In this document: positions 1 to 56,631 of the stretch, piece after piece | How positions within the stretch are numbered: position 1 is the stretch's first letter | Layout of the letters: each line of letters begins with the position of its first letter | Translations under genes and position numbers: made by a program | The notes under the pieces: generated by a model | What the model saw: only the letters and a program-made list of their open reading frames with translations | Told to the model about the DNA's origin: nothing | The model's database searches: none | Assembly: GCA_947629365.1 (NCBI GenBank) | Contig: CANRDM010000001.1 | Coordinates: 1-56,631, forward strand | Direction of reading: 5' to 3' | DNA length: 56,631 nucleotides | Source: an uncultured Bacilli bacterium | GTDB lineage: Bacteria > Bacillota_I > Bacilli_A > RF39 > UBA660

Positions 1-647
1 GTCTTAACCGCTGATACATTATTTGCTTTATCTTTGATATATACATATTTTGTCTTTTTACCATCTGTACTATTAATGTTTATTGTTGTTGGTTTTGTAT
101 TTATTTCTTTCCAATCTGTACAAGTACTTGTATCACTAAAGCAATATTGTACTACATCACTATCTGTATATGTTAATTCATATGCTAAATTTTCATATTG
201 ATATGTATATCCATTTGTTAAATTAGCTCCAGTACTAGTTTTACCTGTTATATCAAACTTAGTTATCACTGGTGCTGTATTATCTTTATCAAAATATAAG
301 TCACAATAGATTGTTTTATTACTATTTACTGTTATTAAACCATTTATGCTTCCTTTTGTTAATTCTTGAGTAACAGGATTAGTACTTAATTTACTTCCAT
401 TATAATCATAACATTTTGTTTCTTGTGTATTAAGTAAATATCCACTTGTTGGAAATGTTGTATCACTTACTGATACATAATCTTTCTTTCCCGTATTTTG
501 CTCTTTATATATATTAAATTCTTTTCTTTCTACTTTTATTACTTTACTTTTTTCTATTATATTACTATCTTTTTTAAATATTAAAAATATATTTAGTATT
601 GTTAATATTATTATTGCAATTATTATTCCTACTCTATTTTTAATCAT
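1..647 (-). CDS. membrane-anchored hypothetical protein, N-terminal part only (ORF runs off the left edge)
   Basis: Absent from the ORF track because it has no stop inside the window. Hand translation of the minus strand from ATG 647-645 (AGGAGA 6 nt upstream) stays open to position 1. It reads MIKNRVGIIIAIIILTILNIFLIF (TM helix), then ...NTAPVITKFDITGKTSTGANL...DGKKTKYVYIKDKANNVS. Confidence 0.6.
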   Translation of the reverse strand, partial: MIKNRVGIIIAIIILTILNIFLIFKKDSNIIEKSKVIKVERKEFNIYKEQNTGKKDYVSVSDTTFPTSGYLLNTQETKCYDYNGSKLSTNPVTQELTKGSINGLITVNSNKTIYCDLYFDKDNTAPVITKFDITGKTSTGANLTNGYTYQYENLAYELTYTDSDVVQYCFSDTSTCTDWKEINTKPTTININSTDGKKTKYVYIKDKANNVSAVK

Positions 648-664
648 AACTTATCTCCTAACTC

Positions 665-740
665 ATAGGTAAATATTACCTATCCTAAAGTTAATTATAG
701 GCAAAATATACCTATATGCCAATAGGTAAATTATAACTAT
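665..740. promoter_or_regulatory. three related 19-bp operator-like sites in a divergent intergenic region
   Basis: ATAGGTAAATATTACCTAT (665-683, perfect 8-bp inverted arms), ATAGGCAAAATATACCTAT (697-715) and ATAGGTAAATTATAACTAT (722-740). They lie between the minus-strand membrane protein gene and the XRE gene. Confidence 0.5.
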
Positions 741-765
741 ATTAAAATAACATTGGTGGTTATAA

Positions 766-1005
766 ATGAATAGATTAAAAGAATTAAGAGAAGATAAAGA
801 TATTTATCAAAAAGATATTGCTAAATATTTAAATATTGATCAATCTAATTATAGTAAATATGAATTAGAAAAAATTAATATACCTGTGGTAATTTTAAAA
901 AAGCTTGCTGATTATTACGATACATCAATTGATTATTTATTATATAGAACCGATAAAAAAGAAGCTTTACCTAAGTCAATTATGAAAGAAAATAAAGAAA
1001 AATAA
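766..1005 (+). CDS. XRE-family helix-turn-helix transcriptional regulator
   Basis: 79 aa with a typical HTH_3 pattern, QKDIAKYLNIDQSNYSKYELEKINIPVVILKKLADYYDTSIDYLL. Confidence 0.85.
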   Translation: MNRLKELREDKDIYQKDIAKYLNIDQSNYSKYELEKINIPVVILKKLADYYDTSIDYLLYRTDKKEALPKSIMKENKEK

Positions 1006-1050
1006 TTTATCTTTTAGAAAATTTATGTTATATTAACGGTGTGATTTTAT

Positions 1051-2169
1051 ATGAATATTATCGGTATTATTTGCGAATATAATCCATTTCATAATGGACA
1101 TTTATATCATTTACAAAAAATTAAAGAAATGTTTCCAGATTCTCTAGTCATTTTAGTATTAAATGGCTACTTTTTAGAACGTGGAGAAATATCAATTATA
1201 TCTAAAGAAAATAAAACTAAATTAGCTCTTTTAAATGGTATAGATATTGTTATTGAACTGCCCTTTGTTTTTGGTACCCAAAGTGCTGATACTTTTGCTA
1301 ATATAAGTGTTCATATATTAAATGAATTAAAGTGTGAATATTTAATATTTGGAAGTGAATCAAATGATCTTGATATTTTAAATAAAATAACGGATTATAC
1401 TTATGAAGAAAATGATACATATAAAAAAGAAATTAAAAAGTATTTAGATATGGGTTACAACTACCCTTCTAGTTTAGCTAAAGCCCTAAATATTGATTTT
1501 GACTTTAAATCTAATGATTTACTAGCTATATCATATATGAAAGCCATTAAAAAAAATAATTATAAAATAAAACCACTTTCAATTAAAAGAACTAATGATT
1601 ATTTAGATACTAGTTCTGATAATTCTATAATAAGTGCCGCAAATATTAGAGAAAAACTTAAAAATAATATGGAGATAACTAAATATGTTCCAAGTAAAAC
1701 TTTAAAATATATTGAAAAAGTTAATTTAGATAATTTATTTAATTACTTAAAATATAAAATAATTACAGAAAAAGATTTAAGTATTTATGTTGATGTTGAT
1801 GAAGGTATTGATAATCGTCTTAAAAAAGTTATCATTAATAGTCACAATATAGATGAGCTAATTGAAAATATTAAATCAAAAAGATATACTTATAATAAGA
1901 TAAGAAGAATGCTTATTCATATTTTAATAGGTTTTACTAAAGAAGATAATAAATTAATTAATTTAGATTATATCAAAGTTTTAGGGTTTAATAAAAAAGG
2001 ACAGGATTACTTAAATACTATTAAAAAAAATTTAAATATTCCAATAAATATTAATAAAAATTCTCTTTGCTATAAATATGAGTTATTATCTTCATATGTT
2101 TATGATTTGTTATGTGAGAGTCATAGTTATGAATATGAATTAACCGGTAAACCGCTTTATTTTAAATAA
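1051..2169 (+). CDS. tmcAL: tRNA(Met) cytidine acetate ligase (YlbM/UPF0348 nucleotidyltransferase)
   Basis: The N-terminus IGIICEYNPFHNGHLYHLQKIKE...GYFLERGE...VIELPFVFGTQSAD matches remembered B. subtilis YlbM/TmcAL motifs (EYNPFHNGH). Confidence 0.85.
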   Translation: MNIIGIICEYNPFHNGHLYHLQKIKEMFPDSLVILVLNGYFLERGEISIISKENKTKLALLNGIDIVIELPFVFGTQSADTFANISVHILNELKCEYLIFGSESNDLDILNKITDYTYEENDTYKKEIKKYLDMGYNYPSSLAKALNIDFDFKSNDLLAISYMKAIKKNNYKIKPLSIKRTNDYLDTSSDNSIISAANIREKLKNNMEITKYVPSKTLKYIEKVNLDNLFNYLKYKIITEKDLSIYVDVDEGIDNRLKKVIINSHNIDELIENIKSKRYTYNKIRRMLIHILIGFTKEDNKLINLDYIKVLGFNKKGQDYLNTIKKNLNIPININKNSLCYKYELLSSYVYDLLCESHSYEYELTGKPLYFK

Positions 2170-2185
2170 GATAATAAAAATTAAA

Positions 2186-2215
2186 GGAAGTTATGGTTGA
2201 CAACTTCTTTTTTTT
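2186..2215 (+). terminator. intrinsic terminator after tmcAL
   Basis: Stem GGAAGTT / AACTTCT (one G-U), 9-nt loop, then T8. A possible TTGACA-17-TAGGAT promoter for the next gene overlaps it (2197-2225). Confidence 0.6.
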
Positions 2216-2258
2216 ATGTTAGGATAGAGCGCGTATTCATTGAAAGGGGATTTTGGTA

Positions 2259-4166
2259 ATGAATAATGAAAAAATTTGTGAAATTTTAAATGACTACTCT
2301 GAAAAACTTGATTATTTACTTAAAAGTTTGAAAGAAGAAAGAACCACTCTTCAAATGGAAGATGATTCAAAAAGAAAGGAAAAGAAACTTGCTTTAATTG
2401 ATGAAAAAATAAGTAAGTTAGAACAATTGGCTCGTCGTTTAGATTATCTGTATAATTATGACGAAATTATGAAGCAATTAGATTCATTAAGAGATAGTAA
2501 TGAAAATGAAGATGAAGTTTTCTCTTCTATTTCAACTACTATAGAATCTATTTTGGAAAATGTTGCTCAATGTAATAATTTAAAAGAAGACGAATTAGAT
2601 AACACAGATGAAATCATCAGACAAATTAACAGAAAAGTAACTGATTTACAAAGAAGTGAGCGTTTATTAAGCGGCAAAGAAAGCAAAGAGATTCGCGCTA
2701 AAATTGCTGAACTTTATACTAAACTTATAGCTTTAAAAAATTATGATAAAGCATTTAAACAAAATAACCAATTAATTGAACTTATAAATAAAGTTTATTC
2801 ATCTTCAAACGAAAAGGACAAGAATGCAAAAATTGATCTATGTATTGATTATATTAATTCAATAATTGATGATAATCTTGACCAAGTTATTAATATTGAC
2901 ATATATGAATTTAAAAAACTAGATAAAAAGCAAAAGCAAAAGAAAGAAGTTAAAAAAGAAAAAGAGAAAAAAGATAAGAAGTTTGCTAAATGGTTTAAAA
3001 AACATTGGAAGAAAATTACAGCAGGCGTTGTTGCTGTTGCTGCTCTTGCTACTGTATCTACTTTAACTTATAAAGGCATTAAAAAATTAGCCGATAAAAT
3101 GGATAAAGAAAATGATGATACTACTAAAGATACTACAGAAAATATTGATTCAACTAATATTTTAGATACTACTAATGATCGAAGTGATATTTTAGATAAT
3201 ATTGAAAAAGTTGAAGATCCAGTTATCTTAGCCTTAAAAGAAAAAGGTTATAATGAATATAATGCTAAATTAATGACTGAAAACTTTGATGATGAAACAT
3301 TAAAATCTTTATTAGAATTTTATCGTCCTGAAGCTGAAAAATATGCTAGTTCAAAAGATTTTAATTTAGATTACTTAGAATATTATGAAAACGCTTTAAA
3401 TAAATATAACACTACTGTTGATAAAGCGGTTGATTATGTTAATCGTTCAGCTAAAATATTAGAAACTAATTTCTATAGCGAAGCTACAATTGATGATGTT
3501 TGTGATGTTGTTGCCTCAATTGATGACAAAACATTATTCTATGGTGAAAATGCTAATTTAGCTCAATCATTTAATACAGCATTTAATGCCATTGTTGAAG
3601 ATTATTTATTTGGTAATATAACTGAAGATGATAGTAAAAAAATGGATGCTGTAAAATATTTTGCTAAAGATGGTACAGATATGAATGTATTCTTAGCAAA
3701 ATATGCTGAAATTATTAAAAATGTTTTAGCTAATCCTAATGTCAATAGTTATAAAACTGAATTATATAGATTCTTAAGAATATTTGCTACTTCATTTAAT
3801 GGAATTAACAGTGATAAAGATGCTTTAACAGATAATAAAGAATTTAATGATGCTGCTGAAGTTACAGACTTATATGACTGGTTTATGGCTTATAATTCTT
3901 TCGTTTCACCTCTTTATCCACTGGCATATCCAAAACACGTTGAACTTCCACCAACAACACCAATTATTCCAGAAGGGGCTACTCAAGAAATGATTGATGA
4001 AGCTTGGGCTGACCTAGATAAAGAATGGAAACGTGTTGAAGAAGAAAATAATCAATTAGAATCTAAGATGCGTGCACTTGAAGAATTACAAGTTTATATG
4101 ATTACAGTATTAAATGGTCCTGAATTTGATAACTTCTGTCTTGTTAATGAAGGACTTATAAAGTAA
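2259..4166 (+). CDS. hypothetical bitopic membrane protein (N-terminal coiled coil, Lys-rich linker, one TM, about 360-aa outside domain)
   Basis: ORF track 2253-4166. ATG 2259 is preferred because AGGGGA lies 8 nt upstream. TM helix AGVVAVAALATVSTL sits in the middle. No family recognised. Confidence 0.6.
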   Translation: MNNEKICEILNDYSEKLDYLLKSLKEERTTLQMEDDSKRKEKKLALIDEKISKLEQLARRLDYLYNYDEIMKQLDSLRDSNENEDEVFSSISTTIESILENVAQCNNLKEDELDNTDEIIRQINRKVTDLQRSERLLSGKESKEIRAKIAELYTKLIALKNYDKAFKQNNQLIELINKVYSSSNEKDKNAKIDLCIDYINSIIDDNLDQVINIDIYEFKKLDKKQKQKKEVKKEKEKKDKKFAKWFKKHWKKITAGVVAVAALATVSTLTYKGIKKLADKMDKENDDTTKDTTENIDSTNILDTTNDRSDILDNIEKVEDPVILALKEKGYNEYNAKLMTENFDDETLKSLLEFYRPEAEKYASSKDFNLDYLEYYENALNKYNTTVDKAVDYVNRSAKILETNFYSEATIDDVCDVVASIDDKTLFYGENANLAQSFNTAFNAIVEDYLFGNITEDDSKKMDAVKYFAKDGTDMNVFLAKYAEIIKNVLANPNVNSYKTELYRFLRIFATSFNGINSDKDALTDNKEFNDAAEVTDLYDWFMAYNSFVSPLYPLAYPKHVELPPTTPIIPEGATQEMIDEAWADLDKEWKRVEEENNQLESKMRALEELQVYMITVLNGPEFDNFCLVNEGLIK

Positions 4167-4180
4167 GGAGGTAAACCAGA

Positions 4181-6361
4181 ATGTATACTGAAGATACAAA
4201 ACCAGAAATTGACTGGGGAAATTTAATAAAAAAAGGTATTGTTATATTAGTTGTGGCTTTAATTGTTTTCTTCATCATTTGGTTATTTGTAAAAGGAAAC
4301 AATAACAATAATGGTGTTAATGTAGAATATGACAATCAAACTAATAGTAGTACTAATAACAATAATAACAATAATTCATCTAATGATATTAATAATAATA
4401 CTGCTTATTCAAAAGAATTCTTAGAAGGCTATCGTTATTTTCACGATACTGCTAAAGAATACTTTCTAATAAGTGAACTTCCATCTAAAGGTAAAACATT
4501 AAAATATACTCTTCAAGAATTAATTGATAAAGAATTAATATTTGCTTGGATATATAAAGATAATAAAACTTGTGATACAGAAGGAAGTTATGCATATGTA
4601 ACTAACAATAATGGTAAATACAAATTAACTGTTTCACTTGTATGTGGGGTTGAAGTTGCTAAAACAACTGAAGAATTAGGATGTAATCAATTATGCTTAA
4701 GTGGTAATTGTGAAAATAATCCGGAAGTTGATGAATATGTTAAAGAATATCAATATAAACAAGCTTATACTGTAAGTGAAACTGTTTATAGTTGTCCTAG
4801 TGGTTATACTAGAAGTGGTTCTAAATGTATTAAAGATAATAAGAATACTATAGAAGCTACTAAAACTGTAAATTATGTATGTCCATCTGGTTATACCAAA
4901 AGTGGTACTGGTTCAAGTACTAAATGTTATAAGAGCTCTACTGATCAAGTAGCAGCAAAAGAAGAAGTTACTTATACTTGTCCTGCTGGTTATACCAAAA
5001 GTGGATCTGGTGAAAATACTAAATGTTATAAAACTGATTCAAGTTATAAAGAAGCTCAATATAAAGTAAATTATAGTTGTCCTGCTGGTTACAATAAAGT
5101 TGGTAACTCTTGTGTAAGAAGTGAAAGTATTAATCCTTCTTCAAATGTTACTTATAGTTGTCCGAGTGGTTATACTCAAAATGGAGCAATATGTACTAAA
5201 ACTGAAACAGTAAACCTATCAAGTAGTACAACTTATAGTTGTCCTAGTGGTTACCAATTAAGTGGTTCAATGTGTTATAAAACTGAAACTATTAATGCTA
5301 CTCCATCAAATACCACTTATACTTGTCCTGCTGGTTATACACAAAGTGGCTCTAAATGTTTAAAATCAGATACTATAGCCGCCACAGCAAATACAACTTA
5401 TAGTTGTCCAAAAGGTACACCAATTAATAATGGCCGTGCTTGCCGTATTACAACAAAATCATCTTATACTACATCTTATGAAGTATATCACGGCGATGTA
5501 TATCAAGGCTGTACTTGGGCTGGAAGTTATACTGATAAATGTTCTGGTTCAGCTAATTGTACAAGAACATATCATAAGTATAGTTGTTCAAAAACTTCTT
5601 ATAATGATGTAGCTGCGACAGCAAATACATATTATAGTTGTCCTACCGGTTATGATCTAAAAGGATCTGGAAATACTAGTTCTTGTACTAAGACAGATAC
5701 TATTAATGCTACTCCATCAAAGACAACTTATACTTGTCCTAGTGGTTATGATAAAAATGGTACTACTTGTTCAAAAACTGTAAGTACTAGTGCAACTCCA
5801 CAAACTACTACAGGAAGTTGCCCTGCTGGTTATACTCAATATGGTTCAACTTGTTCAAGAACAGTAAGTACTAATGCAACTCCTACAACTGATATTAGTT
5901 GTCCAAGTGGTTATAATAAAAATGGTAATCAATGTACTAAAGATTATTATAGCGAATTAGTTGAAACTAAAGAATATTATTGTAGTGGTGATGAAGTATT
6001 AAGTAATGATAAATGTTATTATAGTTATTCAGATACTAAAAACCCAACATCTACTACAAATTATACTTGTCCTGCTGGTTATACTAGAAATGGTTCAAGC
6101 TGTACTAGAACAATTGAAGAAAATAGAACAGCTATTAAAGACACTACTTATAGTTGTCCAAGTGGTTATACTAAGATTGGCGCTGGTAGTGAGTCTAAAT
6201 GTACAAAAGGTTCTACAACATCTATTGACGCTACTAAGACAACGAAGAATGTTACTAAATACAGATATAAATGGAGTCAAGAAGAATCTCTACCTGGTTG
6301 GGAAAGAACTGGCGAAGTAAGAGAAGCCAAAGTTGTTAATCAACCTGAAGTAGAAAAATAA
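4181..6361 (+). CDS. membrane-anchored surface protein with about 15 tandem Y-x-C-P-x-G-Y...G..C-x-K Cys-pair repeats
   Basis: AAGGAGG lies 8 nt upstream and the start is 14 nt after the previous stop. N-terminal TM helix IVILVVALIVFFIIWLFV, then an Asn-rich spacer, then repeats such as YSCPSGYTRSGSKCIK, YTCPAGYTKSGSGENTKCYK and YSCPSGYTQNGAICTK. Confidence 0.7.
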   Translation: MYTEDTKPEIDWGNLIKKGIVILVVALIVFFIIWLFVKGNNNNNGVNVEYDNQTNSSTNNNNNNNSSNDINNNTAYSKEFLEGYRYFHDTAKEYFLISELPSKGKTLKYTLQELIDKELIFAWIYKDNKTCDTEGSYAYVTNNNGKYKLTVSLVCGVEVAKTTEELGCNQLCLSGNCENNPEVDEYVKEYQYKQAYTVSETVYSCPSGYTRSGSKCIKDNKNTIEATKTVNYVCPSGYTKSGTGSSTKCYKSSTDQVAAKEEVTYTCPAGYTKSGSGENTKCYKTDSSYKEAQYKVNYSCPAGYNKVGNSCVRSESINPSSNVTYSCPSGYTQNGAICTKTETVNLSSSTTYSCPSGYQLSGSMCYKTETINATPSNTTYTCPAGYTQSGSKCLKSDTIAATANTTYSCPKGTPINNGRACRITTKSSYTTSYEVYHGDVYQGCTWAGSYTDKCSGSANCTRTYHKYSCSKTSYNDVAATANTYYSCPTGYDLKGSGNTSSCTKTDTINATPSKTTYTCPSGYDKNGTTCSKTVSTSATPQTTTGSCPAGYTQYGSTCSRTVSTNATPTTDISCPSGYNKNGNQCTKDYYSELVETKEYYCSGDEVLSNDKCYYSYSDTKNPTSTTNYTCPAGYTRNGSSCTRTIEENRTAIKDTTYSCPSGYTKIGAGSESKCTKGSTTSIDATKTTKNVTKYRYKWSQEESLPGWERTGEVREAKVVNQPEVEK

Positions 6362-6367
6362 TAAATT

Positions 6368-6398
6368 AAAAAAGGTCATCACAAAATGAGCCTTTTTT
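6368..6398. terminator. bidirectional terminator between convergent genes
   Basis: AAAAAAGGTCAT-cacaaa-ATGAGCCTTTTTT, an imperfect hairpin flanked by an A-run and a T-run. Confidence 0.5.
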
Positions 6399-7035
6399 AT
6401 TTAACTAAATTAACAAAATCAGGAGGTGGCGTTGTTATCTCAATTAATTTATTAGTTATAGGATGATTAAAGGCTATGTAATAAGCGTGTAAACATAGTC
6501 TTTTTTCTTTATCTTTTTTATTATAAATTCTATCTCCTACGATAGGATATCCTAAATCATTTAATTGTACTCTTATTTGATGTTTACGACCAGTTTTAAT
6601 ATTAATTTTCAGTAAACTATATAATTTATTATTTCTTATCTTTTCATATTCCGTAATCGCTTCTTTACCGGTTTTAGAACTATATACGTAATTAGTAGTT
6701 GTTTCTTTTAAATATGATTTAATGATACCTTTAGATGGCATATTACCTCTTACTAAGGCAATATATTCTCTTTTAACATTTGCCCAATTATCTTGTAAGA
6801 TATTTTTGGCTTTTATATTCTTAGCAAAAACAACTATACCTGAGGTATCTTTATCGAGGCGATGAACAATAAATACTTTATTATTTTTATTTTGTTTTTT
6901 TAAATAAGTTGATACTTGATAATACAAAGTATTTTCTTTTTCTTTTAAAGTACTTATAGTAAGTAAATGCACACTTTTACTAACAACAATAATATCTTTA
7001 TCTTCGTATAAAATATCTAATTTTTTCTTTTTCAT
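6397..7035 (-). CDS. RluA-family pseudouridine synthase
   Basis: Motif HRLDKDTSGIVVFAK plus KTGRKHQIRVQL. 212 aa with no S4 domain. Confidence 0.85.
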   Translation of the reverse strand: MKKKKLDILYEDKDIIVVSKSVHLLTISTLKEKENTLYYQVSTYLKKQNKNNKVFIVHRLDKDTSGIVVFAKNIKAKNILQDNWANVKREYIALVRGNMPSKGIIKSYLKETTTNYVYSSKTGKEAITEYEKIRNNKLYSLLKINIKTGRKHQIRVQLNDLGYPIVGDRIYNKKDKEKRLCLHAYYIAFNHPITNKLIEITTPPPDFVNLVK

Positions 7036-7063
7036 TAATTAAGTTTAAAGAAAAAAAGTATTG

Positions 7064-7813
7064 CTACTTTTTATCATTTTTTCCTTTCATTGCTTCAAGT
7101 ATTTCAACTGGTAAACAAAATAGAATTGTATTTGATTTATCAGAAGAAATATCACTTAATGTTGATAGAGTTCTAAGATGCATTGCTCCAGGTGTACTAC
7201 TCATAATCTCGGCTGCTTTAGCTAAATTATTAGATGCTTCCACTTCACCTTTAGCTTTTGTTACTACGGCTTGTTTTTCTCTTTCGGCTTCAGCTGCAAT
7301 TGCCAACACTCTTTTCATATCTTCTGGTAATGAGACATCTTTAAGTTCAACATTTTCAACTTTTATACCCCAAGGATCAGTTGCTTCATCAATTATTTTA
7401 CATATTTCTGTACTTATTTTATCTCTTTCAGCTAAAAGTTCATCAAGAGAAACGGAACCAACAACATTACGCATTGTTGTTTGGGCAAGTTGACCAACAG
7501 CATAATAGAAATCTTCAACTGCTAAAATAGCTTTTGAGGCATCAAATAATTTATAATATATAACGGCATTTATTTGAACTGAAACATTGTCTTTAGTAAT
7601 TGCTTCTTGACTTGGAACATCAACTGCTTTAGTTCTAATATCAACCTTTTTATATGATTCAATAATAGGTAACACTAATTTCCAACCTGGTGTTAATACT
7701 TTAACAAATTTACCAAAACGAAACTTAATACCTCTTTCATACTCGTTTATTTGTTTAATTGAACAAATAATAACGATTATTATAAAAACTATAATTCCCA
7801 TAATTATTTCCAT
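7064..7813 (-). CDS. SPFH/band-7 (stomatin-like) membrane protein
   Basis: N-terminal TM helix, then SPFH-like core ...EYERGIKFRFGKF...TKDNVSVQINAVIYYK... and an Ala/Glu-rich coiled-coil tail. Confidence 0.8.
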   Translation of the reverse strand: MEIIMGIIVFIIIVIICSIKQINEYERGIKFRFGKFVKVLTPGWKLVLPIIESYKKVDIRTKAVDVPSQEAITKDNVSVQINAVIYYKLFDASKAILAVEDFYYAVGQLAQTTMRNVVGSVSLDELLAERDKISTEICKIIDEATDPWGIKVENVELKDVSLPEDMKRVLAIAAEAEREKQAVVTKAKGEVEASNNLAKAAEIMSSTPGAMHLRTLSTLSDISSDKSNTILFCLPVEILEAMKGKNDKK

Positions 7814-7841
7814 TTTACTACTCCTTTACTTCATTATATTA

Positions 7842-10001
7842 TTATTTATCTTCTTTTATTTCTTCTTTTTTAGGTAGTGCTTCTTTTCGAGATAAGTTAA
7901 GACGACCTTTATTATCATAACCTAAAGATTTAACAATAATTTCATCGCCAACTTTAACGATATCACTTGGTTTATTAACTCTCTTATTATCAAGTTGAGA
8001 AACGTGAACTAAGCCTTCACAACCTTCCCAAAGTTCAACGAAACAGCCAAAGTCTTCAACTTTTACTACTTTACCAGTATAAATTTTACCGGTTTCAACT
8101 TCTCTTATAACGCTTTCAATCATTTCTCTAGTCTTTTTAATAATTTCGGCATCACGATGATAAATGATGACTCTTCCATCGTCTTCTAAATCCACTTTAA
8201 CGGCATCTTTATCATTAACTGTTTTAACATTACTAGCTTCCAAAATAATTTTAGTAATCATTTCGCCACCACGGCCAATAACATCTTTAATTTTTTCTGG
8301 ATCAATTGTAAATGTTTCAATTTTAGGAGCATATTTACTTAATTCTTTTCTTGGTTCTTTAATAACTGTTTCAAATAAATCTAAGATTTCCATTCTAGCT
8401 TTTTTAGCTTGCACTAAAGCTTCTTTTAAAATATTTTTATTAACACCATCAATCTTAATATCCATTTGTAAAGCACAAATACCTTTTCTCGTACCTGCAA
8501 CTTTAAAGTCCATATCTCCTAAATGATCTTCCATACCTTGAATATCTGTAAGAATCGTATATTTATCTTCATTAGTTATAAGACCCATCGCAATACCTGC
8601 AACTGGAGCTTTAATTGGGACACCAGCAGCCATTAAAGATAGACATCCAGCACAAATACTAGCTTGACTCGATGAACCATTACTTTCTAAAATTTCGGAT
8701 ACTACTCTAATAGTATAAGGGAATTCTTCTTCAGAAGGTATTACTTGAAGTAGGGCTCTTTCACCTAATGCACCGTGACCAATTTCTCTTCTGCCAGGTG
8801 AACCATAACGACCGGTTTCCCCAACACTAAATTGTGGGAAGTTATAATGCAACATAAATCTTTTTTCTTCTTCAATAGAAAGACCATCAAGCATTTGGCT
8901 TTCCCCTAAAGCACCAAGTGTGGTAATAGATAAACTTTGCGTTTCTCCTCTTGTAAATAAAGCTGAACCGTGAGTTCTTGGTAAAATATCAATTGAGGCA
9001 CTTATTGGTCTTATTTCATCCATCTTACGGCCATCAATTCTAATATGTTCATTAACCACTATTTTTCTAAATACTTTATATTGAACACTTTCAAATACTA
9101 AAGCCACTTTAGTTAAAAGTTCCGTTAATTCTTCTTCTTTTAAGCTATCTTCATTTAAAGATTTATAATGTTCAATTAAATCATTCTTTAAATTATCGAT
9201 TGTTTCATACATTGTTAATTTATCTTTAATTCTTAAAGCAGCATCTAATTTTTCAGTTATAGCATCTTCTATCTCATTTCTTAAATCAGGAGATATAAGA
9301 AGATGTGGATATTCCATTTTGTCTTCGCCAATTTCTTTAATAATTTCTAACTCAAAAGCTACTAATTTTTTAATTGCTTCAAAACCAAATAATAAAGCCT
9401 CTAGCATATCATCTTCCGATACTTCTTTACTACCAGCTTCAACCATATTAATGGCATCCATTGTTCCAGCCACAGTTAAATCAATATCTGATTGTTCTAA
9501 CTCTGCTACAGTTGGATCAATAATAAACTTACCATTAACTCGACCAACTTTAACCGCCGCAACGGGACCATTAAACGGAATCTTACTTATACAAGTGGCT
9601 AAAGATGAACCAAATAAAGCTGTAAGTTCTGGCGAATTATCTTGATCAACACTTAAAACAGTATTGACGATTTGTACTTCATTACGAAAATCTTCAGGGA
9701 ATAATGGACGCATTGGTCTATCTATCATTCGCGCTGCTAGTGTAGCATTGTCGGTTGGTCTTCCTTCTCTTTTAATAAAACCACCAGGAATTTTACCAAC
9801 TGAATACAATTTTTCATTGTATAAAACTGTTAATGGAAAAAAATCTGATAAAAGATTTGCTGTTTTTGAGACAACGGCGGTACTTAAAATAACCGTATCA
9901 TCAAATCTAACTAAAACAGCACCATTTGCTTGTTTAGCCATTTCTCCATTTTCAACAATTAATTTTCGACCATAAAAATCTAATTCAAATACTTTCTTCA
10001 T
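7842..10001 (-). CDS. pnp: polynucleotide phosphorylase
   Basis: 719 aa with two RNase PH-like halves, KH and a C-terminal S1 domain ([15 protein letters not shown]). Downstream of rpsO, as in most bacteria. Confidence 0.97.
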
Positions 10002-10049
10002 TTAAAACCTCTTCTTTCTAAAAGAAAAAGACACCAAAACAAAGTGCCC

Positions 10050-10319
10050 TTATTTTCTTAAATCTAATTTTTTGATTACTTCTCTATAGCTTTTAACATC
10101 ATTTTCTTTTAAATAGTTAAGTAGTTTTTTTCTTCTTCCTACTTTCATAAGTAATCCTCTTTTTGAATGATAATCGTGAATATGCTCTTGCATATGTGCA
10201 GTAAGTTCATTGATTTCATTAGTTAAAATAGCAATTTGAACTTCAGCAGAACCACAATCTTTTTCATTCTTAGCAAATTCTTTAATAATTTTTGCTTTTG
10301 CATCTTTACTTAATGCCAT
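10050..10319 (-). CDS. rpsO: 30S ribosomal protein S15
   Basis: 89 aa, ...GSAEVQIAILTNEINELTAHMQEHIHDYHSKRGLLMKVGRRKKLLNYL. Confidence 0.97.
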   Translation of the reverse strand: MALSKDAKAKIIKEFAKNEKDCGSAEVQIAILTNEINELTAHMQEHIHDYHSKRGLLMKVGRRKKLLNYLKENDVKSYREVIKKLDLRK

Positions 10320-10444
10320 AATATTCTTCCTTTCTAATAATCGGTTTAAACTGAGATAAAAAGCGGAAATTTTTTTATCTAAGTCAAAACTTCAATATAA
10401 TTATATTATAATTTAGGGGAAAAGTAAACAAAAATGTACCGATT

Positions 10445-11281
10445 TTAAAGCAAAATAACCAATTTTCCTTGTTTATTTTGAAAATTATATAATGCTTTTT
10501 CTTCCCCATCTTTGGTAAATAAAATATACCCCTCTTTATCTAAGTTTATTAAATTACCATTAGTAATTTTTTTAGCTAAAGCATCGGTTATTACCACTTT
10601 TTCTAAATTAATTAAATCTTCTAATTTTAATAATTGATAATTACCATTTTTAATTTCCTCTAAAGTATAGCTATTTTGAATTTTATATTGTCCTTGTTTT
10701 GTTCTTATTAAATTATTCATTGTGCCAATTGTATTTAATTTTTCACATATACTTGTTATTAAACTTCTTATATATGTTCCTTTACTTACAAGGACTTTAA
10801 ATTTTATTAAATCAAATTCATAACTAATTAAAGATATTTCTTTAATAAAAACTTCTCTTTCTGGTAAATTAACTTCCAACCCACTTCTAGCATACTCATA
10901 TAACCTTTTGCCATTAACAGATACTGCTGAATATATGGGTACAGTTTCTTTATAGACACCAATAAAACTATTTAAAACATTTATTATTTCTTCTTTACTT
11001 AGTTTAGGAATATTACTTTTTTCTAAAACGTTACCTGTTATATCTAAAGTATCAGTTTTAATCCCTAGTTTTATTTCTGCTATATATTCTTTTTCTTTTT
11101 CAGTAATAATTGGTACTAACTTAGTATATTTACCAATTAAACAAACAAGAACCCCAGAAGCTAGGGGATCAAGTGTACCAGTATGGCCAATTTTTTTAGT
11201 ATCTAAAATCTTATTTAACTTGTTAACAACATCTCTACTTGTATAACCTTTTTCTTTATTTACTATAATTGCGCCATTCAT
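10445..11281 (-). CDS. truB: tRNA pseudouridine(55) synthase
   Basis: Motif GHTGTLDPLASGVLVCLIG. Lies between rbfA and rpsO. Confidence 0.93.
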   Translation of the reverse strand: MNGAIIVNKEKGYTSRDVVNKLNKILDTKKIGHTGTLDPLASGVLVCLIGKYTKLVPIITEKEKEYIAEIKLGIKTDTLDITGNVLEKSNIPKLSKEEIINVLNSFIGVYKETVPIYSAVSVNGKRLYEYARSGLEVNLPEREVFIKEISLISYEFDLIKFKVLVSKGTYIRSLITSICEKLNTIGTMNNLIRTKQGQYKIQNSYTLEEIKNGNYQLLKLEDLINLEKVVITDALAKKITNGNLINLDKEGYILFTKDGEEKALYNFQNKQGKLVILL

Positions 11282-11841
11282 TTATTAATTCTTTCTAATT
11301 TTTTTCCTAATAAATGGGTTTTAGATGCTCCATCACATTCAGTAAATCCCCTATCAAAACAACCACTAAGTAAGGTAAAATCATTAATAGGTACTTCAAC
11401 ATACATATCAACTATTTTGTTATTTTGATATAAATTTTCTACATATTCTAGTATTTTTTTCCATAATTCTAATTTGATTTTTTCATTAGTTAAAAAGATA
11501 ACATCAGGAATTGTAGCCATAAGGCTATTTACTTTCCTTAGACGGGCCGCACTAGCAAGTTCTTCATTCAAATAAACTTTTAATAAAGATATTTCTTCCT
11601 CATTAGCATTTGATTTAGTTTGACTTAATGCTCTCATAGCTAAATTATAACTATCAGAAAATTGCAGTATAAACTTTCCTAATTTATTAGAATTATTTAG
11701 TCCTTTAGCAAAAGAATCAGCTAGATTTTTACCATATATATGTAAAAACAACTCATAATATTTTTGTAAAATTATATTATATTCTTTTGTATTTAATTTA
11801 TCTTCAGTTGTAATTTCCATTCTTATATTATCTAAATCCAT
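11278..11841 (-). CDS. hypothetical protein in the rbfA-truB operon
   Basis: 187-aa ORF whose stop overlaps the truB start (ATGA). No family recognised. Confidence 0.5.
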   Translation of the reverse strand: MDLDNIRMEITTEDKLNTKEYNIILQKYYELFLHIYGKNLADSFAKGLNNSNKLGKFILQFSDSYNLAMRALSQTKSNANEEEISLLKVYLNEELASAARLRKVNSLMATIPDVIFLTNEKIKLELWKKILEYVENLYQNNKIVDMYVEVPINDFTLLSGCFDRGFTECDGASKTHLLGKKLERINK

Positions 11842-11849
11842 AAAACCTC

Positions 11850-12200
11850 CTACTTATTAATTTCATTAATTATTTTTTCTATTTTAGTTGCATAAGCAAT
11901 TGTTTCATCATAAACAAATTTTAATTCAGGAATATTTCTAATTTCAATTACTTTAGCAAGACATCCTCTTAAATAAGGGGCTGCTTCATTTACTTCCTTT
12001 TCAATATCTTCTTTTGGCATATCTAAAATACTTGTAAAAAATATTTTAGCATAACTTAAATCTTTACTTAATTTAATATCAGTTAAAGTAATTGATTTTA
12101 ATAAATCATCTCTTGTTTCAGTATAAATAATATTACTTAAGTATTTAATTATATCACTGGCAATACGATCTACTTTATGATTATTCATCTTTGACCTCAA
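11850..12200 (-). CDS. rbfA: ribosome-binding factor A
   Basis: 116 aa, begins directly after infB (20-nt overlap), with an RbfA-like pattern ...RIASDIIKYLSNIIY...ITLTDIKLSKDLSYAKIFF. Confidence 0.9.
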   Translation of the reverse strand: MRSKMNNHKVDRIASDIIKYLSNIIYTETRDDLLKSITLTDIKLSKDLSYAKIFFTSILDMPKEDIEKEVNEAAPYLRGCLAKVIEIRNIPELKFVYDETIAYATKIEKIINEINK

Positions 12201-14289
12201 CTAATTCATAAGCTTCTAAAATGTCGCCTTCTTTAATATCATTATAACTTTCTAAAGTAATACCACATTCAAAGCCTTTCTTCATTTCTTTGACACTTTC
12301 TTTACCTTTTTGTAAAGAAGCTATTTTATCAAGAACAACAATTATGCCATCACGAATAACCCTAACATTTGCACCATTTTTAATTATTCCATCTGTAACA
12401 TAACAACCAGCAATATTACCTATTTTAGAGAATTTAAAGATTTTTCTAATTTCAGCTGAACCCATAACTTTTTCTTCAAATTCTGGGTCTAACATACCTT
12501 TCATTGCTAATTCCATATCTTCAACTAATTTGTAAATAATTGTATACAATCTAATATCAACACTATATTCTTTAGCTATTTCTTTAGTTATATTACTAGG
12601 TACAACATTAAAACCAATGATTATGGCATTTGAAGCATTAGCAAGCACAACATCACTTTCAGTAATGGTCCCAATACCACTTCTTATAACGTTTACTACG
12701 ACATCGCCAACTTTAATTTTTTGTAAAGCATTTTTAACAGCTTCTTCACTACCTCTAACATCAGCCTTAAGTAATACATTAATTTCTTTTTCGCCACTTT
12801 CGATTTGTTTAAATAAATCATCTAACGAAACAATATCTGTTTTATATTTAGATGAAGCAATATTCTTTCTTTTGTTTGCAATTTCTTTAGCTTTAGCTTC
12901 TGTTTCAAAAGCCATAAACTTATCACCAGCAGAAGGATTATCGGAAATACCAGTTACTTCAACCGGCATAGATGGATAGGCAAGGGCAATGGATTCACCT
13001 AAATCATTTTTCATTGTTCTTACCTTACCAAAGAATTCACCAACGACAATTGGGTCACCAATTCTAAGGGTTCCATTTTGAATAATAAAGGAAGCAATAC
13101 CACCAACATTTTTATCAAGTTTAGATTCAATAACTACCCCTGAGGCATAACGATTAGGGTTAGCTTTATAATTATTAATTTCCGCAATTGTTTCAATTGT
13201 TTCTAATAAAAGAGGAATACCTTCACCAGTTTTAGCAGAAATATTAATAAATGGAACATCGCCTCCCCAAGCTTCTGGCGTAATACCATATTCAGTCATT
13301 TCTGTTAAAATACGCTCTGGATTAGCATCTGGTTTATCAATTTTATTAACAGCCACAATAATTGGAACATTAGCAACTTTAGCGTGATCAATGGCTTCTT
13401 TAGTTTGCGGCATAACTCCATCATCAGCAGCAACAATAATAATAACTATATCGGTAACACTAGCTCCTCTTGCACGCATTTCCGTAAAAGCCGCGTGTCC
13501 TGGCGTATCAATAAAAGTTATTTTATTACCATTATGATTTATTTGATAAGCCCCAATATGTTGTGTAATACCGCCAAACTCTCCTTCAACAATATGCGAG
13601 TTTCTAATATAATCTAGAAGAGTTGTTTTACCGTGGTCAACGTGACCCATAATAGTTACAATTGGTGGTCTTTTAACTAAATCTTCTTCGCGGTCGATTA
13701 TTTCATATTCTTCAAAGTTAGCTAAATCTTGAGTCTCTTCTTTTTTTAAAGTTTTACCATAATCTAAAGCAACAATTTCCGCATTTTCAAAATCAATTTG
13801 ATCATTTAAGCTTAACATTAAACCTAAAGACATTAATTTTTTAATTATTTCTGTTCCCCCAACCTTTAAATTATCTGCTAATTCTTTAACACTCATTCCT
13901 TGTTTATATAAAACAACATCTTCACTAGAAACAGAATTATCCATTAATTTTTCTTTATGTTTATACATTTCTTTTTTTAATATTTGATAATTATCTTTGT
14001 TTTCATTAGTCCGATCTTTTTTCTTTAATTTTTGCTTTTTAGATGTATTACTTTCCGAAATATTTTTACTTTCCATAATATCAAATGCAATATTTTCAAC
14101 AAGTTCATCTTCATCATATGTAATTTCATCATCAGTACTAATTAAGTTTAAAGTATTATCAAGCATAACAATGTCATCAGCTTCTAAAAAGTCTTCACCA
14201 GCTGTTACATTTATACCTAATTCTTTACATTTTTTTAAAACTTCAGCAACGGATAAATTCATATCTTTAGCATAATCTTTTACACTCAT
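12181..14289 (-). CDS. infB: translation initiation factor IF-2
   Basis: GTPase motifs [17 protein letters not shown] and NKID. 702 aa. Confidence 0.97.
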
Positions 14290-14304
14290 TTTTATTCCTC
14301 CTTA

Positions 14305-14562
14305 TTATAATAATTTATTTAATTCTTGAAATACCTCATCTTTAATTTCTAAGCCTAGAATTTTATCTAGTATTTTACTTGCTTGGGCTTTAGCAAAAAC
14401 TTCTTTATCTTTTTTTAAATAAGCTCCACGTCCATTTTTTTTACCAGATAAATCAATTTCAACATTACCTTCTGGAGTTCTTACTATTCTAACTAAATCT
14501 CTTTTATCACATTTTTCTTTAGTAACAACACAAGTTCTTATGGGAGTCTTTTTTACATACAT
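14305..14562 (-). CDS. ylxR: YlxR-family (DUF448) RNA-binding protein
   Basis: PIRTCVVTKEKCDKRDLVRIV...GRGAYL. Lies between nusA and infB. Confidence 0.9.
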   Translation of the reverse strand: MYVKKTPIRTCVVTKEKCDKRDLVRIVRTPEGNVEIDLSGKKNGRGAYLKKDKEVFAKAQASKILDKILGLEIKDEVFQELNKLL

Positions 14563-14574
14563 TAATATTCCCCC

Positions 14575-15690
14575 TTAATCTTTGTTTCCTTCTTCATTAA
14601 TTTGGGATAAAGTTTTTATTTCTAATTTATATTTAGTAAGTTTACTAGCAAGTTTTATATTACTTCCTTTTTTACCAATAGCAAGACTTAAATTATCATC
14701 AGTAACAATAGCTAGGGCTTCCTTTTTTTCTGGGTTAGTAATATTTACAATAACATTTTTTGCTGGTGATAAGGCATTGGCAATAAATGTTTCTGGATTT
14801 TCATCATATAAGATTAAATCAATTTTTTCACCATTTAATTCTTTTAAAATACTAGCAATACGACTACCTTTTTCACCTATACAAGAACCAATGGCATCAA
14901 TTCTTTCATTAGTGGAATACAAAGCAACTTTACTTCTATTACCAGCATCTCTCGCTACTCCATATAAAACGACTTCTCCATCTTGCAATTCTGGAATAAA
15001 TGATTCAAATAATCTTTTAACAAAACCATAATGTTTTCTTGAAAGCATTATTACTGGTCCTTTAGTACCACTTTCTACTTTTGTAATATATACTCTAATA
15101 CTAGAGCCCATTTTAATTGTCTCACCAGGAATAATCTCACTCTTAGGTAAAATTCCTCTTGTTCGTCCTAAATCAATATAATAATTTTTTTGATCTTCAA
15201 GAGCCACTAAACCTAACATAAGCTCATATTCTTTATCTTGAAATTCTTCAATAATACTATTTTTTTCGGCTTCTCTTATTTTTTGAGTAACTACTTGTTT
15301 AGCTGTTCCAGCCGCAACTCTTCCAAAATCTTTAGGAGTTACTTCTTTTTCAATAGTATCACCAACCTTAGCATTTGGATCAATTTCTTTTGCATCTTCT
15401 AATAAAATTTGGGCATCAATATTAATTTTAGGAGGAACTTCAACAACATTTCCTTCTTCATCAACTTCTTCACTACCCTCATCAATAGCGTCAACAACTA
15501 CTAAATAAGAGAAAACTTTAATTTCCCCAGTTTCTCGATTGATATCCACTCTTACATTAGTTTTAGAATCAAAATTTTTCTTATAAGCTGTTTGTAATGC
15601 TAAAGTCATTGCATCAAATACAACATCAGCACTAATATTTTTTTCTTTAACAATATCATTTAATGCTTTAATAAATGCTTTACTATCCAT
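14575..15690 (-). CDS. nusA: transcription termination/antitermination factor NusA
   Basis: 371 aa with an N-terminal domain, S1 and two KH regions. Conserved operon position. Confidence 0.95.
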   Translation of the reverse strand: MDSKAFIKALNDIVKEKNISADVVFDAMTLALQTAYKKNFDSKTNVRVDINRETGEIKVFSYLVVVDAIDEGSEEVDEEGNVVEVPPKINIDAQILLEDAKEIDPNAKVGDTIEKEVTPKDFGRVAAGTAKQVVTQKIREAEKNSIIEEFQDKEYELMLGLVALEDQKNYYIDLGRTRGILPKSEIIPGETIKMGSSIRVYITKVESGTKGPVIMLSRKHYGFVKRLFESFIPELQDGEVVLYGVARDAGNRSKVALYSTNERIDAIGSCIGEKGSRIASILKELNGEKIDLILYDENPETFIANALSPAKNVIVNITNPEKKEALAIVTDDNLSLAIGKKGSNIKLASKLTKYKLEIKTLSQINEEGNKD

Positions 15691-15693
15691 TTT

Positions 15694-15969
15694 TTAACCT
15701 CTTTCCTTACTAATAACATCTAAGATATATTCACTATCACATATATCATATTCATCAACAATTGGATTTATAATTTCTGTTGATGCCACTATCTCGTCTA
15801 AATCAATTCCCCCAATTTTGTCTAAAACAATAGTTAAGAAAGTATATTTACCTTGTTTTTTAATATAAATCTCATCAACAATTACCTCTCTTTTTTCTAA
15901 AGTTTTTTCTAGATGGGCTTTTAATTTTTCTAAAATTTCTAATTTTTTTTCTTCTTTTTTCATCTTCAC
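15694..15969 (-). CDS. rimP: ribosome maturation factor RimP, unusually short (N-terminal domain only)
   Basis: 91 aa directly upstream of nusA. It ends at ...YILDVISKERG, where full-length RimP has the SSPG..RPL motif followed by a C-terminal domain. Confidence 0.65.
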   Translation of the reverse strand: MKMKKEEKKLEILEKLKAHLEKTLEKREVIVDEIYIKKQGKYTFLTIVLDKIGGIDLDEIVASTEIINPIVDEYDICDSEYILDVISKERG

Positions 15970-16053
15970 CTCAAACTAATAATAAAAGTGGGATATTCTG
16001 CCCACTTAAAATGTCAATTATATTATATAAAAATTTATGCTTAAATGCAAGTG

Positions 16054-16566
16054 TTACTTGATAAAACCATTTTGAATTAATTTAGTATCATTAACAACAA
16101 TAAAAGCTTTTTCATCAAATTCTTTTACTATTTTAGTTAATTCTTTTAATTTTTTACTATTAACTTCGATAAATAACATATCTTTATTTTTACCTTCATA
16201 ATCATTTTTTAATTCAATAACGGAAACAGCATAGCCAATTTTTCTTAATTTCTTTATTAGTTTTTCATTATTTTCTTTTAAAACAATTTGAACTCCCACT
16301 ACCCCTTTAATTAAAAGTTTAGATAAAAGGGAGCCAATATAAGTTCCTGTTGCGTAACCTAGTGCATAACTACCAGCAATATAAAAAGTATTTTGGGTGG
16401 AATTTAATGCCTCTCTTGCTACGACATACCAAATTAGCACTTCAAAAAAAGCGATAAAAAAAGGCTCTATACTTTTTCCTTTAACACATAATACAGTTCT
16501 GAATGTTCCTAATGATACATCGGCAATCCGAGCCAAAAATATTTTTAAACATTCCAGTAAAAGCAC
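16054..16566 (-). CDS. UPF0316 / DUF2179-type membrane protein
   Basis: 170 aa. N-terminal TM helices (IADVSLGTFRTVLCVKG...) and a C-terminal soluble domain, resembling B. subtilis YebE-type UPF0316 proteins. Confidence 0.7.
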   Translation of the reverse strand: MLLLECLKIFLARIADVSLGTFRTVLCVKGKSIEPFFIAFFEVLIWYVVAREALNSTQNTFYIAGSYALGYATGTYIGSLLSKLLIKGVVGVQIVLKENNEKLIKKLRKIGYAVSVIELKNDYEGKNKDMLFIEVNSKKLKELTKIVKEFDEKAFIVVNDTKLIQNGFIK

Positions 16567-16578
16567 ATAATCACTCCT

Positions 16579-16809
16579 TTAAATAGTAAAGATCATTATC
16601 ATTACAAAGATTACTATAAAAAGAAGAAAGCCTAAGACAAATCCCCACATAATGGCAGTATTTTCTTTATCTCTTTTGACAATTGATTCAATATCTTTAT
16701 CATAGTTGTCTCTTTTAAAGCGTTCTTTATTTATTTCTTTTTCCTCTTTACTATATTCTTGATGATTTTTAGTCATTTCGTATTTATTAACCATCATTCT
16801 ATTTGCCAT
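16579..16809 (-). CDS. small membrane protein, hypothetical
   Basis: 76 aa with a charged N-terminal half and a C-terminal TM helix, MWGFVLGFLLFIVIFVMIMIF. Confidence 0.5.
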   Translation of the reverse strand: MANRMMVNKYEMTKNHQEYSKEEKEINKERFKRDNYDKDIESIVKRDKENTAIMWGFVLGFLLFIVIFVMIMIFTI

Positions 16810-16904
16810 ACTATTATTTTCCTACTTTCTTAATATAATTATACCAAAAATATTTAAAAAAACGTTCTTTTACTTAAAAATTTATTTTTATTGACATTGC
16901 TAGA

Positions 16905-16931
16905 CAAAAAAGAACTATCATTTGATAGTTC
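16905..16931 (-). terminator. intrinsic terminator of the cotJ operon
   Basis: On the minus strand GAACTATCA-aa-TGATAGTTC is followed by T6, 5 nt after the cotJC stop. Confidence 0.8.
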
Positions 16932-16936
16932 AAATA

Positions 16937-17404
16937 TTAATAACCTTTGCTTTTATAATATTCATATAATTCTTTGAAGCGATTAAAATGGACTACTTCT
17001 CTTTGTCTTAAAAATAAAAGGGGAGCTAGAACATCTTCATCATCAGTTAAATCAATTAAGTTTTCATAAACCGCTCTTGCTTTTTGTTCAGCAGCCATAT
17101 CTTCCATTAAATCGGCAATTGGATCGGCAGTTACAGCAAAATAAGTTGCGGTAAAAGGTACACCACTTGCATCAACTGGATAAATACCTTTATTATGGTC
17201 AGCATAATATGAAGCAAGACCAGCTTCTTCTAATTCTTTTAAAGATGCATCTTTAGTAAGTTCACTAACCATTGAGCAAATCATCTCACAATGACCTAAT
17301 TCTTCAGTTGCAATATCATTAAGTAAGGCTCTTCCTTTGTCATCTGGCATTGTAAATTTTTGACTAAAATAACGCATTGCGGCAGCTAATTCTCCATTTG
17401 CACC
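16937..17404 (-). pseudogene. cotJC: cotJC (Mn-catalase-family spore coat protein), 3' portion cut off from its 5' end by the prophage
   Basis: Translation ...FGGANGELAAAMRYFSQKFTMPDDKGRALLNDIATEELGHCEMI...MEDMAAEQKARAVYENL... is colinear with remembered B. subtilis CotJC from about residue 29 onward. It lacks a native start. The track ORF start at 17416 lies in phage DNA. Confidence 0.9.
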
Positions 17405-17423
17405 ACCAAAGTGCAAAAGCGAT
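17395..17423. other. attL junction (host cotJC arm | GCACC core | phage arm)
   Basis: catttGCACCaccaaagtgcaaaagcgat. The phage arm 17409-17423 is the reverse complement of atcgcttttGcactt, matching the attR phage arm in 14 of 15 positions. Confidence 0.75.
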
Positions 17424-17728
17424 AGTTAAATGATTTCGAACATAAAAAGAAAGCAAATAAATTTCTTAAAATTCAAAATGAAATAGTTGATTCATTTGAT
17501 AATTTGTAATAATAAAAGATGTGAAATAGTGCCTAATTAGTATCACCCAAAAAATGAAGTATTAAATTAGTAAAGTTAGAAAGAAACAGATTCAGTTTAG
17601 AATACCACGAAAAATGGCAAGAAGATAAATCTTTTAACGATTACTGGCATAAATTAGGGCAAATAAGATTTATGCAATATTATGATAAAACTAAAGAAGA
17701 ATTTATTAAAATTTTTAAGAAAAATTAC

Positions 17729-17758
17729 TTGTAAAATCATAATACAATATATTATAAT
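17729..17758 (+). promoter_or_regulatory. sigma-A-type promoter of the small structured transcript
   Basis: TTGTAA - 18 nt - TATAAT. Predicted start near 17766. Confidence 0.6.
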
Positions 17759-17765
17759 GTTTATT

Positions 17766-18020
17766 GAGATACATTTTGTTAGGTGCTTTTCCTCCGCTAA
17801 GCTTACAGCAGAACGGAGGTGATGCCTATGAGTGAGGAATTGAATGGAATATTTGATTATTCTTGCAATAATCCTATATCTTCTTCGAGACTGCAGTCAA
17901 AGACATTAAAAAAGAAGCACCTAATCATTGTCGATGCGACTTTGATGGTGCTTCAAAAACTTGAAACAATAGAAACATAAGGCGGAGATAGCACTTAACA
18001 TCTAAAATGTATCTCTTTTT
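17766..18020 (+). ncRNA. structured transcript of about 255 nt (candidate type I toxin mRNA)
   Basis: The 5' end GAGAUACAUUUU+GUUAGGUGCU (17766-17787) pairs with AGCACUUAAC (17990-17999) and AAAAUGUAUCUC (18004-18015), followed by U5. Internal hairpins are CCUCCG/CGGAGG (17791-96/17814-19) and 17914-17954. Confidence 0.55.
17844..17909 (+). CDS. 21-aa hydrophobic peptide, candidate type I toxin
   Basis: MEYLIILAIILYLLRDCSQRH, with GAGGA 5 nt upstream of the ATG. Below the ORF-track length cut-off. Confidence 0.4.
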   Translation: MEYLIILAIILYLLRDCSQRH

Positions 18021-18093
18021 ATGTCCTATAAATATAATATACTAATTTTCATTAATATATTCATAACAAATTAACACAAAAATAGTAATTTGT
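17908..18093 (-). ncRNA. candidate antisense sRNA (about 185 nt) convergent with the small transcript
   Basis: It runs from the minus-strand promoter at 18100-18128 to a strong minus-strand terminator, GAAGCACC-AUCA-..GUCG-CAU-CGAC..-UGAU-GGUGCUUC + U6 (17954-17908). It overlaps about 110 nt of the plus transcript's 3' region. Confidence 0.5.
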
Positions 18094-18099
18094 ATATTC

Positions 18100-18128
18100 A
18101 TTATAATACTTTTATACTACAAAATCAA
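18100..18128 (-). promoter_or_regulatory. sigma-A-type promoter for the antisense RNA
   Basis: On the minus strand TTGATT (18128-18123) - 17 nt - TATAAT (18105-18100). Confidence 0.55.
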
Positions 18129-18143
18129 TACTAAAAATGTATT

Positions 18144-18175
18144 AAAAAAACAAGGTAGAGATTAAATTCCCTACC
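18144..18175 (-). terminator. intrinsic terminator of the phage lysis operon
   Basis: On the minus strand GGUAGGG-aauuuaau-CUCUACC (one G-U) is followed by UUGUUUUUUU, directly after the endolysin stop. Confidence 0.75.
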
Positions 18176-18853
18176 TCATTTATATAGTTTAATATTTTTA
18201 ACATTCATCGAAGCCCATACTACAAGTTTGTCTTTTCTTTTAGCTGATAAAACTGCTCTATCTTCTTTTAAATCGGTAATAGTGTAATATTTATCGTATT
18301 GTTTCAGTTTAGTGCCACTGTAATTTACTAACTTAGTTGGTACTACCAAGTCACCAACTTTAAATTTTTGTACCTCTACAGGATCATTTTGAGGCTCTAT
18401 TGATGTTTCAATTTTAATATTGGGTAAATCTGTATCAACATAAGGTGTAGGATCTATTTTTACATTTTTTTCATTTCTTACTTCAAAATGTAAGTGAGCG
18501 CCATCACTACGTCCAGTATTTCCCATATAACCAAGTTGTTGTCCTTTAGTTACTTTGTCACCTTTTTTAACTTTAACTGTACCTAATTTAAAGTGAGCAT
18601 ATAAAGTATAATAACCATTAATATGTTTAATTTTCACATAATTACCATAGCTATGGCCACCTTTATCATTTGTTTTGTAATCTGATTCACATTCTACTAC
18701 CTCCCCGTCAGTATGTGCTAAAACATAATCACAAACACTTTTACTATTTTTATTACCTACTACATCAATTCCGTAATGTATTGGCGGATTATATTTCCAA
18801 GTTATCTTATTTGAATATGTTTTTAATAATCTACTCATATTATTCTCCGTCAT
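18176..18853 (-). CDS. endolysin, M23 (LytM-type) peptidase with a C-terminal SH3-like binding domain
   Basis: HxxxD and HxH metallopeptidase pattern ...YGIDVVG... GYMGNTGRSDGAHLHFEVR. Lies directly after the holin-like genes. Confidence 0.8.
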   Translation of the reverse strand: MTENNMSRLLKTYSNKITWKYNPPIHYGIDVVGNKNSKSVCDYVLAHTDGEVVECESDYKTNDKGGHSYGNYVKIKHINGYYTLYAHFKLGTVKVKKGDKVTKGQQLGYMGNTGRSDGAHLHFEVRNEKNVKIDPTPYVDTDLPNIKIETSIEPQNDPVEVQKFKVGDLVVPTKLVNYSGTKLKQYDKYYTITDLKEDRAVLSAKRKDKLVVWASMNVKNIKLYK

Positions 18854-19025
18854 TATCTTTTTTTGTAAAATAATAAGTAAATACTGCTGTCATTAAGTTA
18901 GTTACTAATATTAAAATATTATCAGACAAACTACATCCAAAAATATTAGCTAAAACAATACCTGCTAATATTATTACCATTGCTACTGTTACAAAACTTT
19001 TTAAATCTGTTAATGCTTTTTTCAT
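18840..19025 (-). CDS. holin-like protein (2 TM helices, charged C-terminus)
   Basis: 61 aa with helices FVTVAMVIILAGIVLANIFG and ILILVTNLMTAVFTYYF and tail KKDNDGE. Overlaps the endolysin start by 14 nt. Confidence 0.7.
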   Translation of the reverse strand: MKKALTDLKSFVTVAMVIILAGIVLANIFGCSLSDNILILVTNLMTAVFTYYFTKKDNDGE

Positions 19026-19355
19026 TTAATTTTCCTCCATATTAAAAGCAGATTTTGTATCTGCTAATGCTAAACTTTCATCTTGTAAAATAACGTTTTC
19101 ACATAATTTTTTTGTATAACTATCAAATCCTTTTGATAAATATAAATCACATACTTCAGCTCGCTGAATATTCGGTACTTCTTTATTCCATATAATTGCT
19201 TGCTGAGCTAATTTTGATGTTTCTGCCAGCTGTTCATTTTGAAAATCAAAATATTGGAACACTTTAAAAAAGCAGCCAAATACTGCTGATAATATTCCTA
19301 ATGATAAAGTTGACCATCCCCAATATTTTTTTATTTTCTCCATTATTTTTTCCAT
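19026..19355 (-). CDS. membrane protein of the lysis cassette (holin or antiholin partner?)
   Basis: 109 aa with one N-terminal TM helix, WSTLSLGILSAVFGCFFKVF. Abuts the holin gene. Confidence 0.45.
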   Translation of the reverse strand: MEKIMEKIKKYWGWSTLSLGILSAVFGCFFKVFQYFDFQNEQLAETSKLAQQAIIWNKEVPNIQRAEVCDLYLSKGFDSYTKKLCENVILQDESLALADTKSAFNMEEN

Positions 19356-19396
19356 TTGATATCCTCCTATTTTTTATAGTTAAAATGATAAGATAT

Positions 19397-20191
19397 TCAT
19401 TTTACACTTTTAATTTCTAATAAGTATCTTATAAGATTTATTAATTTCATTATTATTTCTCTTAACCAATACCACTTTGGCTTTTCTACTTCTTCCGGTG
19501 TTAAGTCAATTGCCCAAGCTTCAACGATAGGATAAGCATAAGGAAGAACAAAAGTGCCTTTGTTTCCCCAACTACTACCCCACGAATTTTGAATAAGTAA
19601 ACCTGTTTCGTTCCAACCATAACATACAATGGCGTGAAGCCCAATTGAATTGTCAGGTACGTACGCCACGTAATTTTTGTCTAGTTTTAAGCCTTGGTCG
19701 TCAATATCTATACATATTATTGCTGGCGTTTTAGAAGTGTATAATGCTTGCTTTATTTCATTGGTATTGTAAAGCCTTGCATAAGAGCCAATTTTATTAT
19801 TGGAAGCAATTGCTTTGTATTTAGATAAGTCTTTGTCTACAACCTCTTTAGCCTCGTTCATTTCGACGTTGGCATTTAAGTCTTTATTTGTTATGTATCC
19901 GACGTTCTTTATTGTCTTTAAAGCATCTAACACAACCATACCTTTACCTTGGTAATAGCCATCCGAACGATAGCCATATATCCAACCTGTTGAGTAGTTT
20001 ATACCGTCTTTGGTTTCAAGTATTTCTGACAAGCTATGTGCCACGCAAGAACTAACATTGCCTTGATTTTTGATATGTGAATGCGTAAGTTCAAATGAAA
20101 TCGGCAATTCAACTGTTTTAGTAGCTTTAGCAATTCTATAATTTCTCAAGTCTTTTGGAGATTTTAATGCTCCTGTATAATATTTATTCAT
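19397..20191 (-). CDS. papain-like (C1 family) cysteine peptidase
   Basis: Catalytic-Cys region NQGNVSSCVAHS and His/Asn region GLHAIVCYGW...IQNSWGSSWGNKGTFVLPY are typical of peptidase C1. Confidence 0.7.
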   Translation of the reverse strand: MNKYYTGALKSPKDLRNYRIAKATKTVELPISFELTHSHIKNQGNVSSCVAHSLSEILETKDGINYSTGWIYGYRSDGYYQGKGMVVLDALKTIKNVGYITNKDLNANVEMNEAKEVVDKDLSKYKAIASNNKIGSYARLYNTNEIKQALYTSKTPAIICIDIDDQGLKLDKNYVAYVPDNSIGLHAIVCYGWNETGLLIQNSWGSSWGNKGTFVLPYAYPIVEAWAIDLTPEEVEKPKWYWLREIIMKLINLIRYLLEIKSVK

Positions 20192-20199
20192 AAATCACC

Positions 20200-21142
20200 T
20201 CACAAACAGAATGATGGTGCTAGCCCACGATTATAATCATTAGTACTATATTCAAACTCACCTTTTTTATTTACTATAATCCACAAATTATCATCGTATG
20301 AGCTAGGGCTTCTTAGCCAATAGTTAAGGTTTATTGTGCTTTTATTTCCATTATTATTAGCAGTCTTAGTTTTCGCACTTGAATTATAATATGAATATTG
20401 CTCACCTTCTGAATTAGAATTTCCTTTATAACCTTGATAACTTTGATTTCCAAACATTTCAGAACCAGATGCCAAAAATACTTTATCTTCCGTATCAGGA
20501 CCTGCCGTGCTATCGGTATGATTAGCTAAATTCTTCTTTATAACTGTTTTAATTAATGGCTTTATGCCTTCTGGAAGAGCACTAATAAATGTTGTATTGC
20601 ACCAGGTACGACGCGGATTATTTGACCAATTATCAGTATTAGTTGTTTTTACAGTTCTGGAACCCCAAATATAACCACCTTCAACACTTCCTTTATTTCC
20701 TAACATTTCTTTACATTGTAAGGTAATAGCAGCCTTTGTTTTTCCATTGATAGCCTCTTTAAGATTATCTTGTTCTATTCCTACAATAATCATTGTTATA
20801 TCTTGCTCCACGTGACTTTCATCTGCATAGGGTGGTGTTGCTGACATAGCATTCAAGTGCATTACTCTTGTATCTCCTACTTTCCAATAATCATTTATAT
20901 CAATTTTACCTTTATAATATGCTTTAAGTACTTGAGCAATTTGTTCATCAGTAGCAGTAGCAAACGGTGCTTCTTGTGGAGTTGGTATAGGTTTTTCTTC
21001 ATACTTCCATATAACCTCTCCGGCGTGGGCTATGCCAAGTAATTTCTTACCATTTTTAGCTATGCCCTGAAAGGTTTTAACATTTTTAAATAGCTCTAAT
21101 TGCCCCCCCCCGAGCGAACAATTGTATTTTTTTATTTTTCAT
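20200..21142 (-). pseudogene. extra receptor-binding module gene, frameshifted at a G9 tract (phase-variable or sequencing artefact)
   Basis: ATG 21142 (AGGAGA upstream) gives MKNKKIQLFARGG, then the G9 tract. As written, that frame stops after 18 codons. With G8 or G11 it continues ...QLELFKNVKTFQGIAKNGKKLLGIAHAGEVIWKYEE...VMHLNAMSATPPY... into track ORF 20200-20862. The product is a paralogue of the last module of the 907-aa fibre. Confidence 0.7.
21103..21111. repeat. C9 (G9 on the coding strand) homopolymer
   Basis: ttgCCCCCCCCCgag, counted directly. It is the longest G/C run I noticed in this AT-rich window. Confidence 0.95.
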
Positions 21143-21157
21143 TTTTTTATTTCTCCT

Positions 21158-23881
21158 TTATAAACAAAATGATGGGGCTATACCAAAGTTATTTTCAAAA
21201 TCAGCAACAGTAGCAGAGCTATAATAATCACTAAATGCGAACCAAAAACGATTTTCAGAAATAGCAGGGCTTCTTAACCAATATGAAGATGTTGAACTTC
21301 CTGCTTCACCATTATTATTAATATATTTTTTTCTTCGAGTATTTGATTTATAGTAATCATATTGCTCTCCTTCAAGTGCTATACTTCCTAAATAGTTGTC
21401 TTTGCCATCATAATCTTTTTCATTCCCATATATTTCAGATACAGATATAAGAAATGCTTTATCTTCAGTATTAGTTCCTGGTGTATTATTTTTATGGTTT
21501 GCTAGATTTTTTTTAACAATTGTTTTCACTAATGGTTGGATATTGCTAGGTAGTGAATTAACAAATATATCATTTAACCACGTTCTTCGTGCATTAGTAG
21601 AAAAATTAGTAGTAGTTGTGGTTGATAAATAACCATATTCAAGTACACCATTATTGCCTAGCAATTCTCTACATTGTAAAGTAATTGCAGCTTTTCCATA
21701 ACTATTTATAGGAGTAACTAATGTATCGTGGTTCATACCTATAATAACCATTGCCATATCTTGTTCAACGTGGGTATCATTAATTCCTTTACTCGTAGCC
21801 ATCGCATTTAAATGCATTACTCTAGTATCGCCAACGTGCCAGTAGTCTGCTATGTTTATTTTACCAGAATAATGCAAGTCCAAGTATTCCCTTATTTCGT
21901 CATCGCTTGCTTCTGCAAAAGGCTTAATTATTGGCTTAGGTTCTTCATATTTCCATATAATCTCTCCTACGTGTGCTATACCAAGTAGTTTTTTATCATT
22001 TTTAGCTATGCCTTGGAAAAGTTTTTCATTTTTAATTAGTTTGTGATGTATTACAAGGTCAGGTTCGGCGGCTAAGCAAAATGCAGGGGCTAAACAATTA
22101 GAGCTACCACTATAACCAAGGTTTGCATAGCCATAGTTACCACTAACATCAGAGTGTACACTACACCAACGGTAACCATCAGTAGTATTAGATACAGGAG
22201 AGCTTTCCCACCACTCACACCCGGTAAGATTTGGTACACCATTATTATTTCCTCTTTTAAGCCTATTGCTAGGTTCTTTATAATATTCCCATTGTGTTCC
22301 TTCTTGACCAGTTGGAACGGTATTTCCTAAATAATTTAAATACGCAACATTGCCGAATATTTCGGAATAGGATGGTAAAAATATTTTATCATTTACTTCC
22401 TCAGTTGTTTTTAAATTATATTTAGTTAATCTATTATGTTTAGTTTCTACGATTAAATTTTGCAATTCTTTAGAAAAACAAGTTGTTAAGAAATCACCAT
22501 TAAGCCAAGTTCTCAATGGTAATTCTGACCACTTTGTAGGTTTCGTAAGATTACTAGTTAGATTAACACGAACAGTACCATTTTCACCCCATCCTTGTGA
22601 TAGGTTATTTAAGACTTCTCTCGTTTGACAAGTTATTATAGCTTTCGTTTTATTATTAATAGGTGTTACTAAATCGTGATAATTAATCGCTGTTATTACA
22701 ATTGTGATATCTTGGTCTTTCCAACGCTCCGGAAAATTTGTTTCTGGGCTGTCTATTCCATTTAGATGAATTAATCTGGTGTCACCTACGTGCCAATAAT
22801 CTGCAAGATTTATTTCCCCAGCGTAGTGCATTTTTAAATATTGTGTAAGCTCTTTATCAGAACAAGTGGCAAAAGGTCTAATTCCAGATATTGGTTCTTT
22901 AACTATTTCATATGGATTTTCCATAGTTCCGTCACCTTTTAAATTGACCGAACCTTTAATATTAATAACTGGCCTTAAGTAGCAAGATGTATTTGATATA
23001 TTATTTCCAGATATAGTGCCGTTTTCTTGAATATTCATCATATTAACTGACGTACCATCGTAGCTCGATGGTGACATAGTCCAAAAATTTGATCCAGTAC
23101 ATAAATAGTAATTTGTATTTTCTGTAGGATAACTTCCTCCAGCATACATAGCTTCATCACTAGTAAGCAGTCCTACTGGGTGTTTAAGTACCTGATTTCC
23201 TTTTCCTTCACTATTTACCATTGTAAATAAGTCATTAGTATATTCGCACCTAAATGAAGGAGTAGATATAGTTGTTCTTCTAAAGTATGGTCCGTAATAT
23301 GTTGCTTTAGCGCCAAACCCGTAACTTGTCTTATTAGGTATAGAACTTGTCGTTATATTTGGCCTCTCATAAGGTGTACGATCATTAATAAATCCTGATG
23401 TTAAATCTATATAATCTAAGTAACTATTTAATCCAATTTTTTCAAACCAGCTGCTTAATTCTTCAGCTGCGCTAGATGGAGTTTCGTTTATATGTGTAGC
23501 ATCGTATGCTGCTTGACTTATTTTACCATAGTAGTGTCCAACATAAGTATTATCATTATATAATGTATTAAATTTAATTGGGCTACCTGCGCATCTATCA
23601 GTATCACCACTTGTATCACCATTAGCATAAGTTTTACTGCCATCATATATTAATCTAATAGAACCACTTCCATTTATTCTAATTATACGCCAAAATTTAT
23701 TAGCAAATTTAAAATAATTATCTTCAACAGCTCCTCTATAATAATAGGTATCACCGTCATTATCTACATCTTTATATAATTTACCTTTACTTACAGTTTC
23801 ATCAGCTTGGCTAAAATCTGGTTTTTCTGTAATTATTTGTTTGCCATTTAAAATATAATCTCTTGCTTTAGATTCAGCCAT
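21158..23881 (-). CDS. tail fibre / receptor-binding protein with three C-terminally related modules
   Basis: 907 aa. Modules end ...CYLRPVINIKG (about residue 320), ...WWESSP...CLAPAFCL (about 612) and ...YWLRSPA...GIAPSFCL (907). The last two each start with ...P(F)A..SD.E...YL..HY.G.IN.ADYWHVGDTR. The WLRSP-type module resembles what I recall as DUF6273 (unverified). Confidence 0.7.
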   Translation of the reverse strand: MAESKARDYILNGKQIITEKPDFSQADETVSKGKLYKDVDNDGDTYYYRGAVEDNYFKFANKFWRIIRINGSGSIRLIYDGSKTYANGDTSGDTDRCAGSPIKFNTLYNDNTYVGHYYGKISQAAYDATHINETPSSAAEELSSWFEKIGLNSYLDYIDLTSGFINDRTPYERPNITTSSIPNKTSYGFGAKATYYGPYFRRTTISTPSFRCEYTNDLFTMVNSEGKGNQVLKHPVGLLTSDEAMYAGGSYPTENTNYYLCTGSNFWTMSPSSYDGTSVNMMNIQENGTISGNNISNTSCYLRPVINIKGSVNLKGDGTMENPYEIVKEPISGIRPFATCSDKELTQYLKMHYAGEINLADYWHVGDTRLIHLNGIDSPETNFPERWKDQDITIVITAINYHDLVTPINNKTKAIITCQTREVLNNLSQGWGENGTVRVNLTSNLTKPTKWSELPLRTWLNGDFLTTCFSKELQNLIVETKHNRLTKYNLKTTEEVNDKIFLPSYSEIFGNVAYLNYLGNTVPTGQEGTQWEYYKEPSNRLKRGNNNGVPNLTGCEWWESSPVSNTTDGYRWCSVHSDVSGNYGYANLGYSGSSNCLAPAFCLAAEPDLVIHHKLIKNEKLFQGIAKNDKKLLGIAHVGEIIWKYEEPKPIIKPFAEASDDEIREYLDLHYSGKINIADYWHVGDTRVMHLNAMATSKGINDTHVEQDMAMVIIGMNHDTLVTPINSYGKAAITLQCRELLGNNGVLEYGYLSTTTTTNFSTNARRTWLNDIFVNSLPSNIQPLVKTIVKKNLANHKNNTPGTNTEDKAFLISVSEIYGNEKDYDGKDNYLGSIALEGEQYDYYKSNTRRKKYINNNGEAGSSTSSYWLRSPAISENRFWFAFSDYYSSATVADFENNFGIAPSFCL

Positions 23882-23884
23882 AAA

Positions 23885-25177
23885 TTATTCACTCTCCGTC
23901 CAATAAAAGAACTTGTCAGGCGTTGATGCTGATTCAGCTAAAGCATCTTCTTCGGTATTAGCAGTTGATTGTAATAAAAAGTCGTTTTGTAATTGTGACA
24001 TTTTCGTTGGTATTTCCGACTTTTTAGCATATTCACTCAAATCAGTTTTTGTTGTACCTACAATAATCCAACCATTATTTTTATAAAAACAAGCAAGATA
24101 ATATTTATCTATCGGAAAATCAACTGAGACTGTTTCTACAGTTTTATAATTTTTTAAATTAGTTGTTATTGGTTGAATTGATAACTCATTATTATTAATT
24201 TGTGATAAAATATTTCCTTCTGAAATTTTAATTTTTTGATCATTCAATTGATAACTATTATCACTTTGACTTATGGTAATTATTCCTTCATTAACGGCGT
24301 CATCAGTTGAAATTAAATATATTGTTTTTTCTGAAATTTGTTCTGTTGGCAATTGCGATACTACTTCAATTTCTAATTTTGGAATTTGTAATAATTTTTC
24401 TTCTATTTCTTCTTTAGAATAAGTTTCTCGCTTGGTATACCTATCATCAATTTCTTTTTGTAAATTAGCAGCAATATCTCCTGACAATTTTCCTTTAATA
24501 TTATCAAACCATTTATTGAAATCTGTTTCAAATTCGCCTAATTTATCACTGTATTGTTGTTGTATGCCTACAAACCAAGTATCAATATTGTTTTTGAGAA
24601 GTTCATACCAGGTATTCCAGTCGTTATTATGTTCTTCAATTAGTTCATTGTATTTTGTATATAACTGATTATAAACATCTGTTATATCAAGCGTTTTTAC
24701 AGTAGAGGCTACTATACCGCATAAATTAGTATCTGGCCTAGTATCTTTAATAGCTGACTGAGTAATAGATGTAACACTGTTATTAACTGTAATTTCTGCT
24801 AATTTAATATCATAAGTAGTAGTGGATCTTACTAAAGCTGGTGCTGACGGTGTATCGCTATACGTTCCTTTAATTATTTGAGCCGATATTAACCTGTTGG
24901 TTAAATCTAATCTAAGTACAACATTATCAATACGCTTTAGTGTTCCGTCAGCTACTTCAATTCCTTTTGTTAAATCTGTCGTATTACTGTAACGGTAACC
25001 TTCGATATTAGCGTCTCCCGACTTAATAGTGATAGACATATCGTTATTTGCTATAACGGCTAATTCATTATTAAAAACACCGTTTGTAAAGTATTTTTTT
25101 AAATGTCTTGCGAAGTCTTCCGCAAAATATCTTCTGTCGTGTTCTACGGAGTTAAAAAAGCTTGAGATTTCCGCCAT
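23885..25177 (-). CDS. baseplate / tail-fibre-associated structural protein with a central coiled coil
   Basis: 430 aa between the tail-tip genes and the fibre. The N-terminus MAEISSFFNSVEHDRRYFAEDFARHL...GDANIEGYRY resembles siphophage minor structural proteins. Confidence 0.5.
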   Translation of the reverse strand: MAEISSFFNSVEHDRRYFAEDFARHLKKYFTNGVFNNELAVIANNDMSITIKSGDANIEGYRYSNTTDLTKGIEVADGTLKRIDNVVLRLDLTNRLISAQIIKGTYSDTPSAPALVRSTTTYDIKLAEITVNNSVTSITQSAIKDTRPDTNLCGIVASTVKTLDITDVYNQLYTKYNELIEEHNNDWNTWYELLKNNIDTWFVGIQQQYSDKLGEFETDFNKWFDNIKGKLSGDIAANLQKEIDDRYTKRETYSKEEIEEKLLQIPKLEIEVVSQLPTEQISEKTIYLISTDDAVNEGIITISQSDNSYQLNDQKIKISEGNILSQINNNELSIQPITTNLKNYKTVETVSVDFPIDKYYLACFYKNNGWIIVGTTKTDLSEYAKKSEIPTKMSQLQNDFLLQSTANTEEDALAESASTPDKFFYWTESE

Positions 25178-25188
25178 AAAATTCCCTC

Positions 25189-26250
25189 CTAATCTTCCTC
25201 GTTCTCAAATTTTTCATTTATTGGTGTACCAAAAGTAGGTAATACTTCGTATTTACCTCTTTCAAAAACTTCTTCTACTTCTATAATTCGTTTTCGTTCA
25301 TCAATACCCCAACTTTCTTTTTTTATATTGACAATATCTCCTAAATTCCATTTAGTCCTATAGTCAGCAGTATTTTTTACTTTAAACTCATACGACTCAG
25401 TAGGATCAGCCAATTTTTGAGTACCTAAATTATCTAAAATAGCGTTGTACTCGTCTTCTGTTAAATCGTCTTTACTTTCGCTTTTAGCGTCTACAAAGAC
25501 CTCTTTAATATCAAAATCGTGTGTTTCTTCATTAACTTTAGTAATAGTTCTAAGTACACGTTCTGTTCCTTCTCCGGTACCTCCAACTAAAACGTCATTA
25601 ATCTCACTAACAGAGCTATAAGAATAATCAGACGTTGCAATATTAGATTCACTCTCACTAAATTCATAACGCGTATTGATTTTTTGAGTTTCCGTTCTGT
25701 CTTTTCCTTCAAAGTTGACGTATTTATATCTTTTGTTTTTTAAATCAGCAACTATTTTTCCACCAATATTAGAAGCTTTAGACAGCTTTTTGTGAAAATC
25801 ATAAACATTTTTATAAGTACATTGATATTCAACTTTATTGCTTTTTATTTCACTCTCAACAATATCTAATTTTTTAAATGGTCTCATAGTATTTATCAAT
25901 TTACGAAAGCCACCTATAAAATCGCCACTGTAATTAATTTTTGTTTTAATTATTCTACGCTCTAATAATGATAGTCCAAAACTGCCATAAACTACTATGC
26001 TAACTTTTTGGCCGTCGTCGTTAAATTTCCAGGTTTCTATAATTCCAAAGTTTTCTTCTTCTGGTAAATCACTTCTTACTATAATATTATCTTTAACTAG
26101 AAGTTTTCTATTATTATCACTATTATTAATATGTAATTCAATTTCTCCAGCCTCAAAATATTTATCACGCCAACGTAAAGAACTATAATTATCAATAACT
26201 CCTAATTCGTTTAAATCACGATCATATATAGTTAAACTAACTTTTTGCAT
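25189..26250 (-). CDS. tail tip / minor structural protein (Gp37-like, Tal position)
   Basis: 353 aa directly after the Dit-like gene. N-terminus VSLTIYDRDLNELGVIDNYSSLRWRDKYFEAGEIELH. Confidence 0.5.
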   Translation of the reverse strand: MQKVSLTIYDRDLNELGVIDNYSSLRWRDKYFEAGEIELHINNSDNNRKLLVKDNIIVRSDLPEEENFGIIETWKFNDDGQKVSIVVYGSFGLSLLERRIIKTKINYSGDFIGGFRKLINTMRPFKKLDIVESEIKSNKVEYQCTYKNVYDFHKKLSKASNIGGKIVADLKNKRYKYVNFEGKDRTETQKINTRYEFSESESNIATSDYSYSSVSEINDVLVGGTGEGTERVLRTITKVNEETHDFDIKEVFVDAKSESKDDLTEDEYNAILDNLGTQKLADPTESYEFKVKNTADYRTKWNLGDIVNIKKESWGIDERKRIIEVEEVFERGKYEVLPTFGTPINEKFENEED

Positions 26251-27113
26251 TATACAGCCTCATATTCTGGTAAAAATTCTATGGTAGTCTCTAGGTTGTC
26301 CTCACCACTTTCTGCACCGCTCCTAAAAGTATTAGTTCCAATTGGTACTTGTAAATACTTGCTGCCATACATCTTTAAAAAAGTTATATCTTCTTCTACA
26401 CCAGTCGCTGCACTTATATAAACAACTTTTTTATTATCTACGTGAGTAGTAATAATTATTTGATCGCCAGCTGACATAGTTTTTTCTATTTGTATAATAT
26501 CTCTATTATTAACATTAAGTACATAAGGGTTTACCACTGTATCATTAGCTTTAAATTTAATTGTCATACCATATTCTATATTAGTATCATTTTCAGCTGT
26601 TCCCATTGAAGTAGTATTTTTAATACCAAACTCTATACCTTCGTCTTGAGGAATAATCAATGCAAACTCAAAGGCTGCGGACCAAGTAGCCATAGATAAT
26701 ATAGTAGCCGAAATAGCAGAAAAACGTGGGTTAGGAGCTACTAATTTAATAGAAAAGTCTCTTGTATAACCTTCTTTTTCTGGTATATCAACTTTTTCAA
26801 CAGTACATTGTATTTTTCTTTCAATGTCCCCTTCATAGTAATAAAGAGTACCTATAGTATCTAAAGGAAAAACATCAAATAGAATTAGTCTATTTTCTTG
26901 TATATTTTCTGTGATAGTGCCTTTAATAGTAAGATCTCTTTCGTCTAAACTTGTACCCTGATAAGTAGTACCAACTCCATAAGCAGAGCTAATAGTATTT
27001 ACTTTACCAGCTATTTCGTGAAAGCCGTCGCATATTCCTAAAAGAAAAGGTGGCTTATATGTAAAGGTTACTACGTCACCTTTGTAATTTTCCCAAATAA
27101 GAGTTCTTTCCAT
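26250..27113 (-). CDS. distal tail protein (Dit-like)
   Basis: 287 aa immediately downstream of the tape measure gene. Assignment rests on synteny. Confidence 0.6.
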   Translation of the reverse strand: MERTLIWENYKGDVVTFTYKPPFLLGICDGFHEIAGKVNTISSAYGVGTTYQGTSLDERDLTIKGTITENIQENRLILFDVFPLDTIGTLYYYEGDIERKIQCTVEKVDIPEKEGYTRDFSIKLVAPNPRFSAISATILSMATWSAAFEFALIIPQDEGIEFGIKNTTSMGTAENDTNIEYGMTIKFKANDTVVNPYVLNVNNRDIIQIEKTMSAGDQIIITTHVDNKKVVYISAATGVEEDITFLKMYGSKYLQVPIGTNTFRSGAESGEDNLETTIEFLPEYEAV

Positions 27114-27114
27114 A

Positions 27115-28803
27115 TTAAGCCTTCGCCTTTCTATTTCTTAAATTATAATCTTGTAAAGCCTTTCTTGTTTGTCTAGCAGTTTCTGCTGGAGACAAAGGCT
27201 CAGTCGAATTAATAGTTAAATTAAAGTTATTAGTCTCATTATTAATAACTGTACTATTTTTATTCTCGTCATATTCTTTAGATTCTTCAGCAGTCAATAC
27301 ACGTTCGCCTTTATGTAATAATGCTGGCATATCATCGTAAGGGACATATTCCATACCTACACGAAGTTTTTTAATTAACGGTATATTAATACCTTTACCA
27401 CCGACTCCAGGTACCCAGTCTGGTATTTTTATTTTATTTAATCCACTAATAAAAGCATTAATACCTTCAATAATAAAGTTAATCGGAGCTTTAAATATGC
27501 TGGTAAAAGTTGAAACAATACCACTAAATATTTGTTTAATTCCTTCCCAAGCTTGTTTCCAATTACTAGAAAATACACCTTTGATAAATGTAATAATACC
27601 GTTTAAATAAGTCTTTAAACTTTCTATTATAGGTTGTATGGCTTTAAAAGCGGCACCAAACACATTAGTAAGCACACCAGCAGTTACATTTAAGGCTGTT
27701 TGCAGTGGTGGCAAGATAGCATCGATAACTGTTGTTAAAAGTGAAATAATAGGAGGTAAAATAATATTAATTAAATCTATCAACGGAGTTAGCAAAGCCA
27801 TTAGTAAATCAATAAAAGGTTGTAGTAATTGAAATATAGGATCTAATAAAGGAAGTAAAGGTTCTAGTAAACTCAATAATAGAGGCAATATTAACTGTAT
27901 TATTTGCATTAGTGGAGGAAGTAACATAGTTAATAAGTCTATAATAACAGGTAATATTTCCTGTATAACCTGTGTTATAAAAGGCAATAACATATTAATT
28001 AATTGTATAATAGTAGGCAATATCGACGAGGCTAGGTCCATAAGTGGAGGTAAAAGACTAGATAATAATTGCGTCAGTATAGGGGCTAAAGTTGAAAAAA
28101 TACCCTGTATTGTAGGCATATTATCTATAATAAGGTTTAAAACTTCCTGTATAACAGGAATTAAAGCACTCATAATAGTATTAAATACGCCACCTAAAGA
28201 CTGACTAATATCTGACATAGTATCTCCAAAAACAACGCCAGCCGAGACGGCATCCTCACTCATAACAATACCTAAATCATTGGCACGCTGAATCAGTCCG
28301 TCATAATCTTCGGTGTTTTGTTCTATTAAAGGAGATAAAGTATAGGCTATGTTATCTCCAAATAATTCAGCAGCTTTAGTAGCTCTTTCTTCGGCAGTAG
28401 ATAAAGACATTATTTGTTTCATAGCGTCTTCCATATTTAGATCTGTACCTTCAAGCTTTTTAGCTGCTTTTTCTAAAGAAGTCATTTCAACACCACATTG
28501 ACCTGCAGCATATTTTAACTCTTGATAGTATTTTGTACTTATACCCATACGAATACTACCTTTGTCTATTTCGTCAGCGGTACTAGCAGTTTTATTGCTT
28601 AAAGCTACTAAACCACCAACCGCCGCAGAAGTTCCTGTAACTATTGCAGTTCCAACCTTAGCGGCTGATTTAACCATAGATCCAACGGAAGAAGCAAAAC
28701 TTTTCTCTGATGTTTTACCTTTATTAGTTGTTTCGTCAATAGCACTGTTGGCTTTTTCATTATCAATAAAGATAGATCCGTATAAACTAAAAATACTAGC
28801 CAT
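27115..28803 (-). CDS. tail tape measure protein
   Basis: 562 aa with a long Leu/Ile/Pro-rich periodic helical core (..LLPPLMDLASSILPTIIQLINMLLPFITQVIQEILPVIIDLL..). Lies after the G/GT chaperones. Confidence 0.85.
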   Translation of the reverse strand: MASIFSLYGSIFIDNEKANSAIDETTNKGKTSEKSFASSVGSMVKSAAKVGTAIVTGTSAAVGGLVALSNKTASTADEIDKGSIRMGISTKYYQELKYAAGQCGVEMTSLEKAAKKLEGTDLNMEDAMKQIMSLSTAEERATKAAELFGDNIAYTLSPLIEQNTEDYDGLIQRANDLGIVMSEDAVSAGVVFGDTMSDISQSLGGVFNTIMSALIPVIQEVLNLIIDNMPTIQGIFSTLAPILTQLLSSLLPPLMDLASSILPTIIQLINMLLPFITQVIQEILPVIIDLLTMLLPPLMQIIQLILPLLLSLLEPLLPLLDPIFQLLQPFIDLLMALLTPLIDLINIILPPIISLLTTVIDAILPPLQTALNVTAGVLTNVFGAAFKAIQPIIESLKTYLNGIITFIKGVFSSNWKQAWEGIKQIFSGIVSTFTSIFKAPINFIIEGINAFISGLNKIKIPDWVPGVGGKGINIPLIKKLRVGMEYVPYDDMPALLHKGERVLTAEESKEYDENKNSTVINNETNNFNLTINSTEPLSPAETARQTRKALQDYNLRNRKAKA

Positions 28804-28815
28804 TACTTACACCTC

Positions 28816-29085
28816 CTATAAGCCATAATCTTTGTTAATTTCTTCTGCGCTTCGCATTTTTCTTTTTGGCGTTTCAAACTGAGGAATAAAGGTATCACTT
28901 CCAGATATTTTTTTAACTACTTCGTTTATTAATTTAGGTATTTCATTTTCTTTTTTTAGGCCGTTCTCTAAACACTCGGCCAATAAAAAAGAGGTCTTAC
29001 CCTCAAACCAGTCAATACCGCCATAATGCTTATACAAAATACGTAGGACCTCCGCAGTCCCGATACCTACGCTTATGCTAAAAAA
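28816..29085 (-). CDS. -1 frame extension of the tail assembly chaperone (gpGT analogue; product starts at 29483)
   Basis: Slippery T TTT TTA at 29085-29079. The -1 frame opens exactly there (TGA at 29088-29086 just upstream) and runs to 28816. Track ORF 28816-29037 has only a TTG start. Confidence 0.65.
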   Translation of the reverse strand, partial: FFSISVGIGTAEVLRILYKHYGGIDWFEGKTSFLLAECLENGLKKENEIPKLINEVVKKISGSDTFIPQFETPKRKMRSAEEINKDYGL

Positions 29086-29483
29086 TCAGCTACGCCATCT
29101 AATTTAGCTACTTCTTTGAAAATAGGAATAATATCTTCTTCTGAGGCTTTTTCAAGTGCAGCTTTTAAATCTTTTTTATATTGTCTGTCTAGGCTTAGTT
29201 GCTTTTCCTCAGCATATTTAGGTCCACTATAATTTGGATCTCCTTCTGGATCATATTCGTAGTTATTCTTATTAGGTAAATAACCTTTATAAGCAGCTAT
29301 AAATGAATATACTTCTTTTTCGCATTTATAAATATGTGTTATTAATAAAGCTATTGCTTCTTTTCCTACTTCTTCATTATCTTTTGCATCGTTTCCTGTA
29401 TTGATTTCAAGATTTTTAAGTTCTTCTTTAATTTCCATTTTGTCAATAATTTCACTTAACATTATTAAATATTTTGTTTTCAT
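29073..29483 (-). CDS. tail assembly chaperone (gpG analogue)
   Basis: 136 aa, acidic, between the major tail and tape measure genes. Ends with GAT TTT TTA GCA TAA, which contains the slippery heptamer. Confidence 0.75.
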   Translation of the reverse strand: MKTKYLIMLSEIIDKMEIKEELKNLEINTGNDAKDNEEVGKEAIALLITHIYKCEKEVYSFIAAYKGYLPNKNNYEYDPEGDPNYSGPKYAEEKQLSLDRQYKKDLKAALEKASEEDIIPIFKEVAKLDGVADFLA

Positions 29484-29596
29484 TATTAAATTTTCTCCCT
29501 TCTAATTTTTAATGAAAATATTTTATATTATGTAAAATTATTCTTCCTTTTGTTATCGCTCAAATAGAAAACAAAAAGAAGAATAAAACATTATGC

Positions 29597-30154
29597 TTAT
29601 TCTCCTTTAGTAATAGGGCACTCGTCGCTATCAACAATTTTAAAAAGTCTACTATCGTCGTCAATACTATAATGAGGTATAAATTCAAGGTTATGTTCGT
29701 TTTCAGCTTTAGATACGGCTTTATAAGTAAATGCTCCTTCGTGTAACCCTAAATTAAATTTAAGAGTCTTAAACGTCTTATCTAACATTTGAGTAACGAC
29801 ATCAATAGTTTGTATATATTGTTCTTGACCTATAAGGCCAAAATCACCTTGTTCGATAGTCTTTTTATCTTCGCTTAATTTTGCATTAGGCAAAGCGTAT
29901 AATAATGACTCTTGACTGCAGCAAAGAGAAATAACTTTAACTGTAGCGTCTTCGCCGTCTTTAACTTGCATACCAGCGGTTTTACCACGTCTACCATCAA
30001 ACTCTATATCTCTAATTTCTGGAGTTATAGTTACTTCAACTCCACCACGTGTTGGACCTAGTATATTCTCGGTTTCTAGCCCTAAATTTAATACGACTAT
30101 ACCTTCGTCAATTTGTATTTTTTTGACTTCATTTTCTGTGAATACTCTTAACAT
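29597..30154 (-). CDS. major tail protein
   Basis: 185 aa from ATG 30154 (AGGAGG 8 nt upstream; the track start at 30163 is GTG). Lies between the tail completion and chaperone genes. Confidence 0.75.
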   Translation of the reverse strand: MLRVFTENEVKKIQIDEGIVVLNLGLETENILGPTRGGVEVTITPEIRDIEFDGRRGKTAGMQVKDGEDATVKVISLCCSQESLLYALPNAKLSEDKKTIEQGDFGLIGQEQYIQTIDVVTQMLDKTFKTLKFNLGLHEGAFTYKAVSKAENEHNLEFIPHYSIDDDSRLFKIVDSDECPITKGE

Positions 30155-30166
30155 TTGTAACACCTC

Positions 30167-30529
30167 CTAAAAAATTCTTACACTAAATGTTATTTTTTTC
30201 TTTATTAATTCAAACTCTGGATCGTCTACATCTTTTTGTGTTTCAAAATGTATAACTGCATTTTGTTCTTTAAAAATTAAACCATCTAATTTATTGATTA
30301 AATTTTCTAGTTTTTTTTCAAGAGTTAAACCTGTCTCTGGATCTTTAGACCATATATTTATATCAAAATATACTAAAGTCCCATATCTTAATTTGCTCCC
30401 AACTGGATCACTGATAACACCATACGGAAAAGTAGCGCCTTTTTTAGCACTATCATAGTAGAGATCTATCAATTTATTTTCATTGGCATATTTTTGTAAT
30501 GCTACAAAAAAATCACTATAGTTATACAT
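30167..30529 (-). CDS. tail completion / head-tail joining protein
   Basis: Start moved to ATG 30529 (GAGGA 8 nt upstream, overlapping the previous stop as ATGTATAA). Assignment rests on synteny. Confidence 0.5.
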   Translation of the reverse strand: MYNYSDFFVALQKYANENKLIDLYYDSAKKGATFPYGVISDPVGSKLRYGTLVYFDINIWSKDPETGLTLEKKLENLINKLDGLIFKEQNAVIHFETQKDVDDPEFELIKKKITFSVRIF

Positions 30530-31052
30530 CTTCATCTTCCTCACTTTCTTCAATTTTTCTGCAAGCTTCTTCAATAGTTTTATTTAATTCGCTTAAATAA
30601 CTTTCTTGAGCTTCGCGAATAGCGTCTATATTATCAAAAACGCTATTTCTCAGAGTAGCTTCTCCTCGTAGGCCTGGGTGCTGCACGCTCTTACCATAAT
30701 CAATAATTCCATCTGTTAATGTTTTAGCTTTATTTATTGCTATAGTATGAGTTTTTACACCAAACTCAATCCACGCGGGGTTAGTATGAGAGGGAGTTTT
30801 GCCTTTTTTCTTAGCTCTACTTTTAGAATAGTAACCAATTTGTAACTCTGGCTGACCTGTTTGCTTATCAATTTTGGCCCAGTAGCCTATTTGTTTAGCT
30901 AATCTTCCAGTATATCTTTTAGTATTTTCTTTTAAAACGTTACCAGCGACTTTGCCTGCAGCACGCAACGCAGATTTAGAAAGTTTAACCATAGTATCTT
31001 TAACTTCTTTAGATGTATCAATAAACTCAACAGAACTGCCACTTTTATTCAT
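30522..31052 (-). CDS. HK97 gp10-like head-tail protein
   Basis: 176 aa in the expected position. N-terminal pattern ...LSKSALRAAGKVAGNVLKENTKRYTGRLAKQIGY. Confidence 0.6.
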   Translation of the reverse strand: MNKSGSSVEFIDTSKEVKDTMVKLSKSALRAAGKVAGNVLKENTKRYTGRLAKQIGYWAKIDKQTGQPELQIGYYSKSRAKKKGKTPSHTNPAWIEFGVKTHTIAINKAKTLTDGIIDYGKSVQHPGLRGEATLRNSVFDNIDAIREAQESYLSELNKTIEEACRKIEESEEDEDV

Positions 31053-31356
31053 AGTTATTTGCTAATCCTGTAAGCGTTAATTCTGTTATTTCACTATCAA
31101 CCTCATAAGAACGTAATATCTTATAAGTTATATTGTTATATTTAACGTGAGTATGTTTATCTTCGTTAAATTCTACGGTTCTAATTTCAAAAACTTTTTC
31201 TGGTTTAAAGCCTGCAGCCTGCGCCTGATAAAATTCAGTGCGCTTAACCGATTTTTTATTAGCATAAACTTTTGTTTCTTTAAAAGAGTAATGAGGCTTA
31301 TTTAATTCGTCAAAAGTTTCTATTTCTTCTAATAAATATAATACATCACTCCACAT
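31045..31356 (-). CDS. head closure protein
   Basis: 103 aa. Assignment rests on synteny (connector, then head closure, then gp10-like). Confidence 0.55.
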   Translation of the reverse strand: MWSDVLYLLEEIETFDELNKPHYSFKETKVYANKKSVKRTEFYQAQAAGFKPEKVFEIRTVEFNEDKHTHVKYNNITYKILRSYEVDSEITELTLTGLANNYE

Positions 31357-31678
31357 TATTATCAGCCTCGCTTATATAATCATCAGTTAAAGCTAACTCT
31401 GTTCTTAATGTTTCGTATGAATTACGATATTTTTCGTAATTTTTATTATCTAACCCAAACTCAGCTTTAAGATAAAGAAGAACGGCTGCAACTATTAAGC
31501 CGTCTTCTTCACTATTAGCCATTTTAGAAGTGATACCATTTCTTATAAGATCTTGTTTACAAGAACTTATAAGCGTTTCAATTTCAGTATTAATCACTTC
31601 GTCGTTAATACTTATACGAAGAAAAGCTCTAGCTTTTTTCATAAATTCTTCGGTAGGTTTTTTAATTAAATTAGCCAT
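31346..31678 (-). CDS. gp6-like head-tail connector protein
   Basis: 110 aa, the first gene after the capsid region. ...RAFLRISINDEVINTEIETLISSCKQDL is typical of the DNA-packaging/QLRG-type connector family. Confidence 0.6.
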   Translation of the reverse strand: MANLIKKPTEEFMKKARAFLRISINDEVINTEIETLISSCKQDLIRNGITSKMANSEEDGLIVAAVLLYLKAEFGLDNKNYEKYRNSYETLRTELALTDDYISEADNNVE

Positions 31679-31698
31679 AATATCACTCCTTATATTTT

Positions 31699-32067
31699 TT
31701 ATTCAGCGACTAACTCTAGTCCTGTTAAATCTAATTTCTTTGTAGTTTTACCGTTTGTAAATGTAATTGTTTGAGTGTTTGAGTGTAAGTTTACTACCAA
31801 GATACCGTCTTCGTCTAAAGTACCAGTACCTTTATTTTTTGCGTCAGATAAATCATAAGTTACAGTATCTCCTGTAGTTGCTTCATTGACTTTTAAGGCT
31901 AAAAAGTTTCCTTTAGCGGTTTTACTAAATTTAGGAAAACTAGCGACATACTTTGATTTTCCAGTTACTTTGTTACCTTCAATTTGGGCCTCTTGTAGTT
32001 CACTTACTTGTATTCCTAAAACTTCGCCCTCGGGTAAACTTACTGTTACCTTTTTTGAGGGCTCGCT
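31699..32067 (-). CDS. start-codon-less +1 frame extension of the major capsid protein (122 aa, beta-rich, Ig-like-looking)
   Basis: This frame is open from 32076 to the stop at 31701-31699 with no ATG, GTG or TTG until late. Translation SEPSKKVTVSLPEGEVLGIQVSELQEAQIEGNKVTGKSKYVASFPKF...TITFTNGKTTKKLDLTGLELVAE. It is reached by a +1 slip at CCC-UAG. Confidence 0.6.
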   Translation of the reverse strand, partial: SEPSKKVTVSLPEGEVLGIQVSELQEAQIEGNKVTGKSKYVASFPKFSKTAKGNFLALKVNEATTGDTVTYDLSDAKNKGTGTLDEDGILVVNLHSNTQTITFTNGKTTKKLDLTGLELVAE

Positions 32068-33226
32068 AGGGTGTAATTAAGTCGGTAATTTCAAGAACAG
32101 CAAATGCTTTTGCATCCATAACGTGACCGTCGCCAAATGCTAAAGCTCTATGTACGATTAATCCTTCGCTAAATTTTTCGTGTTCTGAGCTAGCAATTTG
32201 TGGAGCCATATTATAGTTATACCAATATCTTTTACCATAACCAAATAAGATTTTTCCTTTTGGAGCCGCGTCAGAGATTATAACAGGTTTCTTTAATAAC
32301 ATCTCAGTTGCGTCATTATAGATAGGGTGTCCGTCTTCACCTACCATACCTTCAATATAAGTGTGGAAAGTTTCAGTATTGATAACGTAACTTGCACGTT
32401 TACCGTAAGCACGACGAATTTTTCCTTTTAATTCAGCAAGATTTTGATGTTTTAAGTTTGCAGCCTCAGCAACAGTTACTTTTTGTTCTCCATAATCTTT
32501 AGTAAATAAACCTTCTGCTTCATTATCAGAGCCTTTTCCGTTCATAACTTGATCTTCAAGTTCTAAAGCTAAAGCAAGCGCTAATTCTGATACAACAATA
32601 TCTTTAAATGCTTCGATACTTTCAGCAGCTAAACCAACGCCTAATTCAATTTTGCCACTTGTTCTATTAGATCCAAATGTAATATCTCCAGTAGTACCAC
32701 CATTAGCCGTAATAGCGTCGCCGTCTTTGTCTTTATTAGCACCAATAGCTGATAAATTACCAACACGTAAAGTTCCTTTTATATTTTTGATTTCAATAAA
32801 GCTCATAACATCTGATACTTCGCGCATTTCTGTTATGATTTCGTCGTCTAATTCTTGTGGTACCACGGCTTGTCCGTTTTCTAAAGTAACGCCTCTAGTT
32901 TCTCTACCTCCAGACATCATATATTTCAAAAATGATCTTACTTCTTTTGACATATTAGATTTTTTTTCTTCTGTATTCACTTTTACATCTCCTTCTTCAT
33001 CTTCTAAGTTTGTTCCTGGTGCTGCTTCTTCGCTTTCTGGAATAACTTCTCCAGTTTCTAAGCTACGAGCAATTTTTGCTCTTTCTTCAAGTTGGTTTTG
33101 TTCTTTATTTAAACTATCTAATTCTTTGTTAATTTCTTCTAAATTAACATCTTTTTCTGTATCATTTAATAGTGATCTAATTTCAGCTTTTCTAGCTTTA
33201 ATTTCATTTAATCTTTTTTCGTTCAT
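32066..33226 (-). CDS. major capsid protein, HK97 fold, with N-terminal coiled-coil delta domain
   Basis: 386 aa following the prohead protease. The N-terminus MNEKRLNEIKARKAEIRSLL...LNKEQNQLEERAKIA is typical of HK97-family capsid proteins. Confidence 0.9.
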   Translation of the reverse strand: MNEKRLNEIKARKAEIRSLLNDTEKDVNLEEINKELDSLNKEQNQLEERAKIARSLETGEVIPESEEAAPGTNLEDEEGDVKVNTEEKKSNMSKEVRSFLKYMMSGGRETRGVTLENGQAVVPQELDDEIITEMREVSDVMSFIEIKNIKGTLRVGNLSAIGANKDKDGDAITANGGTTGDITFGSNRTSGKIELGVGLAAESIEAFKDIVVSELALALALELEDQVMNGKGSDNEAEGLFTKDYGEQKVTVAEAANLKHQNLAELKGKIRRAYGKRASYVINTETFHTYIEGMVGEDGHPIYNDATEMLLKKPVIISDAAPKGKILFGYGKRYWYNYNMAPQIASSEHEKFSEGLIVHRALAFGDGHVMDAKAFAVLEITDLITP

Positions 33227-33272
33227 TTTCTATAACCTCCATTTTCTCGAAAAAACATTTTTATTATGATTT

Positions 33273-33893
33273 TTAAATTTTTGTTTTTGCTATACATATA
33301 TCTCTAAGTCTAGCTTGCTCCAAAGCTCTTTTTTCTTTTTCGTACTCCACCTCAAAGAAAGACCTAGCCGAAATACTTGTCGTATCATAGGCTGGTATAT
33401 CAACCGCTGATACATCGTATAGCTTTTTAATGCGCTTTATTGTTCTTGTATGAGTAGCTGCGTCATATTCATCGCCGTCTACATCTACAACAAACGCAAA
33501 GCTCATTTTATCTATGTAGCCACCTCTTATATCTTCTAAAAGGCCTCTACCATATTCAGTACCCCCGAGATACGCCTCCATTTCCATACAGACGTCATTT
33601 AGCGATAATTTTAATGTATTATTTCTAATTCTTGCAGCAACACGTCCGCCGTGATTATAATTAAAAATAACATCTGACATATCGCAACTATCAAAGGCGT
33701 GTCTATCTATTTGCTCATAAAATTTAACGCCTTCGTATTCCCAAAGACAAGTTGGGGTATTAAAGACTACAGGTACGCCGTGTACGTAGTCTTGACTTTC
33801 GCCGTTTTCATTTCTTAATTCTTTAAGTTCAAAAGAAGAAAAAATGCGAATTTCACGACCTGTCTTATTTATTAAATTATTTTTGTTTTTCAT
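33273..33893 (-). CDS. prohead maturation protease (HK97 family)
   Basis: 206 aa between the portal and capsid genes. ...FNYNHGGRVAARIRNNTL...DKMSFAFVV...VSAVDIPAYDTTSI. Confidence 0.85.
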   Translation of the reverse strand: MKNKNNLINKTGREIRIFSSFELKELRNENGESQDYVHGVPVVFNTPTCLWEYEGVKFYEQIDRHAFDSCDMSDVIFNYNHGGRVAARIRNNTLKLSLNDVCMEMEAYLGGTEYGRGLLEDIRGGYIDKMSFAFVVDVDGDEYDAATHTRTIKRIKKLYDVSAVDIPAYDTTSISARSFFEVEYEKEKRALEQARLRDICIAKTKI

Positions 33894-34047
33894 TTAATTT
33901 AGCCTCCTTCCCATTAGGCAATATAAATTTTGTATCCGGCTCTTTAACTTTCATTTTTCTTAAGAGCTCATAACTTATATAACTATTTAACCTAACAATT
34001 TTTACTTTATTATCTTTATCGGTGTTATCATTATTAACATTACTCAT
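33877..34047 (-). CDS. small hypothetical ORF (56 aa) between portal and protease
   Basis: ATG 34047 overlaps the portal stop, with GGAGGTG upstream. MSNVNNDNTDKDNKVKIVRLNSYISYELLRKMKVKEPDTKFILPNGKEAKLNEKQK. Below the track cut-off. Confidence 0.35.
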   Translation of the reverse strand: MSNVNNDNTDKDNKVKIVRLNSYISYELLRKMKVKEPDTKFILPNGKEAKLNEKQK

Positions 34048-35335
34048 TATTTACACCTCCTTCGGTACTATTTTCTAAATTATCATCTGTTTCTTGAACT
34101 GATACATCTTTATTATCTGGTGGAGTAGTTTCTTTTGGGGGATCACTGTTTTTTGACTGATACTCGTCAGCTTTATCTGCATTGATCCAGTTAAGAGACT
34201 GTAATATTTTTTGCCCTTCACTATTAGGTAAAGGCGACATATTAAATATTTCTCTTATATCGTCTTTCATTAATACGCCCATAGGCGATAACTCTTTAAC
34301 AACCGTAACTTTTGTTGTTGTTGAAGCATATTGAAGTCTATTAGCTTCAAAGACAATTTCATTACCAAAATTACGCTCGTTTTCAGTAAATAAAATATTA
34401 GTAAAACATTGAGACATCTGTATTGCAACAGGCTCAATACCGCCCTCATAAAAAGCGGACCACTCGTCCTCTTTAAATTTGTTTTGGACGATAGCCTCGT
34501 TTACTCCAAAATAATCATAAATAGCATTTTTTGTATAAGTTAATTGATCCGAAGAAATAGGAGTCGACTTTTCATTGATAGGAGTATAACTTAACTTAGT
34601 GTCAGTAACAACAACTCCACTACCATTAGACGATACACTAAAGTTGTTTTTAACAAACTTATCTCTAATCTTTCCTAAGTCTTCATCTTTAGTAGCTACT
34701 TGTGCTGACAAAATACCCCTTATACTATTAATTAATTTAGCAGAGTTAGAAACGCCCTGATTAATAGCCTCAGCAGTTTCAAGTGCTGGTTTTAAAGCCG
34801 TATTTTTAGACCCAAAAATATCGTGGTCGAAATATTGGCCTCTCATATGTATAATGTTTTCATAAGGAACGACTTTAGTTTTTCCCGTTCTAAATAAAAA
34901 TTTTAAATATAATTGTCCGTTTTTTTCTAATAAATCAATTTGAGTAGATAGTAACGGCCATAATGCAATTAATCTTCCGTCCGTTGAAAACTCTGGGTAA
35001 ATAAAAGCATTATTTGTTAATTTTAAATTAGCAGACACTTTATAATAAAAGCTATAAGCTTCCATTAAAGGGTTAGGCCTATAATTTAATAATCTCTCAT
35101 ATGGAGATTTTCCAGATAATCCTGGCCTTACGTGCCTAGCTTTTAATTTAGCAAAATTTCGGCAGTATGCGTCAACGGCGCTTCTAACAACGTCCATATC
35201 CCATATATTACCTGTGTTTGTATAGAACGTAGAGTTAAAAGAATTTAGCAAACTATACATATTAAAATTTGTAACATCTTCCATTGGTTTATTTTTTCCA
35301 CCAAAAATAGTTTTAAACAAGCCTCTATGTTTCAT
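34040..35335 (-). CDS. portal protein (HK97 family)
   Basis: Start moved to ATG 35335 (MKHRGLFKTIFGG...), 5 nt after the TerL stop, with GGGGTGA upstream. About 431 aa. Confidence 0.85.
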   Translation of the reverse strand: MKHRGLFKTIFGGKNKPMEDVTNFNMYSLLNSFNSTFYTNTGNIWDMDVVRSAVDAYCRNFAKLKARHVRPGLSGKSPYERLLNYRPNPLMEAYSFYYKVSANLKLTNNAFIYPEFSTDGRLIALWPLLSTQIDLLEKNGQLYLKFLFRTGKTKVVPYENIIHMRGQYFDHDIFGSKNTALKPALETAEAINQGVSNSAKLINSIRGILSAQVATKDEDLGKIRDKFVKNNFSVSSNGSGVVVTDTKLSYTPINEKSTPISSDQLTYTKNAIYDYFGVNEAIVQNKFKEDEWSAFYEGGIEPVAIQMSQCFTNILFTENERNFGNEIVFEANRLQYASTTTKVTVVKELSPMGVLMKDDIREIFNMSPLPNSEGQKILQSLNWINADKADEYQSKNSDPPKETTPPDNKDVSVQETDDNLENSTEGGVNNE

Positions 35336-35339
35336 TAGA

Positions 35340-36989
35340 TCACCCCACATTATACATATAGTCTTCATAATACTTAACGTATAAAACCCAAGCATTTAAT
35401 AAAGACACGGCTCCGTCGATTCTTCGACGTTCATTAATTTTTATTGGTTGAATATTATTAATTCCGCTTTTTTTAATAGCGGTATTAGTAAGACACCATT
35501 TTAAAATTGGGTTATTATTATAATTAACTTTTTTATCTGCAAAAGCAGCTCCCATTTCACGCATAGGCTGACTCCAAGTAAAAGGTCCTTGAGCGACAGC
35601 TTCCATATTAAAGCCATTAGCTTTCATTTCGTCCACCCAGTAACCAGCAAGTGCTCGGTCATAACCTACATAAATGGGATCTATTTTAAACTCTTGCTGC
35701 ATTTGACAAAACCATTGTGTAACTTGCGAATAATCTACACGGTTACCATTACATACTGTTAGTAGACCTCTATCACGCCATATTTTGTATGGAGCTTCTT
35801 GAGTATTTTTTTCGTCAAGTTTATCAATTTTAGCTTGTGGTAAGAAATAATGTTGTAATACATAAATTTTTTCGTCATTAGAGGATCTTCGAATTAATAA
35901 AGTAGCGCAAGTTAAATCTGTGGTAGCTGACAAGTCACATCCACCTATTGCATAAGTATTCTCGACCTCTTTAATATCAAAAGTTTCAGTATTGTTTATT
36001 TCTTCAAAACTTAACCACGCGTTACTATCATTTTCTCGAACATTAAAGTCTTTACATAAAACGCCAGGTAATTCTTTAGGATCATTTTTAGCAGTTTCGA
36101 CAAAACGAGCTAGCGTACTGTAACTTTTAATTGTTCCAAGTCCAGGGTTAGCTTTTACCCAACACGCTGGATCAGTCCACTCGTCACGTTTATCAAGCTC
36201 ATATAAAATTGGTAAAAAATGATCGTCTTTAACTTCACCATCAGCAACTCTACAAGCGTAGTCGTATTTATCGTCATAGATACATTCTCTAACAGTACCA
36301 GCAGTAGTTATCATTACAATTAATGGTTGTCTACGTGCTGATGTAGACTGTTTCATAACTTCATATAAGTTACGGTCTTTAATCGCGTGTAATTCATCAA
36401 TAATTACAGCGTGACTATTCAAACCGTCTAACGTGTTAGAGTCGGAAGCTAAAGCCTCAAATATTGACGATGTGGCATTAAAGTATAAATCATTTCTTCT
36501 TTTCTTAAGAACAGATCTAAGCTCTGGACTTTGCTTTACCATATTACAAGCTTCTGTTAAAACTTTTTTTGCTTGATCCTTTTTTGTAGCTACCGAGTAA
36601 ACTTCTGCTGCACCTTCATAATCAGCCATTAACAAATATAATGCTATAGGCGATAACAGAGTTGTTTTACCATTTTTACGCCCAACGAGAAACATAGTCT
36701 CGTTAAATCTTCGATAGCCAGTTTTTTTATCTAAAAAACCAAATAGTGCTTGTACGTATGCTTTTTGAAATAGTTCAAGTTTAAGATCTGCTCCTAATTC
36801 TCCTTGAGACTGTTTACAAAAAGTTTCTGTAAATTCTATTGGTCTATTAGCTGAATTTTCGTCAAAATAAAAGGGCGAGTTTTCGTCGTCCATTTCTTTA
36901 ACAAGTCTTGCATAGACTTTTTTTACTCTTTGGCTAGTTATTATTTCGCCAGACTGTATTTTGTCATTATATTCTCGTATATAATTCAT
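35340..36989 (-). CDS. terminase large subunit
   Basis: 549 aa with Walker A-like VGRKNGKTTLL, a DELH Walker B and a C-terminal nuclease half. Confidence 0.9.
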   Translation of the reverse strand: MNYIREYNDKIQSGEIITSQRVKKVYARLVKEMDDENSPFYFDENSANRPIEFTETFCKQSQGELGADLKLELFQKAYVQALFGFLDKKTGYRRFNETMFLVGRKNGKTTLLSPIALYLLMADYEGAAEVYSVATKKDQAKKVLTEACNMVKQSPELRSVLKKRRNDLYFNATSSIFEALASDSNTLDGLNSHAVIIDELHAIKDRNLYEVMKQSTSARRQPLIVMITTAGTVRECIYDDKYDYACRVADGEVKDDHFLPILYELDKRDEWTDPACWVKANPGLGTIKSYSTLARFVETAKNDPKELPGVLCKDFNVRENDSNAWLSFEEINNTETFDIKEVENTYAIGGCDLSATTDLTCATLLIRRSSNDEKIYVLQHYFLPQAKIDKLDEKNTQEAPYKIWRDRGLLTVCNGNRVDYSQVTQWFCQMQQEFKIDPIYVGYDRALAGYWVDEMKANGFNMEAVAQGPFTWSQPMREMGAAFADKKVNYNNNPILKWCLTNTAIKKSGINNIQPIKINERRRIDGAVSLLNAWVLYVKYYEDYMYNVG

Positions 36990-37375
36990 TATTTACCTTT
37001 CGGCTTAGTAACAAAATTCATAAGAGCGTTACCTTCTTTAGTTCCAGGTAAACCGTCTGGCAACAATTCGATAAGTTGCTTAATAATTGACGTGTAATTT
37101 TTAACCATAGTGTTATATGCACTAGCTTCAGTAGACATTTTTGTCCCGTATTGATCTTTTCCGTTCTGATATTCTTCCGAGACTCCATATTTACTTATAT
37201 AATCTTCAAGGTGTTTCAGCTCTACTGACATAAAAGCTGCAGTTTCGATAAGTTTTTCTACTAAATTCTTTTTATCTTTAGGAATATTTTTAAAGATTTT
37301 TTTTAGTTTTTTTAATTCCTTCGATGTCTCGTCAACTTTTTTTAATTCTTTAGAATTAACATCTTTTTCTTCCAC
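36989..37375 (-). CDS. terminase small subunit (P27-like)
   Basis: 128 aa whose stop overlaps the TerL start. Position next to the HNH gene fits HNH-dependent cos packaging modules. Confidence 0.65.
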   Translation of the reverse strand: MEEKDVNSKELKKVDETSKELKKLKKIFKNIPKDKKNLVEKLIETAAFMSVELKHLEDYISKYGVSEEYQNGKDQYGTKMSTEASAYNTMVKNYTSIIKQLIELLPDGLPGTKEGNALMNFVTKPKGK

Positions 37376-37380
37376 ATTTC

Positions 37381-37483
37381 CACCACCTTTGACTACACCC
37401 CCTTCACACGACCGAAGCAGTCCGAAAAAGGACTCAAGCGCGGTTCATAGAAAAGGCCTATCAATTTATGACAGGGGGGTGTC
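37381..37483. other. GC-rich structured intergenic island, candidate cos/packaging site
   Basis: ACACCCCC (37395-37402) and GGGGGTGT (37475-37482) are inverted, with an inner hairpin AGTCC-gaaaaa-GGACT (37419-37434). The stretch is visibly more GC-rich than its surroundings and lies between the HNH region and terS. Confidence 0.4.
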
Positions 37484-37654
37484 TTTAATTTCAATTACAC
37501 ACGCGTTAATAGGATTTATAAAAATATTGACACCGCTTTTAGTTTCAAGATATATAGGCCCTTCATCTAAAGCTTTAGCTAGCTCCTCACGACTACCATT
37601 AAACTTGACATCATAAACATAGTAAGCATAGTTAGTCATAATAGTTATTGTCAT
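37466..37654 (-). CDS. hypothetical phage protein
   Basis: 62 aa from ATG 37654 (AAGGAG 8 nt upstream). MTITIMTNYAYYVYDVKFNGSREELAKALDEGPIYLETKSG... Confidence 0.45.
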   Translation of the reverse strand: MTITIMTNYAYYVYDVKFNGSREELAKALDEGPIYLETKSGVNIFINPINACVIEIKDTPLS

Positions 37655-37961
37655 TATTAACGCTCCTTTCAATTAAATTTCCTTCCTCATCAAACATTAA
37701 GTTACTATCTGTCGGTAGCTCTGACTTATGTTCTATTGTATGGCATACTCTACATAATAACTCTAGGTTGTCCTCTCCCAGTGTAATAGCTGGGTTATGA
37801 ATATTAGAAGGTGTTAGATATATTTTATGGTGTACTATTTCGCCTGGGCCATTTTCACCGTGACAACGTTCACAGACTCCGTGTTGTTTATTAAATATAT
37901 AAGCACGCGTCTTACGCCAAGCGGTAGACTGATAAAACTCTTTAGCAAAGTCTTTAGCCAT
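37632..37961 (-). CDS. HNH endonuclease (packaging-associated)
   Basis: CERCHGENGPGEIVHHKIYL...LELLCRVCHTIEH. First gene of the late operon, upstream of terS. Confidence 0.9.
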   Translation of the reverse strand: MAKDFAKEFYQSTAWRKTRAYIFNKQHGVCERCHGENGPGEIVHHKIYLTPSNIHNPAITLGEDNLELLCRVCHTIEHKSELPTDSNLMFDEEGNLIERSVNNDNNYYD

Positions 37962-37982
37962 AATACCACCTCATATAGGCAC

Positions 37983-38008
37983 AAAAAAACACGTCTTAAC
38001 AGACGCGT
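37983..38008 (-). terminator. intrinsic terminator between the late promoter and the late genes
   Basis: On the minus strand ACGCGUCU-guua-AGACGUGU (one G-U) is followed by U7. It lies about 25-50 nt downstream of the predicted start and 20 nt before the HNH RBS. Confidence 0.75.
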
Positions 38009-38039
38009 TTCACACTTTCTAAAATTTCATATTATACAC

Positions 38040-38068
38040 ATTATAATCATTAAAAATTGCTATGTCAA
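38040..38068 (-). promoter_or_regulatory. consensus sigma-A promoter in front of the late operon
   Basis: On the minus strand TTGACA (38068-38063) - 17 nt - TATAAT (38045-40). Confidence 0.7.
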
Positions 38069-38101
38069 CAACACGTTTATTGCGTGGGTTATTGCATTTT
38101 G

Positions 38102-38659
38102 TCAAGCACTAGTAATTTCAGATATTACATCGTTAGGAAAGAAATAAACCTTTATCTCGTTAATTAAACGCTTATTATTACGCCAAATAGTAGCAGGATC
38201 TTTAGCAAAATAATCTGATATTTCTTGCTGCGTTCTTTTATCAAAATATTTCAACTTTATTATTTCGATGTATTTATCAGTTTTAAATTTTTTCAAAATT
38301 CGGTCTACACGATTAATAACTACTTGCGTTCTTTTTATATCTTTAATTAGGCCATTAATAACATTTTGTTCTATTTCATCTGAATCTGTATGAACTCCTT
38401 CTGGAATTTTAAAAATACTTTTTGATTCTCCACGTAAGCCATATTTTTCAATTTCTTTAATTTCTTCCTCGCGATCACTTATTGATTCTTTTAAATCATT
38501 GTATTTATACAAAAGCAGCTCAGTAGCTTTATAGGTAGATATTTCTTTATGAAGTAAATTACGAGTTCTAAGTTCTTCAAAGATGTAATTAACTATTGCT
38601 TTATAGTCAATTAAATTTTCTGTTTTTTCGCTGGTGGCTGGTTTTTCATTGTCAGCCAT
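38102..38659 (-). CDS. late-gene transcriptional regulator (sigma region-4 / ArpU-RinA-like HTH)
   Basis: 185 aa. The C-terminus IIKLKYFDKRTQQEISDYFAKDPATIWRNNKRLINEI looks like a sigma-70 region 4 HTH. It is the last gene before the late promoter. Confidence 0.55.
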   Translation of the reverse strand: MADNEKPATSEKTENLIDYKAIVNYIFEELRTRNLLHKEISTYKATELLLYKYNDLKESISDREEEIKEIEKYGLRGESKSIFKIPEGVHTDSDEIEQNVINGLIKDIKRTQVVINRVDRILKKFKTDKYIEIIKLKYFDKRTQQEISDYFAKDPATIWRNNKRLINEIKVYFFPNDVISEITSA

Positions 38660-38740
38660 TTTAATTCCTCCGTTTCTTTCTATTTTTTATTATTTAACTT
38701 TTTCGCTAAATTATCAAGCCCTGCATAAATTATTATAGAG

Positions 38741-38902
38741 CTAATTATTATACTTAACCACATTTTTTACCTCCATATCGAATAGTGAAAGTTGTTTTAC
38801 TTTTTTTGATAAGCATTTACTACATAAACATTTATCTTTAAAACTTTTTAAATAATCAAACTTTTTACAGTTGTCACATTGATCTTTAAATTTAGGCTTC
38901 AT
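38741..38902 (-). CDS. small Cys-rich ORF (53 aa), hypothetical
   Basis: MKPKFKDQCDNCKKFDYLKSFKDKCLCSKCLSKK... The ATG overlaps the end of the upstream 63-aa gene. Below the track cut-off. Confidence 0.3.
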   Translation of the reverse strand: MKPKFKDQCDNCKKFDYLKSFKDKCLCSKCLSKKVKQLSLFDMEVKNVVKYNN

Positions 38903-39083
38903 TATCATTTTCTTCAACTTCTATTTGAGTGAGGCTCATATATTTGCAAAAGCACTCCTCAGAACAAAAACAATTTTCTTCGTCTGTATCAAAAAATTTA
39001 GCTTGTATAAAATTATCTAAACATTGGTAATAAGTATCTTTAATAACAGTCCCACACTCAGAGCAGTGTAATTGTTCGTCCAT
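38892..39083 (-). CDS. small zinc-ribbon-like phage protein
   Basis: 63 aa with CSECGT...C...CFCSEECFC. AAGGAGG lies upstream. Confidence 0.5.
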   Translation of the reverse strand: MDEQLHCSECGTVIKDTYYQCLDNFIQAKFFDTDEENCFCSEECFCKYMSLTQIEVEENDNEA

Positions 39084-39111
39084 TTTTACCTCCTTAATTT
39101 CTATAATTTTG

Positions 39112-39254
39112 AATTTTACAAAATGACTTAATTCTGTTAAATTCGCAAGTCATACTCTAAAAGAGTAATTTTTATTAGAATTATTAATCATTTTCCCGAT
39201 GTCAGGAAGGTGTTATTTTTTTATTCAATTTACTATTTTTCATTTTGTAAAATT
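39112..39254. repeat. perfect 15-bp inverted repeat flanking a 113-bp non-coding segment
   Basis: AATTTTACAAAATGA (39112-39126) and TCATTTTGTAAAATT (39240-39254). Confidence 0.8.
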
Positions 39255-39360
39255 GCTATTTATTTTTTAAAACATATATTACTGTTATAACCATCCTATT
39301 CTTTGCATTTGTTATATATCGCTTGTAGCTCATTTATATCGACATCTACATATCTGTCAC

Positions 39361-39507
39361 TTAATTGATGTTTGCAAATTGTTTTTTTAAAGAATCATAA
39401 TTAATAAACCATTTATTGCCATCTTTAAGTTTTTTTTGATATGTTACGTACCCAGCATAATTTTTATATATATAACCTAAATCTTCCAATGTAATATCTT
39501 TATTCAT
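39361..39507 (-). CDS. small hypothetical ORF (48 aa)
   Basis: MNKDITLEDLGYIYKNYAGYVTYQKKLKDGNKWFINYDSLKKQFANIN. Its start overlaps the previous stop (TAATG). Confidence 0.4.
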   Translation of the reverse strand: MNKDITLEDLGYIYKNYAGYVTYQKKLKDGNKWFINYDSLKKQFANIN

Positions 39508-39719
39508 TATTTATTATCTCCTATATAAGCATCAACTGAACCTAATTCTAAATAATTTTTTATCTGTTTTTTTAAATCCAAATTATACTCTTTGCAAATA
39601 TCATTTAATGTTTCTAATAATGCAATAATTAGTATATTATAATTTATATCATTATCAAATTCATTTTGAAAATGACAATTATCTTTTTTATCAAATTTAA
39701 TTATTATTCCTTTTTTCAT
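39507..39719 (-). CDS. hypothetical phage protein
   Basis: 70-aa ORF in the early operon, translationally coupled on both sides. Confidence 0.5.
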   Translation of the reverse strand: MKKGIIIKFDKKDNCHFQNEFDNDINYNILIIALLETLNDICKEYNLDLKKQIKNYLELGSVDAYIGDNK

Positions 39720-40066
39720 TATTTTTTGCCTCTTTCTAATATTTCTTCTAATTTCAATATTGTTTTTATATAATCTTCTTCACACCATTTAAACCTATTT
39801 TCATAATTATGAAATTCTTTTAAAAATTCTTTTGCCTCAGCAATAATCTCATCTTTCTTTTCAATTTCTCTAGCCTGTCTTATAGCTAAATCTTTCCATA
39901 ATTTATTTTCTTTTTCATAATATTTATTTTCTTGTTGTAACTCTTCAATATAATTATCTATCAAGTTTATGGAATCATAATTACCATAAAAATTATTTAA
40001 AGCTATCATAATATCAGCTCTAGCATTCGCCATATCTAATTCTTCTTCATTTGCGCCACTAATCAT
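39719..40066 (-). CDS. hypothetical phage protein (coiled coil)
   Basis: 115-aa ORF. Confidence 0.5.
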   Translation of the reverse strand: MISGANEEELDMANARADIMIALNNFYGNYDSINLIDNYIEELQQENKYYEKENKLWKDLAIRQAREIEKKDEIIAEAKEFLKEFHNYENRFKWCEEDYIKTILKLEEILERGKK

Positions 40067-40259
40067 CTTTATCTCCTCATATAAATGCTATTAATCATTT
40101 GAGTATCATAAAAAATAAAGTACACATTGCTATAGTTAATAAAACCCAAAATATAATAGATACAACATACATAAATGTTTTATTTCTTAATAATTTTTTC
40201 ATTCTTTACCACCTTTATTAATAAAATTTAGGACTTCTTGATATATTTGCTTTTCCACT

Positions 40260-40490
40260 TTATTTTTCCTTCAAATTATCTATTTTCTTGCCACAAGTAG
40301 GGCAAAAGTTTAAATCAAATGCTGCACTTGTTAAAGTTGATTTTTGTTTTCCTTTTATATTTTTAACATTTTTAGGCCAGCCATACCGTGAAAATTTTAC
40401 AAATAGTTTATAGTTTAAAATATCACTTTTATTATTAAGCCAAAATTTTATTTCTTCACAAGTTTTACAAATTTTCATCTTTATTACCAA
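40260..40490 (-). CDS. small zinc-ribbon phage protein
   Basis: 76 aa with CKTCEE...CPTCGKK. Confidence 0.5.
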   Translation of the reverse strand: MVIKMKICKTCEEIKFWLNNKSDILNYKLFVKFSRYGWPKNVKNIKGKQKSTLTSAAFDLNFCPTCGKKIDNLKEK

Positions 40491-40521
40491 ACTTTTCTTT
40501 TAAATACCTTATCTATTTCTT

Positions 40522-40911
40522 CTATTTAATTATTTCTAACTGATAATTTATATCACTTGGTATATTGCCTTCAAATACATAACTATTTTTAATCATATAT
40601 TCATTATATACATTAGCTGTCTTATTAGCTCTCATTTTAGCTTGTTCTGCCCAACCTATTTTTTCTTTATCTTTACTATCTTTATACATTTCATAAGTTG
40701 CTTTATCTGTTTTGTAAGACGCTATACTTGATCTGGCTGTATCTTCTACTTTTTTTCTTGTTTCATATAAAGTACGATCATCAACTTTTTTCATCATATT
40801 ATCGTATGAATTTATTAAAGCTCTTCCGCCTGGGAAAAAACTAACATATATACCAAAGCCTACTGCTAATGTTATTAATAATCCTAAAAATCCTCCTAAT
40901 ACATATTTCAT
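40522..40911 (-). CDS. membrane-anchored hypothetical phage protein
   Basis: 129 aa with N-terminal TM helix VLGGFLGLLITLAVGFGIYVSFF. GGAGG lies upstream. Confidence 0.5.
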   Translation of the reverse strand: MKYVLGGFLGLLITLAVGFGIYVSFFPGGRALINSYDNMMKKVDDRTLYETRKKVEDTARSSIASYKTDKATYEMYKDSKDKEKIGWAEQAKMRANKTANVYNEYMIKNSYVFEGNIPSDINYQLEIIK

Positions 40912-40913
40912 AT

Positions 40914-41000
40914 CTATCTACCTCCTACTATTATTAAGATTAAAACTACTATTATAATGATGGTTGCTAATAATTCTATTAAAGTAAAACCTTTATTCAT
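40914..41000 (-). CDS. 28-aa peptide consisting only of a prepilin-type leader plus hydrophobic helix
   Basis: MNKGFTLIELLATIIIIVVLILIIVGGR. KGFTLIE is the class III (type IV pilin / ComG pseudopilin) cleavage-methylation motif. GGAGG lies 10 nt upstream, and both ends are coupled to neighbouring genes. Confidence 0.45.
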   Translation of the reverse strand: MNKGFTLIELLATIIIIVVLILIIVGGR

Positions 41001-41176
41001 TTCAATAAATCCTCCACCGTCTTTTTTTCTTCAATATATTTTTTAAATTCATATATTAAATTTCTTGTTTCTTGTATCATATCTCTATTTATTCTCAAAA
41101 GTTCATTAATGATATCTTGTTTATCTTTTAAGGCATCGTTTAAAAGTTTTATATACTCTTCTTGAATTTTTTTCAT
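40997..41176 (-). CDS. small hypothetical coiled-coil protein (59 aa)
   Basis: MKKIQEEYIKLLNDALKDKQDIINELLRINRDMIQETRNLIYEFKKYIEEKKTVEDLLK. Its stop overlaps the next ATG (ATGA). Confidence 0.4.
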   Translation of the reverse strand: MKKIQEEYIKLLNDALKDKQDIINELLRINRDMIQETRNLIYEFKKYIEEKKTVEDLLK

Positions 41177-41725
41177 TTAATCCACCTTTACTATTGGATC
41201 ATTTACTTTAAATGGTATATCACTATACAAATAAGTGCCTGTCCATTCTACATATTTACCATCTGTTGTAAAGAAAAATATTCCATTATCATTTTCACCA
41301 TAACTACCGTCTACGTCTGGTAACCATTTATTATCACACCAACCACTATTTCTGACGCATTCGTATAATTCACTATCTGGAGTTAAATAACTATTTAAGC
41401 TTGAAACTTTTCCATCTACAATAAATTTTCCTACAACTGCTCCATTATCAGTTAATAATACAATATATCCAAGTGGCATATCTGCAATTGGCGTTGTCAT
41501 ACTTCTTGCTTTATCTCTCATACCATTAACCCAATATGCTCTTTTAATTAGATTATATCTTTCTAACGAATAATCAATATCTGTTGGAGTTGGTTGATTT
41601 TCCGATAACTTATTTCCTACATTAATTGTCTTTTCTGTATCATTACTAATATCTTCAATATCACAACCTGTTGCCCCTAATAACATAGTTCCTAATAACA
41701 TAACTATAAATAATTTCTTTTTCAT
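41177..41725 (-). CDS. phage-encoded lipoprotein
   Basis: Signal peptide with lipobox MKKKLFIVMLLGTMLLGATGC. 182 aa. Confidence 0.7.
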   Translation of the reverse strand: MKKKLFIVMLLGTMLLGATGCDIEDISNDTEKTINVGNKLSENQPTPTDIDYSLERYNLIKRAYWVNGMRDKARSMTTPIADMPLGYIVLLTDNGAVVGKFIVDGKVSSLNSYLTPDSELYECVRNSGWCDNKWLPDVDGSYGENDNGIFFFTTDGKYVEWTGTYLYSDIPFKVNDPIVKVD

Positions 41726-41747
41726 AATATCTTCTCCTTTTTTTCAA

Positions 41748-41984
41748 CTATTTAGTTATTTCATAATAATTGTCTACGCCAATGAAATTGTTTTTTATCT
41801 TACAAAAGCATTCACCATCATCATTTTGATAGCATTCTTTACTCTTTCCTATAATACCATCTTTAGCATATTCATATTCTCTAAATGATTCTTTAATCGC
41901 CCCAAACATAATTGATAAAACATAGATTAAAAGAATTATTAAAATCACTATTAACAATATTGCCTCTTTATTTATTTTCTTCAT
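41748..41984 (-). CDS. small membrane protein, hypothetical
   Basis: 78 aa with N-terminal TM helix ILLIVILIILLIYVLSIMFGAI. Confidence 0.45.
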   Translation of the reverse strand: MKKINKEAILLIVILIILLIYVLSIMFGAIKESFREYEYAKDGIIGKSKECYQNDDGECFCKIKNNFIGVDNYYEITK

Positions 41985-42411
41985 TATCTACTACCTTCTT
42001 TATAATTCTACTTGCTTTACTTTTTGAATAAATTTGCATTTTTTGATTTCCTTTGGATTTGTCATCGGGAAGATTAACTACTTTATATAAATTACTTTTT
42101 AATCCGTCTATAATGTCACAGGCATTATCAACTACTTTTGAAATTTCATTGAGAAGTTCTCTTACTTTTTTAGAATTTTTAATTTCTAATTCTAAATCTT
42201 TAATATTTTTCTCTCTCAATAAAGTTAATTTTTCAGTTTCAATTCTATTTTCTTCTAGCTTTAACAACTTATCTTTTAATTTGCTATTTTCTTCTAATAA
42301 ATTGAAATGTTTACTTATTTCATTATCTATCGAACATAATTTTTCATTAATATTTTTATATTCAGCCTCTACCCCTCTGATTAATTTTTTTAAAAAAATC
42401 ATTATTTCCAC
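41968..42411 (-). CDS. hypothetical coiled-coil phage protein
   Basis: 147-aa ORF. Confidence 0.45.
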   Translation of the reverse strand: MEIMIFLKKLIRGVEAEYKNINEKLCSIDNEISKHFNLLEENSKLKDKLLKLEENRIETEKLTLLREKNIKDLELEIKNSKKVRELLNEISKVVDNACDIIDGLKSNLYKVVNLPDDKSKGNQKMQIYSKSKASRIIKKVVDNEENK

Positions 42412-42412
42412 C

Positions 42413-43051
42413 TTAATTTCCTAAATAAAAACTCTTCCGTTTAATATTTTTATCATCTTCATCCCAGCAAATATAACGCAGTGTTACATATATACTAGAA
42501 TGATTTAACATTTTACTTAATCCTATTAAATCACCAGTTTGTTCATAATATGTTCTAGCAAAATATTTTCTTAAAGAATGAGTACCAACAACATAACTTA
42601 TTTTTACAGCTTTTGATAGTTCTTTTATAATTTGCCACGCTCTTTGCCTAGTAATTGGTATGTTAATTCCTTTTCTACTTTGAAATAGATATTCTCCTTC
42701 AATAAGTTCCATATCGTGAATATATTTTTCAACGTCTTTAGCAAGAGATGGATGTAAATCAAAAGCCTGTTCCTTTCCAGTTTTAAATTCTCTTGTATAA
42801 ACACCACCATTTTTAAAATTATTTGTTTTTAATTGAACTAAATCTTCTATTCGAAAAGCTAAATTTCTACCCAAATGTAGCATCATATAATTCCGCAGCC
42901 AAATTTTATACGTTTCTTTATCATTTTCTTCTAAAGCCTTGATATATGTTTTTTTACATATAATTAACATATTGTTTAAATCATCTTTTTTAAAAGGCCT
43001 AACTGTCTTTCGACCATAAGTTATTCTAAAAGTTCTGGACATAAATAACAC
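42413..43051 (-). CDS. small tyrosine recombinase (Xer / phage-integrase catalytic domain)
   Basis: 212 aa with ...GRNLAFRIEDL..., HSLRKYFA (H-x-x-R) and LNHSSIYVTLRYI (His and catalytic Tyr). Confidence 0.75.
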   Translation of the reverse strand: MLFMSRTFRITYGRKTVRPFKKDDLNNMLIICKKTYIKALEENDKETYKIWLRNYMMLHLGRNLAFRIEDLVQLKTNNFKNGGVYTREFKTGKEQAFDLHPSLAKDVEKYIHDMELIEGEYLFQSRKGINIPITRQRAWQIIKELSKAVKISYVVGTHSLRKYFARTYYEQTGDLIGLSKMLNHSSIYVTLRYICWDEDDKNIKRKSFYLGN

Positions 43052-43067
43052 CTTCTAAACATTAAGA

Positions 43068-43331
43068 CTAAGTAGCAATTAATATATTTTTAGTTCTTTC
43101 AATTTCTATATTTCTAGTAAATTTAAAAGAACAAATTGGACAACATAATTCATAATTTAATAGTAAAGTTTCATTTATTTTTAAATTTTTGGAATCTTTT
43201 TTTATATCTTCACTTAATTGCCTTAAAAAATTATTTTCTATTAAGTTGGCTCTACAGTTAGGACAATTAAGACGAATAAAATTAAAATTAACATACATAA
43301 TATTATTCATTTTCTTTAATAATTCCTTCAT
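43068..43331 (-). CDS. small zinc-ribbon phage protein
   Basis: 87 aa with CPNCRA...CCPICSF. Confidence 0.45.
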   Translation of the reverse strand: MKELLKKMNNIMYVNFNFIRLNCPNCRANLIENNFLRQLSEDIKKDSKNLKINETLLLNYELCCPICSFKFTRNIEIERTKNILIAT

Positions 43332-43584
43332 TTATTCTCCGATATTCTTTCAAGATAGCGTTTTCAAGTTTTTGCCTACATTCCATATTTAAAGGATGTG
43401 CTACGTCTTTAAAAGTGTTATCAGGCATTTTTTCACTAGGCATTGCCACAAACAACCTATTATCGCCTCTTATTATTTTAATTCCTGTGATTATAAATTC
43501 ATTATCTATTACAATACTCGCTGATCCTAATAATCTTTTGTTTTCTATTTCTAATTTTTTTACTTTAACACTTGTAATTTTCAT
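43303..43584 (-). CDS. spoVG: SpoVG-family protein encoded by the phage
   Basis: MKITSVKVKKLEIENKRLLGSASIVIDNEFIITGIKIIRGDNRLFVAMPSEKMPDNTFKDVAHPLN is colinear with remembered SpoVG (..[46 protein letters not shown]..). Confidence 0.8.
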   Translation of the reverse strand: MKITSVKVKKLEIENKRLLGSASIVIDNEFIITGIKIIRGDNRLFVAMPSEKMPDNTFKDVAHPLNMECRQKLENAILKEYRRINEGIIKENE

Positions 43585-43605
43585 AATATATTTTTCCTTT
43601 CTTAT

Positions 43606-44397
43606 TTACTGAAAATCTTTCAAAAGATTTACTAATTCTGTTTCTTCTTCTGCATTTAATTTTTCTTCAACTATCGTTTTATTTAGCCAGTCTGGTGGCC
43701 TTTCAACTTTTCTTTTATAAATATGCTTTTGATTCTCAAATTCTTTCTCACGTTGTTCAAGCTGTTCTTTAGTAGTAATTCCTTTTTCCTGGCACTCTTT
43801 AATTATTTTCTCAATGTATTTAATATTTAACTTATTTTGTTTACCAGCTTCTCTAATTGCATACAATGTGATATAATTAATACACACCGTGTTAAAATAA
43901 TTTTGTTCTTCACCATTCAAAATTCGATTAAAAACTTTTTCAACGTAGGCAATAAATTTTTCTCTAGTAGTAGTAGATATATTTATATCATTATTTATTA
44001 ATTCAGTATTTATTATATTATTATTTATATATACGTCATTTACTAACGCGTTGTTTATTGACGCGTTATCTAGCGACGTGTCATTTACTGACGTATTCTT
44101 TTCTTTTAAAACATAAATGTAATCAGACATATTATTTTTGTTTGCTCTTATAATTTCTAAATAACCAGCATCTTTTAATCGTTTTATCTTAGCATTTATA
44201 TTTCTTAAATTACATTTTAATTCAGTAGCTAAATAACTTTGGTTAACTTTCCAACCATTAGGCAAAGAATATAAATAGATCATAAGCCTATAATCTCCAT
44301 CCGATACATCTTTAGCCCTTATAATTGAATTAGGTATAGTACTAAATTTATTTCTTATTTCACTCTTAAGTATTGCCATATATTCTCCTATAGCCAA
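43606..44397 (-). CDS. replication initiator / replisome organiser (N-terminal wHTH + C-terminal DnaD-like domain)
   Basis: 263 aa. The N-terminus ...IPNSIIRAKDVSDGDYRLMIYLYSLPNGWKVNQSYLATEL is wHTH-like. The C-terminus ...FIAYVEKVFNRILNGEEQNYFN...IREAGKQNKLNIKYIEKIIKECQEKGI is DnaD/DnaB_2-like. Confidence 0.7.
   Translation of the reverse strand: MAIGEYMAILKSEIRNKFSTIPNSIIRAKDVSDGDYRLMIYLYSLPNGWKVNQSYLATELKCNLRNINAKIKRLKDAGYLEIIRANKNNMSDYIYVLKEKNTSVNDTSLDNASINNALVNDVYINNNIINTELINNDINISTTTREKFIAYVEKVFNRILNGEEQNYFNTVCINYITLYAIREAGKQNKLNIKYIEKIIKECQEKGITTKEQLEQREKEFENQKHIYKRKVERPPDWLNKTIVEEKLNAEEETELVNLLKDFQ
44033..44098. repeat. five tandem iterons of about 15 bp inside the replication gene (candidate ori)
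   Basis: ACGTCATTTACTA / ACGCGTTGTTTATTG / ACGCGTTATCTAGCG / ACGTGTCATTTACTG / ACGTATTC.. Encoded as NTSVN-DTSLD-NASIN-NALVN-DVYIN. Confidence 0.6.
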
Positions 44398-44460
44398 CTA
44401 AAACCGCCCTGTTTGATTATTTTTAAAATTTATGTTATATTTATTTCGTTAAATTTTTAT

Positions 44461-44703
44461 TTAACGAATTAATGTAGATACTGACATTTCGTAACTATTG
44501 ATGTCAGTATCTTTTATTTTGCTTTCTAAATATTCGTAAGATAATTCTAAAATTATTGCAAAAAAGCAAAAACTTAATATTCCAAAAACTGTCCAACATA
44601 CTGATAACTTAGTTATAATAACAAATAAATCATAGAATACTGCTCCAAGACTAACTAAATTTAAAATCAAAATTGTTAAATTTTTCTTGTTAATTTTCTT
44701 CAT
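44461..44703 (-). CDS. small membrane protein, hypothetical
   Basis: 80 aa with two TM helices. Confidence 0.45.
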   Translation of the reverse strand: MKKINKKNLTILILNLVSLGAVFYDLFVIITKLSVCWTVFGILSFCFFAIILELSYEYLESKIKDTDINSYEMSVSTLIR

Positions 44704-44718
44704 ATAAAATACCCCTCT

Positions 44719-44826
44719 CTATTCCATATTTTTTAATAATTCACAAATTTCTTTTATTTTTTTAGAGGCTTGCTCTTCACTTACTGGATTATGAACTATA
44801 ACTTTTAATTCTTTTTTACATTTCAT
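44719..44826 (-). CDS. small hypothetical ORF (35 aa)
   Basis: MKCKKELKVIVHNPVSEEQASKKIKEICELLKNME, with GGAG upstream. Confidence 0.3.
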   Translation of the reverse strand: MKCKKELKVIVHNPVSEEQASKKIKEICELLKNME

Positions 44827-44895
44827 AAGTTTCAACTCCTATATTAGCTTATGTTTTTTGTTTAGTTTGGGTTAATTACCTATTCTAGTAGGTTA

Positions 44896-45006
44896 TTCAG
44901 ACACTTATTTGAGAACTAGATGAAAAAATAGAAAAAGTTTATTTAAATAGTATTTCAAAATATAAAAGAGTAAAGAGGTTAATCTAGTCCTCAGTAAGTG
45001 CCTGAA
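44896..45006 (-). repeat. long imperfect inverted repeat (about 25-bp arms, 60-nt loop), probable RNA stem-loop
   Basis: TTCAGACACTTATTTGAGAACTAGAT (44896-44921) against ATCTAGTCCTCAGTAAGTGCCTGAA (44982-45006). The two mismatches are A/C on the plus strand, so they become G-U pairs in a minus-strand RNA. Confidence 0.55.
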
Positions 45007-45015
45007 TTTTATTTT

Positions 45016-45249
45016 TTAATTTAAAGGTATATTATGTTTCTTTAATAATTCTTCATAATAAATAACTTTTTTTCGTAATTCTTTAGTTTCTAATCGATAA
45101 TCATCATAATGAATAATTCGGTCCAATTCTTCTATTTTTCTTAAAGTTGTCTTACTGGCATTTCCGAATGCTCTTTCATCATATAATTCCGATTCTAATT
45201 TTCTTCTTTTTTCGATATATCTTTCTATATCTTTTTTAGTGAAATTCAT
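45016..45249 (-). CDS. hypothetical early phage protein
   Basis: 77-aa ORF. Confidence 0.5.
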   Translation of the reverse strand: MNFTKKDIERYIEKRRKLESELYDERAFGNASKTTLRKIEELDRIIHYDDYRLETKELRKKVIYYEELLKKHNIPLN

Positions 45250-45321
45250 ACTTCTACTCCTTTTAGATTGATTATTTTCTCCTATTCGATTAAAATAATT
45301 AAATTAGAAAGGAGAATTAAA

Positions 45322-45684
45322 TTGAAACTAATACACGATTGTATACGAGATGTAATGCTATACATAGAAGACAATTTACAAGACAATAATGTATTAATGA
45401 CTTCTGAAATAAGTTATAATGTTAGAAAATATACTCCAGAAGATATTAACTATACTTGCAAAAAATTATATGAGGCCGGATATCTTAACATTGAATGCTA
45501 TGTTAGTGGCGAAATTGCAATTAAAAGTATGACTTATAATGGTCATCTATTTTTAGATAATGTTAGAGATAATAAAATATGGTCTGCTACTAAATCAATA
45601 ATTTCTAAATTTGCAAGTGTATCTTTACCAATTATTCAACAAGTTGCTGTACAATTAATTAATAACCAGCTCGGAATTAAATAA
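45322..45684 (+). CDS. YjcQ/DUF2513-like winged-helix protein, opposite orientation to the early operon
   Basis: Start moved to TTG 45322 (AGGAGA 7 nt upstream). MKLIHDCIRDVMLYIEDNL...CKKLYEAGYLNIE...MTYNGHLFLDNVRDNKIW resembles remembered YjcQ/DUF2513 proteins. Confidence 0.55.
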   Translation: MKLIHDCIRDVMLYIEDNLQDNNVLMTSEISYNVRKYTPEDINYTCKKLYEAGYLNIECYVSGEIAIKSMTYNGHLFLDNVRDNKIWSATKSIISKFASVSLPIIQQVAVQLINNQLGIK

Positions 45685-45695
45685 TCCGAGTTTTT
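45670..45695 (+). terminator. intrinsic terminator
   Basis: CTCGGA-attaaataa-TCCGAG followed by T5. Confidence 0.65.
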
Positions 45696-45757
45696 ATTGT
45701 ATATAATTATATTTAAAATAATATTTTTTAAATAATTAGATATCATATATTCTCGCC

Positions 45758-46006
45758 TTAACTATCATTTGACACTTGAATATAAGACATATAGTCTTGT
45801 TTTAAAGCATTTAAAAATTCATCTATTTCTTTTTCAGAAGCTTTTAAAACATTTAAAATTTTCATAACTATATCTAGGTCACAATGTAGTAAATCATTTT
45901 CGTAAATATTATAAGCTTGCCTAGATATTCCAAGCTTTTCGGCTATATTATCTTGTGTGAGTAATCTTTGACCTCTAATGCTTTTTATAATTTTGGTTGT
46001 GTTCAT
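45758..46006 (-). CDS. Cro-like XRE-family regulator
   Basis: 82 aa with HTH RLLTQDNIAEKLGISRQAYNIYEN. Divergent from the cI-like gene. Confidence 0.8.
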   Translation of the reverse strand: MNTTKIIKSIRGQRLLTQDNIAEKLGISRQAYNIYENDLLHCDLDIVMKILNVLKASEKEIDEFLNALKQDYMSYIQVSNDS

Positions 46007-46028
46007 TTATTACCTCCTATCTAAGTAC

Positions 46029-46115
46029 ATTATATAAGACAATTTGTCTTGTGTCAATAATTTTTTGACAAATAGTCTTATTTTTGTTGATAATTTGTAA
46101 AAAACAAACTATAAT
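46029..46115. promoter_or_regulatory. lysis/lysogeny switch: divergent promoters and operators
   Basis: Minus strand: TTGACA (46057-52) - 17 nt - TATAAT (46034-29), with the perfect palindrome AAGACAATTTGTCTT (46036-46050) filling the spacer. Related half-site pair TTGACAAATAGTCTTA at 46065-46080. Plus strand: TTGATA (46087-92) - 17 nt - TATAAT (46110-15). Confidence 0.7.
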
Positions 46116-46133
46116 AATTAAAAAGGAGGAAAA

Positions 46134-46787
46134 ATGGAAAATAATTTTGCGTCAAATTTAAAACATTTGAGATTGCAAAAAGGACTAACTCAACAAGAAT
46201 TAGCGAATAAGCTTGGAAAAGATTATTCAACAATTGGAAAATGGGAATTAGGACAAAGAAGTCCTATAATGACTGATGTAATAAAAATCGCGAATTTTTT
46301 TGATGTATCTTTGGAGAAATTAATTGGTTCATCAATTATCTATGATAATGCAGAAATAATACCCACATCAGAAACTATACAAATTCCGGTTTTAGGAACT
46401 ATTAAAGCTGGAATTGCTATTGAAGCTCAACAAGATATATTAGAATATATAGATATACCAAAAGAATGGTTAAAAGGTGGCAAATTGTTTTACGGTTTAA
46501 AAATAAGTGGAGATAGTATGGCACCAAAATATGAAGAAAATGACATTGTTATATTTGAACAAAACAATGATTTTGATAAAGCCAATAATAAAGACTGTGC
46601 TGTTATGGTAAATGGTTTTGATGCTACATTTAAAAACGTAACAATAAACGAAAATGGTATAACACTTGTACCACTTAATTTAAATAATCAAGACCACTAC
46701 TTACCAACTTTTTACAATAAAGAACAAATAGCAAATTTGCCAGTTAAAATTATTGGTATTGCTAAAGAAAAGAGGACGAGATTATGA
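46134..46787 (+). CDS. CI-like repressor (XRE HTH + S24/LexA-type autopeptidase domain)
   Basis: N-terminus LRLQKGLTQQELANKLGKDYSTIGKWELGQR. C-terminus ...ISGDSMAPKYEENDIVIFE... (Ser of the S24 motif) with a Lys later in the chain. Confidence 0.9.
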   Translation: MENNFASNLKHLRLQKGLTQQELANKLGKDYSTIGKWELGQRSPIMTDVIKIANFFDVSLEKLIGSSIIYDNAEIIPTSETIQIPVLGTIKAGIAIEAQQDILEYIDIPKEWLKGGKLFYGLKISGDSMAPKYEENDIVIFEQNNDFDKANNKDCAVMVNGFDATFKNVTINENGITLVPLNLNNQDHYLPTFYNKEQIANLPVKIIGIAKEKRTRL

Positions 46788-47254
46788 AAAAAATATATAA
46801 AATATTAATACCAAGTGCTGTAGCTTTAGGTGTTATTGGAACTTTTACAGAAAATGATACACCAAATACAAATCTTATGGATAACAATAAAAGTTCTTAT
46901 ACTGAAACAGAATCAAAAAAAGATGTAGATAAAGAAGAAAATAATAACCAAACTGTAGAAAATGACAAAAAAGAAGAAACCACTGATAAAACAAATGATA
47001 AAACCTCCGACCAAAACGTTGACAAAACAACTGATAAAGTCGCTGATAAAACTTCTACAAATACAACAAATAATAATTCAAAAGATAAAACTGCTAACAA
47101 TAAAGATACAAATAAGGAAAACCAAAATTTGCCATTAAAAGCTATTTGCAATGACGGAACTATTTCTTATCAAGATGATTCAAGTAAAGATAATTATAGG
47201 GGAATGTGTTCTGGACACGATGGAATTAAAGAAAAATTAGGTAGAGTAAAATAA
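46784..47254 (+). CDS. secreted or membrane-anchored protein with a C-terminal DUF3761-like Cys motif, co-transcribed with the repressor
   Basis: The ATG overlaps the cI stop (ATGA). Signal/anchor ILIPSAVALGVIGTF, low-complexity (T/D/K/N) linker, C-terminus ICNDGTISYQDDSSKDNYRGMCSGHDGIK. Confidence 0.6.
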   Translation: MKKIYKILIPSAVALGVIGTFTENDTPNTNLMDNNKSSYTETESKKDVDKEENNNQTVENDKKEETTDKTNDKTSDQNVDKTTDKVADKTSTNTTNNNSKDKTANNKDTNKENQNLPLKAICNDGTISYQDDSSKDNYRGMCSGHDGIKEKLGRVK

Positions 47255-47370
47255 TAATAGTTAATAAAAATATATATTTTATTTAAAATTGCATATAATA
47301 GAGTTAGGAAAGTCAAAATTAATTGATTTTCTACCAAACTTGTGGTAATATAATTACACAAGTTGTAATT

Positions 47371-47476
47371 GACTGCATTGTGAAGAATTTTTTTCGAGGA
47401 ACATATTAGTCAGTCTGATTATAACATCAAGAATAGCGTTGTGAAGAGGAAACTCGAGGAACATATTAGTCTATTC
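47371..47476 (+). ncRNA. two tandem structured RNA repeats (61-nt period), candidate type III antitoxin
   Basis: Core GC(A/G)TTGTGAAGA-N7/8-CGAGGAACATATTAGT occurs twice (47375-47410 and 47436-47470). Each core is closed by a different helix, GACTG/CAGTC (47371-75/47411-15) and GAATAG/CTATTC (47431-36/47471-76), giving three compensatory pair changes. A TATAAT lies at about 47294. Confidence 0.6.
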
Positions 47477-47483
47477 GCTGTTT

Positions 47484-47513
47484 AAGGAACTCTATTATTA
47501 GGGTTCCTTTTTC
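47484..47513 (+). terminator. intrinsic terminator between the RNA repeats and the toxin gene
   Basis: AAGGAACTC-tattatta-GGGTTCCTT followed by TTT, about 20 nt upstream of the toxin RBS. Confidence 0.7.
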
Positions 47514-47533
47514 AATTGTTAGGAGGTAAATTT

Positions 47534-47902
47534 ATGAAAAATGGAGAAATATATTATATAGATTTTAAAGGCAATAGAGGTTCAGAAATAAATGATATAC
47601 ATTTAGGCATAATATTTACTATTCCTAAAGTAAAGAATATGGTATTTTGTATTCCTCTTACAAGTCCAAAAGAAAAACATTTTAAGAACATAGATGCATT
47701 TAATAATCGTAATCATAATGAATTAAAATATCAAAATTTAATTTATATAGATAAAACGGATTCAATAGCATTATTAGATCAAATTAGAACAATATCAACG
47801 CAAAGATTAATTAAATCTTATAACGTAACTTTAGATATTACACATATAAATTTAATTATAGTTAAAGTTAATAAATTTATAAAAAATGTAATGAAAAAAT
47901 AA
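47534..47902 (+). CDS. PemK/MazF-fold endoribonuclease toxin without a protein antitoxin gene
   Basis: 122 aa from ATG 47534 (AGGAGG 7 nt upstream). GEIYYIDFKGNRGSEINDIHLGIIF..., ...FCIPLTSPKEKH... and DSIALLDQIRTISTQRL parallel remembered B. subtilis MazF/EndoA (GDVYFADLSPVVGSEQ..., DSVILLEQIRTIDKQRL). Confidence 0.75.
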   Translation: MKNGEIYYIDFKGNRGSEINDIHLGIIFTIPKVKNMVFCIPLTSPKEKHFKNIDAFNNRNHNELKYQNLIYIDKTDSIALLDQIRTISTQRLIKSYNVTLDITHINLIIVKVNKFIKNVMKK

Positions 47903-47927
47903 TTAGGTTGAAATTTTAGAAAAATTA

Positions 47928-47961
47928 AAAAAGACCTCTACTCTGCTAGAACAGAATAGAG
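47928..47961 (-). terminator. minus-strand intrinsic terminator between the toxin and integrase genes
   Basis: On the minus strand CCUCUAUUCUG-uucuag-CAGAGUAGAGG (one G-U) is followed by UCUUUUUU. No T-run follows it on the plus strand. Confidence 0.55.
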
Positions 47962-48014
47962 GTAAATGAAAACCCAAACTAAACGAATTTTAATAGCCCA
48001 TATTAAATATATTT

Positions 48015-48056
48015 TTGCTACATATATTTGCTACATATATAGGTTTTCTATATAAT
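48015..48056 (+). promoter_or_regulatory. integrase promoter with a tandem 13-bp repeat
   Basis: TTGCTACATATAT occurs twice in tandem (48015-27 and 48028-40). The second copy supplies TTGCTA - 17 nt - TATAAT (48051-56). An inverted TGTAGC follows at 48057. Confidence 0.5.
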
Positions 48057-48091
48057 TGTAGCATAAATTTTAAGTAAAAGAAAGGAATTTT

Positions 48092-49534
48092 ATGAAAGAA
48101 GAAAGAATTGCTGCAATATATATTCGTGTCAGTACAGATTCTCAAACAGAATACTCTCCTGATGCACAATTAAAAGCAATAAAAGAATACGCCAAAAGAA
48201 ATAATATTGAAATAGATCCTAAATACATATACAAAGACGAAGGCTTTAGTGGCCGTAAAGCAGAAAAAAGACCAGCATTTATGCAAATGATCGCTACAGC
48301 TAAAACAAAGCCTACTGCCCCATTTAATGTTATCTTAGTACATAAACTAGATAGATTTGCAAGAAATCGTGAAGATAGTATAGTTTATAAATCATTACTC
48401 AAAAGGGAATGCAAAGTTGAAGTAATATCAATTACCGAAGATTTTGGCGATGATAAGTTTTCTGTTATTTTAGAGGCAATGTTAGAAGCAATGGCAGAAT
48501 ACTACTCTCTTAACTTATCTGATGAAGTAAAAAAAGGTATGGTTGAAAAGGCAAATAGAGGTGAATATCAAACAAAAGCACCCTTTGGCTATAAAATGGT
48601 CGATAAAAACTTAATTGTTGATACAGAGGCCTCAAAAATAGTAAAAATGATATTTAATGATTATCAAAATGGAATTAGTTTTAAAGGCATTGCTAAAAAA
48701 TTAAACAATTTAGGGATCAAAACTTCGCAAAATAATAAATGGGAAGTAAGAACTATTGAATATATATTAAGAAATCCTGTATATAAAGGTTATACTTTAT
48801 GGACACCTAATGCAAAAAGTAGTTGGGATTATAAATTTAAAGCAAAAAATGGCATCTTAAAAAAAGGAAGCCACGAATCAATTATTGAAGAAGCCACTTT
48901 TGATAATATTCAAAACCAAATTTTAAAGAAAAAAGATTTATATAAATCGACTTCAACTAGTAACTTTAGTTGGATTAGTAAGTTAGTAAAATGTAGTAAT
49001 TGTGGTTCTACTCTAACCACACAAAAAAATGCTCTTCAATGTATAGGCTATTCTCACGGAAGTTGTGAAGAAAGTCATTATATTAGTTATTCTAAAATTA
49101 TACCAGCAATATTAAATCAAATTCAAAAAGATTATAAAAATCCTATTAACATTAATTTTAGTAAGAAAAAAATAAAAAATGATATTTTAGATGAAAAAGA
49201 TATTTTAGAAAATAATTTAAAAAATTTGCAAGAAAAATTAGTAAGAAGTAAAAATTTATATTTAGAAGGAATAGATACTTTAGAAGAATATAAAGAGAAT
49301 AAATTGCAAATTGAAAAAAACATTAAGGAAATTAATGAAAAAATTGATAAACTACCTAAAGGCAAAGAAACAGTCAAAGAACAAAACATTTCTATAAATG
49401 CTAAAAATGTATATGAATTATTAATTGATGAAAAAATTGATATGGTAAAAAAATACACTGTCATTCACGAACTTATTGATTATATTGTTTATGATAAAAA
49501 AAATGAAACCATTGAGATTTATTACAAAGAATAA
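48092..49534 (+). CDS. large serine recombinase (phage integrase)
   Basis: 480 aa. Resolvase-type catalytic N-terminus AAIYIRVSTDSQ..., a recombinase domain, a zinc-ribbon CSNCGS..C...C and a C-terminal coiled coil. Its stop lies 21 nt from the att core. Confidence 0.93.
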   Translation: MKEERIAAIYIRVSTDSQTEYSPDAQLKAIKEYAKRNNIEIDPKYIYKDEGFSGRKAEKRPAFMQMIATAKTKPTAPFNVILVHKLDRFARNREDSIVYKSLLKRECKVEVISITEDFGDDKFSVILEAMLEAMAEYYSLNLSDEVKKGMVEKANRGEYQTKAPFGYKMVDKNLIVDTEASKIVKMIFNDYQNGISFKGIAKKLNNLGIKTSQNNKWEVRTIEYILRNPVYKGYTLWTPNAKSSWDYKFKAKNGILKKGSHESIIEEATFDNIQNQILKKKDLYKSTSTSNFSWISKLVKCSNCGSTLTTQKNALQCIGYSHGSCEESHYISYSKIIPAILNQIQKDYKNPININFSKKKIKNDILDEKDILENNLKNLQEKLVRSKNLYLEGIDTLEEYKENKLQIEKNIKEINEKIDKLPKGKETVKEQNISINAKNVYELLIDEKIDMVKKYTVIHELIDYIVYDKKNETIEIYYKE

Positions 49535-49539
49535 AAAAC

Positions 49540-49566
49540 ATCGCTTTTACACTTAGCACCTCCAAA
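49540..49566. other. attR junction (phage arm | GCACC core | host cotJC arm)
   Basis: atcgcttttacacttaGCACCtccaaa. Confidence 0.75.
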
Positions 49567-49650
49567 TTGAGTAAGTAAATATTTAGCCATTCTTAAATCT
49601 TTTTTGCTTATATTTATCGGATAATTGGTATGCTTAACATATTTAAACAT
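49556..49650 (-). pseudogene. cotJC: cotJC 5' portion (about 31 codons) separated from the rest of the gene by the prophage
   Basis: GGAGG lies 8 nt upstream of ATG 49650, which overlaps the cotJB stop. MFKYVKHTNYPINISKKDLRMAKYLLTQFGGA then reads into phage DNA (KCKSDVFYSL*). Confidence 0.85.
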
Positions 49651-50119
49651 AAAGATTACCTCCTAAATCATCCCAAGGCCAAGGACTATCAATCCAAGTA
49701 AACTTATCACCTTTAGTCTTATTTACTGTAAGTGGTCCATAACTTTCCATATATTCTTTTTTAGCTTCTTTTTCTTCTTTTACTAATTGCTCAAATAAAT
49801 CCATTACTTCTTTATCATCGGGATGAAGATCTAAGTATAAATTTAAATCATTGATGGCAAAAGAATATTGCATAACATTAAATAATTTTGCTTCTCTATC
49901 ACTTTTAGGGCGAATATTTATGTAAGTTAAATTTTTATAAGGAACATATTCATTTTTAAACATATTTCCTCTTAAAAATCCTTCTTTAGCTGGTAAAATA
50001 TTTGGATTACTTTTGTCAAACATTTGATTAGTCATATTAATACTTTTACCTAAATTATTACCACTAGTTAAGTTTAATAAAGCAAAATCTAAATCAACAT
50101 TGTTATTATCAAATAACAT
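49643..50119 (-). CDS. cotJB: spore coat protein CotJB with a CotJA-like N-terminal half (apparent fusion)
   Basis: The C-terminal half ...FNVMQYSFAINDLNLYLDLHPDDKEVMDLFEQLVKEEKEAKKEYMESYGPLT is CotJB-like. The N-terminal half ...LPAKEGFLRGNMFKNEYVPYKN resembles the CotJA motif. Confidence 0.75.
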   Translation of the reverse strand: MLFDNNNVDLDFALLNLTSGNNLGKSINMTNQMFDKSNPNILPAKEGFLRGNMFKNEYVPYKNLTYINIRPKSDREAKLFNVMQYSFAINDLNLYLDLHPDDKEVMDLFEQLVKEEKEAKKEYMESYGPLTVNKTKGDKFTWIDSPWPWDDLGGNLYV

Positions 50120-50140
50120 AAAAAAATTACCTCCTACATT

Positions 50141-50168
50141 AATGTATGAGATAATTAAAATACCTTAT
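50141..50168 (-). promoter_or_regulatory. sigma-E-type (mother-cell) promoter of the cotJ operon
   Basis: On the minus strand ATA (50168-66) - 17 nt - CATACATT (50148-41), matching the remembered sigma-E consensus ATA-N16-18-CATACA-T. Confidence 0.55.
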
Positions 50169-50178
50169 ATGCTTTCGC

Positions 50179-50793
50179 CTAATTTATGGTTTCAAATTCA
50201 TAAATATCTAATAATTGTTCAATATCAGTTATTTTTAATAATGTATTTTTAACACCATCTAAAACTTCTTTAACTTCACCATCTTGAATATAAATTAAAG
50301 CTGGTAAGTTATCAAGTTCTTTAAGATTTAGGCTTTCTTTAATTAAATCTAAATAGTTACTATTACTTTCTTTTAGTTTAGTTAAATCAACATAATAAAA
50401 TATATCATTTAATTTATATTTATCAATTAATTTTTTTAAACTCTTTTCTAGATTATAGATATTTTCGTCTTTTGTATAACTCATATAAATAAAATATGAT
50501 GATGGAGCTTCTTGTTTAATTAGTGATATAGAATTTAAATCATCTATACTAGACTCAATCGTATTTGATGATATTAAATAACTAATCAATAATTGTTCTT
50601 CTTTTTTAGAATTATACCAATTAAATATTAAGAATACTAAAAGAATACCTCCCACTAAAATCAATAGAGCATATAAATAATTTATAGGATTAATATATCT
50701 TTCTTTTGCACTAACTTTTACTACTTTTTTCTCTTCGCTACTTGTAGTGGCTTTTTTTGTAGCAACTGCCTTTTTTGGACTCATTAGTACCAT
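50179..50793 (-). CDS. membrane-anchored hypothetical protein (thioredoxin-like fold suspected, no CxxC)
   Basis: 204 aa with a basic N-terminus, TM helix YLYALLILVGGILLVFLIF and an extracytoplasmic alpha/beta-looking domain. Confidence 0.5.
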   Translation of the reverse strand: MVLMSPKKAVATKKATTSSEEKKVVKVSAKERYINPINYLYALLILVGGILLVFLIFNWYNSKKEEQLLISYLISSNTIESSIDDLNSISLIKQEAPSSYFIYMSYTKDENIYNLEKSLKKLIDKYKLNDIFYYVDLTKLKESNSNYLDLIKESLNLKELDNLPALIYIQDGEVKEVLDGVKNTLLKITDIEQLLDIYEFETIN

Positions 50794-50881
50794 ATCCTTT
50801 CATAATTATTTTATCATATTATAAAATTCTTTGTAAACTTCTTTTATACATTATATTTTAATTGTGTCAATTAATGCGTAA

Positions 50882-53161
50882 TTAATTATCATCTTGAACA
50901 TCTTTTTTAATTACTTCTCGAGGTTTGCTACCATTTTGAGGGCCAACTATTCCTCTGGCTTCAAGAAGATCAATCATTCTAGCTGCCCGGTTAAAACCAA
51001 AACGGAATTTTCTTTGAATTAAAGATGCACTAATTTTTCCTGTCGAAATAGCAAATTCAACTATTTCATCATACATTGGATCATCATAACCATCTTCGCC
51101 ATTACCAGAACCACTGGAAGTATTGCTTTGAGCTTCTGTTAAGGTTATTCCTTCATCATAAGTTGCTTTCACTTGTTTAGAACAATAATTAATTAAACGA
51201 TTAATTTCTTCATCAGAAATATAACAACCTTGAATACGTTCTGGGGTATTTTCACCCATTGGTAAATATAACATATCACCTTTGCCTAATAATTTTTCAG
51301 CCCCAGTCATATCAAGAGCGGTCCTTGAATCGATACTACTAGCAACAGCAAAACAGATTCTAGATGGAATATTTGCTTTAACAACCCCCGTGATAACATC
51401 GGTTGATGGTCTTTGCGTAGCCACGATTAAATGAATACCAGCTGCTCTAGCCATTTGGGTAATACGCATTATTGAGTCTTCCACTTCTTTACTAGCCACA
51501 AGCATTAAATCAGCAAGTTCATCAATTATTACTACCATATATGGCATTTTAGCTAAAGGACTATCAGGATGCTTCTTATTTTCTTTTTCTATATAAGCAT
51601 TATATTCACTTATTTTTTTAACCCCAGTTTCAGCAAAAATATCATATCTTTTTTCCATTTCTCTAACAACATTTTGTAACATTATCGAAGCTTTTTTAGG
51701 ATCATTTACTACGGGACACAATAGATGTGGTGTTCCATTGTAATTGGTAAGTTCAACTTTTTTAGGGTCAACCATAATAAGTTTAACATCACTTGGGCTA
51801 TAATTCATTAAAATAGAACAAATAATAGAATTGATACATACTGATTTACCTGAACCGGTAGAACCCGCAACTAAAAGATGCGGCATTTTCGCCATATCAG
51901 CAACGATTGGCTTACCCATTAAATTCTTACCCAAAGTTATCATAATATCGTATTTATCTTTTGAAGAATAATTAGCTTCTAAGATTTCTCTAAATGAAAC
52001 AGCACTAATATTTTGATTAGGAATTTCAATTCCTATCGTACTTTTACCGGGAATTGGTGCTTCAATTCGCACATCTTTAGCAGCTAGTGCTAAAGCTATT
52101 TCTTTATTTATTGATAAAATTCTGCTTACTTTAGTTCCTGCCGGCACTACTATTTCGTATTGAGTTACAGCAGGTCCAATATGAATATCCACCACTTTAG
52201 CGGTAATTTGAAAATCTTTTAATACACTTTCTAAAACATCTTTATTTTTTAAAGTATAAGCATCTGGTCCATTATTTTTAGCCTTTTTTATTTCATTTAA
52301 GATATTTAAAGATGGTAATTTATAAGAAGTATATGGTTGATATTTTTCTTCCATTTCTTCTTCCACTACCATTGGTTCAACTTCTACTACTTCTTCTTTT
52401 TCAAGGACTTTATCTTTACCATTTCTAACATCTTCTAAACTTCTTAAAACAATATTATTTTCTTTATAATCTTCACTTGAATGTTTATCTTCATCTTTAT
52501 TAACTACTTCTTCTGAAATATCAGAAAGACTTGGCAAAGAAGTATTATCTTCCTCATCTTCACTGTAATTTTTATTGCCTTTAATAAATCCTTTAATCTT
52601 ATCAATAATATCACCTAAAGTAATATTAAATAACATTATTGTACCAAATATGGCAATAACTACTAAAACAATAATAGTTCCAACTCTTGCAAAAAGGAAA
52701 TATAATGCGCTAATACATAAAGCACCAATTATTCCTCCACCAATCGCAATTGTGGTATCACCAGTGTTTAAAATTGAACTAGTCACATCAATGGTGCCTA
52801 TTCTATCCATATAACTATTGACAGTCTCAGAAATAATTTCTCCCGGAACTCCAATTTTATTTAAAAAGGTAAAATGAGACGCTACTAAAACAACCATTAC
52901 AATTAAATAAAAACCTATTAATTTAGATGAAAAAAACTTGGGCATTTTCCTTTTGAATAACATATATAAGCCTATTGCTAACAGATAAATAACAAAGATT
53001 AACCACCACGAACCAAATAAAAACATTCCAAATTCTTTTATAAGAGTTCCAACGTGGCCAAACCCAAAGCCAATTATACCAATAATAGCTAAAATTAACC
53101 CCGTAAGTTCAACGCTCATTCCTTTGTTATTTGCTTCTTTTGATTTTTTTCGTTTTGCCAT
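50882..53161 (-). CDS. ftsK: DNA translocase FtsK/SpoIIIE
   Basis: 759 aa with N-terminal TM helices, Walker A GSTGSGKS, Walker B VVIIDELADL and a C-terminal gamma wHTH. Confidence 0.95.
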   Translation of the reverse strand: MAKRKKSKEANNKGMSVELTGLILAIIGIIGFGFGHVGTLIKEFGMFLFGSWWLIFVIYLLAIGLYMLFKRKMPKFFSSKLIGFYLIVMVVLVASHFTFLNKIGVPGEIISETVNSYMDRIGTIDVTSSILNTGDTTIAIGGGIIGALCISALYFLFARVGTIIVLVVIAIFGTIMLFNITLGDIIDKIKGFIKGNKNYSEDEEDNTSLPSLSDISEEVVNKDEDKHSSEDYKENNIVLRSLEDVRNGKDKVLEKEEVVEVEPMVVEEEMEEKYQPYTSYKLPSLNILNEIKKAKNNGPDAYTLKNKDVLESVLKDFQITAKVVDIHIGPAVTQYEIVVPAGTKVSRILSINKEIALALAAKDVRIEAPIPGKSTIGIEIPNQNISAVSFREILEANYSSKDKYDIMITLGKNLMGKPIVADMAKMPHLLVAGSTGSGKSVCINSIICSILMNYSPSDVKLIMVDPKKVELTNYNGTPHLLCPVVNDPKKASIMLQNVVREMEKRYDIFAETGVKKISEYNAYIEKENKKHPDSPLAKMPYMVVIIDELADLMLVASKEVEDSIMRITQMARAAGIHLIVATQRPSTDVITGVVKANIPSRICFAVASSIDSRTALDMTGAEKLLGKGDMLYLPMGENTPERIQGCYISDEEINRLINYCSKQVKATYDEGITLTEAQSNTSSGSGNGEDGYDDPMYDEIVEFAISTGKISASLIQRKFRFGFNRAARMIDLLEARGIVGPQNGSKPREVIKKDVQDDN

Positions 53162-53243
53162 AATACCACCATAATAATTATAAACTAAATATCTTTTTTT
53201 GACAATTAATTATAGATTTTATATAATTATTTGCGGTGATATA

Positions 53244-53753
53244 ATGTTAAATGTTGTTTTATTTGAACCAGAAATTCCAACCAATACCGGAAATATAATG
53301 CGTACTTGTATTGCTACAAATACTAAGTTACACTTAATTAAGCCTTTAGGTTTTAGTTTAGATGATAAATACGTAAGAAGAAGTGGTGTCAATTATATCG
53401 ATAAATGTCAATATACAGTTTATGAAAACATTGATGAATTTTTTCAAAAAAATAAAGGCGAATATTACTTTCTGACTCGCTATGGCCACAAACCACATAC
53501 CTCTTTTGATTATAGTGATTCATCAAAAAATATTTATTTCTTCTTTGGTAAAGAATCAACTGGCATTCCTCCTAAAATATTAAAACCATATATTGATAGA
53601 TGTTTAAGAATCCCAATGACAAGTGATGTTAGAGCTTTAAATCTTTCTAATACTGTGGCAATCGTTTTATATGAAGCTCTAAGACAGCAAAATTACCCTA
53701 ATTTATTATTTGATGAACCCCATAAGTCTAAATATTTTATTGAAGAAAGTTAA
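53244..53753 (+). CDS. trmL: tRNA (cytidine/uridine-2'-O)-methyltransferase TrmL (SpoU family)
   Basis: Start moved to ATG 53244. MLNVVLFEPEIPTNTGNIMRTCIATNTKLHLIKPLGF...GKESTGIP...RIPM...RALNLSNTVAIVLYEALRQ. Confidence 0.88.
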   Translation: MLNVVLFEPEIPTNTGNIMRTCIATNTKLHLIKPLGFSLDDKYVRRSGVNYIDKCQYTVYENIDEFFQKNKGEYYFLTRYGHKPHTSFDYSDSSKNIYFFFGKESTGIPPKILKPYIDRCLRIPMTSDVRALNLSNTVAIVLYEALRQQNYPNLLFDEPHKSKYFIEES

Positions 53754-53909
53754 AAGGAAATTACAAAAAGAAGATTTCCTTTTTAATTTGTTCCTTTATT
53801 TTTGCCATTCATAAAAATTTACAGGAACATTTTTAATAATTTAGCATATATTATATGTTCTTAAAATAAATAATTCCCCATATACTTAAATGGGTGATGC
53901 AAAAAAAGT

Positions 53910-56471
53910 ATGATTAATTTTAATGGCCTTAGTGAAGAAGAAGTCGTAGAAAGTCGTAAAAAATATGGTAATAATGAACTTACTAAAGTTAAGAAAAAAA
54001 CTTTCTTTAAAATTTTATTAAGTTCTTTAGGAGATCCCATTATTAAAATTCTTTTAATAGCGTTAGCTATTAAACTATTATTTATTTTTTCTAAATATGA
54101 TTGGTATGAGACAATCGGAATTGCCATTGCTGTAATGCTTGCTTCAATGATATCCACAATTTCTGAATATGGTAGCGAAGAAGCTTTTAAAAGATTGCAA
54201 GATGAAGCTGCTAAAATCAAAGTTAAAGTATTAAGAAACAATATTTTAAAAGAAATATTTATTAATGAAGTTGTGGTTGGAGATATTATATCTATTACCT
54301 CTGGTGATGCCATACCAGCAGATGGCATATTAATAAGTGGAAATCTCTCTTGTAATGAATCACTTTTAACGGGAGAGGCCAAAGATATTAAAAAAACTAA
54401 CAATAGTAAACTTTACCGCGGCGCTGTTGTTACTAGTGGAAATGGCAAAATGCTCGTTAAAGCAGTTGGTAATAATACTGAATATGGAAAAATATCTTTA
54501 GAAATTCAAGAAGATGATCCTACTTCTCCACTTAAAATAAGGCTTTATGGTTTAGCAAAGATTATTAGTAAAATTGGTTATATTGGGGCTTTTGTTGTTT
54601 CACTTTCTTATCTTTTTAATAAAATTGTTATTGCGAATAATTTTGATGTTAATTTAATTATCAATACTATTACTACACCAAAAATAATTTTAAATTATCT
54701 TATTTATGCTTTAACTTTATCGGTTACAATTATAATCGTCGCCGTTCCAGAGGGATTACCTATGATGATTACTTTAGTATTATCATCTAATATGAAAAGA
54801 ATGTTAAAAGATAATGTCTTAGTAAGAAAACCAACAGGTATTGAAACAAGTGGTAATATTAATTACTTGTTAACAGACAAAACAGGAACCCTTACGAAAG
54901 GAATATTAGAGGTTACTAATTTTGTGGCTGGTGATTTAAAAACTTATAAAAAAGAAGAAGATATTAAGAAAACTAAAATTTATGATACTTTATATAATGC
55001 CATTATTTTGAATAATGAAAGCATTATTAGTAATGGTAATGTAATTGGTGGTAATTCAACTGATAAAGCTTTAATCAGCTTTTTAAAATATAAATCTATT
55101 AATAAATTAATAACTAAAAGAATACCTTTTGATAGTGATATAAAATACAGTGCCATTTATATAGATGATTGTTATTATTTAAAAGGTGCTAGTGAAGTAA
55201 TTCTTCCTAAATGTAGTAAATATTTAAATACTTTAGGAGAAGAAAAAATTATTATTAATCAAAAATTAATTACTAGAGAAATAGAAAAATATACTAAAAA
55301 TGGGTTTCGCGTTATTACACTTGCTAAAGGTAATAATATTGATAATAATTTAACTTTTATTGGTTTTATAACCTTAAAAGATGAACTTAGAAAAGAAGCT
55401 AAAGAAGGAATTAATTTAATTAAAAAAGCTGGTATTAATATTATAATGATTACTGGGGACGCTAAAGATACAGCTAAAAATATTGCTATGGATTGTGGAA
55501 TCATTGATAATGAAAAAGATTTAATACTAACGAGCGATGAATTAAATAAAATGGATGAAGAAGAAATTAAAAAAATTATTCACCGTCTTAAAGTTGTTGC
55601 AAGAGCCTACCCAAAAGATAAAAGTCGCTTAGTTACCATCTTAGAAAGTATGGACTATATTGTCGGGATGACTGGTGATGGTGTTAATGATGCACCCGCG
55701 TTAAAAAAAGCTAATGTTGGTTTTGCAATGGGAAGTGGCACAGAAGTTAGTAAAGAAGCAAGTGACATTGTTATTTTAGATAATAATATTTTATCAATAA
55801 GTAAAGCTATACTTTATGGAAGAACTATTTTTAAAAGTATTAGAAGATTTGTTACTTATCAATTAACTGTCAACTTTACAGCATTGTTCTTATCAATTAT
55901 TGGTTCATATATTGGTGTTAGTACCCCGATTACAATAATTCAAATGTTATGGCTTAATATGATAATGGATACTTTCTCTGGACTTGCCTTCTCTTATGAA
56001 GCACCACTTAAATATTATATGGAACATAAGCCAAAAAGAAAAGATGAACCAATCATAAATAAATATATGTATTCACAAATCATTATTAATTCTATTTATT
56101 CAGCTCTTCTTTGTATTTTATTTTTAAAACTTCCTATTATTAAGGATATTGTCCGTAGTGATTATAAACATTTTATGACTTCTTATTTTGCTCTTTTCAT
56201 ATTTATCGGTATCTTTAATGCCTTTAATGCTAGAACAGAAAGATTAAATATACTTTCAAATATTTTGAAAAACAAAGTATTTATTATCATTTTTACCTTT
56301 ATTATCATAGCTCAAATATTTTTAATTTATAATGGTAATGATCTTTTTAGAACTTATGGAATGACAGCTTTTGAATTGTTGTTTGTTGTAGCCTTAGCAT
56401 TTACAGTTATCCCAATAGATTTTTTAAGAAAAGTCATTTTAAAGAAAAAAGGTATTAAAATTGAAATTTAA
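53910..56471 (+). CDS. P-type (P2) calcium-transporting ATPase
   Basis: 853 aa with TGE-type actuator region (LTGEA), PEGLP in TM4, the phosphorylation motif DKTGTLT and hinge TGDGVNDAPALKKANVGFAMG. Confidence 0.92.
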   Translation: MINFNGLSEEEVVESRKKYGNNELTKVKKKTFFKILLSSLGDPIIKILLIALAIKLLFIFSKYDWYETIGIAIAVMLASMISTISEYGSEEAFKRLQDEAAKIKVKVLRNNILKEIFINEVVVGDIISITSGDAIPADGILISGNLSCNESLLTGEAKDIKKTNNSKLYRGAVVTSGNGKMLVKAVGNNTEYGKISLEIQEDDPTSPLKIRLYGLAKIISKIGYIGAFVVSLSYLFNKIVIANNFDVNLIINTITTPKIILNYLIYALTLSVTIIIVAVPEGLPMMITLVLSSNMKRMLKDNVLVRKPTGIETSGNINYLLTDKTGTLTKGILEVTNFVAGDLKTYKKEEDIKKTKIYDTLYNAIILNNESIISNGNVIGGNSTDKALISFLKYKSINKLITKRIPFDSDIKYSAIYIDDCYYLKGASEVILPKCSKYLNTLGEEKIIINQKLITREIEKYTKNGFRVITLAKGNNIDNNLTFIGFITLKDELRKEAKEGINLIKKAGINIIMITGDAKDTAKNIAMDCGIIDNEKDLILTSDELNKMDEEEIKKIIHRLKVVARAYPKDKSRLVTILESMDYIVGMTGDGVNDAPALKKANVGFAMGSGTEVSKEASDIVILDNNILSISKAILYGRTIFKSIRRFVTYQLTVNFTALFLSIIGSYIGVSTPITIIQMLWLNMIMDTFSGLAFSYEAPLKYYMEHKPKRKDEPIINKYMYSQIIINSIYSALLCILFLKLPIIKDIVRSDYKHFMTSYFALFIFIGIFNAFNARTERLNILSNILKNKVFIIIFTFIIIAQIFLIYNGNDLFRTYGMTAFELLFVVALAFTVIPIDFLRKVILKKKGIKIEI

Positions 56472-56495
56472 AGGTTGCTAAACAACAACCTTTTT
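56471..56495. terminator. terminator between convergent genes
   Basis: AAGGTTG-ctaaacaa-CAACCTT followed by TTT. Confidence 0.7.
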
Positions 56496-56631
56496 ATTTG
56501 GCTATTTTATCTAACAAAGCATTCTTAATATCTTCATCAGTAAGAAGGTTAATCGAAAATGTTTTACTTCCAATATGATTAATTGATGTTCCACAGTGGT
56601 AAATTATTTTTCTATCAATTATAAAATAACG
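56494..56631 (-). CDS. hypothetical protein, C-terminal 45 codons only (gene continues beyond the right edge)
   Basis: Minus-strand frame is open from 56631 to TAA at 56496-56494. ...RYFIIDRKIIYHCGTSINHIGSKTFSINLLTDEDIKNALLDKIAK. Confidence 0.5.
   Translation of the reverse strand, partial: RYFIIDRKIIYHCGTSINHIGSKTFSINLLTDEDIKNALLDKIAK

Follow-up and report, generated by a model that had tools for sequence, protein, structure and literature searches.

In an uncultured gut Bacilli bacterium, a temperate prophage divides the spore-coat gene cotJC and carries a recombinase that could excise it exactly

The DNA analysed here (the window, 56,631 nucleotides) belongs to the metagenome-assembled genome of an uncultured rabbit-gut Bacilli bacterium. 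In it, the spore-coat gene cotJC lies in two pieces (Table 1), of which the 30 N-terminal codons stay coupled to cotJB and a sigmaE-type promoter and the 155 C-terminal codons are 32 kb away. Joining 49650..49561 to 17404..16937 on the minus strand gives 558 nt in frame, that is 185 aa and a stop codon, reading ...AKYLLTQFGGANGELAAAMRYFSQKF. Residues 1-175 of this product match Pfam Mn_catalase (E 8e-52), and the alignment to solved structures of the Mn-catalase family (6j42, residues 1-175) is unbroken over the junction, as a preliminary description of the locus had expected of a split CotJC; its coordinates and sequence statements all held when checked. Phage sequence substitutes for neither fragment: in the lysogen, the N-terminal one runs through 11 phage-derived codons to a stop at 49522, and the sole start option of the C-terminal one is a TTG without a ribosome-binding site. 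The in-frame join shows that precise attL x attR recombination would give back the 185-aa CotJC. Of the coupling to cotJA and cotJB described earlier, the cotJB part stood, with an 8-nt overlap between its stop codon and the cotJC start, but no CotJA domain was detected by Pfam in the 158-aa ORF upstream of cotJC. The sigma-E-like promoter proposed for the operon was borne out, since ATA-N17-CATACANT has its single exact match in the whole window at 50141-50168(-), and most orthologous loci, of about 60, keep the -10 element, CATAnnnTA-like (CATAcA-TA), at this position.

Table 1. Features of the divided cotJC locus and the inserted element (window coordinates)
Feature	Position	Strand	Remarks
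cotJC 3' fragment	16937..17404	-	155 codons and stop; no native start
attL, distal junction	17385..17430		host half-site, core GCACC 17400-17404, phage arm 17409-17423
Whole inserted element	17405..49560		32,156 bp; empty-site alignments to L001, L002, L004, L007
Lysis region	18176..19355	-	two small ORFs in holin position (by position only) and endolysin
M23-type peptidase endolysin	18176-18853	-	PHROG endolysin / metallo-endopeptidase
Tail module	19397..28803	-	PHROG 991, 33, 538, 1220, 16701; Pfam DUF6273
Head/neck module	29597..35395	-	PHROG 12, 80, 10, 5223, 1951, 5, 957, 885
Packaging module	35340..37961	-	PHROG 119, 1066, 9
Large terminase	35340-36989	-	packaging module; PHROG 9, E 1.5e-159
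Small-terminase-position gene	36989-37375	-	packaging module
HNH endonuclease	37632-37961	-	packaging module
DnaD-like replication initiation / helicase-loader protein	43606..44397	-	PHROG 186, E 2e-26
35-aa ORF MKCKKELKVIVHNPVSEEQASKKIKEICELLKNME	44719..44826	-	candidate recombination directionality factor (RDF)
SigmaK/E-like motif AC-N17-CATAAGCTA	44845..44872	-	directly upstream of 35-aa ORF
Cro-like HTH regulator	45758..46006	-	first early lytic gene; PHROG transcription regulators
Divergent lysis/lysogeny switch promoters	46029..46115		include perfect TTGACA-17-TATAAT towards early lytic genes
cI/LexA-like repressor	46134..46787	+	Pfam HTH_3 and Peptidase_S24 (self-cleaving peptidase)
156-aa cargo protein	46784..47254	+	weak DUF3761 match; N terminus signal-peptide-like by eye
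MazF/PemK-like toxin gene	47516..47902	+	Pfam PemK_toxin, E 8e-10; cargo adjoining recombinase; kept in mini-element L044
SigmaA-like promoter TTGCTA-17-TATAAT	48028..48056	+	upstream of LSR; consensus match only, 10/12 positions
Large serine recombinase (LSR), 480 aa	48092..49534	+	RVSTDSQ catalytic motif, zinc ribbon, C-terminal coiled-coil-like region
attR, recombinase-proximal junction	49535..49580		phage arm 49540-49554, core GCACC 49556-49560, then host half-site
cotJC 5' fragment	49561..49650	-	30 N-terminal codons; 8-nt overlap with cotJB stop
cotJB, 158 aa	49643..50119	-	Pfam CotJB, E 1e-25, residues 79-150
SigmaE-type cotJ operon promoter ATA-N17-CATACATT	50141..50168	-	pattern match directly upstream of cotJB

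That an insertion divides the gene is confirmed by at least four related genomes (L001, L002, L004, L007) with an uninterrupted cotJC and colinear flanks, which align contiguously to the window up to 17413 and from 49553 onwards and meet exactly at the GGTGC core, within the conserved Q-F-G-G-A-N codons that are the target. As the preliminary description had stated, both junctions share GCACC, on the plus strand in each, and the reconstructed attP is an imperfect palindrome, its phage-side arms being 15-nt inverted repeats with one mismatch, symmetric around GG; the homologous attP-form contigs L084 and L099 carry the same palindrome around TGGTGGTGC. These alignments show that attP x attB exchange occurred inside the common GGTGC, with GG as the predicted central dinucleotide. 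Core and arms are as in the window in L044, L059, L069 and L082, the attR junction recurs in L044, L069, L082, L088 and L089 and the attL junction in L044, L059 and L069, and the arms are conserved better than the neighbouring non-coding DNA. The attP of the window element itself was not found in scans of IMG/VR and JGI metagenomes. Among close species, the insertion state is patchy and, judged by flank divergence, not monophyletic.

From its gene set, namely a repressor/Cro-like switch, replication, packaging, head, tail and lysis functions, the insert is apparently an intact temperate siphovirus prophage. The head/neck module comprises portal, maturation protease, major head protein, adaptor and neck proteins and major tail protein, and the tail module tape measure protein, Dit, minor tail protein, virion proteins, a 907-aa fibre with internal repeats and a peptidase. 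The recombinase reported at the junction is indeed there, with Pfam domains Resolvase, Recombinase and Zn_ribbon_recom, a match to PHROG 95 integrase (E 7e-105) and a stop codon ending at 49534, 21 nt before the core; its dN/dS is 0.04-0.08. Among deposited phage recombinases, the closest shares 40% identity with it. Relatives with 52-79% identity adjoin cotJC fragments in other contigs, for two of them the assembly runs across an intact palindromic attP, and one and the same recombinase, P0007, occurs in both states, in L099 as the attP form and in L100 inserted in cotJC. The prophage carries a recombinase that could excise it exactly from cotJC.

Our search for a recombination directionality factor yielded one candidate, the 35-aa ORF, which to our knowledge would be shorter than the known RDFs. 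It lies beside related recombinases in L082, L084, L086, L100, L101 and L103 and is found in all inspected integrated phage contigs that cover the region, down to 52% recombinase identity and with differing replication modules, and a reverse look-up from the ORF met the recombinase 2-4 kb away in three of three places (L105-L107). Part of this co-occurrence could reflect common descent of the lysogeny module. With dN/dS of 0.08-0.24, the comparison of L044 with L069 included, the ORF is by this measure under purifying selection. Its relatives form 124 clusters of stand-alone microproteins, a family profile search found no recognisable family, and an AF2 model (pLDDT 83) has an N-terminal half without regular structure and a helix at 17-34. 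The motif AC-N17-CATAAGCTA ahead of the ORF is one of only three matches in the 56.6 kb, a motif class that is not enriched across the window, and it falls within a conserved block, about 47 nt long, that is common to the window, L044 and L069, the L044 sequence further upstream being unrelated. All six homologues examined have an upstream CATAnnnTA or, in L084, a near match. The proposed -10 element stands only about 6 nt ahead of the ribosome-binding site, a spacing that is awkward for a promoter.

Two other genomes, L044 and L069, carry mini-elements of 3.7 and 4.2 kb at the same cotJC site, in which independent deletions took all lytic genes and left the recombinase, both att arms and the 35-aa ORF. 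Their deletion endpoints differ, and both lost everything between the 35-aa ORF and the 3' end of the endolysin gene, ending at most about 70 nt downstream of the former and at most about 100 nt from the endolysin stop codon. In L044, which was assembled in three independent data sets, the repressor and Cro-like genes are gone, the membrane-protein gene adjoining the 35-aa ORF lacks an ATG, and the ORF with about 47 nt of upstream sequence is an island between the deletion and unrelated DNA. The retention of the excision machinery in such elements suggests that the host uses excision to rebuild cotJC.

Taken as a whole, the data are best explained, with a probability that we place slightly above even, by a temperate siphovirus inserted in cotJC, RDF-directed excision in the mother cell and domesticated mini-elements. 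The phage's own recombinase integrated it into cotJC and would be made constitutively from its sigmaA-like promoter, and the 35-aa protein would set the direction of excision. Its gene could be transcribed by two routes, either within the early lytic operon, after DNA damage triggers self-cleavage of the LexA-like repressor, or, during sporulation, in the mother cell by a sigmaK/E-like promoter of its own. By the second route the phage would leave the mother-cell chromosome, so that cotJC is rebuilt and expressed, while the forespore retains the prophage, the course followed by SPbeta/spsM, phi3T/kamA and skin/sigK; excision in the mother cell is, in our judgement, about an even chance. The mini-elements, reduced to attL, rdf, int and attR, would be the domesticated end-products, and int-rdf units and small intervening elements kept for gene reconstitution have been described (PMC4191935, PMC6957869).

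The strongest competitor, which we consider possible but doubtful, is ordinary lysogeny, in which cotJC is a mere landing site, excision is by SOS only, lysogens do without CotJC or depend on a paralogue, with little cost either way, and the mini-elements are decaying remnants whose recombinase is intact by chance. The prophage does have a full SOS-type switch, its recombinase clade is on active phages in many hosts, one relative lies outside cotJC (L106), and the insertion state is patchy. In addition, cotJC paralogues are common and the phenotypes of B. subtilis cotJ mutants are mild (PMC11222575, PMC12122855, PMC13492147; the mutants as cited in PMC12122855), so disruption of cotJC might simply be tolerated. 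Against this reading speak two independent deletions that ended near the same points and spared recombinase and att arms, the loss of repressor and Cro-like gene from an element that kept the 35-aa ORF and its upstream block, continued purifying selection on ORF and recombinase between the mini-elements and the greater conservation of the att arms; moreover, the exact joined cotJC allele of the host species is absent from the protein collection searched. Between split alleles, in-silico joined cotJC has dN/dS of 0.023-0.052, compared with a mean of 0.045 for intact alleles, so that selection on the two appears indistinguishable, as recent insertions would also predict. Sporulation-linked excision, put forward as an inference in the preliminary description, remains one, with added support from this unrelaxed selection and from the two independently reduced mini-elements.

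A mother-cell switch could not exist if the host lineage no longer sporulated and cotJB-cotJC were vestigial or served another role, e.g. oxidative-stress defence. Some related genome-reduced Bacilli orders have lost sporulation, the orders RFN20, RF39 and ML615J-28 include non-sporulating families (PMC10868615), and the window flanks yield, besides cotJ, an FtsK/SpoIIIE-family translocase and no sporulation-specific gene. We find this improbable given the strong purifying selection on cotJC across the lineage (dN/dS about 0.045), the mother-cell-type -10 element of the cotJ promoter and the spore formation predicted, together with cotJB, for certain families of these orders (PMC10868615). About as improbable is that the 3.7-4.2-kb elements are small integrative islands or satellites that share recombinase and attB with the phage, as their defence-like cargo (MazF-like, Abi_2) and the mosaic L044, with a recombinase segment 98.6% and a 35-aa-ORF segment 88% identical to the window, might suggest; both retain the last endolysin codons and terminator, part of a repressor gene and a membrane-protein gene cut short, which we read as deletion scars of a prophage, and neither has replication or packaging functions. 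To an assembly artefact or chimera, conceivable in a metagenome-assembled contig, we assign a negligible probability, since the window junction was assembled again in two further samples (L088, L089) and the mini-element independently as well, and since the junctions are precise at the recombinase core and the gene join is in frame.

Prophages in sporulation genes are already known from Bacillus and Clostridium, and earlier literature names cotJC among the targets; new here are mini-elements that keep the excision machinery and a candidate RDF ORF that accompanies this recombinase clade. Like SPbeta in spsM and phi3T in kamA of B. subtilis (SprA/SprB and Int/Rdf units), the window element is a complete temperate phage, with a large serine recombinase adjoining one junction, in a presumed mother-cell gene, an assignment that rests for cotJC on the sigmaE-type promoter and the B. 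subtilis precedent; those phages are active there. The window element differs in its target, in a recombinase that is not closely related, in size (32 kb versus 134 kb), in a 35-aa candidate rdf that shares its end of the element with int, 3.3 kb away, and in its uncultured host. In the SPbeta/phi3T model, int is constitutive and a small rdf is under dual stress and sporulation control (PMC4191935, PMC6957869), and degenerate SPbeta derivatives with int and rdf kept occur in B. amyloliquefaciens (PMC4191935).

Unlike skin, the window element is a full phage, and it interrupts the gene for a coat protein instead of one for a sigma factor, with no implication of a regulatory checkpoint. Skin elements of 48 kb and 14.6 kb are also far larger than the mini-elements (about 4 kb). 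The mini-elements do resemble skin in sigK (B. subtilis SpoIVCA/Skr; C. difficile CD1231/CD1234) in being defective remnants of prophages within a sporulation gene, with att sites and a large serine recombinase kept (PMC5025042, PMC6957869). Clostridial sporulation genes other than cotJC likewise house functional or prophage-like elements, PhiS63 in C. perfringens sigK and yin in C. botulinum yabG, whose precise excision was shown by PCR, PhiS63 being inducible and yin excision growth-phase-dependent (PMC3442830, PMC10747680). Elements interrupting cotJC itself are on the list of Abe et al. 2013 (Mol Microbiol 90:415), as cited in bioRxiv 10.1101/2021.11.22.469490, and by that mention share our target gene; no characterised cotJC element was found in the literature searched, which reaches the list through this citation. 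In Anabaena heterocysts, which are terminally differentiated, the large serine recombinase XisF likewise cuts a DNA element out of fdxN. The fdxN element is cyanobacterial and not a phage, and its system has the accessory proteins XisH/XisI. The whole of the window recombinase aligns to XisF in NCBIfam (model match E 9e-30, below cut-off), a similarity that reflects only the shared large-serine-recombinase family.

The coat gene cotJC is divided by a prophage in this genome, and its two fragments form one uninterrupted frame when joined in silico. The N fragment begins with an ATG that overlaps the stop codon of the CotJB-domain gene by 8 nt, reads MFKYVKHTNYPINISKKDLRMAKYLLTQFGG and, past 49561, runs into 11 unrelated codons followed by a stop. 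The C fragment is a 155-codon frame starting GANGELAAAMRYFSQKF, for which no native start was found, as its upstream region holds only stops and a TTG that lacks a ribosome-binding site. Together the two fragments make up a frame of 558 nt and a 185-aa product, which, as expected for a short spore-coat member of the Mn-catalase family (about 185-190 aa), aligns with this family in a single unbroken alignment across the junction, with Pfam Mn_catalase covering residues 1-175 (E 8e-52) and PDB 6j42 aligning over the same residues without a gap at the junction. Intact 185-aa orthologues of up to 97% identity exist, and no copy of the exact joined protein was present among about 15 billion proteins. 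The preliminary description had given all coordinates of the split correctly and had proposed this alignment as a check; its statement that cotJC is coupled to cotJA/B stands for the CotJB-domain gene, which overlaps the cotJC start, but not for cotJA, as a CotJA domain was undetectable in the upstream open reading frame (ORF). In the CotJB-domain protein, the first 78 aa form an N-terminal extension without a detectable domain, a separate cotJA is absent, and a DUF6568/PedC-like gene conserved across the lineage lies immediately upstream of cotJB.

The cotJC gene is coupled 3' of cotJB and would be transcribed from a predicted sigmaE promoter, ATA-N17-CATACATT. This sigma-E-like promoter, already noted in the preliminary description, is the sole exact match to the pattern within the window, and conservation of its -10 element in most of about 60 orthologous loci argues that the lineage may still use mother-cell sigma factors. 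Judging from the promoter and from the B. subtilis cotJ operon, cotJC is probably expressed in the mother cell.

Relatives of cotJC were searched in one genome per species, and 490 were found. The best 80 come almost entirely from MAGs of uncultured Bacilli that live in the gut of rabbit, goat, chicken, mouse and human; some of these MAGs are filed under older names, Mycoplasma sp. CAG:776 and Candidatus Caccenecus among them. The comparison with genomes lacking the insert, suggested earlier, was informative: four related loci (L001, L002, L004 and L007) have an uninterrupted cotJC of 185 aa, up to 97% identical, with flanks colinear with the window, and the sequences up to 17413 and from 49553 abut in them with the expected overlap of a few bp, thus delimiting an element of 32,156 bp. 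Housekeeping genes of the host flank the element, with rimP-nusA-infB-rbfA-truB-rpsO-pnp to one side and genes for an FtsK/SpoIIIE-family translocase, TrmL and a Ca-ATPase to the other. Independent assemblies of two other samples (L088, L089) contain the prophage junction as well, and three further species representatives (L044, L059 and L069) are split at the same position of cotJC, L059 containing the end of a different full prophage. The window has neither tRNA genes nor Rfam matches, so the attachment site is not of the tRNA type. The reading of a prophage inserted in cotJC by a serine recombinase at the junction is thus supported. The insertion interrupts a presumed mother-cell sporulation gene, and precise excision restores the frame in silico in the window, L044 and L069, giving in each case a stop-free product of 185 aa.

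The recombinase beside the junction has the domains of a large serine recombinase (PF00239 Resolvase, PF07508 Recombinase, PF13408 zinc ribbon and a long C-terminal region), with an RVSTDSQ motif visible in the sequence, and its gene, which has its own predicted sigmaA-like promoter, ends 21 nt from the core. Both junctions contain GCACC, and the phage-side arms form 15-nt inverted repeats with one mismatch. The palindromic attP anticipated for a serine recombinase was borne out, as the predicted attP of the window phage, ATCGCTTTTGCACTTTGGTGGTGCTAAGTGTAAAAGCGAT, is symmetric at 14 of 18 positions about a GG, and the attP sequences observed in two contigs of related phages (L084, ATCACTTTTGCAAAATGGTGGTGCATTTTGTAAAAGATAT; L099, ATCTCTTTTGCACAATGGTGGTGCTAAGTGCAAAAGAGAT) share this architecture and the same centre. 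The predicted junctions for the window element are ACTCAATTTGGAGGTGCAAATGGAGAATTAGC (attB) and AACATCGCTTTTACACTTAGCACCACCAAAGTGCAAAAGCGATAG (attP), with a shared core of GGTGC in the window and of up to 14 nt in L069. The sites thus combine imperfect inverted repeats, a non-palindromic central dinucleotide and few bases common to attP and attB. Exact and degenerate patterns for the window-phage attP gave no match in IMG/VR or JGI metagenome contigs.

Coordinates of features discussed in the text (positions on contig CANRDM010000001.1)
Feature	Coordinates	Strand	Remark
cotJC, C fragment	17404-16937	-	
Element	17405-49560		
Phage-side arm (attL side)	17409-17423		
Segment between endolysin terminator and attL	17424-18175		about 750 nt
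ORF overlapped by repeats	20200-20862		
Direct repeats	20442-23536		three copies
Fibre gene	21158-23881		907 aa; DUF6273 x3
Tyrosine recombinase	42413-43051	-	212 aa; PF00589, Xer-like
SpoVG homologue	43303-43584	-	Pfam SpoVG, E 6e-30; NCBIfam septation regulator SpoVG
35-aa ORF	44826-44719	-	candidate directionality factor
SigmaK/E-like motif	44845-44872		directly upstream of 35-aa ORF
cI/LexA-like repressor	46134-46787		S24 peptidase domain
MazF/PemK-like toxin	47516-47902	+	adjoins recombinase
Large serine recombinase	48092-49534	+	480 aa
Phage-side arm (attR side)	49540-49554		
cotJC, N fragment	49650-49561	-	ATG at 49650
CotJB-domain gene	49643-50119	-	Pfam
DUF6568/PedC-like gene	50179-50793		

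Relatives of the recombinase form a graded series among 5.8 billion protein clusters, the contexts of which were inspected at several identity levels. At 100% (window, L088, L089), 99.6% (L044, L090-L092), 93% (L069, L095) and 79% (L082) the recombinase is followed by cotJB and the N fragment, and at 69% (L100, directly), 63% (L086, L087), 59% (L101, L102) and 52% (L103, L104) by the cotJC C fragment. The attP centre is asymmetric (TGGTGGTGC), and the recombinase gene is co-directional with it in the relatives of 52-70% identity but runs antisense at 79-100%; the two groups thus insert in opposite orientations relative to cotJC. Both L084 and L099 are assembled across attP, with the recombinase leading through attP into lysis and tail genes, and the L099 recombinase is identical in protein sequence to one integrated into cotJC in L100, which is direct evidence that this family comprises active phages using the cotJC site. 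The clade is dedicated to cotJC with the exception of L106, in which a phage lies at a different site (6700-6830), upstream of a secreted hydrolase gene, with the junction ...CATATGGTGG|ACTTTTATG. The same phage, with identical neighbouring genes, is integrated in cotJC in L107, and the L106 site may be a secondary attachment site. The closest deposited phage recombinase (tblastn), from a woodrat-faeces virus, is 40% identical, and a scan of IMG/VR for relatives returned only a 25% partial match.

Two of the related loci carry strongly reduced elements at the cotJC site, namely L044, with 3.7 kb between the cotJC halves and flanks about 96% identical to the window, and L069, with 4.2 kb and flanks about 83% identical. 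The L044 element, assembled in three independent data sets, retains the recombinase, the MazF-like gene and the 35-aa ORF, together with a 152-aa homologue of a 156-aa cargo protein of the window and an unrelated 135-aa ORF, and has neither the repressor nor the Cro-like gene; the L069 element retains the recombinase, an Abi_2 gene, a cI-like repressor and a homologous 35-aa ORF. In both, the 35-aa ORF is joined to the last codons and the terminator of an endolysin gene, beyond which lies attL. On neither side do the endpoints of the two deletions coincide, which rules out a single ancestral deletion and indicates independent ones. In L044 the 35-aa ORF and about 47 nt upstream stand isolated, with the deletion to one side and unrelated DNA to the other, and the neighbouring gene has lost its start codon.

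Given that an attL-rdf-int-attR unit has been described for B. subtilis elements (PMC6957869), where rdf is the recombination directionality factor, the retention of the 35-aa ORF (MKCKKELKVIVHNPVSEEQASKKIKEICELLKNME) with the recombinase and att arms in the mini-elements is as this arrangement predicts, and we consider the ORF a candidate for this factor with a somewhat better than even chance of being correct. Homologues lie between the Cro-like and replication genes in every inspected phage contig of the clade (integrated) that covers the region, a position that is constant despite differing replication modules, and a reverse search from one homologue (P0146) found a recombinase 2-4 kb away in three of three contexts. 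A profile search of 1.84 billion representatives retrieved 124 clusters, all of tiny stand-alone proteins; none of the homologues has a recorded Pfam domain, and no significant PHROG match was obtained (best E 0.0035). In the AlphaFold model (pLDDT 83) the N-terminal half lacks regular structure and residues 17-34 form a single helix, and dN/dS values of 0.08-0.24, including L044 versus L069, indicate purifying selection. For the directionality factor and its promoter, which the preliminary description had suggested looking for, there are candidates, namely this ORF, retained in the mini-elements and co-occurring with the recombinase clade, and the sigmaK/E-like motif AC-N17-CATAAGCTA directly upstream of it, from which sporulation-specific transcription might start. 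This motif has only three matches in the window, about the number expected by chance, and is notable for its position in a conserved block rather than its count; its close proximity to the ribosome-binding site is a weakness. CATAnnnTA is found upstream of the ORF in the four closest homologues and in L086, with a near match in L084.

A replacement N terminus for cotJC supplied by the phage is ruled out by the stops and the lone TTG, without a ribosome-binding site, upstream of the C fragment. The dN/dS between the split cotJC alleles, joined in silico (0.023-0.052, against a mean of 0.045 among intact alleles), would fit split genes that continue to function and, equally well, a recent insertion. 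The recombinase itself has a dN/dS of 0.04-0.08, and its dS gives no clear answer between co-divergence with the host and recent transfer, as the value between the window and L069 (0.51) lies near the lower limit of the values for host genes (0.5-1.2), and that between the window and L044 (0.046) is below the host values (0.09-0.37). Between the window and the conspecific L044, dS is very uneven (recombinase and mazF 0.03-0.05; nusA, infB and cotJB 0.09-0.10; ftsK and DUF6568 0.37; 35-aa ORF 0.66), a pattern that points to recombination tracts across the element boundary.

It is well established that serine recombinases excise prophages, or the remnants of prophages, from mother-cell sporulation genes that these interrupt; among the known cases are skin in sigK, SPbeta in spsM, phi3T in kamA, vfbin, vrin, gin, PhiS63 and yin (PMC4191935, PMC5025042, PMC6957869, PMC3442830, PMC10747680), and a preprint that cites Abe et al. 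2013 names cotJC among frequent targets of integration (bioRxiv 10.1101/2021.11.22.469490). Endospore formation has been predicted for some families related to the host (PMC10868615), and the conserved cotJ operon with its promoter and the purifying selection on cotJC would point the same way for the host itself. Excision of the element during development is plausible, and we would put its chances at about even. New here are the host group, a recombinase clade with defined attP and attB, a natural reduction series and a candidate 35-aa directionality factor. As a tentative proposal, which we hold to be possible rather than probable, a large and as yet uncharacterised serine-recombinase phage clade might target the FGG(A/P)NGEL codons of cotJC across gut Firmicutes and, in genome-reduced uncultured Bacilli, might have been repeatedly reduced to about 4 kb (attL, micro-rdf, cargo, int, attR) as a developmental switch that rebuilds cotJC in the mother cell, with the direction set by the 35-aa protein. 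If so, this protein would be the smallest serine-integrase directionality factor known and a compact new part for genome engineering, in which integrase/RDF pairs with defined 40-bp sites are useful tools, and programmed DNA rearrangement in the mother cell would extend to a coat gene and, beyond that, to gut Bacilli of an uncultured branch with reduced genomes, in which the capacity for sporulation is itself under debate. The series from full phage to 4-kb element would pinpoint the minimal excision unit and nominates the unannotated 35-aa family as the directionality factor of a serine-integrase clade without a close deposited relative. In surveys of MAGs, split cotJC alleles should be counted neither as pseudogenes nor as a sign that sporulation has been lost.

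The prophage in the window has a complete siphovirus gene set according to PHROG and Pfam searches, with no gene obviously disrupted, as would befit an intact temperate tailed phage. The repressor gene is accompanied by divergent switch promoters, including a perfect TTGACA-17-TATAAT (predicted), a Cro-like gene and a DnaD-like replication protein; packaging and head genes encode an HNH endonuclease, large terminase, portal, protease and major head protein; adaptors, major tail protein, tape measure protein, Dit, a minor tail protein and the fibre are also encoded, and the lysis region has two small ORFs in holin position and an M23 endolysin. None of 50,697 deposited phages matched a 25-kb part of the prophage in a megablast search. 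The early region holds a SpoVG homologue, a host-type sporulation/septation regulator on a phage residing in a sporulation gene, and a tyrosine recombinase, also present in L088, which is ruled out as the integrase by its internal location distant from both junctions, its shortness and the serine-integrase architecture of these junctions. The MazF/PemK-like toxin gene, in the window as in L044, is an orphan without an obvious antitoxin, and other relatives have Abi_2 (L069, 7509-8528, minus strand), DUF3800 or Fic/RhuM on the recombinase side, so that this slot looks like a defence-like cargo hotspot. The fibre gene and the neighbouring ORF at 20200-20862 are spanned by three direct repeats of about 955 nt, which have diverged to 64-83% identity and suggest a modular, duplicated receptor-binding region. 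Finally, the segment between the endolysin terminator and attL, at the distal end of the prophage, has no ORFs other than two small ones of 46 and 53 aa on the plus strand; it is missing from the L069 element and could be a moron or encode a regulatory RNA.

What the first reader, a model, noticed from the sequence alone, without database searches (positions are those of the whole stretch)
17729..18128. Convergent small-mRNA / antisense-RNA pair at the attL end of the prophage (type I toxin-antitoxin architecture)
Seen in sequence. On the plus strand a TTGTAA-18-TATAAT promoter drives a transcript of about 255 nt. Its first 22 nt pair with its last about 26 nt (17766-17787 with 17990-18015), followed by U5. 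Inside is a 21-codon ORF (17844-17909), MEYLIILAIILYLLRDCSQRH, a hydrophobic helix with a charged tail, with GAGGA 5 nt upstream. A 5' UUCCUCCG (17789-17796) can pair with that SD or with a second SD-like CGGAGG (17814-19). On the minus strand a TTGATT-17-TATAAT promoter (18128-18100) points back into the 3' region. A strong terminator (8+4+4-bp hairpin plus U6, 17954-17908) ends exactly at the stop codon of the small ORF. This predicts an antisense RNA of about 185 nt overlapping about 110 nt of the 3' UTR. Several segments have alternative partners: UUAGGUGCUU pairs perfectly with 17916-17925 or, with one G-U, with 17990-17999. Established knowledge: txpA/RatA (skin) and bsrG/SR4 (SPbeta) in B. 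subtilis are prophage-borne type I TA pairs with the same convergent 3'-overlap, a sequestered SD and a small hydrophobic toxin. Inference: this is a type I TA or exclusion module. I do not recognise the peptide, and it is short for a membrane toxin.
Basis: partly seen in the sequence, partly recalled or inferred. Interest (0 to 1): 0.7.

Follow-up and report, generated by a model that had tools for sequence, protein, structure and literature searches.

The report
Prophage small-toxin and antisense RNA pair
Near one end of a prophage lies a previously undescribed but conventionally built gene pair: a tightly folded mRNA for a 21-residue membrane-type peptide facing an antisense RNA, the layout bacteria and phages use as a "type I toxin-antitoxin" addiction or exclusion module.

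Summary
Both promoters, the 21-codon ORF, the 5'-3' closing helix, and the minus-strand terminator that abuts the stop codon are all present.

I found eight other distinct copies of the element in gut metagenome contigs and MAGs, at about 65-93% identity.
- **Small ORF:** all nine keep a 21-22 codon ORF, M[EQ]YL[IV][IA]L[AVI][IV]I[LI]Y[LI][LV] plus a polar tail. Its substitution pattern is that of a coding sequence.
- **mRNA fold:** all nine keep the end-to-end helix.
- **Antisense terminator:** all nine keep the antisense terminator.
- **Antisense promoter:** all seven testable lineages keep a convergent TTGAxx-16/17-TATAAT promoter within otherwise diverged DNA.

The type I toxin-antitoxin architecture, with the 3'-overlap seen in txpA/RatA and bsrG/SR4, is therefore well supported in silico. 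Toxicity and neutralisation remain untested.

- **Third anti-SD partner:** the 5' anti-SD CCUCCGC has a further partner, GGCGGAG at 17981-17987. Folding predicts that antisense binding passes the anti-SD to the strong upstream SD.
- **Overlapping ORF:** that SD drives a 50-codon ORF whose frame is kept open while its protein sequence is not conserved, which resembles mok in hok/sok.

No Rfam, Pfam, NCBIfam, phage, plasmid or literature match was found. I class it as a new family of a known kind, of moderate interest.

The parts
17729..17758 (+). Promoter of the small-peptide mRNA (TTGTAA-18-TATAAT). The predicted start is G17766, 7 nt after the -10 box.
   Evidence: TATAAT lies 7-8 nt upstream of the conserved GAGAU 5' end in 8 of 9 family members.
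17766..18020 (+). Predicted 255-nt toxin mRNA.
   Evidence: The fold is -83.8 kcal/mol with z = -7.8. Homologous over its full length in eight other loci. The consensus structure has 97.7% of cells paired and 6 pairs with compensatory changes, against 2.3 in shuffles.
17766..17787 (+). 5' strand of the end-to-end closing helix. It includes UUAGGUGCU, which can also pair with 17915-17924.
   Evidence: The helix is in the MFE of all 9 members. Length changes on the two strands are matched, and L015 carries a U-A to A-U flip.
17789..17797 (+). Anti-SD UUCCUCCGC.
   Evidence: It pairs with the 3' box in the free mRNA, and with SD1 when the antisense target is masked or not yet transcribed. In L014 the change CCUCCG to CCUUCG is matched by GGCGGAG to GGCGAAG.
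17814..17830 (+). SD1 (CGGAGGUGAU) and the AUG of the overlapping 50-codon ORF.
   Evidence: GGAGGTGA and the ATG are invariant in all 9 members. Predicted accessibility drops from 0.72 to 0.01 when the 3' part is masked.
17828..17980 (+). Overlapping 50-codon ORF (ORF50). Its frame is open but its amino-acid sequence is not conserved. Its stop codon abuts the 3' box.
17834..17838 (+). SD2 (GAGGA) of the small ORF.
   Evidence: GAGG lies 6 nt before the [AG]TG start in 9 of 9 members. In the window's fold it pairs with codons 13-14.
17844..17909 (+). 21-codon ORF, MEYLIILAIILYLLRDCSQRH, the candidate toxin.
17908..17954 (-). Intrinsic terminator of the antisense RNA: hairpin 17954-17914 plus U6 at 17913-17908. 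The same hairpin forms in the mRNA.
   Evidence: Conserved in 9 of 9 members, with G-C to A-U covariation at alignment pair 161-201.
17981..17987 (+). 3' box GGCGGAG, the partner of the anti-SD in the free mRNA.
17990..18020 (+). 3' strand of the closing helix (17990-18015) and the U5 tract (18016-18020).
18021..18029 (-). Conserved ATGTCCTAT just beyond the mRNA 3' end. It forms the 5' strand of the central stem of the antisense RNA.
   Evidence: Conserved outside the plus transcript. The stem uses G-U pairs, so it exists only on the minus strand.
18100..18128 (-). Promoter of the antisense RNA (TTGATT-17-TATAAT).
   Evidence: An equivalent promoter with a perfect TATAAT is present in 7 of 7 testable lineages, 56-112 nt beyond the mRNA end. 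The chance of this is 0.05-0.10 per lineage, and the plus-strand control gives 0 of 7.
17908..18093 (-). Predicted antisense RNA of about 186 nt. About 114 nt are complementary to the mRNA 3' region.
   Evidence: Fold z = -4.8. The common architecture is variable 5' hairpins, a conserved central stem-loop and a terminator. It has no conserved ORF.

Best explanation
This is a type I toxin-antitoxin-like locus of a previously undescribed family. It sits about 310 nt inside the end of a prophage that is inserted in cotJC.

**Plus strand.** It gives a roughly 255-nt mRNA whose first 22 nt pair with its last 26 nt, sealing both ends. The mRNA encodes a 21-aa peptide made of a 12-13 residue Leu/Ile-rich helix and a polar, basic tail. 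The peptide is presumed to damage or perturb the membrane.

**Minus strand.** A convergent promoter gives a non-coding RNA of about 186 nt. It ends at a strong terminator that overlaps the peptide's stop codon. It is fully complementary to the last ~114 nt of the mRNA.

**Proposed control (inferred).**
1. In the free mRNA the 5' anti-SD CCUCCGC is held by a 3' box, GGCGGAG. This leaves the strong SD1 open.
2. Ribosomes that start at SD1 read a sequence-unconstrained 50-codon ORF that overlaps the toxin ORF. They either open the hairpin that hides the weak toxin SD and start codon (coupling, as in mok/hok) or compete with that start.
3. When the antisense RNA binds the 3' region, it strips away the 3' box and the 3' strand of the closing helix. 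The anti-SD then closes SD1. The long duplex is probably cut by RNase III.
4. The antisense RNA would thus block translation from a distance and destabilise the mRNA, as SR4 does for bsrG.

**Likely role:** stabilising the prophage or mobile element, or excluding competitors.

**What is shown (sequence and computation only):** the sequence features, their conservation, the coding signature of the small ORF, and the predicted folds.

**What is inferred:** transcription of both RNAs, toxicity, the switch, the coupling and the biological role.
For: **Anatomy in the window:**

**Family:** nine distinct members were found through, and aligned.

**Small ORF**
- It is 21-22 codons in 9 of 9 members, with an ATG or GTG start and GAGG 6 nt upstream.
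- pN/pS is 0.30 in its own frame against 2.50 in the ORF50 frame. Variable columns by codon position are 11/2/8, the NTN pattern of hydrophobic codons.
- Its only indel is 3 nt, whereas 1-nt indels occur just outside it.

**mRNA structure**
- The consensus fold keeps 97.7% of cells paired. Six pairs show double changes, against 2.3 +/- 1.1 in shuffles (0 of 500 reach the observed value) and 0-2 in the slid controls.
- The terminal helix is in the MFE of 9 of 9 members.

**Antisense RNA**
- A promoter is present in 7 of 7 lineages. The product of the per-lineage chance values is about 1e-8, and the plus-strand control gives 0 of 7.
- The terminator hairpin plus U-tract is conserved, with covariation.
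- The conserved ATGTCCT beyond the mRNA end forms a stem specific to the minus strand.

**Switch**
- With the antisense target masked, SD1 accessibility is 0.02 or less in 9 of 9 members.
- In the free RNA it is 0.72-0.79 in 5 of 9 and 0.22-0.35 in 2 of 9.
- L014 carries a compensatory change in the pairing between the anti-SD and the 3' box.

**Literature**
- SR4 binds the 3' end of the bsrG mRNA and extends the SD-sequestering helix (PMC3834814).
- IbsC is 19 aa and stays toxic at 15 aa (PMC8309996).
- Type I TAs are common in Firmicute prophages (PMC6563280).
Against: - **No experiments:** there are no expression data and no toxicity data.
- **Short helix:** the hydrophobic stretch is only about 12-13 residues. 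At 21-22 aa the peptide is shorter than the 28-60 aa quoted for Gram-positive type I toxins (PMC6563280).
- **Switch not universal:** in 2 of 9 members (L013, L018) the anti-SD already closes SD1 in the free RNA (accessibility 0.06 or less), and L014 and L015 are intermediate at 0.22-0.35.
- **Little covariation in key helices:** the anti-SD:SD1 helix and the terminal helix are conserved mainly by invariance. There is no covariation for anti-SD:SD1.
- **Missing promoter:** one member, L015, has no recognisable toxin promoter.
- **Ascertainment bias:** all homologues were found through the ORF50 translation, so the openness of that ORF is biased.
- **Small sample:** nine sequences, mostly from related gut samples.
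Confidence: 0.72

Rival explanations
1. The same two RNAs exist, but the 21-22 aa peptide is not a toxin. It would be a small membrane protein with a phage function, such as modulating holin or lysis timing, superinfection exclusion, or regulating a membrane protein. Its expression would simply be tuned by a cis-antisense RNA.
For: - The locus lies next to the lysis gene, the M23 peptidase at 18176-18853.
- The peptide is shorter than known Gram-positive type I toxins (PMC6563280).
- Nothing here measures toxicity.
Against: - Other family members are not next to lysis genes. Their neighbours are a transposase, recA/thyX, a TetR-like gene and an ispH-like gene.
- The heavy multi-layer repression (sealed ends, hidden SD, antisense RNA) is typical of genes whose product is harmful.
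Confidence: 0.15
2. There is no functional antisense RNA. The minus-strand hairpin plus U6 would be only a back-up or bidirectional terminator and an mRNA structural element. The locus would then be a stand-alone, self-repressed small-peptide gene.
For: - Promoter-like hexamers are common in this AT-rich DNA: 26 were found against 20 expected in 3 kb.
- The upstream lysin gene has its own terminator at 18181-18148, so read-through is limited but still possible.
Against: - A perfect TATAAT with a -35 matching at least 4 of 6 is present on the minus strand in 7 of 7 lineages. It is absent in 0 of 7 plus-strand controls.
- The conserved ATGTCCT beyond the mRNA end forms a minus-strand-only stem.
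Confidence: 0.06
3. Both strands give purely non-coding structured RNAs, and the 21-codon ORF is incidental.
For: - The RNA is unusually structured (z = -7.8).
- Most of it is conserved at the nucleotide level.
Against: - The ORF keeps its start, stop and length in 9 of 9 members, with one in-frame indel and ATG/GTG interchange.
- pN/pS is 0.30, and the second codon position is almost invariant.
Confidence: 0.04
4. The real gene is the 50-codon ORF (17828-17980), which would encode a 50-aa soluble protein. The small ORF would be a by-product.
For: - It has a very strong, invariant SD and ATG.
- The frame has no internal stop in 9 of 9 members, against 3-7 stops in the other frames.
- Gene callers annotate it.
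Against: - The amino-acid sequence is not conserved. Members read the hairpin region in two different frames, HLIIV... against APNH....
- pN/pS is 2.5 where it overlaps the small ORF.
- It has no Pfam match.
Confidence: 0.03

Closest known systems
bsrG/SR4 (SPbeta prophage, Bacillus subtilis)
   Same: - It is prophage-borne.
- The toxin mRNA and antisense RNA converge and overlap at their 3' ends by about 110-125 nt.
- The toxin is a small hydrophobic peptide with a charged tail.
- Antisense binding at the 3' end changes pairing around the SD at a distance and also promotes decay (PMC3834814).
   Different: - There is no sequence or Rfam similarity.
- The toxin here is 21-22 aa against 38 aa.
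- Here the distant effect is predicted to work through a discrete anti-SD that swaps between a 3' box and the SD, not through extension of an existing 4-bp helix.
- An overlapping 50-codon ORF carries the strong SD.
txpA/RatA (skin element, B. subtilis)
   Same: - It sits in a prophage-like element inserted in a sporulation gene.
- It has convergent 3' overlap.
- Its toxin is hydrophobic.
   Different: - TxpA is 59 aa.
- There is no homology.
- To my knowledge RatA acts by promoting degradation only, and no anti-SD switch is known.
hok/mok/sok (plasmid R1 and enterobacterial chromosomes)
   Same: - The full-length mRNA is closed by 5'-3' end pairing.
- The toxin frame is overlapped by an upstream-starting ORF with the better ribosome-binding site (mok).
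- Conserved, mutually exclusive helices suggest a folding pathway.
   Different: - Sok binds the mok translation initiation region at the 5' side, not the 3' UTR.
- In hok, 3' processing activates the mRNA. Here removal of the 3' end is predicted to close the SD.
- There is no HOK_GEF match.
- The host is Gram-positive.
- These hok/sok details come from my own knowledge.
Ibs/Sib (Escherichia coli)
   Same: The toxin size class is the same. IbsC is 19 aa, is almost entirely Leu/Ile/Val, and stays toxic when cut to 15 aa (PMC8309996).
   Different: - Sib is fully antisense to the whole ibs gene.
- There is no sequence similarity.
- It is found in Proteobacteria.
Clostridioides difficile prophage type I TAs (for example CD0977.1/RCd11, CD0956.2/RCd10)
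   Same: - The hosts are low-GC gut spore-formers.
- The loci lie in prophages.
- They are convergent overlapping pairs with a proposed role in prophage stabilisation (PMC6563280).
   Different: - Those toxins are 34-59 aa with lysine-rich tails.
- There is no homology to this peptide or RNA.

Membership tests
Type I toxin-antitoxin system (class) | A small ORF encoding a hydrophobic, membrane-type peptide. | tested here: met
   A 21-22 aa ORF is conserved in 9 of 9 members, with a coding signature. Residues 3-14 are L/I/A/V/Y.
Type I toxin-antitoxin system (class) | A cis-encoded antisense RNA gene that overlaps the toxin mRNA. | tested here: met
   Tested in silico only. The convergent promoter is conserved in 7 of 7 lineages. 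The terminator and a minus-strand-specific stem are conserved. Expression was not measured.
Type I toxin-antitoxin system (class) | The peptide is toxic when overexpressed. | not testable with these tools
   This needs induction experiments.
Type I toxin-antitoxin system (class) | The antisense RNA neutralises the toxin by pairing with its mRNA, blocking translation and/or promoting decay. | not testable with these tools
   About 114 nt of perfect complementarity follows from the geometry. Folding predicts SD1 closure on binding. There is no experiment.
txpA/RatA and bsrG/SR4 families (homology) | Sequence or covariance-model similarity of the toxin or the RNAs. | tested here: not met
   - No Rfam hit reached the gathering score in the window.
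- No relevant Rfam hit appeared at E <= 10 in 17400-18300.
- Pfam and NCBIfam gave nothing for the peptides.
bsrG/SR4 (mechanism) | Antisense binding at the 3' end remodels pairing at the SD. | tested here: inconclusive
   Thermodynamic folding predicts this in 5-7 of 9 members. In L013 and L018 SD1 is already closed (accessibility 0.06 or less) in the free RNA.
hok/sok | A HOK_GEF-family toxin, with the antisense RNA directed at the translation initiation region of the overlapping leader ORF. | tested here: not met
   There is no Pfam match. The antisense RNA overlaps the 3' UTR, not SD1. The asRNA 5' domain shows no significant trans-pairing to the mRNA 5' part.
hok/sok | 5'-3' fold-back pairing, and an overlapping upstream ORF with the stronger ribosome-binding site. 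| tested here: met
   This is a resemblance in how the system works, not evidence of membership.
Fst/RNAII (par) | An Fst-type toxin, a shared bidirectional terminator, and direct repeats for 5' interaction. | tested here: not met
   There is no Fst Pfam or NCBIfam match. The two RNAs have separate terminators about 110 nt apart.

The most novel reading that the evidence does not exclude
This would be a type I TA family with two unusual properties.

- **Three-partner anti-SD switch:** a 3'-binding antisense RNA controls translation remotely. The anti-SD pairs with a 3' box in the free mRNA and with the SD in the antisense-bound or nascent mRNA.
- **Coupled translation:** the 21-22 aa toxin is made only through a strongly initiated, sequence-unconstrained overlapping leader ORF. 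Its stop codon sits exactly at the 3' box, so a terminating ribosome could itself reset the switch.

This would be a mok-like coupling device in a Gram-positive lineage combined with bsrG/SR4-type 3' control, and would give one of the shortest type I toxins known.
Probability: 0.3. Interest if true: 0.6.

Novelty: new member of a known kind. Interest (0 to 1): 0.42.

Why it matters
- **A new family with full anatomy:** it adds a clean, comparatively supported family to the type I toxin-antitoxin repertoire, from uncultured gut Bacilli. Promoters, both RNAs, the peptide and the alternative helices are all defined to the base.
- **A very short toxin:** it would extend Gram-positive type I toxins down to 21-22 residues.
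- **Not annotated as such:** automated annotation misses the small ORF. It calls the non-conserved 50-codon frame instead.
- **A compact test system:** the conserved three-way competition for the anti-SD, together with the frame-preserved leader ORF, would allow study of how an antisense RNA bound at a 3' end can govern initiation about 170 nt upstream.
- **A possible RNA switch part:** the element is small and could be portable.
- **Prophage biology:** for a prophage that splits the sporulation gene cotJC, an addiction module near the attachment site could affect how stably the element is kept.

Tried and rejected
**Database searches**
- **Rfam:** the gathering-score search of the whole window and the E <= 10 search of 17400-18300 gave only chance hits.
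- **Protein family and structure searches:** Pfam, NCBIfam and PDB gave nothing for the peptides or ORF50.
- **BLAST:** the element has no relative in the phage collection, where the only hit was a 46-nt chance match, or in the plasmid collection.
- **Literature:** the peptide strings occur in no paper.

**Pattern scans**
- **Viral contigs:** five DNA-pattern scans found one hit, L001, which is a chance 19-mer in GC-rich coding DNA. The other four found nothing.
- **Genome contigs:** the scan returned only the two MAGs already found.
- **JGI metagenomes:** both scans found nothing.
- **Neighbour-anchored search:** a search anchored on the neighbouring phrog_7566 gene, meant to avoid ORF50 ascertainment bias, found no relatives.

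**Look-ups**
- The exact lysin protein is not on record.

**Hypotheses rejected**
- **A SprA1AS-type mechanism**, in which the non-overlapping 5' domain of the antisense RNA pairs in trans with the toxin ribosome-binding site. Duplex energies are no better than shuffles and the sites are not conserved.
- **A coding antisense RNA.** An MLSAISALCFY... ORF appears in some members but is absent from L005, L013 and L015.
- **A MITE or IS with terminal inverted repeats.** There is no second copy in the window, and the "repeats" begin exactly at the predicted transcript ends.
- **A hok-like model in which 3' trimming activates translation.** Truncated or nascent forms are predicted to have SD1 closed.
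Full report
**1. Observation check**

- The promoter scan lists TTGTAA-18-TATAAT at 17729-17758 (+) and TTGATT-17-TATAAT at 18128-18100 (-), both 10/12 matches.
- The ORF list has the 21-codon ATG ORF at 17844-17909.
- Folding 17766-18022 as RNA gives -83.8 kcal/mol. Shuffles give -51.6 +/- 4.1, so z = -7.8 and 0 of 200 shuffles fold as well.
- In that fold nt 17766-17787 pair with 17990-18015, directly before U5.
- The minus-strand RNA 18093-17903 also folds better than chance (z = -4.8). It ends in an 8+4+4 bp hairpin followed by U6, and the U-tract overlaps the TAA of the small ORF.

**2. Context**

- The window is a low-GC contig (28.7% GC) from an uncultured gut bacterium. The identical locus occurs in ENA rabbit-gut assemblies, and related copies are in MAGs titled "uncultured Bacilli bacterium".
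- A prophage of about 32 kb is inserted in the spore-coat gene cotJC.
  - The C-terminal part of CotJC is at 16937-17416 (-) and matches Mn_catalase positions 29-189.
  - The N-terminal 32 codons lie at about 49540-49640 (-), next to cotJB and a large serine recombinase at 48092-49534.
- The element lies about 310 nt inside the prophage end. It sits between the junction and the M23-peptidase lysis gene at 18176-18853, which has its own terminator at 18181-18148.
- "At the end of the prophage" is therefore correct.

**3. A family of nine**

- Translating the overlapping 50-codon frame (17828-17980) and searching protein collections found three relatives. A profile search found five more.
- Their contigs give eight further distinct copies of the whole element. 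L007 is 93% identical, L002 and L005 are 81%, and L013, L014, L015, L018 and L020 are more distant.
- Neighbouring genes differ between copies: an ispH-like gene, a TetR-like gene, a transposase, recA/thyX, and a phage gene of family phrog_7566.
- The element therefore moves as a unit. It was found in this prophage and in other, varied and partly mobile-element-like contexts.
- No copy was found in IMG/VR, JGI metagenomes, GenBank phages or PLSDB plasmids.

**4. The small ORF is a real coding sequence**

- All nine copies keep a 21-22 codon ORF.
  - The peptides are MEYLIILAIILYLLRDCSQRH, MEYLIILVIILYILQNQNKRH, MEYLIILVIILYILQRDQNQKH, MQYLIILAIIIYLVQRDHNQKQ, MEYLIALIVILYLLQRDRNQKH, MEYLVILIIILYLLQRDRNQKH, MEYLVILVIIIYLLQQDNSKKH and close variants.
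  - GAGG lies 6 nt before the start, which is ATG in seven copies and GTG in two.
- Over codons 2-14, pN/pS is 0.30 in this frame and 2.50 in the overlapping ORF50 frame. Variable columns by codon position are 11, 2 and 8, the pattern expected when a T must stay in the middle of hydrophobic codons.
- The only indel inside the ORF is 3 nt, while 1-nt indels occur just downstream.
- The peptide matches no Pfam, NCBIfam or PDB entry and appears in no paper.
- The length is not a problem. IbsC is 19 aa and remains toxic when reduced to 15 aa (PMC8309996).
- It is shorter than the 28-60 aa quoted for Gram-positive type I toxins (PMC6563280).

**5. The mRNA structure is conserved**

- RNAalifold on the nine RNAs recovers four elements:
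  - the terminal 5'-3' helix;
  - the pairing of the anti-SD with a 3' box;
  - a long hairpin inside the small ORF;
  - the hairpin that mirrors the antisense terminator.
- Pair counting gives 97.7% of cells paired. Six pairs have changes on both sides, against 2.3 +/- 1.1 in shuffles (0 of 500 reach the observed value) and 0-2 when partners are slid.
- Some covarying pairs fall on synonymous third positions of the small ORF. One example is columns 97/115, G-C in five members and A-U in four.
- The terminal helix is nearly invariant, so it shows little covariation. It is in the MFE of all nine. It has matched 1-2 nt length changes on both strands, and L015 has a U-A to A-U flip.
- TATAAT sits 7-8 nt upstream of the conserved GAGAU in eight of nine members. 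The helix therefore starts at the first transcribed base and ends at the U-tract.

**6. The antisense gene is conserved**

- In all seven lineages whose contigs extend far enough, the minus strand carries a perfect TATAAT with a -35 matching at least 4 of 6 at a 16-18 nt spacing. It lies 56-112 nt beyond the mRNA 3' end, in sequence that otherwise does not align.
- Shuffles of each 150-nt segment give such a site in 5-10% of cases, so the product is about 1e-8. The plus strand of the same segments has none.
- The terminator hairpin plus U-tract is conserved, with G-C to A-U covariation.
- ATGTCCT, just beyond the mRNA U-tract, is conserved. In the minus-strand RNA it forms the outer stem of a central stem-loop that uses G-U pairs, so the stem exists only on that strand.
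- The predicted antisense RNAs are 170-230 nt and share no conserved ORF.

**7. How it probably works**

This section is inference from folding.

- The anti-SD CCUCCGC (17791-17797) has two strong partners: SD1 (CGGAGG, 17814-17819) and a 3' box (GGCGGAG, 17981-17987).
- In the free full-length RNA the 3' box wins in the window (probability 0.92). SD1 is then largely unpaired (0.72).
- When the region complementary to the antisense RNA is masked, or not yet transcribed, the anti-SD closes SD1 (0.01).
- The same holds for L007, L002, L005 and L020. L014 and L015 are intermediate. In L013 and L018, SD1 is already closed (accessibility 0.06 or less) in the free RNA. Masking closes SD1 in 9 of 9.
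- In L014 the anti-SD change C to U is matched by G to A in the 3' box. The anti-SD:SD1 helix is kept in 92.6% of cells but shows no covariation.
- This is the logic shown experimentally for bsrG/SR4, where binding at the 3' end extends the SD-sequestering helix and also speeds decay (PMC3834814).
- The 5' UUAGGUGCU can also pair with the 5' arm of the hairpin (AGCACCUAA, conserved). This hints at a co-transcriptional folding pathway.

**8. The overlapping ORF**

- SD1 (GGAGGUGAU-N4-AUG, invariant) does not serve the small ORF, whose start is 16 nt further on. It serves a 50-54 codon frame.
- That frame has no internal stop in 9 of 9 members, while the other two frames carry 3-7 stops. Its stop codon abuts the 3' box in 8 of 9.
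- Its protein sequence is not conserved. Members read the hairpin in two different frames and return through compensating 1-nt indels.
- This looks like selection for translation rather than for a product, as with mok in hok/sok (my own knowledge of that system).
- Because every homologue was found through this frame, its openness is subject to ascertainment bias. I could not remove the bias.
- Whether the leader couples ribosomes into the small ORF or competes with it is open.

**9. Comparison with known systems, and verdict**

- The architecture is that of 3'-overlapping Gram-positive type I TAs on prophages: txpA/RatA, bsrG/SR4 and the C. difficile prophage modules (PMC6563280).
- There is no homology to any of them, nor to any Rfam family.
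- The features that define the class and can be tested in silico are met. Toxicity and neutralisation cannot be tested here.
- I rate it a new family of a known kind, with two possibly new regulatory twists that need experiments.
- The main limits are nine sequences, mostly from related gut samples, no expression data, and predicted rather than probed structures.

Noticed in passing
window 16937-17416 (-), about 49540-49640 (-), 48092-49534 (+): The roughly 32-kb prophage splits the spore-coat gene cotJC inside the FGGA motif. It carries a large serine recombinase at the far end, and imperfect inverted arms (CGCTTTTGCACTT / AAGTGTAAAAGCG) flank the two junctions. This resembles the skin and SPbeta intervening elements, which are excised during sporulation. 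One ENA contig of the same host (L012) ends at the junction.
   Followed up: partly
window 17560-17737 (+): A decayed remnant of a phrog_7566-type phage gene (...KLVKLERNRFS...KTKEEFIKIFKKNYL*). Its stop codon overlaps the -35 box of the toxin promoter. Intact homologues lie directly upstream of the element in L014 (1932-2387) and L020 (1497-1814), so the gene and the element seem to travel together.
   Followed up: partly
L002 3722-3799 (also L003, L004, L008): An orphan second copy of the hairpin/terminator segment, 84% identical to window 17899-17978. It lies about 150 nt upstream of the complete element and has no small ORF. It may be a relic of a tandem copy.
   Followed up: no
L015 about 720-810 (also L016, L017): This family member has no recognisable promoter for the peptide mRNA. 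A terminator-like hairpin (GACTAG-AAAAAA-CTAGTC-T6) sits directly upstream instead. The antisense promoter is intact. It may be a silenced or read-through-dependent copy.
   Followed up: no
window 17828-17980 (+): Public gene callers annotate the non-conserved 50-codon frame as a hypothetical protein (P0001-P0008) and miss the conserved 21-22 codon ORF.
   Followed up: yes
L018 3414-3536 (-): A 40-aa ORF (MQPTEFIKGEGWLSWVSKVDDTSNGYAGIYGKEIDAIQIK) with its own terminator lies just upstream of the antisense promoter in this locus. Its function is unknown.
   Followed up: no

Follow-up and report, generated by a model that had tools for sequence, protein, structure and literature searches.

A 5'-proximal poly-G tract as a candidate phase-variation switch of an accessory DUF6273 gene in a siphovirus prophage of an uncultured Bacilli bacterium

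We report that an accessory tail gene in a siphovirus prophage of an uncultured Bacilli bacterium (assembly GCA_947629365.1, contig CANRDM010000001.1) carries a run of nine G near its 5' end, and that this run is probably a contingency locus operating by slipped-strand mispairing, OFF (G9) in the window, i.e. the whole stretch of 56,631 nucleotides that was analysed, and ON (G8) in sister copies of the same prophage. That the gene is phase variable was proposed in the initial annotation of this DNA, and the proposal is supported by sister copies with either G8 or G9 and by tracts that recur in the 5' part of homologous genes in related prophages. The product is a DUF6273 protein related to the last module of the neighbouring tail fibre.

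The prophage, the tract and the accessory protein

The prophage is complete and occupies approximately 17.5 to 49.6 kb of the window, with a Mn catalase gene and rimP-nusA-infB-rbfA-truB of the host on one side and FtsK on the other. The lysogeny module includes a LexA-like repressor and a large serine recombinase. The late genes begin with terminase, portal, capsid, tape measure (27115-28803), Dit and a Sipho_Gp37-type Tal, and continue with a 430-aa structural protein, a 907-aa tail fibre (21158-23881, minus strand), the putatively switchable gene, a C1-family peptidase (19397-20191, minus strand), two small membrane proteins and an M23 endolysin. The switchable gene is part of the late operon. 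Its ATG (21142-21140, minus strand) is separated by no more than 15 nt from the TAA that ends the fibre gene, the ribosome binding site (RBS) of the C1-family peptidase gene in the same operon overlaps the end of the accessory gene, and no terminator-like site was found between the fibre and the accessory gene, the first one being at 18181-18148, after the endolysin gene.

The RBS of the accessory gene, AGGAG (21153-21157, minus strand), is positioned 10 nt upstream of the ATG, and is followed by the G9 tract (C9 on the plus strand; 21103-21111, minus strand), the proposed slippage switch; these signals were read directly from the sequence and agree with the initial annotation. The tract reads CGG GGG GGG G and has exactly nine G at codons 11-14 of the gene, near the 5' end, in agreement with the contingency-locus feature of a homopolymer of about 7 nt or more in the early part of an ORF. 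After the tract, frame 0 comprises five sense codons and the sixth codon is a TAA stop (21088-21086), as had been noted, such that the zero-frame ORF in the OFF state (21086-21142, minus strand) starts with the ATG and has 18 codons, MKNKKIQLFARGGAIRAI. The gene body is in the +1 frame (20200-21102, minus strand), where 300 codons are followed by TGA (20202-20200), and it encodes an N-terminal adaptor/linker motif and then a DUF6273 globular domain. The +1 frame is open from a TGA overlapping the ATG at 21142 to the TGA at 20202-20200, and no ATG, GTG or TTG start is present in it upstream of 20862; the earlier statement that the continuing frame is offset by one nucleotide and has no start of its own before the tract is therefore correct. 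Because the first start in the +1 frame is the ATG at 20862, the ORF listing and the public gene callers give only an internal ORF of 220 aa (P0001; 20200-20862, minus strand), annotated when the tract is G9, without the adaptor and the first helix.

The whole switchable gene spans 20200-21142 (minus strand). As computed from the sequence, its product has 313 aa with G8, 18 aa with G9 and 314 aa with G11, which matches the prediction that one G fewer or two more would restore a protein of about 313 aa. Changes of a single unit in the length of the tract hence toggle between a full-length and a truncated product, as is characteristic of contingency loci.

The accessory protein belongs to DUF6273 (PF19789; E = 7e-18, 65.5 bits compared to a cutoff of 23.5), and the fibre has three DUF6273 modules (three PF19789 matches), the last of which comprises residues 614-907. 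In BLASTP comparisons the repaired protein is 50% identical to fibre residues 614-907 (E = 2e-91), including the linker and the C-terminal motifs on which a paralogous relationship to the last module had originally been proposed, and 37% identical to residues 324-603. The DNA that is best conserved between the two genes is the linker/adaptor segment of the accessory gene (20995-21093, minus strand), which is 83% identical over 99 nt to the matching linker of fibre modules 2-3 (21941-22039, minus strand; repeat D3). The N-terminal segment of the accessory protein, LLGIAHAGEVIWKYEE, corresponds to the linker that joins fibre modules 2 and 3, and stand-alone homologues start with the same kind of N-terminal motif; it may represent an adaptor by which the module is mounted on the fibre or the baseplate.

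A confident AlphaFold model based on 32 homologues (pLDDT 91.8, pTM 0.87) has a poorly ordered stretch of 30-40 residues at the N-terminus, followed by one globular domain. Searches of a viral structure library with the model gave matches to a 'tail-collar fiber protein' (E = 1e-12) and, further, to many DUF6273 proteins of gut sipho-, myo- and podoviruses, while the only significant fold match in the PDB was 9qa6, the IgA peptidase of Thomasclavelia ramosa (E = 1.5e-4), the N-terminal domain of which is annotated as DUF6273 (PMC12402451). This domain was found by fold comparison only, since a profile search of the PDB sequences gave no match. C-type lectins and the C-terminal domain of Lcl gave weak fold matches (probability 0.1-0.2); DUF6273 has been described as C-type-lectin-like, and as a frequent target of diversity-generating retroelements (DGRs) in receptor-binding and decoration proteins of gut phages, with the variable region being C-terminal (PMC10743442; bioRxiv 10.1101/2024.10.15.618418). 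Variability within the globular domain peaks in our alignment at residues 271-290 of the 300-aa body, with an entropy of 2.6-2.7 bits, between YWLRSPSS and GLAPSFCL, i.e. at the C-terminal position of the published DGR variable region. The position of the gene after TMP-Dit-Tal-fibre, the fold matches to phage tail proteins and the DUF6273 literature together suggest that the accessory protein has a receptor-binding role.

Composition of the tract and its length in five assemblies

The window has a GC content of 28.7%, and the G9 tract is its sole G/C run of at least 7 nt (56.6 kb), the next longest being a G6. Two G8 words were observed, overlapping and both within the tract, compared to 0.06 expected from shuffled sequences, which bears out the earlier remark that a 9-nt G/C run stands out in DNA this rich in AT. 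Moreover, the tract is built from the rarest codons, CGG GGG GGG: among 27 prophage ORFs, GGG accounts for 5.2% of the Gly codons and CGG for 0.8% of the Arg codons, and none of the 21 Gly-Gly pairs elsewhere in the prophage is encoded by GGGGGG. The codon preceding the tract in related prophages is likewise rare and ends in G (TCG, CTG or TGG), which extends the run. On these sequence features the composition of the tract looks selected. The tract follows the start codon and precedes the first conserved motif; as this part of the model is a flexible tail of low confidence, it should accommodate the difference of one Gly between the G8 and G11 products.

Four further assemblies with the same prophage at the same integration site were recovered by exact look-ups of neighbouring proteins, and a look-up with the fibre protein gave no assemblies beyond these five. 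The tract is G9 in three of the five (the window, ERZ27249643 and ERZ27249360), with the truncated 220-aa call in the two ERZ copies, and G8 in the other two (ERZ27249148 and ERZ27249635), in both of which the 313-aa ORF was called; the called protein (P0060) is identical to the predicted repaired protein. When aligned to positions 18101-23900 of the window (5.8 kb), neither G8 copy shows a mismatch, and the only gap in each is one of 1 nt at the tract. In the longer G8 copy (L108), which was compared over 13.7 kb of prophage, one SNP and one 20-nt deletion in Dit are the only differences to the window apart from the tract; this deletion is frameshifting and the L108 prophage may be defective. 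Hence, the tract has changed on a background where almost nothing else in the prophage has changed, and its length is polymorphic between near-identical genomes, as in known contingency loci.

The host flanks of the G8 copies have 9-10 substitutions relative to the window, two of which are common to both copies. G8 and G9 may consequently mark lineages, and the data prove at least one change in length rather than repeated switching; given the two SNPs shared by the G8 host backgrounds, a single mutational event could explain the polymorphism. This matters for the strongest competitor of the contingency-locus reading, which is that the window gene is a plain pseudogene, where a one-off 1-nt insertion in a prior G8 run killed a redundant duplicate of the last fibre module and the homopolymer has no switching role. 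The two alleles would then be two lineages one event apart. The same comparison also weighs against it, as the intact G8 allele coexists with G9 while the surrounding 5.8 kb is otherwise unchanged, and in the G9 copy the 300-codon body has remained intact in DNA of 28.7% GC, with the RBS and the ATG kept. We consider this explanation unlikely, and the homologous genes of related prophages, described below, provide arguments on both sides.

The five assemblies also bear on the possibility that the tract length is a homopolymer sequencing or assembly error, the true sequence being G8 (or G11) everywhere and the gene intact. All assemblies consist of short-read SPAdes contigs with approximately 4x coverage, the tallies of ON and OFF states are from consensus sequences, and some contigs are broken precisely at a tract, as at the end of L010 and the start of L192. 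However, G9 was reproduced in three independent assemblies and G8 in two, and a length that is reproducible across assemblies is not random assembly noise. A rough estimate gives a per-read indel error at a run of 8-9 nt that is far too low to flip three of five consensuses, and out-of-frame tracts are present at several unrelated loci. An error, which the initial annotation had listed as an alternative, is on this evidence highly improbable.

Tracts in related prophages

The comparison covered 21 loci of species-representative genomes together with 80 IMG/VR and 80 metagenome loci. The nearest relatives are in rabbit-gut MAGs labelled as uncultured Bacilli or uncultured Clostridia. An alignment-based scan of the genome contigs found relatives, whereas a scan with a single protein gave no confirmed one; BLASTN of window positions 19300-24000 against GenBank phages gave no match, and exact-pattern scans of IMG/VR, for other lengths of the window allele and for the tract of the L011/L197 type, found nothing. 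The prophage group is absent from IMG/VR.

In the 165 kb of genome loci there are nine G/C runs of at least 7 nt, all of them in or at DUF6273-type genes. No such run is present in the 809 kb of IMG/VR relatives, and those in the 427-kb metagenome set are poly-C tracts of two distant DUF6273 genes (C8 and C8), one C7 and one unrelated G9; for the 160 more distant loci together (1.2 Mb), the long runs are poly-C tracts and the one unrelated G9 only. The comparison with related prophages gave tracts of G8-G11 in those of the rabbit gut and of C8-C10 in distant ones, both in frame and out of frame, and mostly at codons 5-18 of homologous accessory genes. A tract that is over-represented and retained in homologues at varied length is what is seen in contingency loci.

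The tracts that are in frame include a G9 in the third of three genes in L011 (MGIYINGDRLGGGYVD..., with a TAA further down) and two G8 tracts in L012, in the second and third of three tandem genes (MGVAFGGKKYSGGVAFNG... and MGLAFNGKKVSGGVALNG..., respectively). Independent poly-C tracts are present among the distant DUF6273 genes: L022 has an in-frame C10, and L186 and L188 each have an in-frame C8, which encodes PPP at codons 14-16. Out-of-frame tracts are the G10 in the second paralogue of L014, the G10 in the gene that follows the DUF6273 gene in L018, the G10 of L020, and the G10 and G9 in the third and fourth of four genes in L197. L012 and L197 accordingly have two tracts each. The L018 gene encodes a 398-aa protein with the same N-terminal adaptor motif and a different C-terminal domain, for which a Pfam search gave no family. 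In L014 the first, constitutive paralogue has the same GVGGG peptide in mixed codons (GGA GTA GGT GGA GGA). The tract of L020 is internal to its gene, with a second frame break downstream, and has the identical length in three assemblies, whereas that of L010, at least G8, is at a contig end after MAIVINSNTL. The tracts of L011, L197 and L010 are homologous, and their lengths (9, 10, 9 and at least 8) have been kept through approximately 20-25% divergence of the flanks.

In total, with L004 and L010 left out, the reading frame is kept in about seven of the genes or alleles that carry a tract and is broken in six. L004, which has a G11, was rejected as an OFF example and kept apart from the clean cases because its start appears, on a provisional reading, to have been replaced by the 3' end of a transposase-like ORF. 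The G6 run of L196 was disregarded on account of its shortness and the low coverage (1.7x). Within gene arrays, a tract is usually lacking from the first DUF6273 gene and present in the later ones. It is quite possible, if short of probable, that G/C homopolymer switches represent a recurrent and selected device on the accessory receptor-binding cassettes of temperate phages of low-GC gut Firmicutes, with the first cassette or fibre being constitutive and each later one bearing a tract, which would give 2^n combinations of modules in the virions. The cassettes share a common N-terminal adaptor, combined with DUF6273 or another C-terminal domain.

With respect to the pseudogene explanation, several relatives have lesions away from the tracts in their accessory cassettes, i.e. 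nonsense codons (L198 and the third gene of L011), an insertion of 1 nt (L014) and broken frames (L019 and L020), and such genes therefore also decay as plain pseudogenes; the out-of-frame G10 of L020, fixed in three assemblies, points in the same direction. On the other side, tracts of G8-G11 made from rare codons recur in the 5' part of diverged homologues, and neutral decay would have interrupted them.

The relatives also bear on programmed recoding, where G9 would be functional and the full protein would be made through +1 ribosomal frameshifting or RNA-polymerase slippage at a fixed short-to-long ratio, as in phage tail-chaperone frameshifts. G-runs are slippery for tRNA-Gly, and a moderately stable hairpin (z = -2.26) is predicted downstream of the tract; it starts 26 nt past the tract, however, and not at the usual 5-9 nt. 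Tract-bearing homologues are often in frame (L011, both tracts of L012 and the G8 sister copies), and the direction of the required shift differs, being +1 in the window, L014, L018 and L197 but -1 in L020. Efficient transcriptional slippage is documented mainly for A/T runs, and an Rfam search of positions 17000-25000 gave no match. A conserved offset and slippery site with a stimulatory structure 5-9 nt downstream, as expected of a programmed frameshift, were thus not found, and recoding, which the initial annotation had also raised as an alternative, is highly improbable.

Three other readings were rejected. Genetic code 4 was suggested by the origin of the relatives from 'Bacilli' MAGs and by the use of TGA for Trp in L017; table 11, however, leaves the long ORFs of the window uninterrupted, and it is a TAA that closes frame 0 after the tract. 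A DGR is not indicated, as the only direct repeats of at least 45 nt that involve the gene are the paralogous fibre segments and no template/variable pair (about 100 nt, with A-specific mismatches) was found in the window. For an invertible segment of the Gin/Cin type, only short imperfect inverted repeats (up to 24 nt) were found, with none of the Gin/Cin kind flanking the gene, and the serine recombinase (48092-49534) belongs to the large integrase type and lies 27 kb away.

Mode of switching, known systems and implications

If the tract is a contingency locus, slipped-strand mispairing would add or remove one G while the prophage or the phage replicates. With G8 or G11, ribosomes starting at the ATG at 21142 would read through the tract and produce the 313- or 314-aa protein, with a flexible N-terminal adaptor followed by a DUF6273 domain that has its own hypervariable C-terminal patch. 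With G9, translation would end after 18 codons and no protein would be made, or at most traces through rare ribosomal or transcriptional slips. Since the frame switches with tract length, a population of lysogens would be expected to release mixed virions, with and without the extra module, beside the constitutive 907-aa fibre. The switching rate within the population would presumably be high and reversible, the accessory protein would be incorporated into virions, and the switch may alter adsorption or host range.

Bacterial polyG and polyC contingency loci are known from surface and glycosyltransferase genes of Campylobacter jejuni, Haemophilus influenzae and Neisseria. The present gene shares with these the 5'-proximal homopolymer, translational ON/OFF control, length polymorphism between near-identical genomes and the use of disfavoured codons; it differs in being prophage-borne, and its product would act on the virion and not on the cell surface. 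Alternative fibre ends that are chosen stochastically within a lysogen population are also a feature of the invertible tail-fibre segments, the Mu G segment and the P1 C segment, where the Gin or Cin invertase catalyses site-specific inversion between inverted repeats. The DGR-diversified DUF6273 proteins (tentaclins and Mtd-like targets) have the same PF19789 domain in tail and decoration proteins of gut phages (PMC10743442; bioRxiv 10.1101/2024.10.15.618418), while here diversity would come from the expression or silencing of cassettes and not from the rewriting of residues.

The closest parallel is found in Campylobacter phages, where polyG-controlled phase-variable expression of receptor-binding proteins is, as far as these reports describe it, established (Sorensen et al., Cell Rep 2021;35:109214; PMC10579305; PMC12823448). 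In these Fletchervirus phages, as described there, a poly-G tract lies in a putative host-recognition gene, and changes in its length switch the frame and create subpopulations. Those phages are myoviruses with a lytic life cycle, and their Gram-negative host has polyG phase variation of its own, whereas ours is a temperate siphovirus of a Bacilli host with 29% GC, and its tract is in an accessory DUF6273 cassette beside a constitutive fibre. Contingency loci have also been described for T2/T4 (agt, rIIA) and other coliphages, where short homopolymers in phage ORFs give reversible frameshifts through polymerase slippage and are read by the authors as bet-hedging (Gomez, Barrick and Waters, bioRxiv 10.1101/2025.10.21.683753). 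The repeats in those phages are mostly of at least 6 nt and are reported to be under-represented in tail-fibre genes (bioRxiv 10.1101/2025.10.21.683753); in contrast, the tracts described here have 8-11 nt and cluster in accessory genes of the tail.

The proposed mechanism is already known from Campylobacter phages, and what is new is its setting in a temperate siphovirus of a low-GC Gram-positive gut bacterium, together with tracts of 8-11 nt on accessory DUF6273 cassettes beside a constitutive fibre and a parallel poly-C solution in distant homologues. For genome annotation, the calls of 220, 240 and 250 aa are artefacts of OFF tracts and that of 259 aa reflects a start that appears to be disrupted by an IS; gene callers truncate OFF genes and metagenome assemblies break at tracts, so that accessory receptor-binding genes suffer from systematic under-calling. 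The locus also lends itself to experiments, as ON and OFF are one nucleotide apart and natural G8 and G9 alleles are available in otherwise identical prophages.

If the tract switches, temperate gut phages of Gram-positive hosts would share the bet-hedging of host recognition known from Campylobacter phages, and homopolymer switching would be applied to DUF6273, a family otherwise known as a DGR target. The pattern of tracts across the lineage is the more interesting part, and if it represents a recurrent device it would give these phages, at little cost, a substitute for the DGRs by which other gut phages diversify this domain family.

Homopolymer tracts in related loci

Poly-C tracts were found in the 5' parts of three distant DUF6273 genes, namely C8 in L186 (1689-1696) and L188 (47-54) and C10 in L022 (3723-3732), and each is in frame and encodes PPP. 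Judged from the sequences, these look like an independent origin of the device proposed for poly-G, in which tract length would act as the on/off switch of an accessory tail gene. For poly-G itself, one related contig terminates exactly at the tract (L010, 5009-5016) and another opens exactly at it (L192, 1-10); such breaks are consistent with assembler failure on heterogeneous or low-quality reads. The G11-bearing gene of L004 (1-500) lacks a start codon, and the sequence upstream of it resembles the terminal (3') portion of a transposase-like ORF, which suggests an IS insertion at or beside the tract.

Sister copies of the prophage and the fibre-accessory junction

Across 13.5 kb the sole difference between the window and L002, a copy of the same prophage in another assembly, is the absence in L002 of 18 nt (TAATACATTATATAATGA) near position 23570 in the fibre gene, with TAATAC direct repeats on both sides. 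This is an in-frame slippage deletion, and the fibre comprises 901 aa in L002 vs 907 aa in the window. In L108, one of the two G8 copies (ERZ27249148), a 20-nt deletion bounded by CTTTA direct repeats at approximately 26866 breaks the Dit gene (26250-27113) into ORFs of 86 and 201 aa, and hence this prophage copy may be defective. In the window (21140-21160), the accessory ATG (21142) lies in the same reading frame as the fibre stop codon TAA (21160-21158), with five codons between them.

Other genes in the window

A papain-family (C1) peptidase gene (19397-20191) follows the receptor-binding cassette and precedes the holin/endolysin genes, and a gene of this family occupies the same place in the related contig L196 (964-1830); candidate roles are a second lysin or a virion protein. 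The early region of the prophage carries a small tyrosine-recombinase-family ORF (212 aa; 42413-43051, minus strand) besides the large serine recombinase already present at 48092-49534. On the host side, a 726-aa ORF (4181-6361, plus strand) contains a short Cys-rich motif, TY.CP.GYT..G..C, that occurs at least 10 times at 4780-6202 with a spacing of ≈81-186 nt, and the ORF is probably a repetitive surface protein.

Genetic code, frame breaks and decay of DUF6273 genes

The DUF6273 homologue of L017 (761-1537) has an unbroken frame only when TGA is decoded as Trp (YYWGS, DKIWLLSYPE), and its host therefore uses genetic code 4. Both DUF6273 paralogues of L014, from a Clostridia MAG, have the same +1 frame break, GCA CCA C GGA (≈1915-1935 and ≈4870-4890), where the zero frame contains the rare codon CGG; this could be a lesion common to the two genes or else a candidate site of +1 recoding. 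Moreover, several accessory DUF6273 cassettes of relatives are interrupted by a nonsense codon or a frame break (L011, 7136-7138; L198, ≈1822; L019 and L020, both ≈5290), none of which is near a long homopolymer, and therefore such cassettes also decay as ordinary pseudogenes.

Follow-up and report, generated by a model that had tools for sequence, protein, structure and literature searches.

In the window, by which we mean the whole 56,631-nt stretch of DNA that was analyzed, two structured RNA units and an intrinsic terminator precede the gene for a 122-aa MazF/PemK-family protein, and about 70 related loci keep this RNA-terminator-toxin layout down to approximately 45% protein identity. We consider it probable, at roughly 60%, that this module represents a type III-like toxin-antitoxin family that has not yet been described, in which a folded RNA would neutralize a true MazF-family toxin. 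An earlier note on this DNA had proposed a type III-like system, and the architecture and its conservation support that proposal. Because binding, toxicity, and phage defense are predictions, the functional claim draws only on that architecture and conservation. The toxin open reading frame (ORF), the repeats with their closing helices, the terminator, and the ribosome binding site (RBS) that the note had placed at this locus are all present.

The toxin gene runs on the + strand from an ATG at 47534 to a stop codon ending at 47902, and its RBS, AGGAGG (47521 to 47526, + strand), lies 7 nt 5' of the ATG and is conserved in the leader alignment. The assignment of the product to MazF/PemK, made in the earlier note from motifs, held up in a Pfam search, where the protein scored 39.6 bits (E = 6.5e-10) against PemK_toxin (PF02452), above the cutoff of 23.1, with no other Pfam family at an E value of ≤10. 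An AlphaFold2 model (pLDDT of 89.8), compared with the PDB using Foldseek, was closest to the MazF proteins of B. subtilis, S. aureus, and M. tuberculosis (E of ~2e-5; TM scores of 0.64 to 0.73), and MazF chains were the sole matches in a PDB sequence search. The MazF equivalogs of NCBIfam scored far under their cutoffs, and PADLOC returned a CARF match at noise level and nothing else on the locus. We collected about 200 to 300 homologues of the toxin. In a search of 1.84 billion representatives, family members scored 99 to 199 bits before the scores dropped to ~43 bits, and this gap sets the toxin family sharply apart from other PemK proteins.

Alignment with MazF-mt1 showed that His23, which is invariant in the family, occupies the position of an Arg that we take to be the catalytic Arg of MazF, and nuclease activity of the toxin is therefore not assured. 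The conserved Thr43-Ser44 pair of the PLTS motif aligns with the region of the catalytic Thr of MazF; the roles of both the Arg and the Thr are assumed here from the MazF literature. The protein also has an extra, partly helical segment relative to MazF-mt1, at about residues 46 to 68, with conserved K46, K48, H49, F50, K51, R59, and N60.

Upstream of the gene, RNA unit R1 (47368 to 47418, + strand) matched our covariance model with 71.6 bits (E = 9e-19) and unit R2 (47429 to 47478, + strand) with 66.1 bits (E = 5e-17), at a spacing of 60 to 61 nt. The closing helix P1 of R1 pairs GACTG (47371 to 47375) with CAGTC (47411 to 47415) and is accompanied by a 2-bp bridge, helix P3, and an inner hairpin, helix P2, with the conserved loops UGAA and GAGGAA. 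R2 has the same core with a different helix P2 hairpin (GAG-GAAA-CUC), and its closing helix pairs GAATAG (47431 to 47436) with CTATTC (47471 to 47476). The 18-nt sequence TCGAGGAACATATTAGTC occurs exactly twice, at 47394 to 47411 and 47454 to 47471, and GCATTGTGAAGA (47375 to 47386) and GCGTTGTGAAGA (47436 to 47447) differ by one base. These are also the only two sites of a 17-nt core in the 56.6-kb window, where 0.01 would be expected by chance. The two units share only a core of about 40 nt, and their closing helices and linkers are unlike.

Each unit of about 50 nt folds into the three helices P1, P3, and P2, all with many compensatory changes, and overall 94 to 96% of the helix cells were paired, compared to 24 to 47% in slid controls. 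A MAFFT alignment of 61 distinct units had 93.7% of cells paired versus 25 to 47% when the partner columns were slid, and it contained 146 double-change cells; none of 500 shuffles attained the score of the real alignment, and RNAalifold independently recovered the P1-P3-P2 helices. Among 49 units outside model building, 95.8% of cells were paired in an alignment that was fitted to the model and thus favors the structure. In that set, one pair of helix P3 was UA in 33 units, AU in 8, and GC in 5, and the other was GC in 40 and AU in 8. Counted from RNAalifold pair types, there were 17 G-U pairs and 2 A-C mismatches, which indicates that the + strand is the folded strand. These alignments refine the repeats of the earlier note in two ways: R1 and R2 are not plain head-to-tail repeats but closed hairpin domains of three helices, and the broader family usually has a third unit 3' of the toxin. 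An extended stem, P0, around R1 (TGTAA in the leader and TTACA in the linker) has modest support, with mean energies of -5.1 kcal/mol for cognate arms, -3.9 kcal/mol for noncognate arms, and -3.3 kcal/mol for shuffled arms.

The ACA that is invariant among the closer loci, within GGAACAUAU, had suggested a mimic of the MazF ACA cleavage site. This reading loses weight in that the C and the second A are base-paired in helix P3, to G13 and U12, and covary across the wider family, which has CUU, UAU, and others in place of the ACA. Rfam 15, searched at gathering and lax thresholds, gave no relevant family for the units, and the P1-P3-P2 fold with its UGAA and GAGGAA loops is not in Rfam. We rejected a match to ncr1015 (21 bits against a cutoff of 60) that comes mainly from the terminator.

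The leader that carries these units has candidate promoters at its 5' end. The left edge of the conserved module is the motif CATATAATAGAGT (47292 to 47304, + strand), which is kept in about 30 aligned leaders and contains a perfect TATAAT (47294 to 47299); in a distant clade, TTGACA stands 16 nt upstream of the equivalent TATAAT. These features make CATATAATAGAGT a candidate first promoter, P1. An inverted repeat, H1 (AGGAAAGTCAA ... TTGATTTTCT; 47306 to 47332, + strand), follows, with a spacer of variable length and arms that covary between loci (GAAAGTC/GACTTTC versus GAAAATC/GATTTTC), and its 3' arm holds the -35 box of a candidate sigma-A promoter, P2 (47323 to 47351, + strand). Promoter P2 consists of TTGATT (47323 to 47328), a 17-nt spacer ending in TGTGg, and TAATAT (47346 to 47351), and its TTGAYTTT and TRTGnTAnnAT elements are conserved in the leader alignment. 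A second inverted repeat, H2 (CTTGTG...CACAAG; 47339 to 47362, + strand), spans the -10 box of promoter P2, and among loci the base that follows TRTG changes together with its partner (G/C, A/T, T/A, and C/G); H2 may be an RNA hairpin or a DNA operator. A promoter-like site on the - strand (47445 to 47418; 11 of 12 matches) was rejected since it is not kept in other loci.

The intrinsic terminator T1 (47484 to 47514, + strand) separates the RNA units from the toxin RBS and has an 11-bp stem (47484 to 47509) followed by a T-run, 20 nt before the toxin ATG. The region has 2 terminator-like sites versus 0.1 in shuffles, the aligned loci have a terminator at the equivalent place, and only the RBS lies between T1 and the ATG. 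The 181-nt leader folded better than 200 of 200 shuffles (z = -2.96). An anti-terminator formed by ATAATAGAGTT (47295 to 47305) with AACTCTATTAT of the terminator was rejected on inspection because it does not covary across loci. We also considered that GAGGAAC in the core of R2 might pair with the 3' arm of the terminator. The terminator 5' arm resembles the repeat core, which is more simply read as a probable relic of a partial third repeat. A 13-bp hairpin 32 nt past the toxin stop codon (47934 to 47963) may mark the 3' end of the module; an A-run precedes it on the + strand, so that it scores as a terminator on the - strand. A similar A-run and hairpin are found 3' of the toxin in L003, L007, L009, L032, L035, and L040.

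Related loci, drawn from gut Bacilli metagenome-assembled genomes (MAGs), prophages, and metagenomes, confirmed that the repeats are conserved, that they are strictly linked to the toxin, and that their closing helices and inner hairpin covary strongly. Across 331 kb (the window plus 43 loci), the covariance model placed two units ahead of the toxin at nearly all loci, and its sole match elsewhere was one extra copy just 3' of a toxin. More distant loci that we fetched (about 35 to 50% protein identity) each have units by the same model. Among the more distant relatives, most have a third unit and a terminator in the toxin 3' untranslated region (3'UTR), and in the 11 relatives that were checked, the third unit there is followed by a terminator or a terminator-like hairpin. 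This placement is easier to reconcile with a stoichiometric ligand than with a 5' attenuator. An arrangement with two units ahead of the toxin gene and a third behind it is unusual. In the degenerate locus L041, the RNA is gone and the toxin is truncated, as expected if the RNA is needed for tolerating the toxin. L005, which speaks against the RNA-antitoxin reading, has an intact toxin (86% identical), and no RNA unit or terminator is present in the 80 nt to which its contig extends upstream; L006, L031, and L063 are single-unit chimeric variants with intact toxins. A tblastn search with the toxin family found no match in 50,697 phage records and 72,556 plasmids, and IMG/VR yielded none in a first scan and two contigs in a second.

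The gene order is that of type III systems, in which repeats are followed by a terminator and the toxin (Blower et al. 2012, PMC3401426). ToxIN/AbiQ, CptIN, and TenpIN (PMC3401426; PMC4627078) share with our locus the sequence of promoter, tandem RNA units, intrinsic terminator, and toxin; they likewise have no protein antitoxin and a toxin of the Kid/MazF fold, and a mobile-element or prophage context is common among them. The tandem array here stands upstream of a terminator that directly precedes the toxin, and its roughly two copies and its period of 60 to 61 nt fall inside the published ranges of 1.9 to 5.6 copies and 31 to 62 nt (Blower et al. 2012, PMC3401426). There are also differences. 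The toxin is 122 aa long and recognizable by sequence as PemK/MazF, whereas the ToxN, CptN, and TenpN families have mean sizes of 149 to 168 aa, and the period differs from the 40 to 48 nt of CptIN repeats (Blower et al. 2012, PMC3401426). The RNA differs as well: in place of identical head-to-tail repeats that form pseudoknots, it has closed hairpins of three helices whose closing helices are unlike, and many relatives carry a further unit in the 3'UTR.

CptN proteins are about 150 to 160 aa long. To our knowledge, type III systems are confined to three related toxin families plus a recent AbiF case, and we know of no type III toxin that resembles MazF in more than three-dimensional structure. 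The earlier note had left a choice between CptIN and a new family. A PDB sequence search at an E value of ≤10 gave no CptN match and no ToxN or AbiQ chain, and neither ToxN nor AbiQ was among the best 50 fold matches; the CptN structure 4rmo_A ranked 46th by fold (E = 1.5e-3; TM scores of 0.50 to 0.61), behind 45 MazF-family toxin chains. We regard it as settled, by sequence and predicted fold, that the toxin belongs to the MazF/PemK family and is not recognizably CptN, ToxN, or AbiQ. It shares its family, PF02452, and its fold with the toxins of type II MazEF/PemIK systems (Kid-Kis); unlike those systems, the locus lacks a MazE/PemI gene, and the toxin has the invariant His at the MazF catalytic Arg position. 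Our literature search found no MazF-type type III system.

Two known RNAs are pertinent to this reading. In Firmicutes, the pemK RNA motif (RF02913) precedes genes of the pemK family, so that an RNA in place of PemI for some PemK toxins is not a new idea. That motif is likewise a conserved structured RNA (Weinberg et al. 2017, PMC5737381). RF02913 did not match the leader at an E value of ≤10 in 2-kb and 191-nt stretches, reached its gathering score nowhere in the window and 11 loci, and gave no match at an E value of ≤0.1 in 17 more loci. By this covariance model our units do not belong to the motif, although they may be distantly related to it. In a C. difficile prophage, two conserved hairpin motifs and a terminator lie directly upstream of the toxin AbiF. 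[quoted passage not shown] Processing between units is therefore not obligatory for an RNA antitoxin, and AbiF/RCd22 offers the best functional parallel to units that are closed hairpins. The AbiF toxin is Abi_2/AbiD/F (HEPN-like) and not MazF, and the abiF motif (RF03085) is unrelated; our locus has neither an Abi_2 Pfam match nor an abiF Rfam match, and what it has in common with AbiF/RCd22 is architecture alone.

Four parts of the model are predictions: binding and inhibition of the toxin by the RNA, toxicity of the protein, possible cleavage of the RNA by the toxin, and the biological role. The module would be carried as a moron by a temperate phage, and a constitutive promoter would produce a structured RNA of about 130 to 150 nt with the hairpin domains R1 and R2, in each of which helices P1, P3, and P2 would surround conserved internal loops that are rich in purines. 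Most transcripts would end at T1, leaving the RNA in excess, and the read-through minority would encode the MazF/PemK-family endoribonuclease. The RNA domains would act as specific, high-affinity ligands that keep the toxin inactive, replacing the MazE/PemI protein. When transcription of the module stopped, for instance through host shutoff by an infecting phage or through loss of the element, the RNA would decay and the longer-lived toxin would be freed, with growth arrest leading to abortive infection, prophage retention, or both. We give even odds to a reading in which the module is an evolutionary link from type II MazEF to ToxIN-like type III systems, in a family that prophages spread among uncultured gut Bacilli and that may serve abortive infection or prophage retention.

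An unlikely alternative is autoregulation alone, with the units as the places where the toxin prefers to bind or cleave its own mRNA, in the 5' leader and also, among relatives, in the 3'UTR. A rise in toxin would then destabilize or terminate its own message and the RNase would stay harmless, with the RNA not acting as an inhibitor of the enzyme. The units flank the ORF on one transcript, Rfam files the pemK motif RF02913 under the type cis-regulatory, and many protein-binding leaders are closed hairpins. Because the domains are closed and have differing closing helices and linkers, and are not near-identical ToxI-like repeats, a cis-regulatory element also fits, and it would explain the co-occurrence of RNA and toxin about equally well. 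However, T1 would yield a separate short RNA that has no purpose in pure cis-feedback, and inspection of the leader alignment revealed no covarying alternative pairing with the terminator. A MazF-family RNase without any inhibitor would also be unusual, and the closest architectural precedents, ToxIN and AbiF/RCd22, act in trans.

We give a very low probability to an ordinary type II MazF with a protein antitoxin that escaped notice, whether through very small size, through overlap, or through a position elsewhere in the prophage; the RNA would then be unrelated, such as a phage small RNA. An HTH_3 gene lies 3' of the toxin in one relative, L046, and a CI-like repressor lies upstream in the window, and either could be read in favor of this explanation. 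The earlier note had seen no MazE/PemI-like ORF, which proved correct, and had given the longest leader frames as 9 and 14 codons, which is inexact: with TTG and GTG starts and the other strand included, there are frames of 28 codons on the + strand (47323 to 47409) and 36 codons on the - strand (47354 to 47464). Neither is conserved as a reading frame, and we rejected the antisense 36-codon ORF as a protein antitoxin, as it is found in 21 of 51 loci with variable length and no Shine-Dalgarno sequence. All-against-all comparisons of ORFs of at least 45 aa within ±2.5 kb in 41 loci, and of at least 25 aa within ±1.2 kb in 51 loci, recovered the toxin and antisense echoes of conserved DNA only, so that the homologous loci have no conserved protein antitoxin beside the toxin. 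The length changes in the helix P2 hairpin are not multiples of three, which excludes a coding frame in the leader, and the flanking genes differ between loci while the RNA stays with the toxin.

Slightly more improbable still is a tandem riboswitch or attenuator, with R1 and R2 as aptamers that sense a small molecule, or else a factor from the host or a phage, and gate read-through at T1 into a toxin gene that has no other guard; two similar structured domains with highly conserved internal loops do precede a terminator upstream of a gene, but no anti-terminator is evident, the third unit past the stop codon in many relatives cannot attenuate there, the single-unit chimeric variants persist with intact toxins, and the RNA is confined to one narrow protein family.

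If the RNA-antitoxin reading is true, an RNA has taken over from a protein as the antidote to one and the same toxin fold, or the reverse, and the module offers a compact and well-defined RNA-protein pair for studying how an RNA inhibits an RNase. It would also be a candidate phage-defense or prophage-addiction module in barely studied gut Bacilli (RF39- and Erysipelotrichales-like MAGs). At about 50 nt, and with covariation behind all three of its helices, the RNA lends itself easily to mutagenesis. There is also a systematic annotation error, in that the genes of this family now carry the label of type II PemK/MazF toxins although they are without a type II partner.

The genomic surroundings bear out the claim that the module sits in a moron slot beside the integrase. 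Genes for a CI-like repressor (46134 to 46787) and a 156-aa protein, then the RNA and toxin, are followed by a large serine integrase gene (48092 to 49534), within a prophage that has terminase, portal, and major head protein genes. The genes that flank the module vary from locus to locus, and the RNA accompanies the toxin throughout. The 156-aa protein had no family match in the window, and its homologue in L042 to L044 has a weak match to Pfam DUF3761.

The RNA-toxin module lies within window positions 47290 to 47965 on the plus strand. A conserved motif, CATATAATAGAGT (47292-47304), is followed by the inverted repeats H1 (47306-47332) and H2 (47339-47362) and by a candidate sigma-A-type promoter, rated good, that overlaps both repeats and consists of TTGATT (47323-47328), a 17-nt spacer ending in TGTGg, and TAATAT (47346-47351). 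Downstream lie the RNA units R1 (47368-47418) and R2 (47429-47478), the intrinsic terminator T1 (stem 47484-47509, then a T-run), the ribosome-binding site AGGAGG (47521-47526), and the 122-codon toxin ORF (47534-47902), all on the plus strand. We confirmed the repeats, terminator, ribosome-binding site, toxin, and MazF signature described in the earlier note, since a repeat scan showed the 18-mer TCGAGGAACATATTAGTC recurring exactly at 60-nt spacing and GCRTTGTGAAGA recurring at 61-nt spacing, the repeat core is confined to the leader within the 56.6-kb window (chance expectation, 0.01), and the leader folds better than 200 of 200 shuffles (z = -2.96).

Several smaller features surround these elements. 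The conserved motif and both inverted repeats (47292-47362) overlie the candidate promoter's -35 and -10 boxes, and the arms of each repeat co-vary among loci; the repeats could act in RNA, as hairpins of an extended leader, or in DNA, as operators. The distant clade has two complete promoters in tandem. The 5' arm and loop of T1, AAGGAACTCTATTATTAG (47484-47500), are similar to the conserved 3' portion of the units, GAGGAACATATTAG (47455-47469), and this likeness, which partly tracks clade-specific core variants (e.g., GGGAT in L033 and L034), may be left over from an incomplete third repeat. A 13-bp hairpin 3' of the toxin gene, at 47934-47963 on the minus strand, has its T-run on that strand and an A-run 5' of it on the plus strand; the gene beyond it is the integrase, encoded on the plus strand. 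A similar A-run and hairpin stand 3' of the toxin in L003, L007, L009, L032, L035, and L040.

An initial protein search returned about 200 proteins, and a species-level genome collection yielded 41 loci, all from metagenome-assembled genomes (MAGs) of uncultured gut Bacilli, "Tenericutes," or Erysipelotrichaceae sampled from rabbits, ruminants, birds, and humans. Using distant representatives as queries, we found a wider clade, about 35 to 50% identical, at prophage ends directly 3' of holin and endolysin genes, on two IMG/VR contigs, and in 27 metagenome loci. The flanking genes vary between loci. The module occurs at either end of different prophages: in the window it is found on the integrase side, in the wider clade on the lysin side. 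It often adjoins tRNA genes or cotJB (downstream of the toxin in L013, L027, L028, L032, L036, L039, L060, L075, and L078; also in L053 to L055), which are typical integration hot spots.

Almost all loci share an arrangement of two units, a terminator, and a ribosome-binding site within the 260 nt upstream of the toxin. When 61 distinct units were aligned with MAFFT, the alignment supported a 6-bp closing helix (P1) and an inner hairpin (P2): standard pairs account for 93.7% of cells, versus 25 to 47% when the 3' partners are slid by 1 to 3 columns, two-sided changes occur in 146 cells, and the observed covariation score was reached by 0 of 500 shuffles. RNAalifold, unaided, recovered P1 and P2 together with two invariant loop-loop pairs, and its pair types included 17 G-U pairs versus 2 A-C mismatches, so the plus strand is the structured strand. 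A covariance model built from the 61-unit alignment and run over 331 kb found exactly the units upstream of each toxin, plus one extra copy behind the toxin of L038, and it matched units in every more distant locus. In 49 independent units from the more distant loci, P1 and P2 were 95.8% paired, and P3, comprising two loop-bridging pairs, showed clear compensatory changes (UA 33, AU 8, and GC 5 for one pair; GC 40 and AU 8 for the other). These results bear out the earlier proposals that the closing helices covary and that the repeats are conserved with the toxin. Each unit is a three-helix hairpin in which P1 is joined through a loop to P3, and a UGAA/GAGGAA internal loop separates P3 from P2.

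The purine-rich loops of the unit are conserved, and P0, an extension of the R1 stem into its flanks, has modest support. We considered the ACA in GGAACAUAU as a MazF substrate mimic and set it aside; it is partly base-paired and is replaced in the wider family. The P2 hairpin, free to vary between loci, is identical in R1 and R2 within many of them (L007, L008, L009, L011, L012, L017, L018, L023, L028, L033, L034, and L035); in the window, the two P2 hairpins are not alike. The shared P2 hairpins suggest that the cores evolve in concert (by gene conversion), with closing helices kept distinct.

In general, the elements are ordered promoter(s), R1, R2, T1, toxin, a third unit (R3), and T2. R3 is present 14 to 43 nt past the stop codon of the toxin in most loci of the wider clade, as well as in L038 and L068, and a terminator or terminator-like hairpin comes after it (in locus coordinates, L038 4405-4453, L048 3458-3505, L052 3456-3501, L054 3437-3484, and L057 2951-2998; also in L060, L061, L064, L068, L070, and L074). 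R3 is usually missing from the window's own subfamily. Three loci with intact toxin ORFs have a single unit (L006 137-187, L031 2330-2379, and L063 1391-1440), which is a chimera of the R1 5' half and the R2 3' half, and its closing helix is therefore partly mismatched, as expected from recombination between two copies. In L041 (1108-1403) the RNA is absent and the toxin ORF is cut off after 53 codons. One exception to the pairing of RNA and toxin resists explanation: L005 (1-443) has an intact toxin, 86% identical, at a contig edge, and the 80 nt upstream present on the contig are unrelated and contain neither unit nor terminator.

The 122-aa protein matched Pfam PemK_toxin at 39.6 bits (cut-off, 23.1) and no other family of note; its scores against the NCBIfam MazF equivalogs were far under their cut-offs, and PADLOC reported nothing. 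A profile from 27 homologues, searched against PDB sequences, matched MazF chains only, weakly (E of 0.03 to 0.8), and ToxN, AbiQ, and CptN chains were absent at E of ≤10. An AlphaFold2 model from 99 homologues was confident (pLDDT, 89.8; pTM, 0.81), and its best Foldseek matches were MazF of B. subtilis, S. aureus, and M. tuberculosis (E of about 2e-5; TM, 0.64 to 0.73), with CptN (4rmo) ranking just 46th. Because of these Pfam, profile, and structural results, we assign the protein as a true member of the MazF/PemK family, apparently outside the three known type III toxin families. Of the two options in the earlier suggestion, CptIN or a new family, the toxin does not recognizably fit CptIN. 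An invariant His23 occupies the position aligned with an Arg that we take to be the MazF catalytic residue (PDB alignment and invariant columns), and the Thr-Ser of PLTSPK is retained in the toxin family. Unlike MazF-mt1, the toxin has an additional, partly helical segment at about residues 46 to 68 with conserved Lys, His, and Arg. Measured against 1.84 billion representative proteins, the family has few members and a sharp boundary, with five full-length 50%-identity clusters at 99 to 199 bits and a drop from there to about 43 bits.

We favor, at a probability of about 0.6, a type III-like module in which the RNA units would bind and inhibit the MazF-like toxin, T1 would hold the RNA in excess, and a stop in transcription would free the toxin. 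This reading is favored because the module has the order of tandem repeats, terminator, and then toxin by which type III systems are operationally recognized (Blower et al. 2012), with copy number and period inside the published ranges, and because of an analogy to RCd22/AbiF, where two hairpin motifs and a terminator, which are not cut apart, neutralize a prophage toxin in cis and in trans. RCd22/AbiF is the best functional analogy for the closed hairpin units. RNA-toxin binding, toxicity, processing, and any action against phages are inferred for the module studied here. As far as sequence analysis goes, the interpretation in the earlier note is supported, and what appears to be new is the combination of a type III-like layout with a MazF/PemK-family toxin and an RNA fold absent from Rfam. 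The 50-nt RNA and 122-aa protein form a directly testable pair, of interest to toxin-antitoxin, phage-defense, and RNA specialists.

The main rival, to which we give a clearly smaller but real chance, is that the units merely mediate feedback on the toxin's own mRNA. Weinberg and colleagues reportedly described, in 2017, a pemK motif upstream of pemK genes in Firmicutes, so a PemK-associated RNA has precedent as a concept. That motif (RF02913) is labeled cis-regulatory in Rfam. Scans with Rfam 15 at gathering thresholds, and at E of ≤10 on the 191-nt leader, gave zero family matches to the window or 28 related loci, RF02913 included, and the window RNA appears distinct from the RF02913 family as modeled. 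A riboswitch-like attenuator is unlikely. An overlooked protein antitoxin is likewise improbable: all-against-all comparisons found no conserved partner protein among neighboring ORFs of at least 45 aa within 2.5 kb on either side of 41 loci or of at least 25 aa within 1.2 kb on either side of 51 loci, and recurrent neighbor "ORFs" were only antisense echoes of conserved DNA. A conserved partner would have refuted the interpretation in the earlier note, which thus withstood this check. The one imprecise point in the earlier note is that the upstream frames are longer than it had stated, with a 28-codon TTG-start frame and a 36-codon antisense frame, and neither is conserved as a frame.

The window contains a prophage at about 17.4 to 49.55 kb, with genes for an endolysin-like peptidase, major head protein, portal, large terminase, CI-like repressor, and large serine integrase (48092-49534, plus strand). 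The module is flanked by the lysogeny genes on one side and the integrase on the other. The prophage splits a cotJC-like sporulation gene (Mn_catalase family) into pieces at 16937-17416 and 49522-49650, both on the minus strand. The first 33 codons adjoin the serine integrase upstream of cotJB (49643-50119), and the rest (Pfam profile positions 29 to 189) is separated from them by about 32 kb. FGGA is encoded at each junction, and the two carry inverted half-sites, ATCGCTTTTGCACTT and AAGTGTAAAAGCGAT. The prophage looks like a sporulation-gene "intervening element," presumably akin to the skin/SPbeta type. The sister genome locus L043 (GCA_947624505.1, CANQKO010000006.1; 4285-8117) has an insert of only about 4 kb between cotJC and cotJB. 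The insert shares the DUF3761-like gene, RNA units, toxin, and serine recombinase with the window but lacks a phage body, and it is either a mini-element or what remained after a deletion that spared the integrase and the toxin module.
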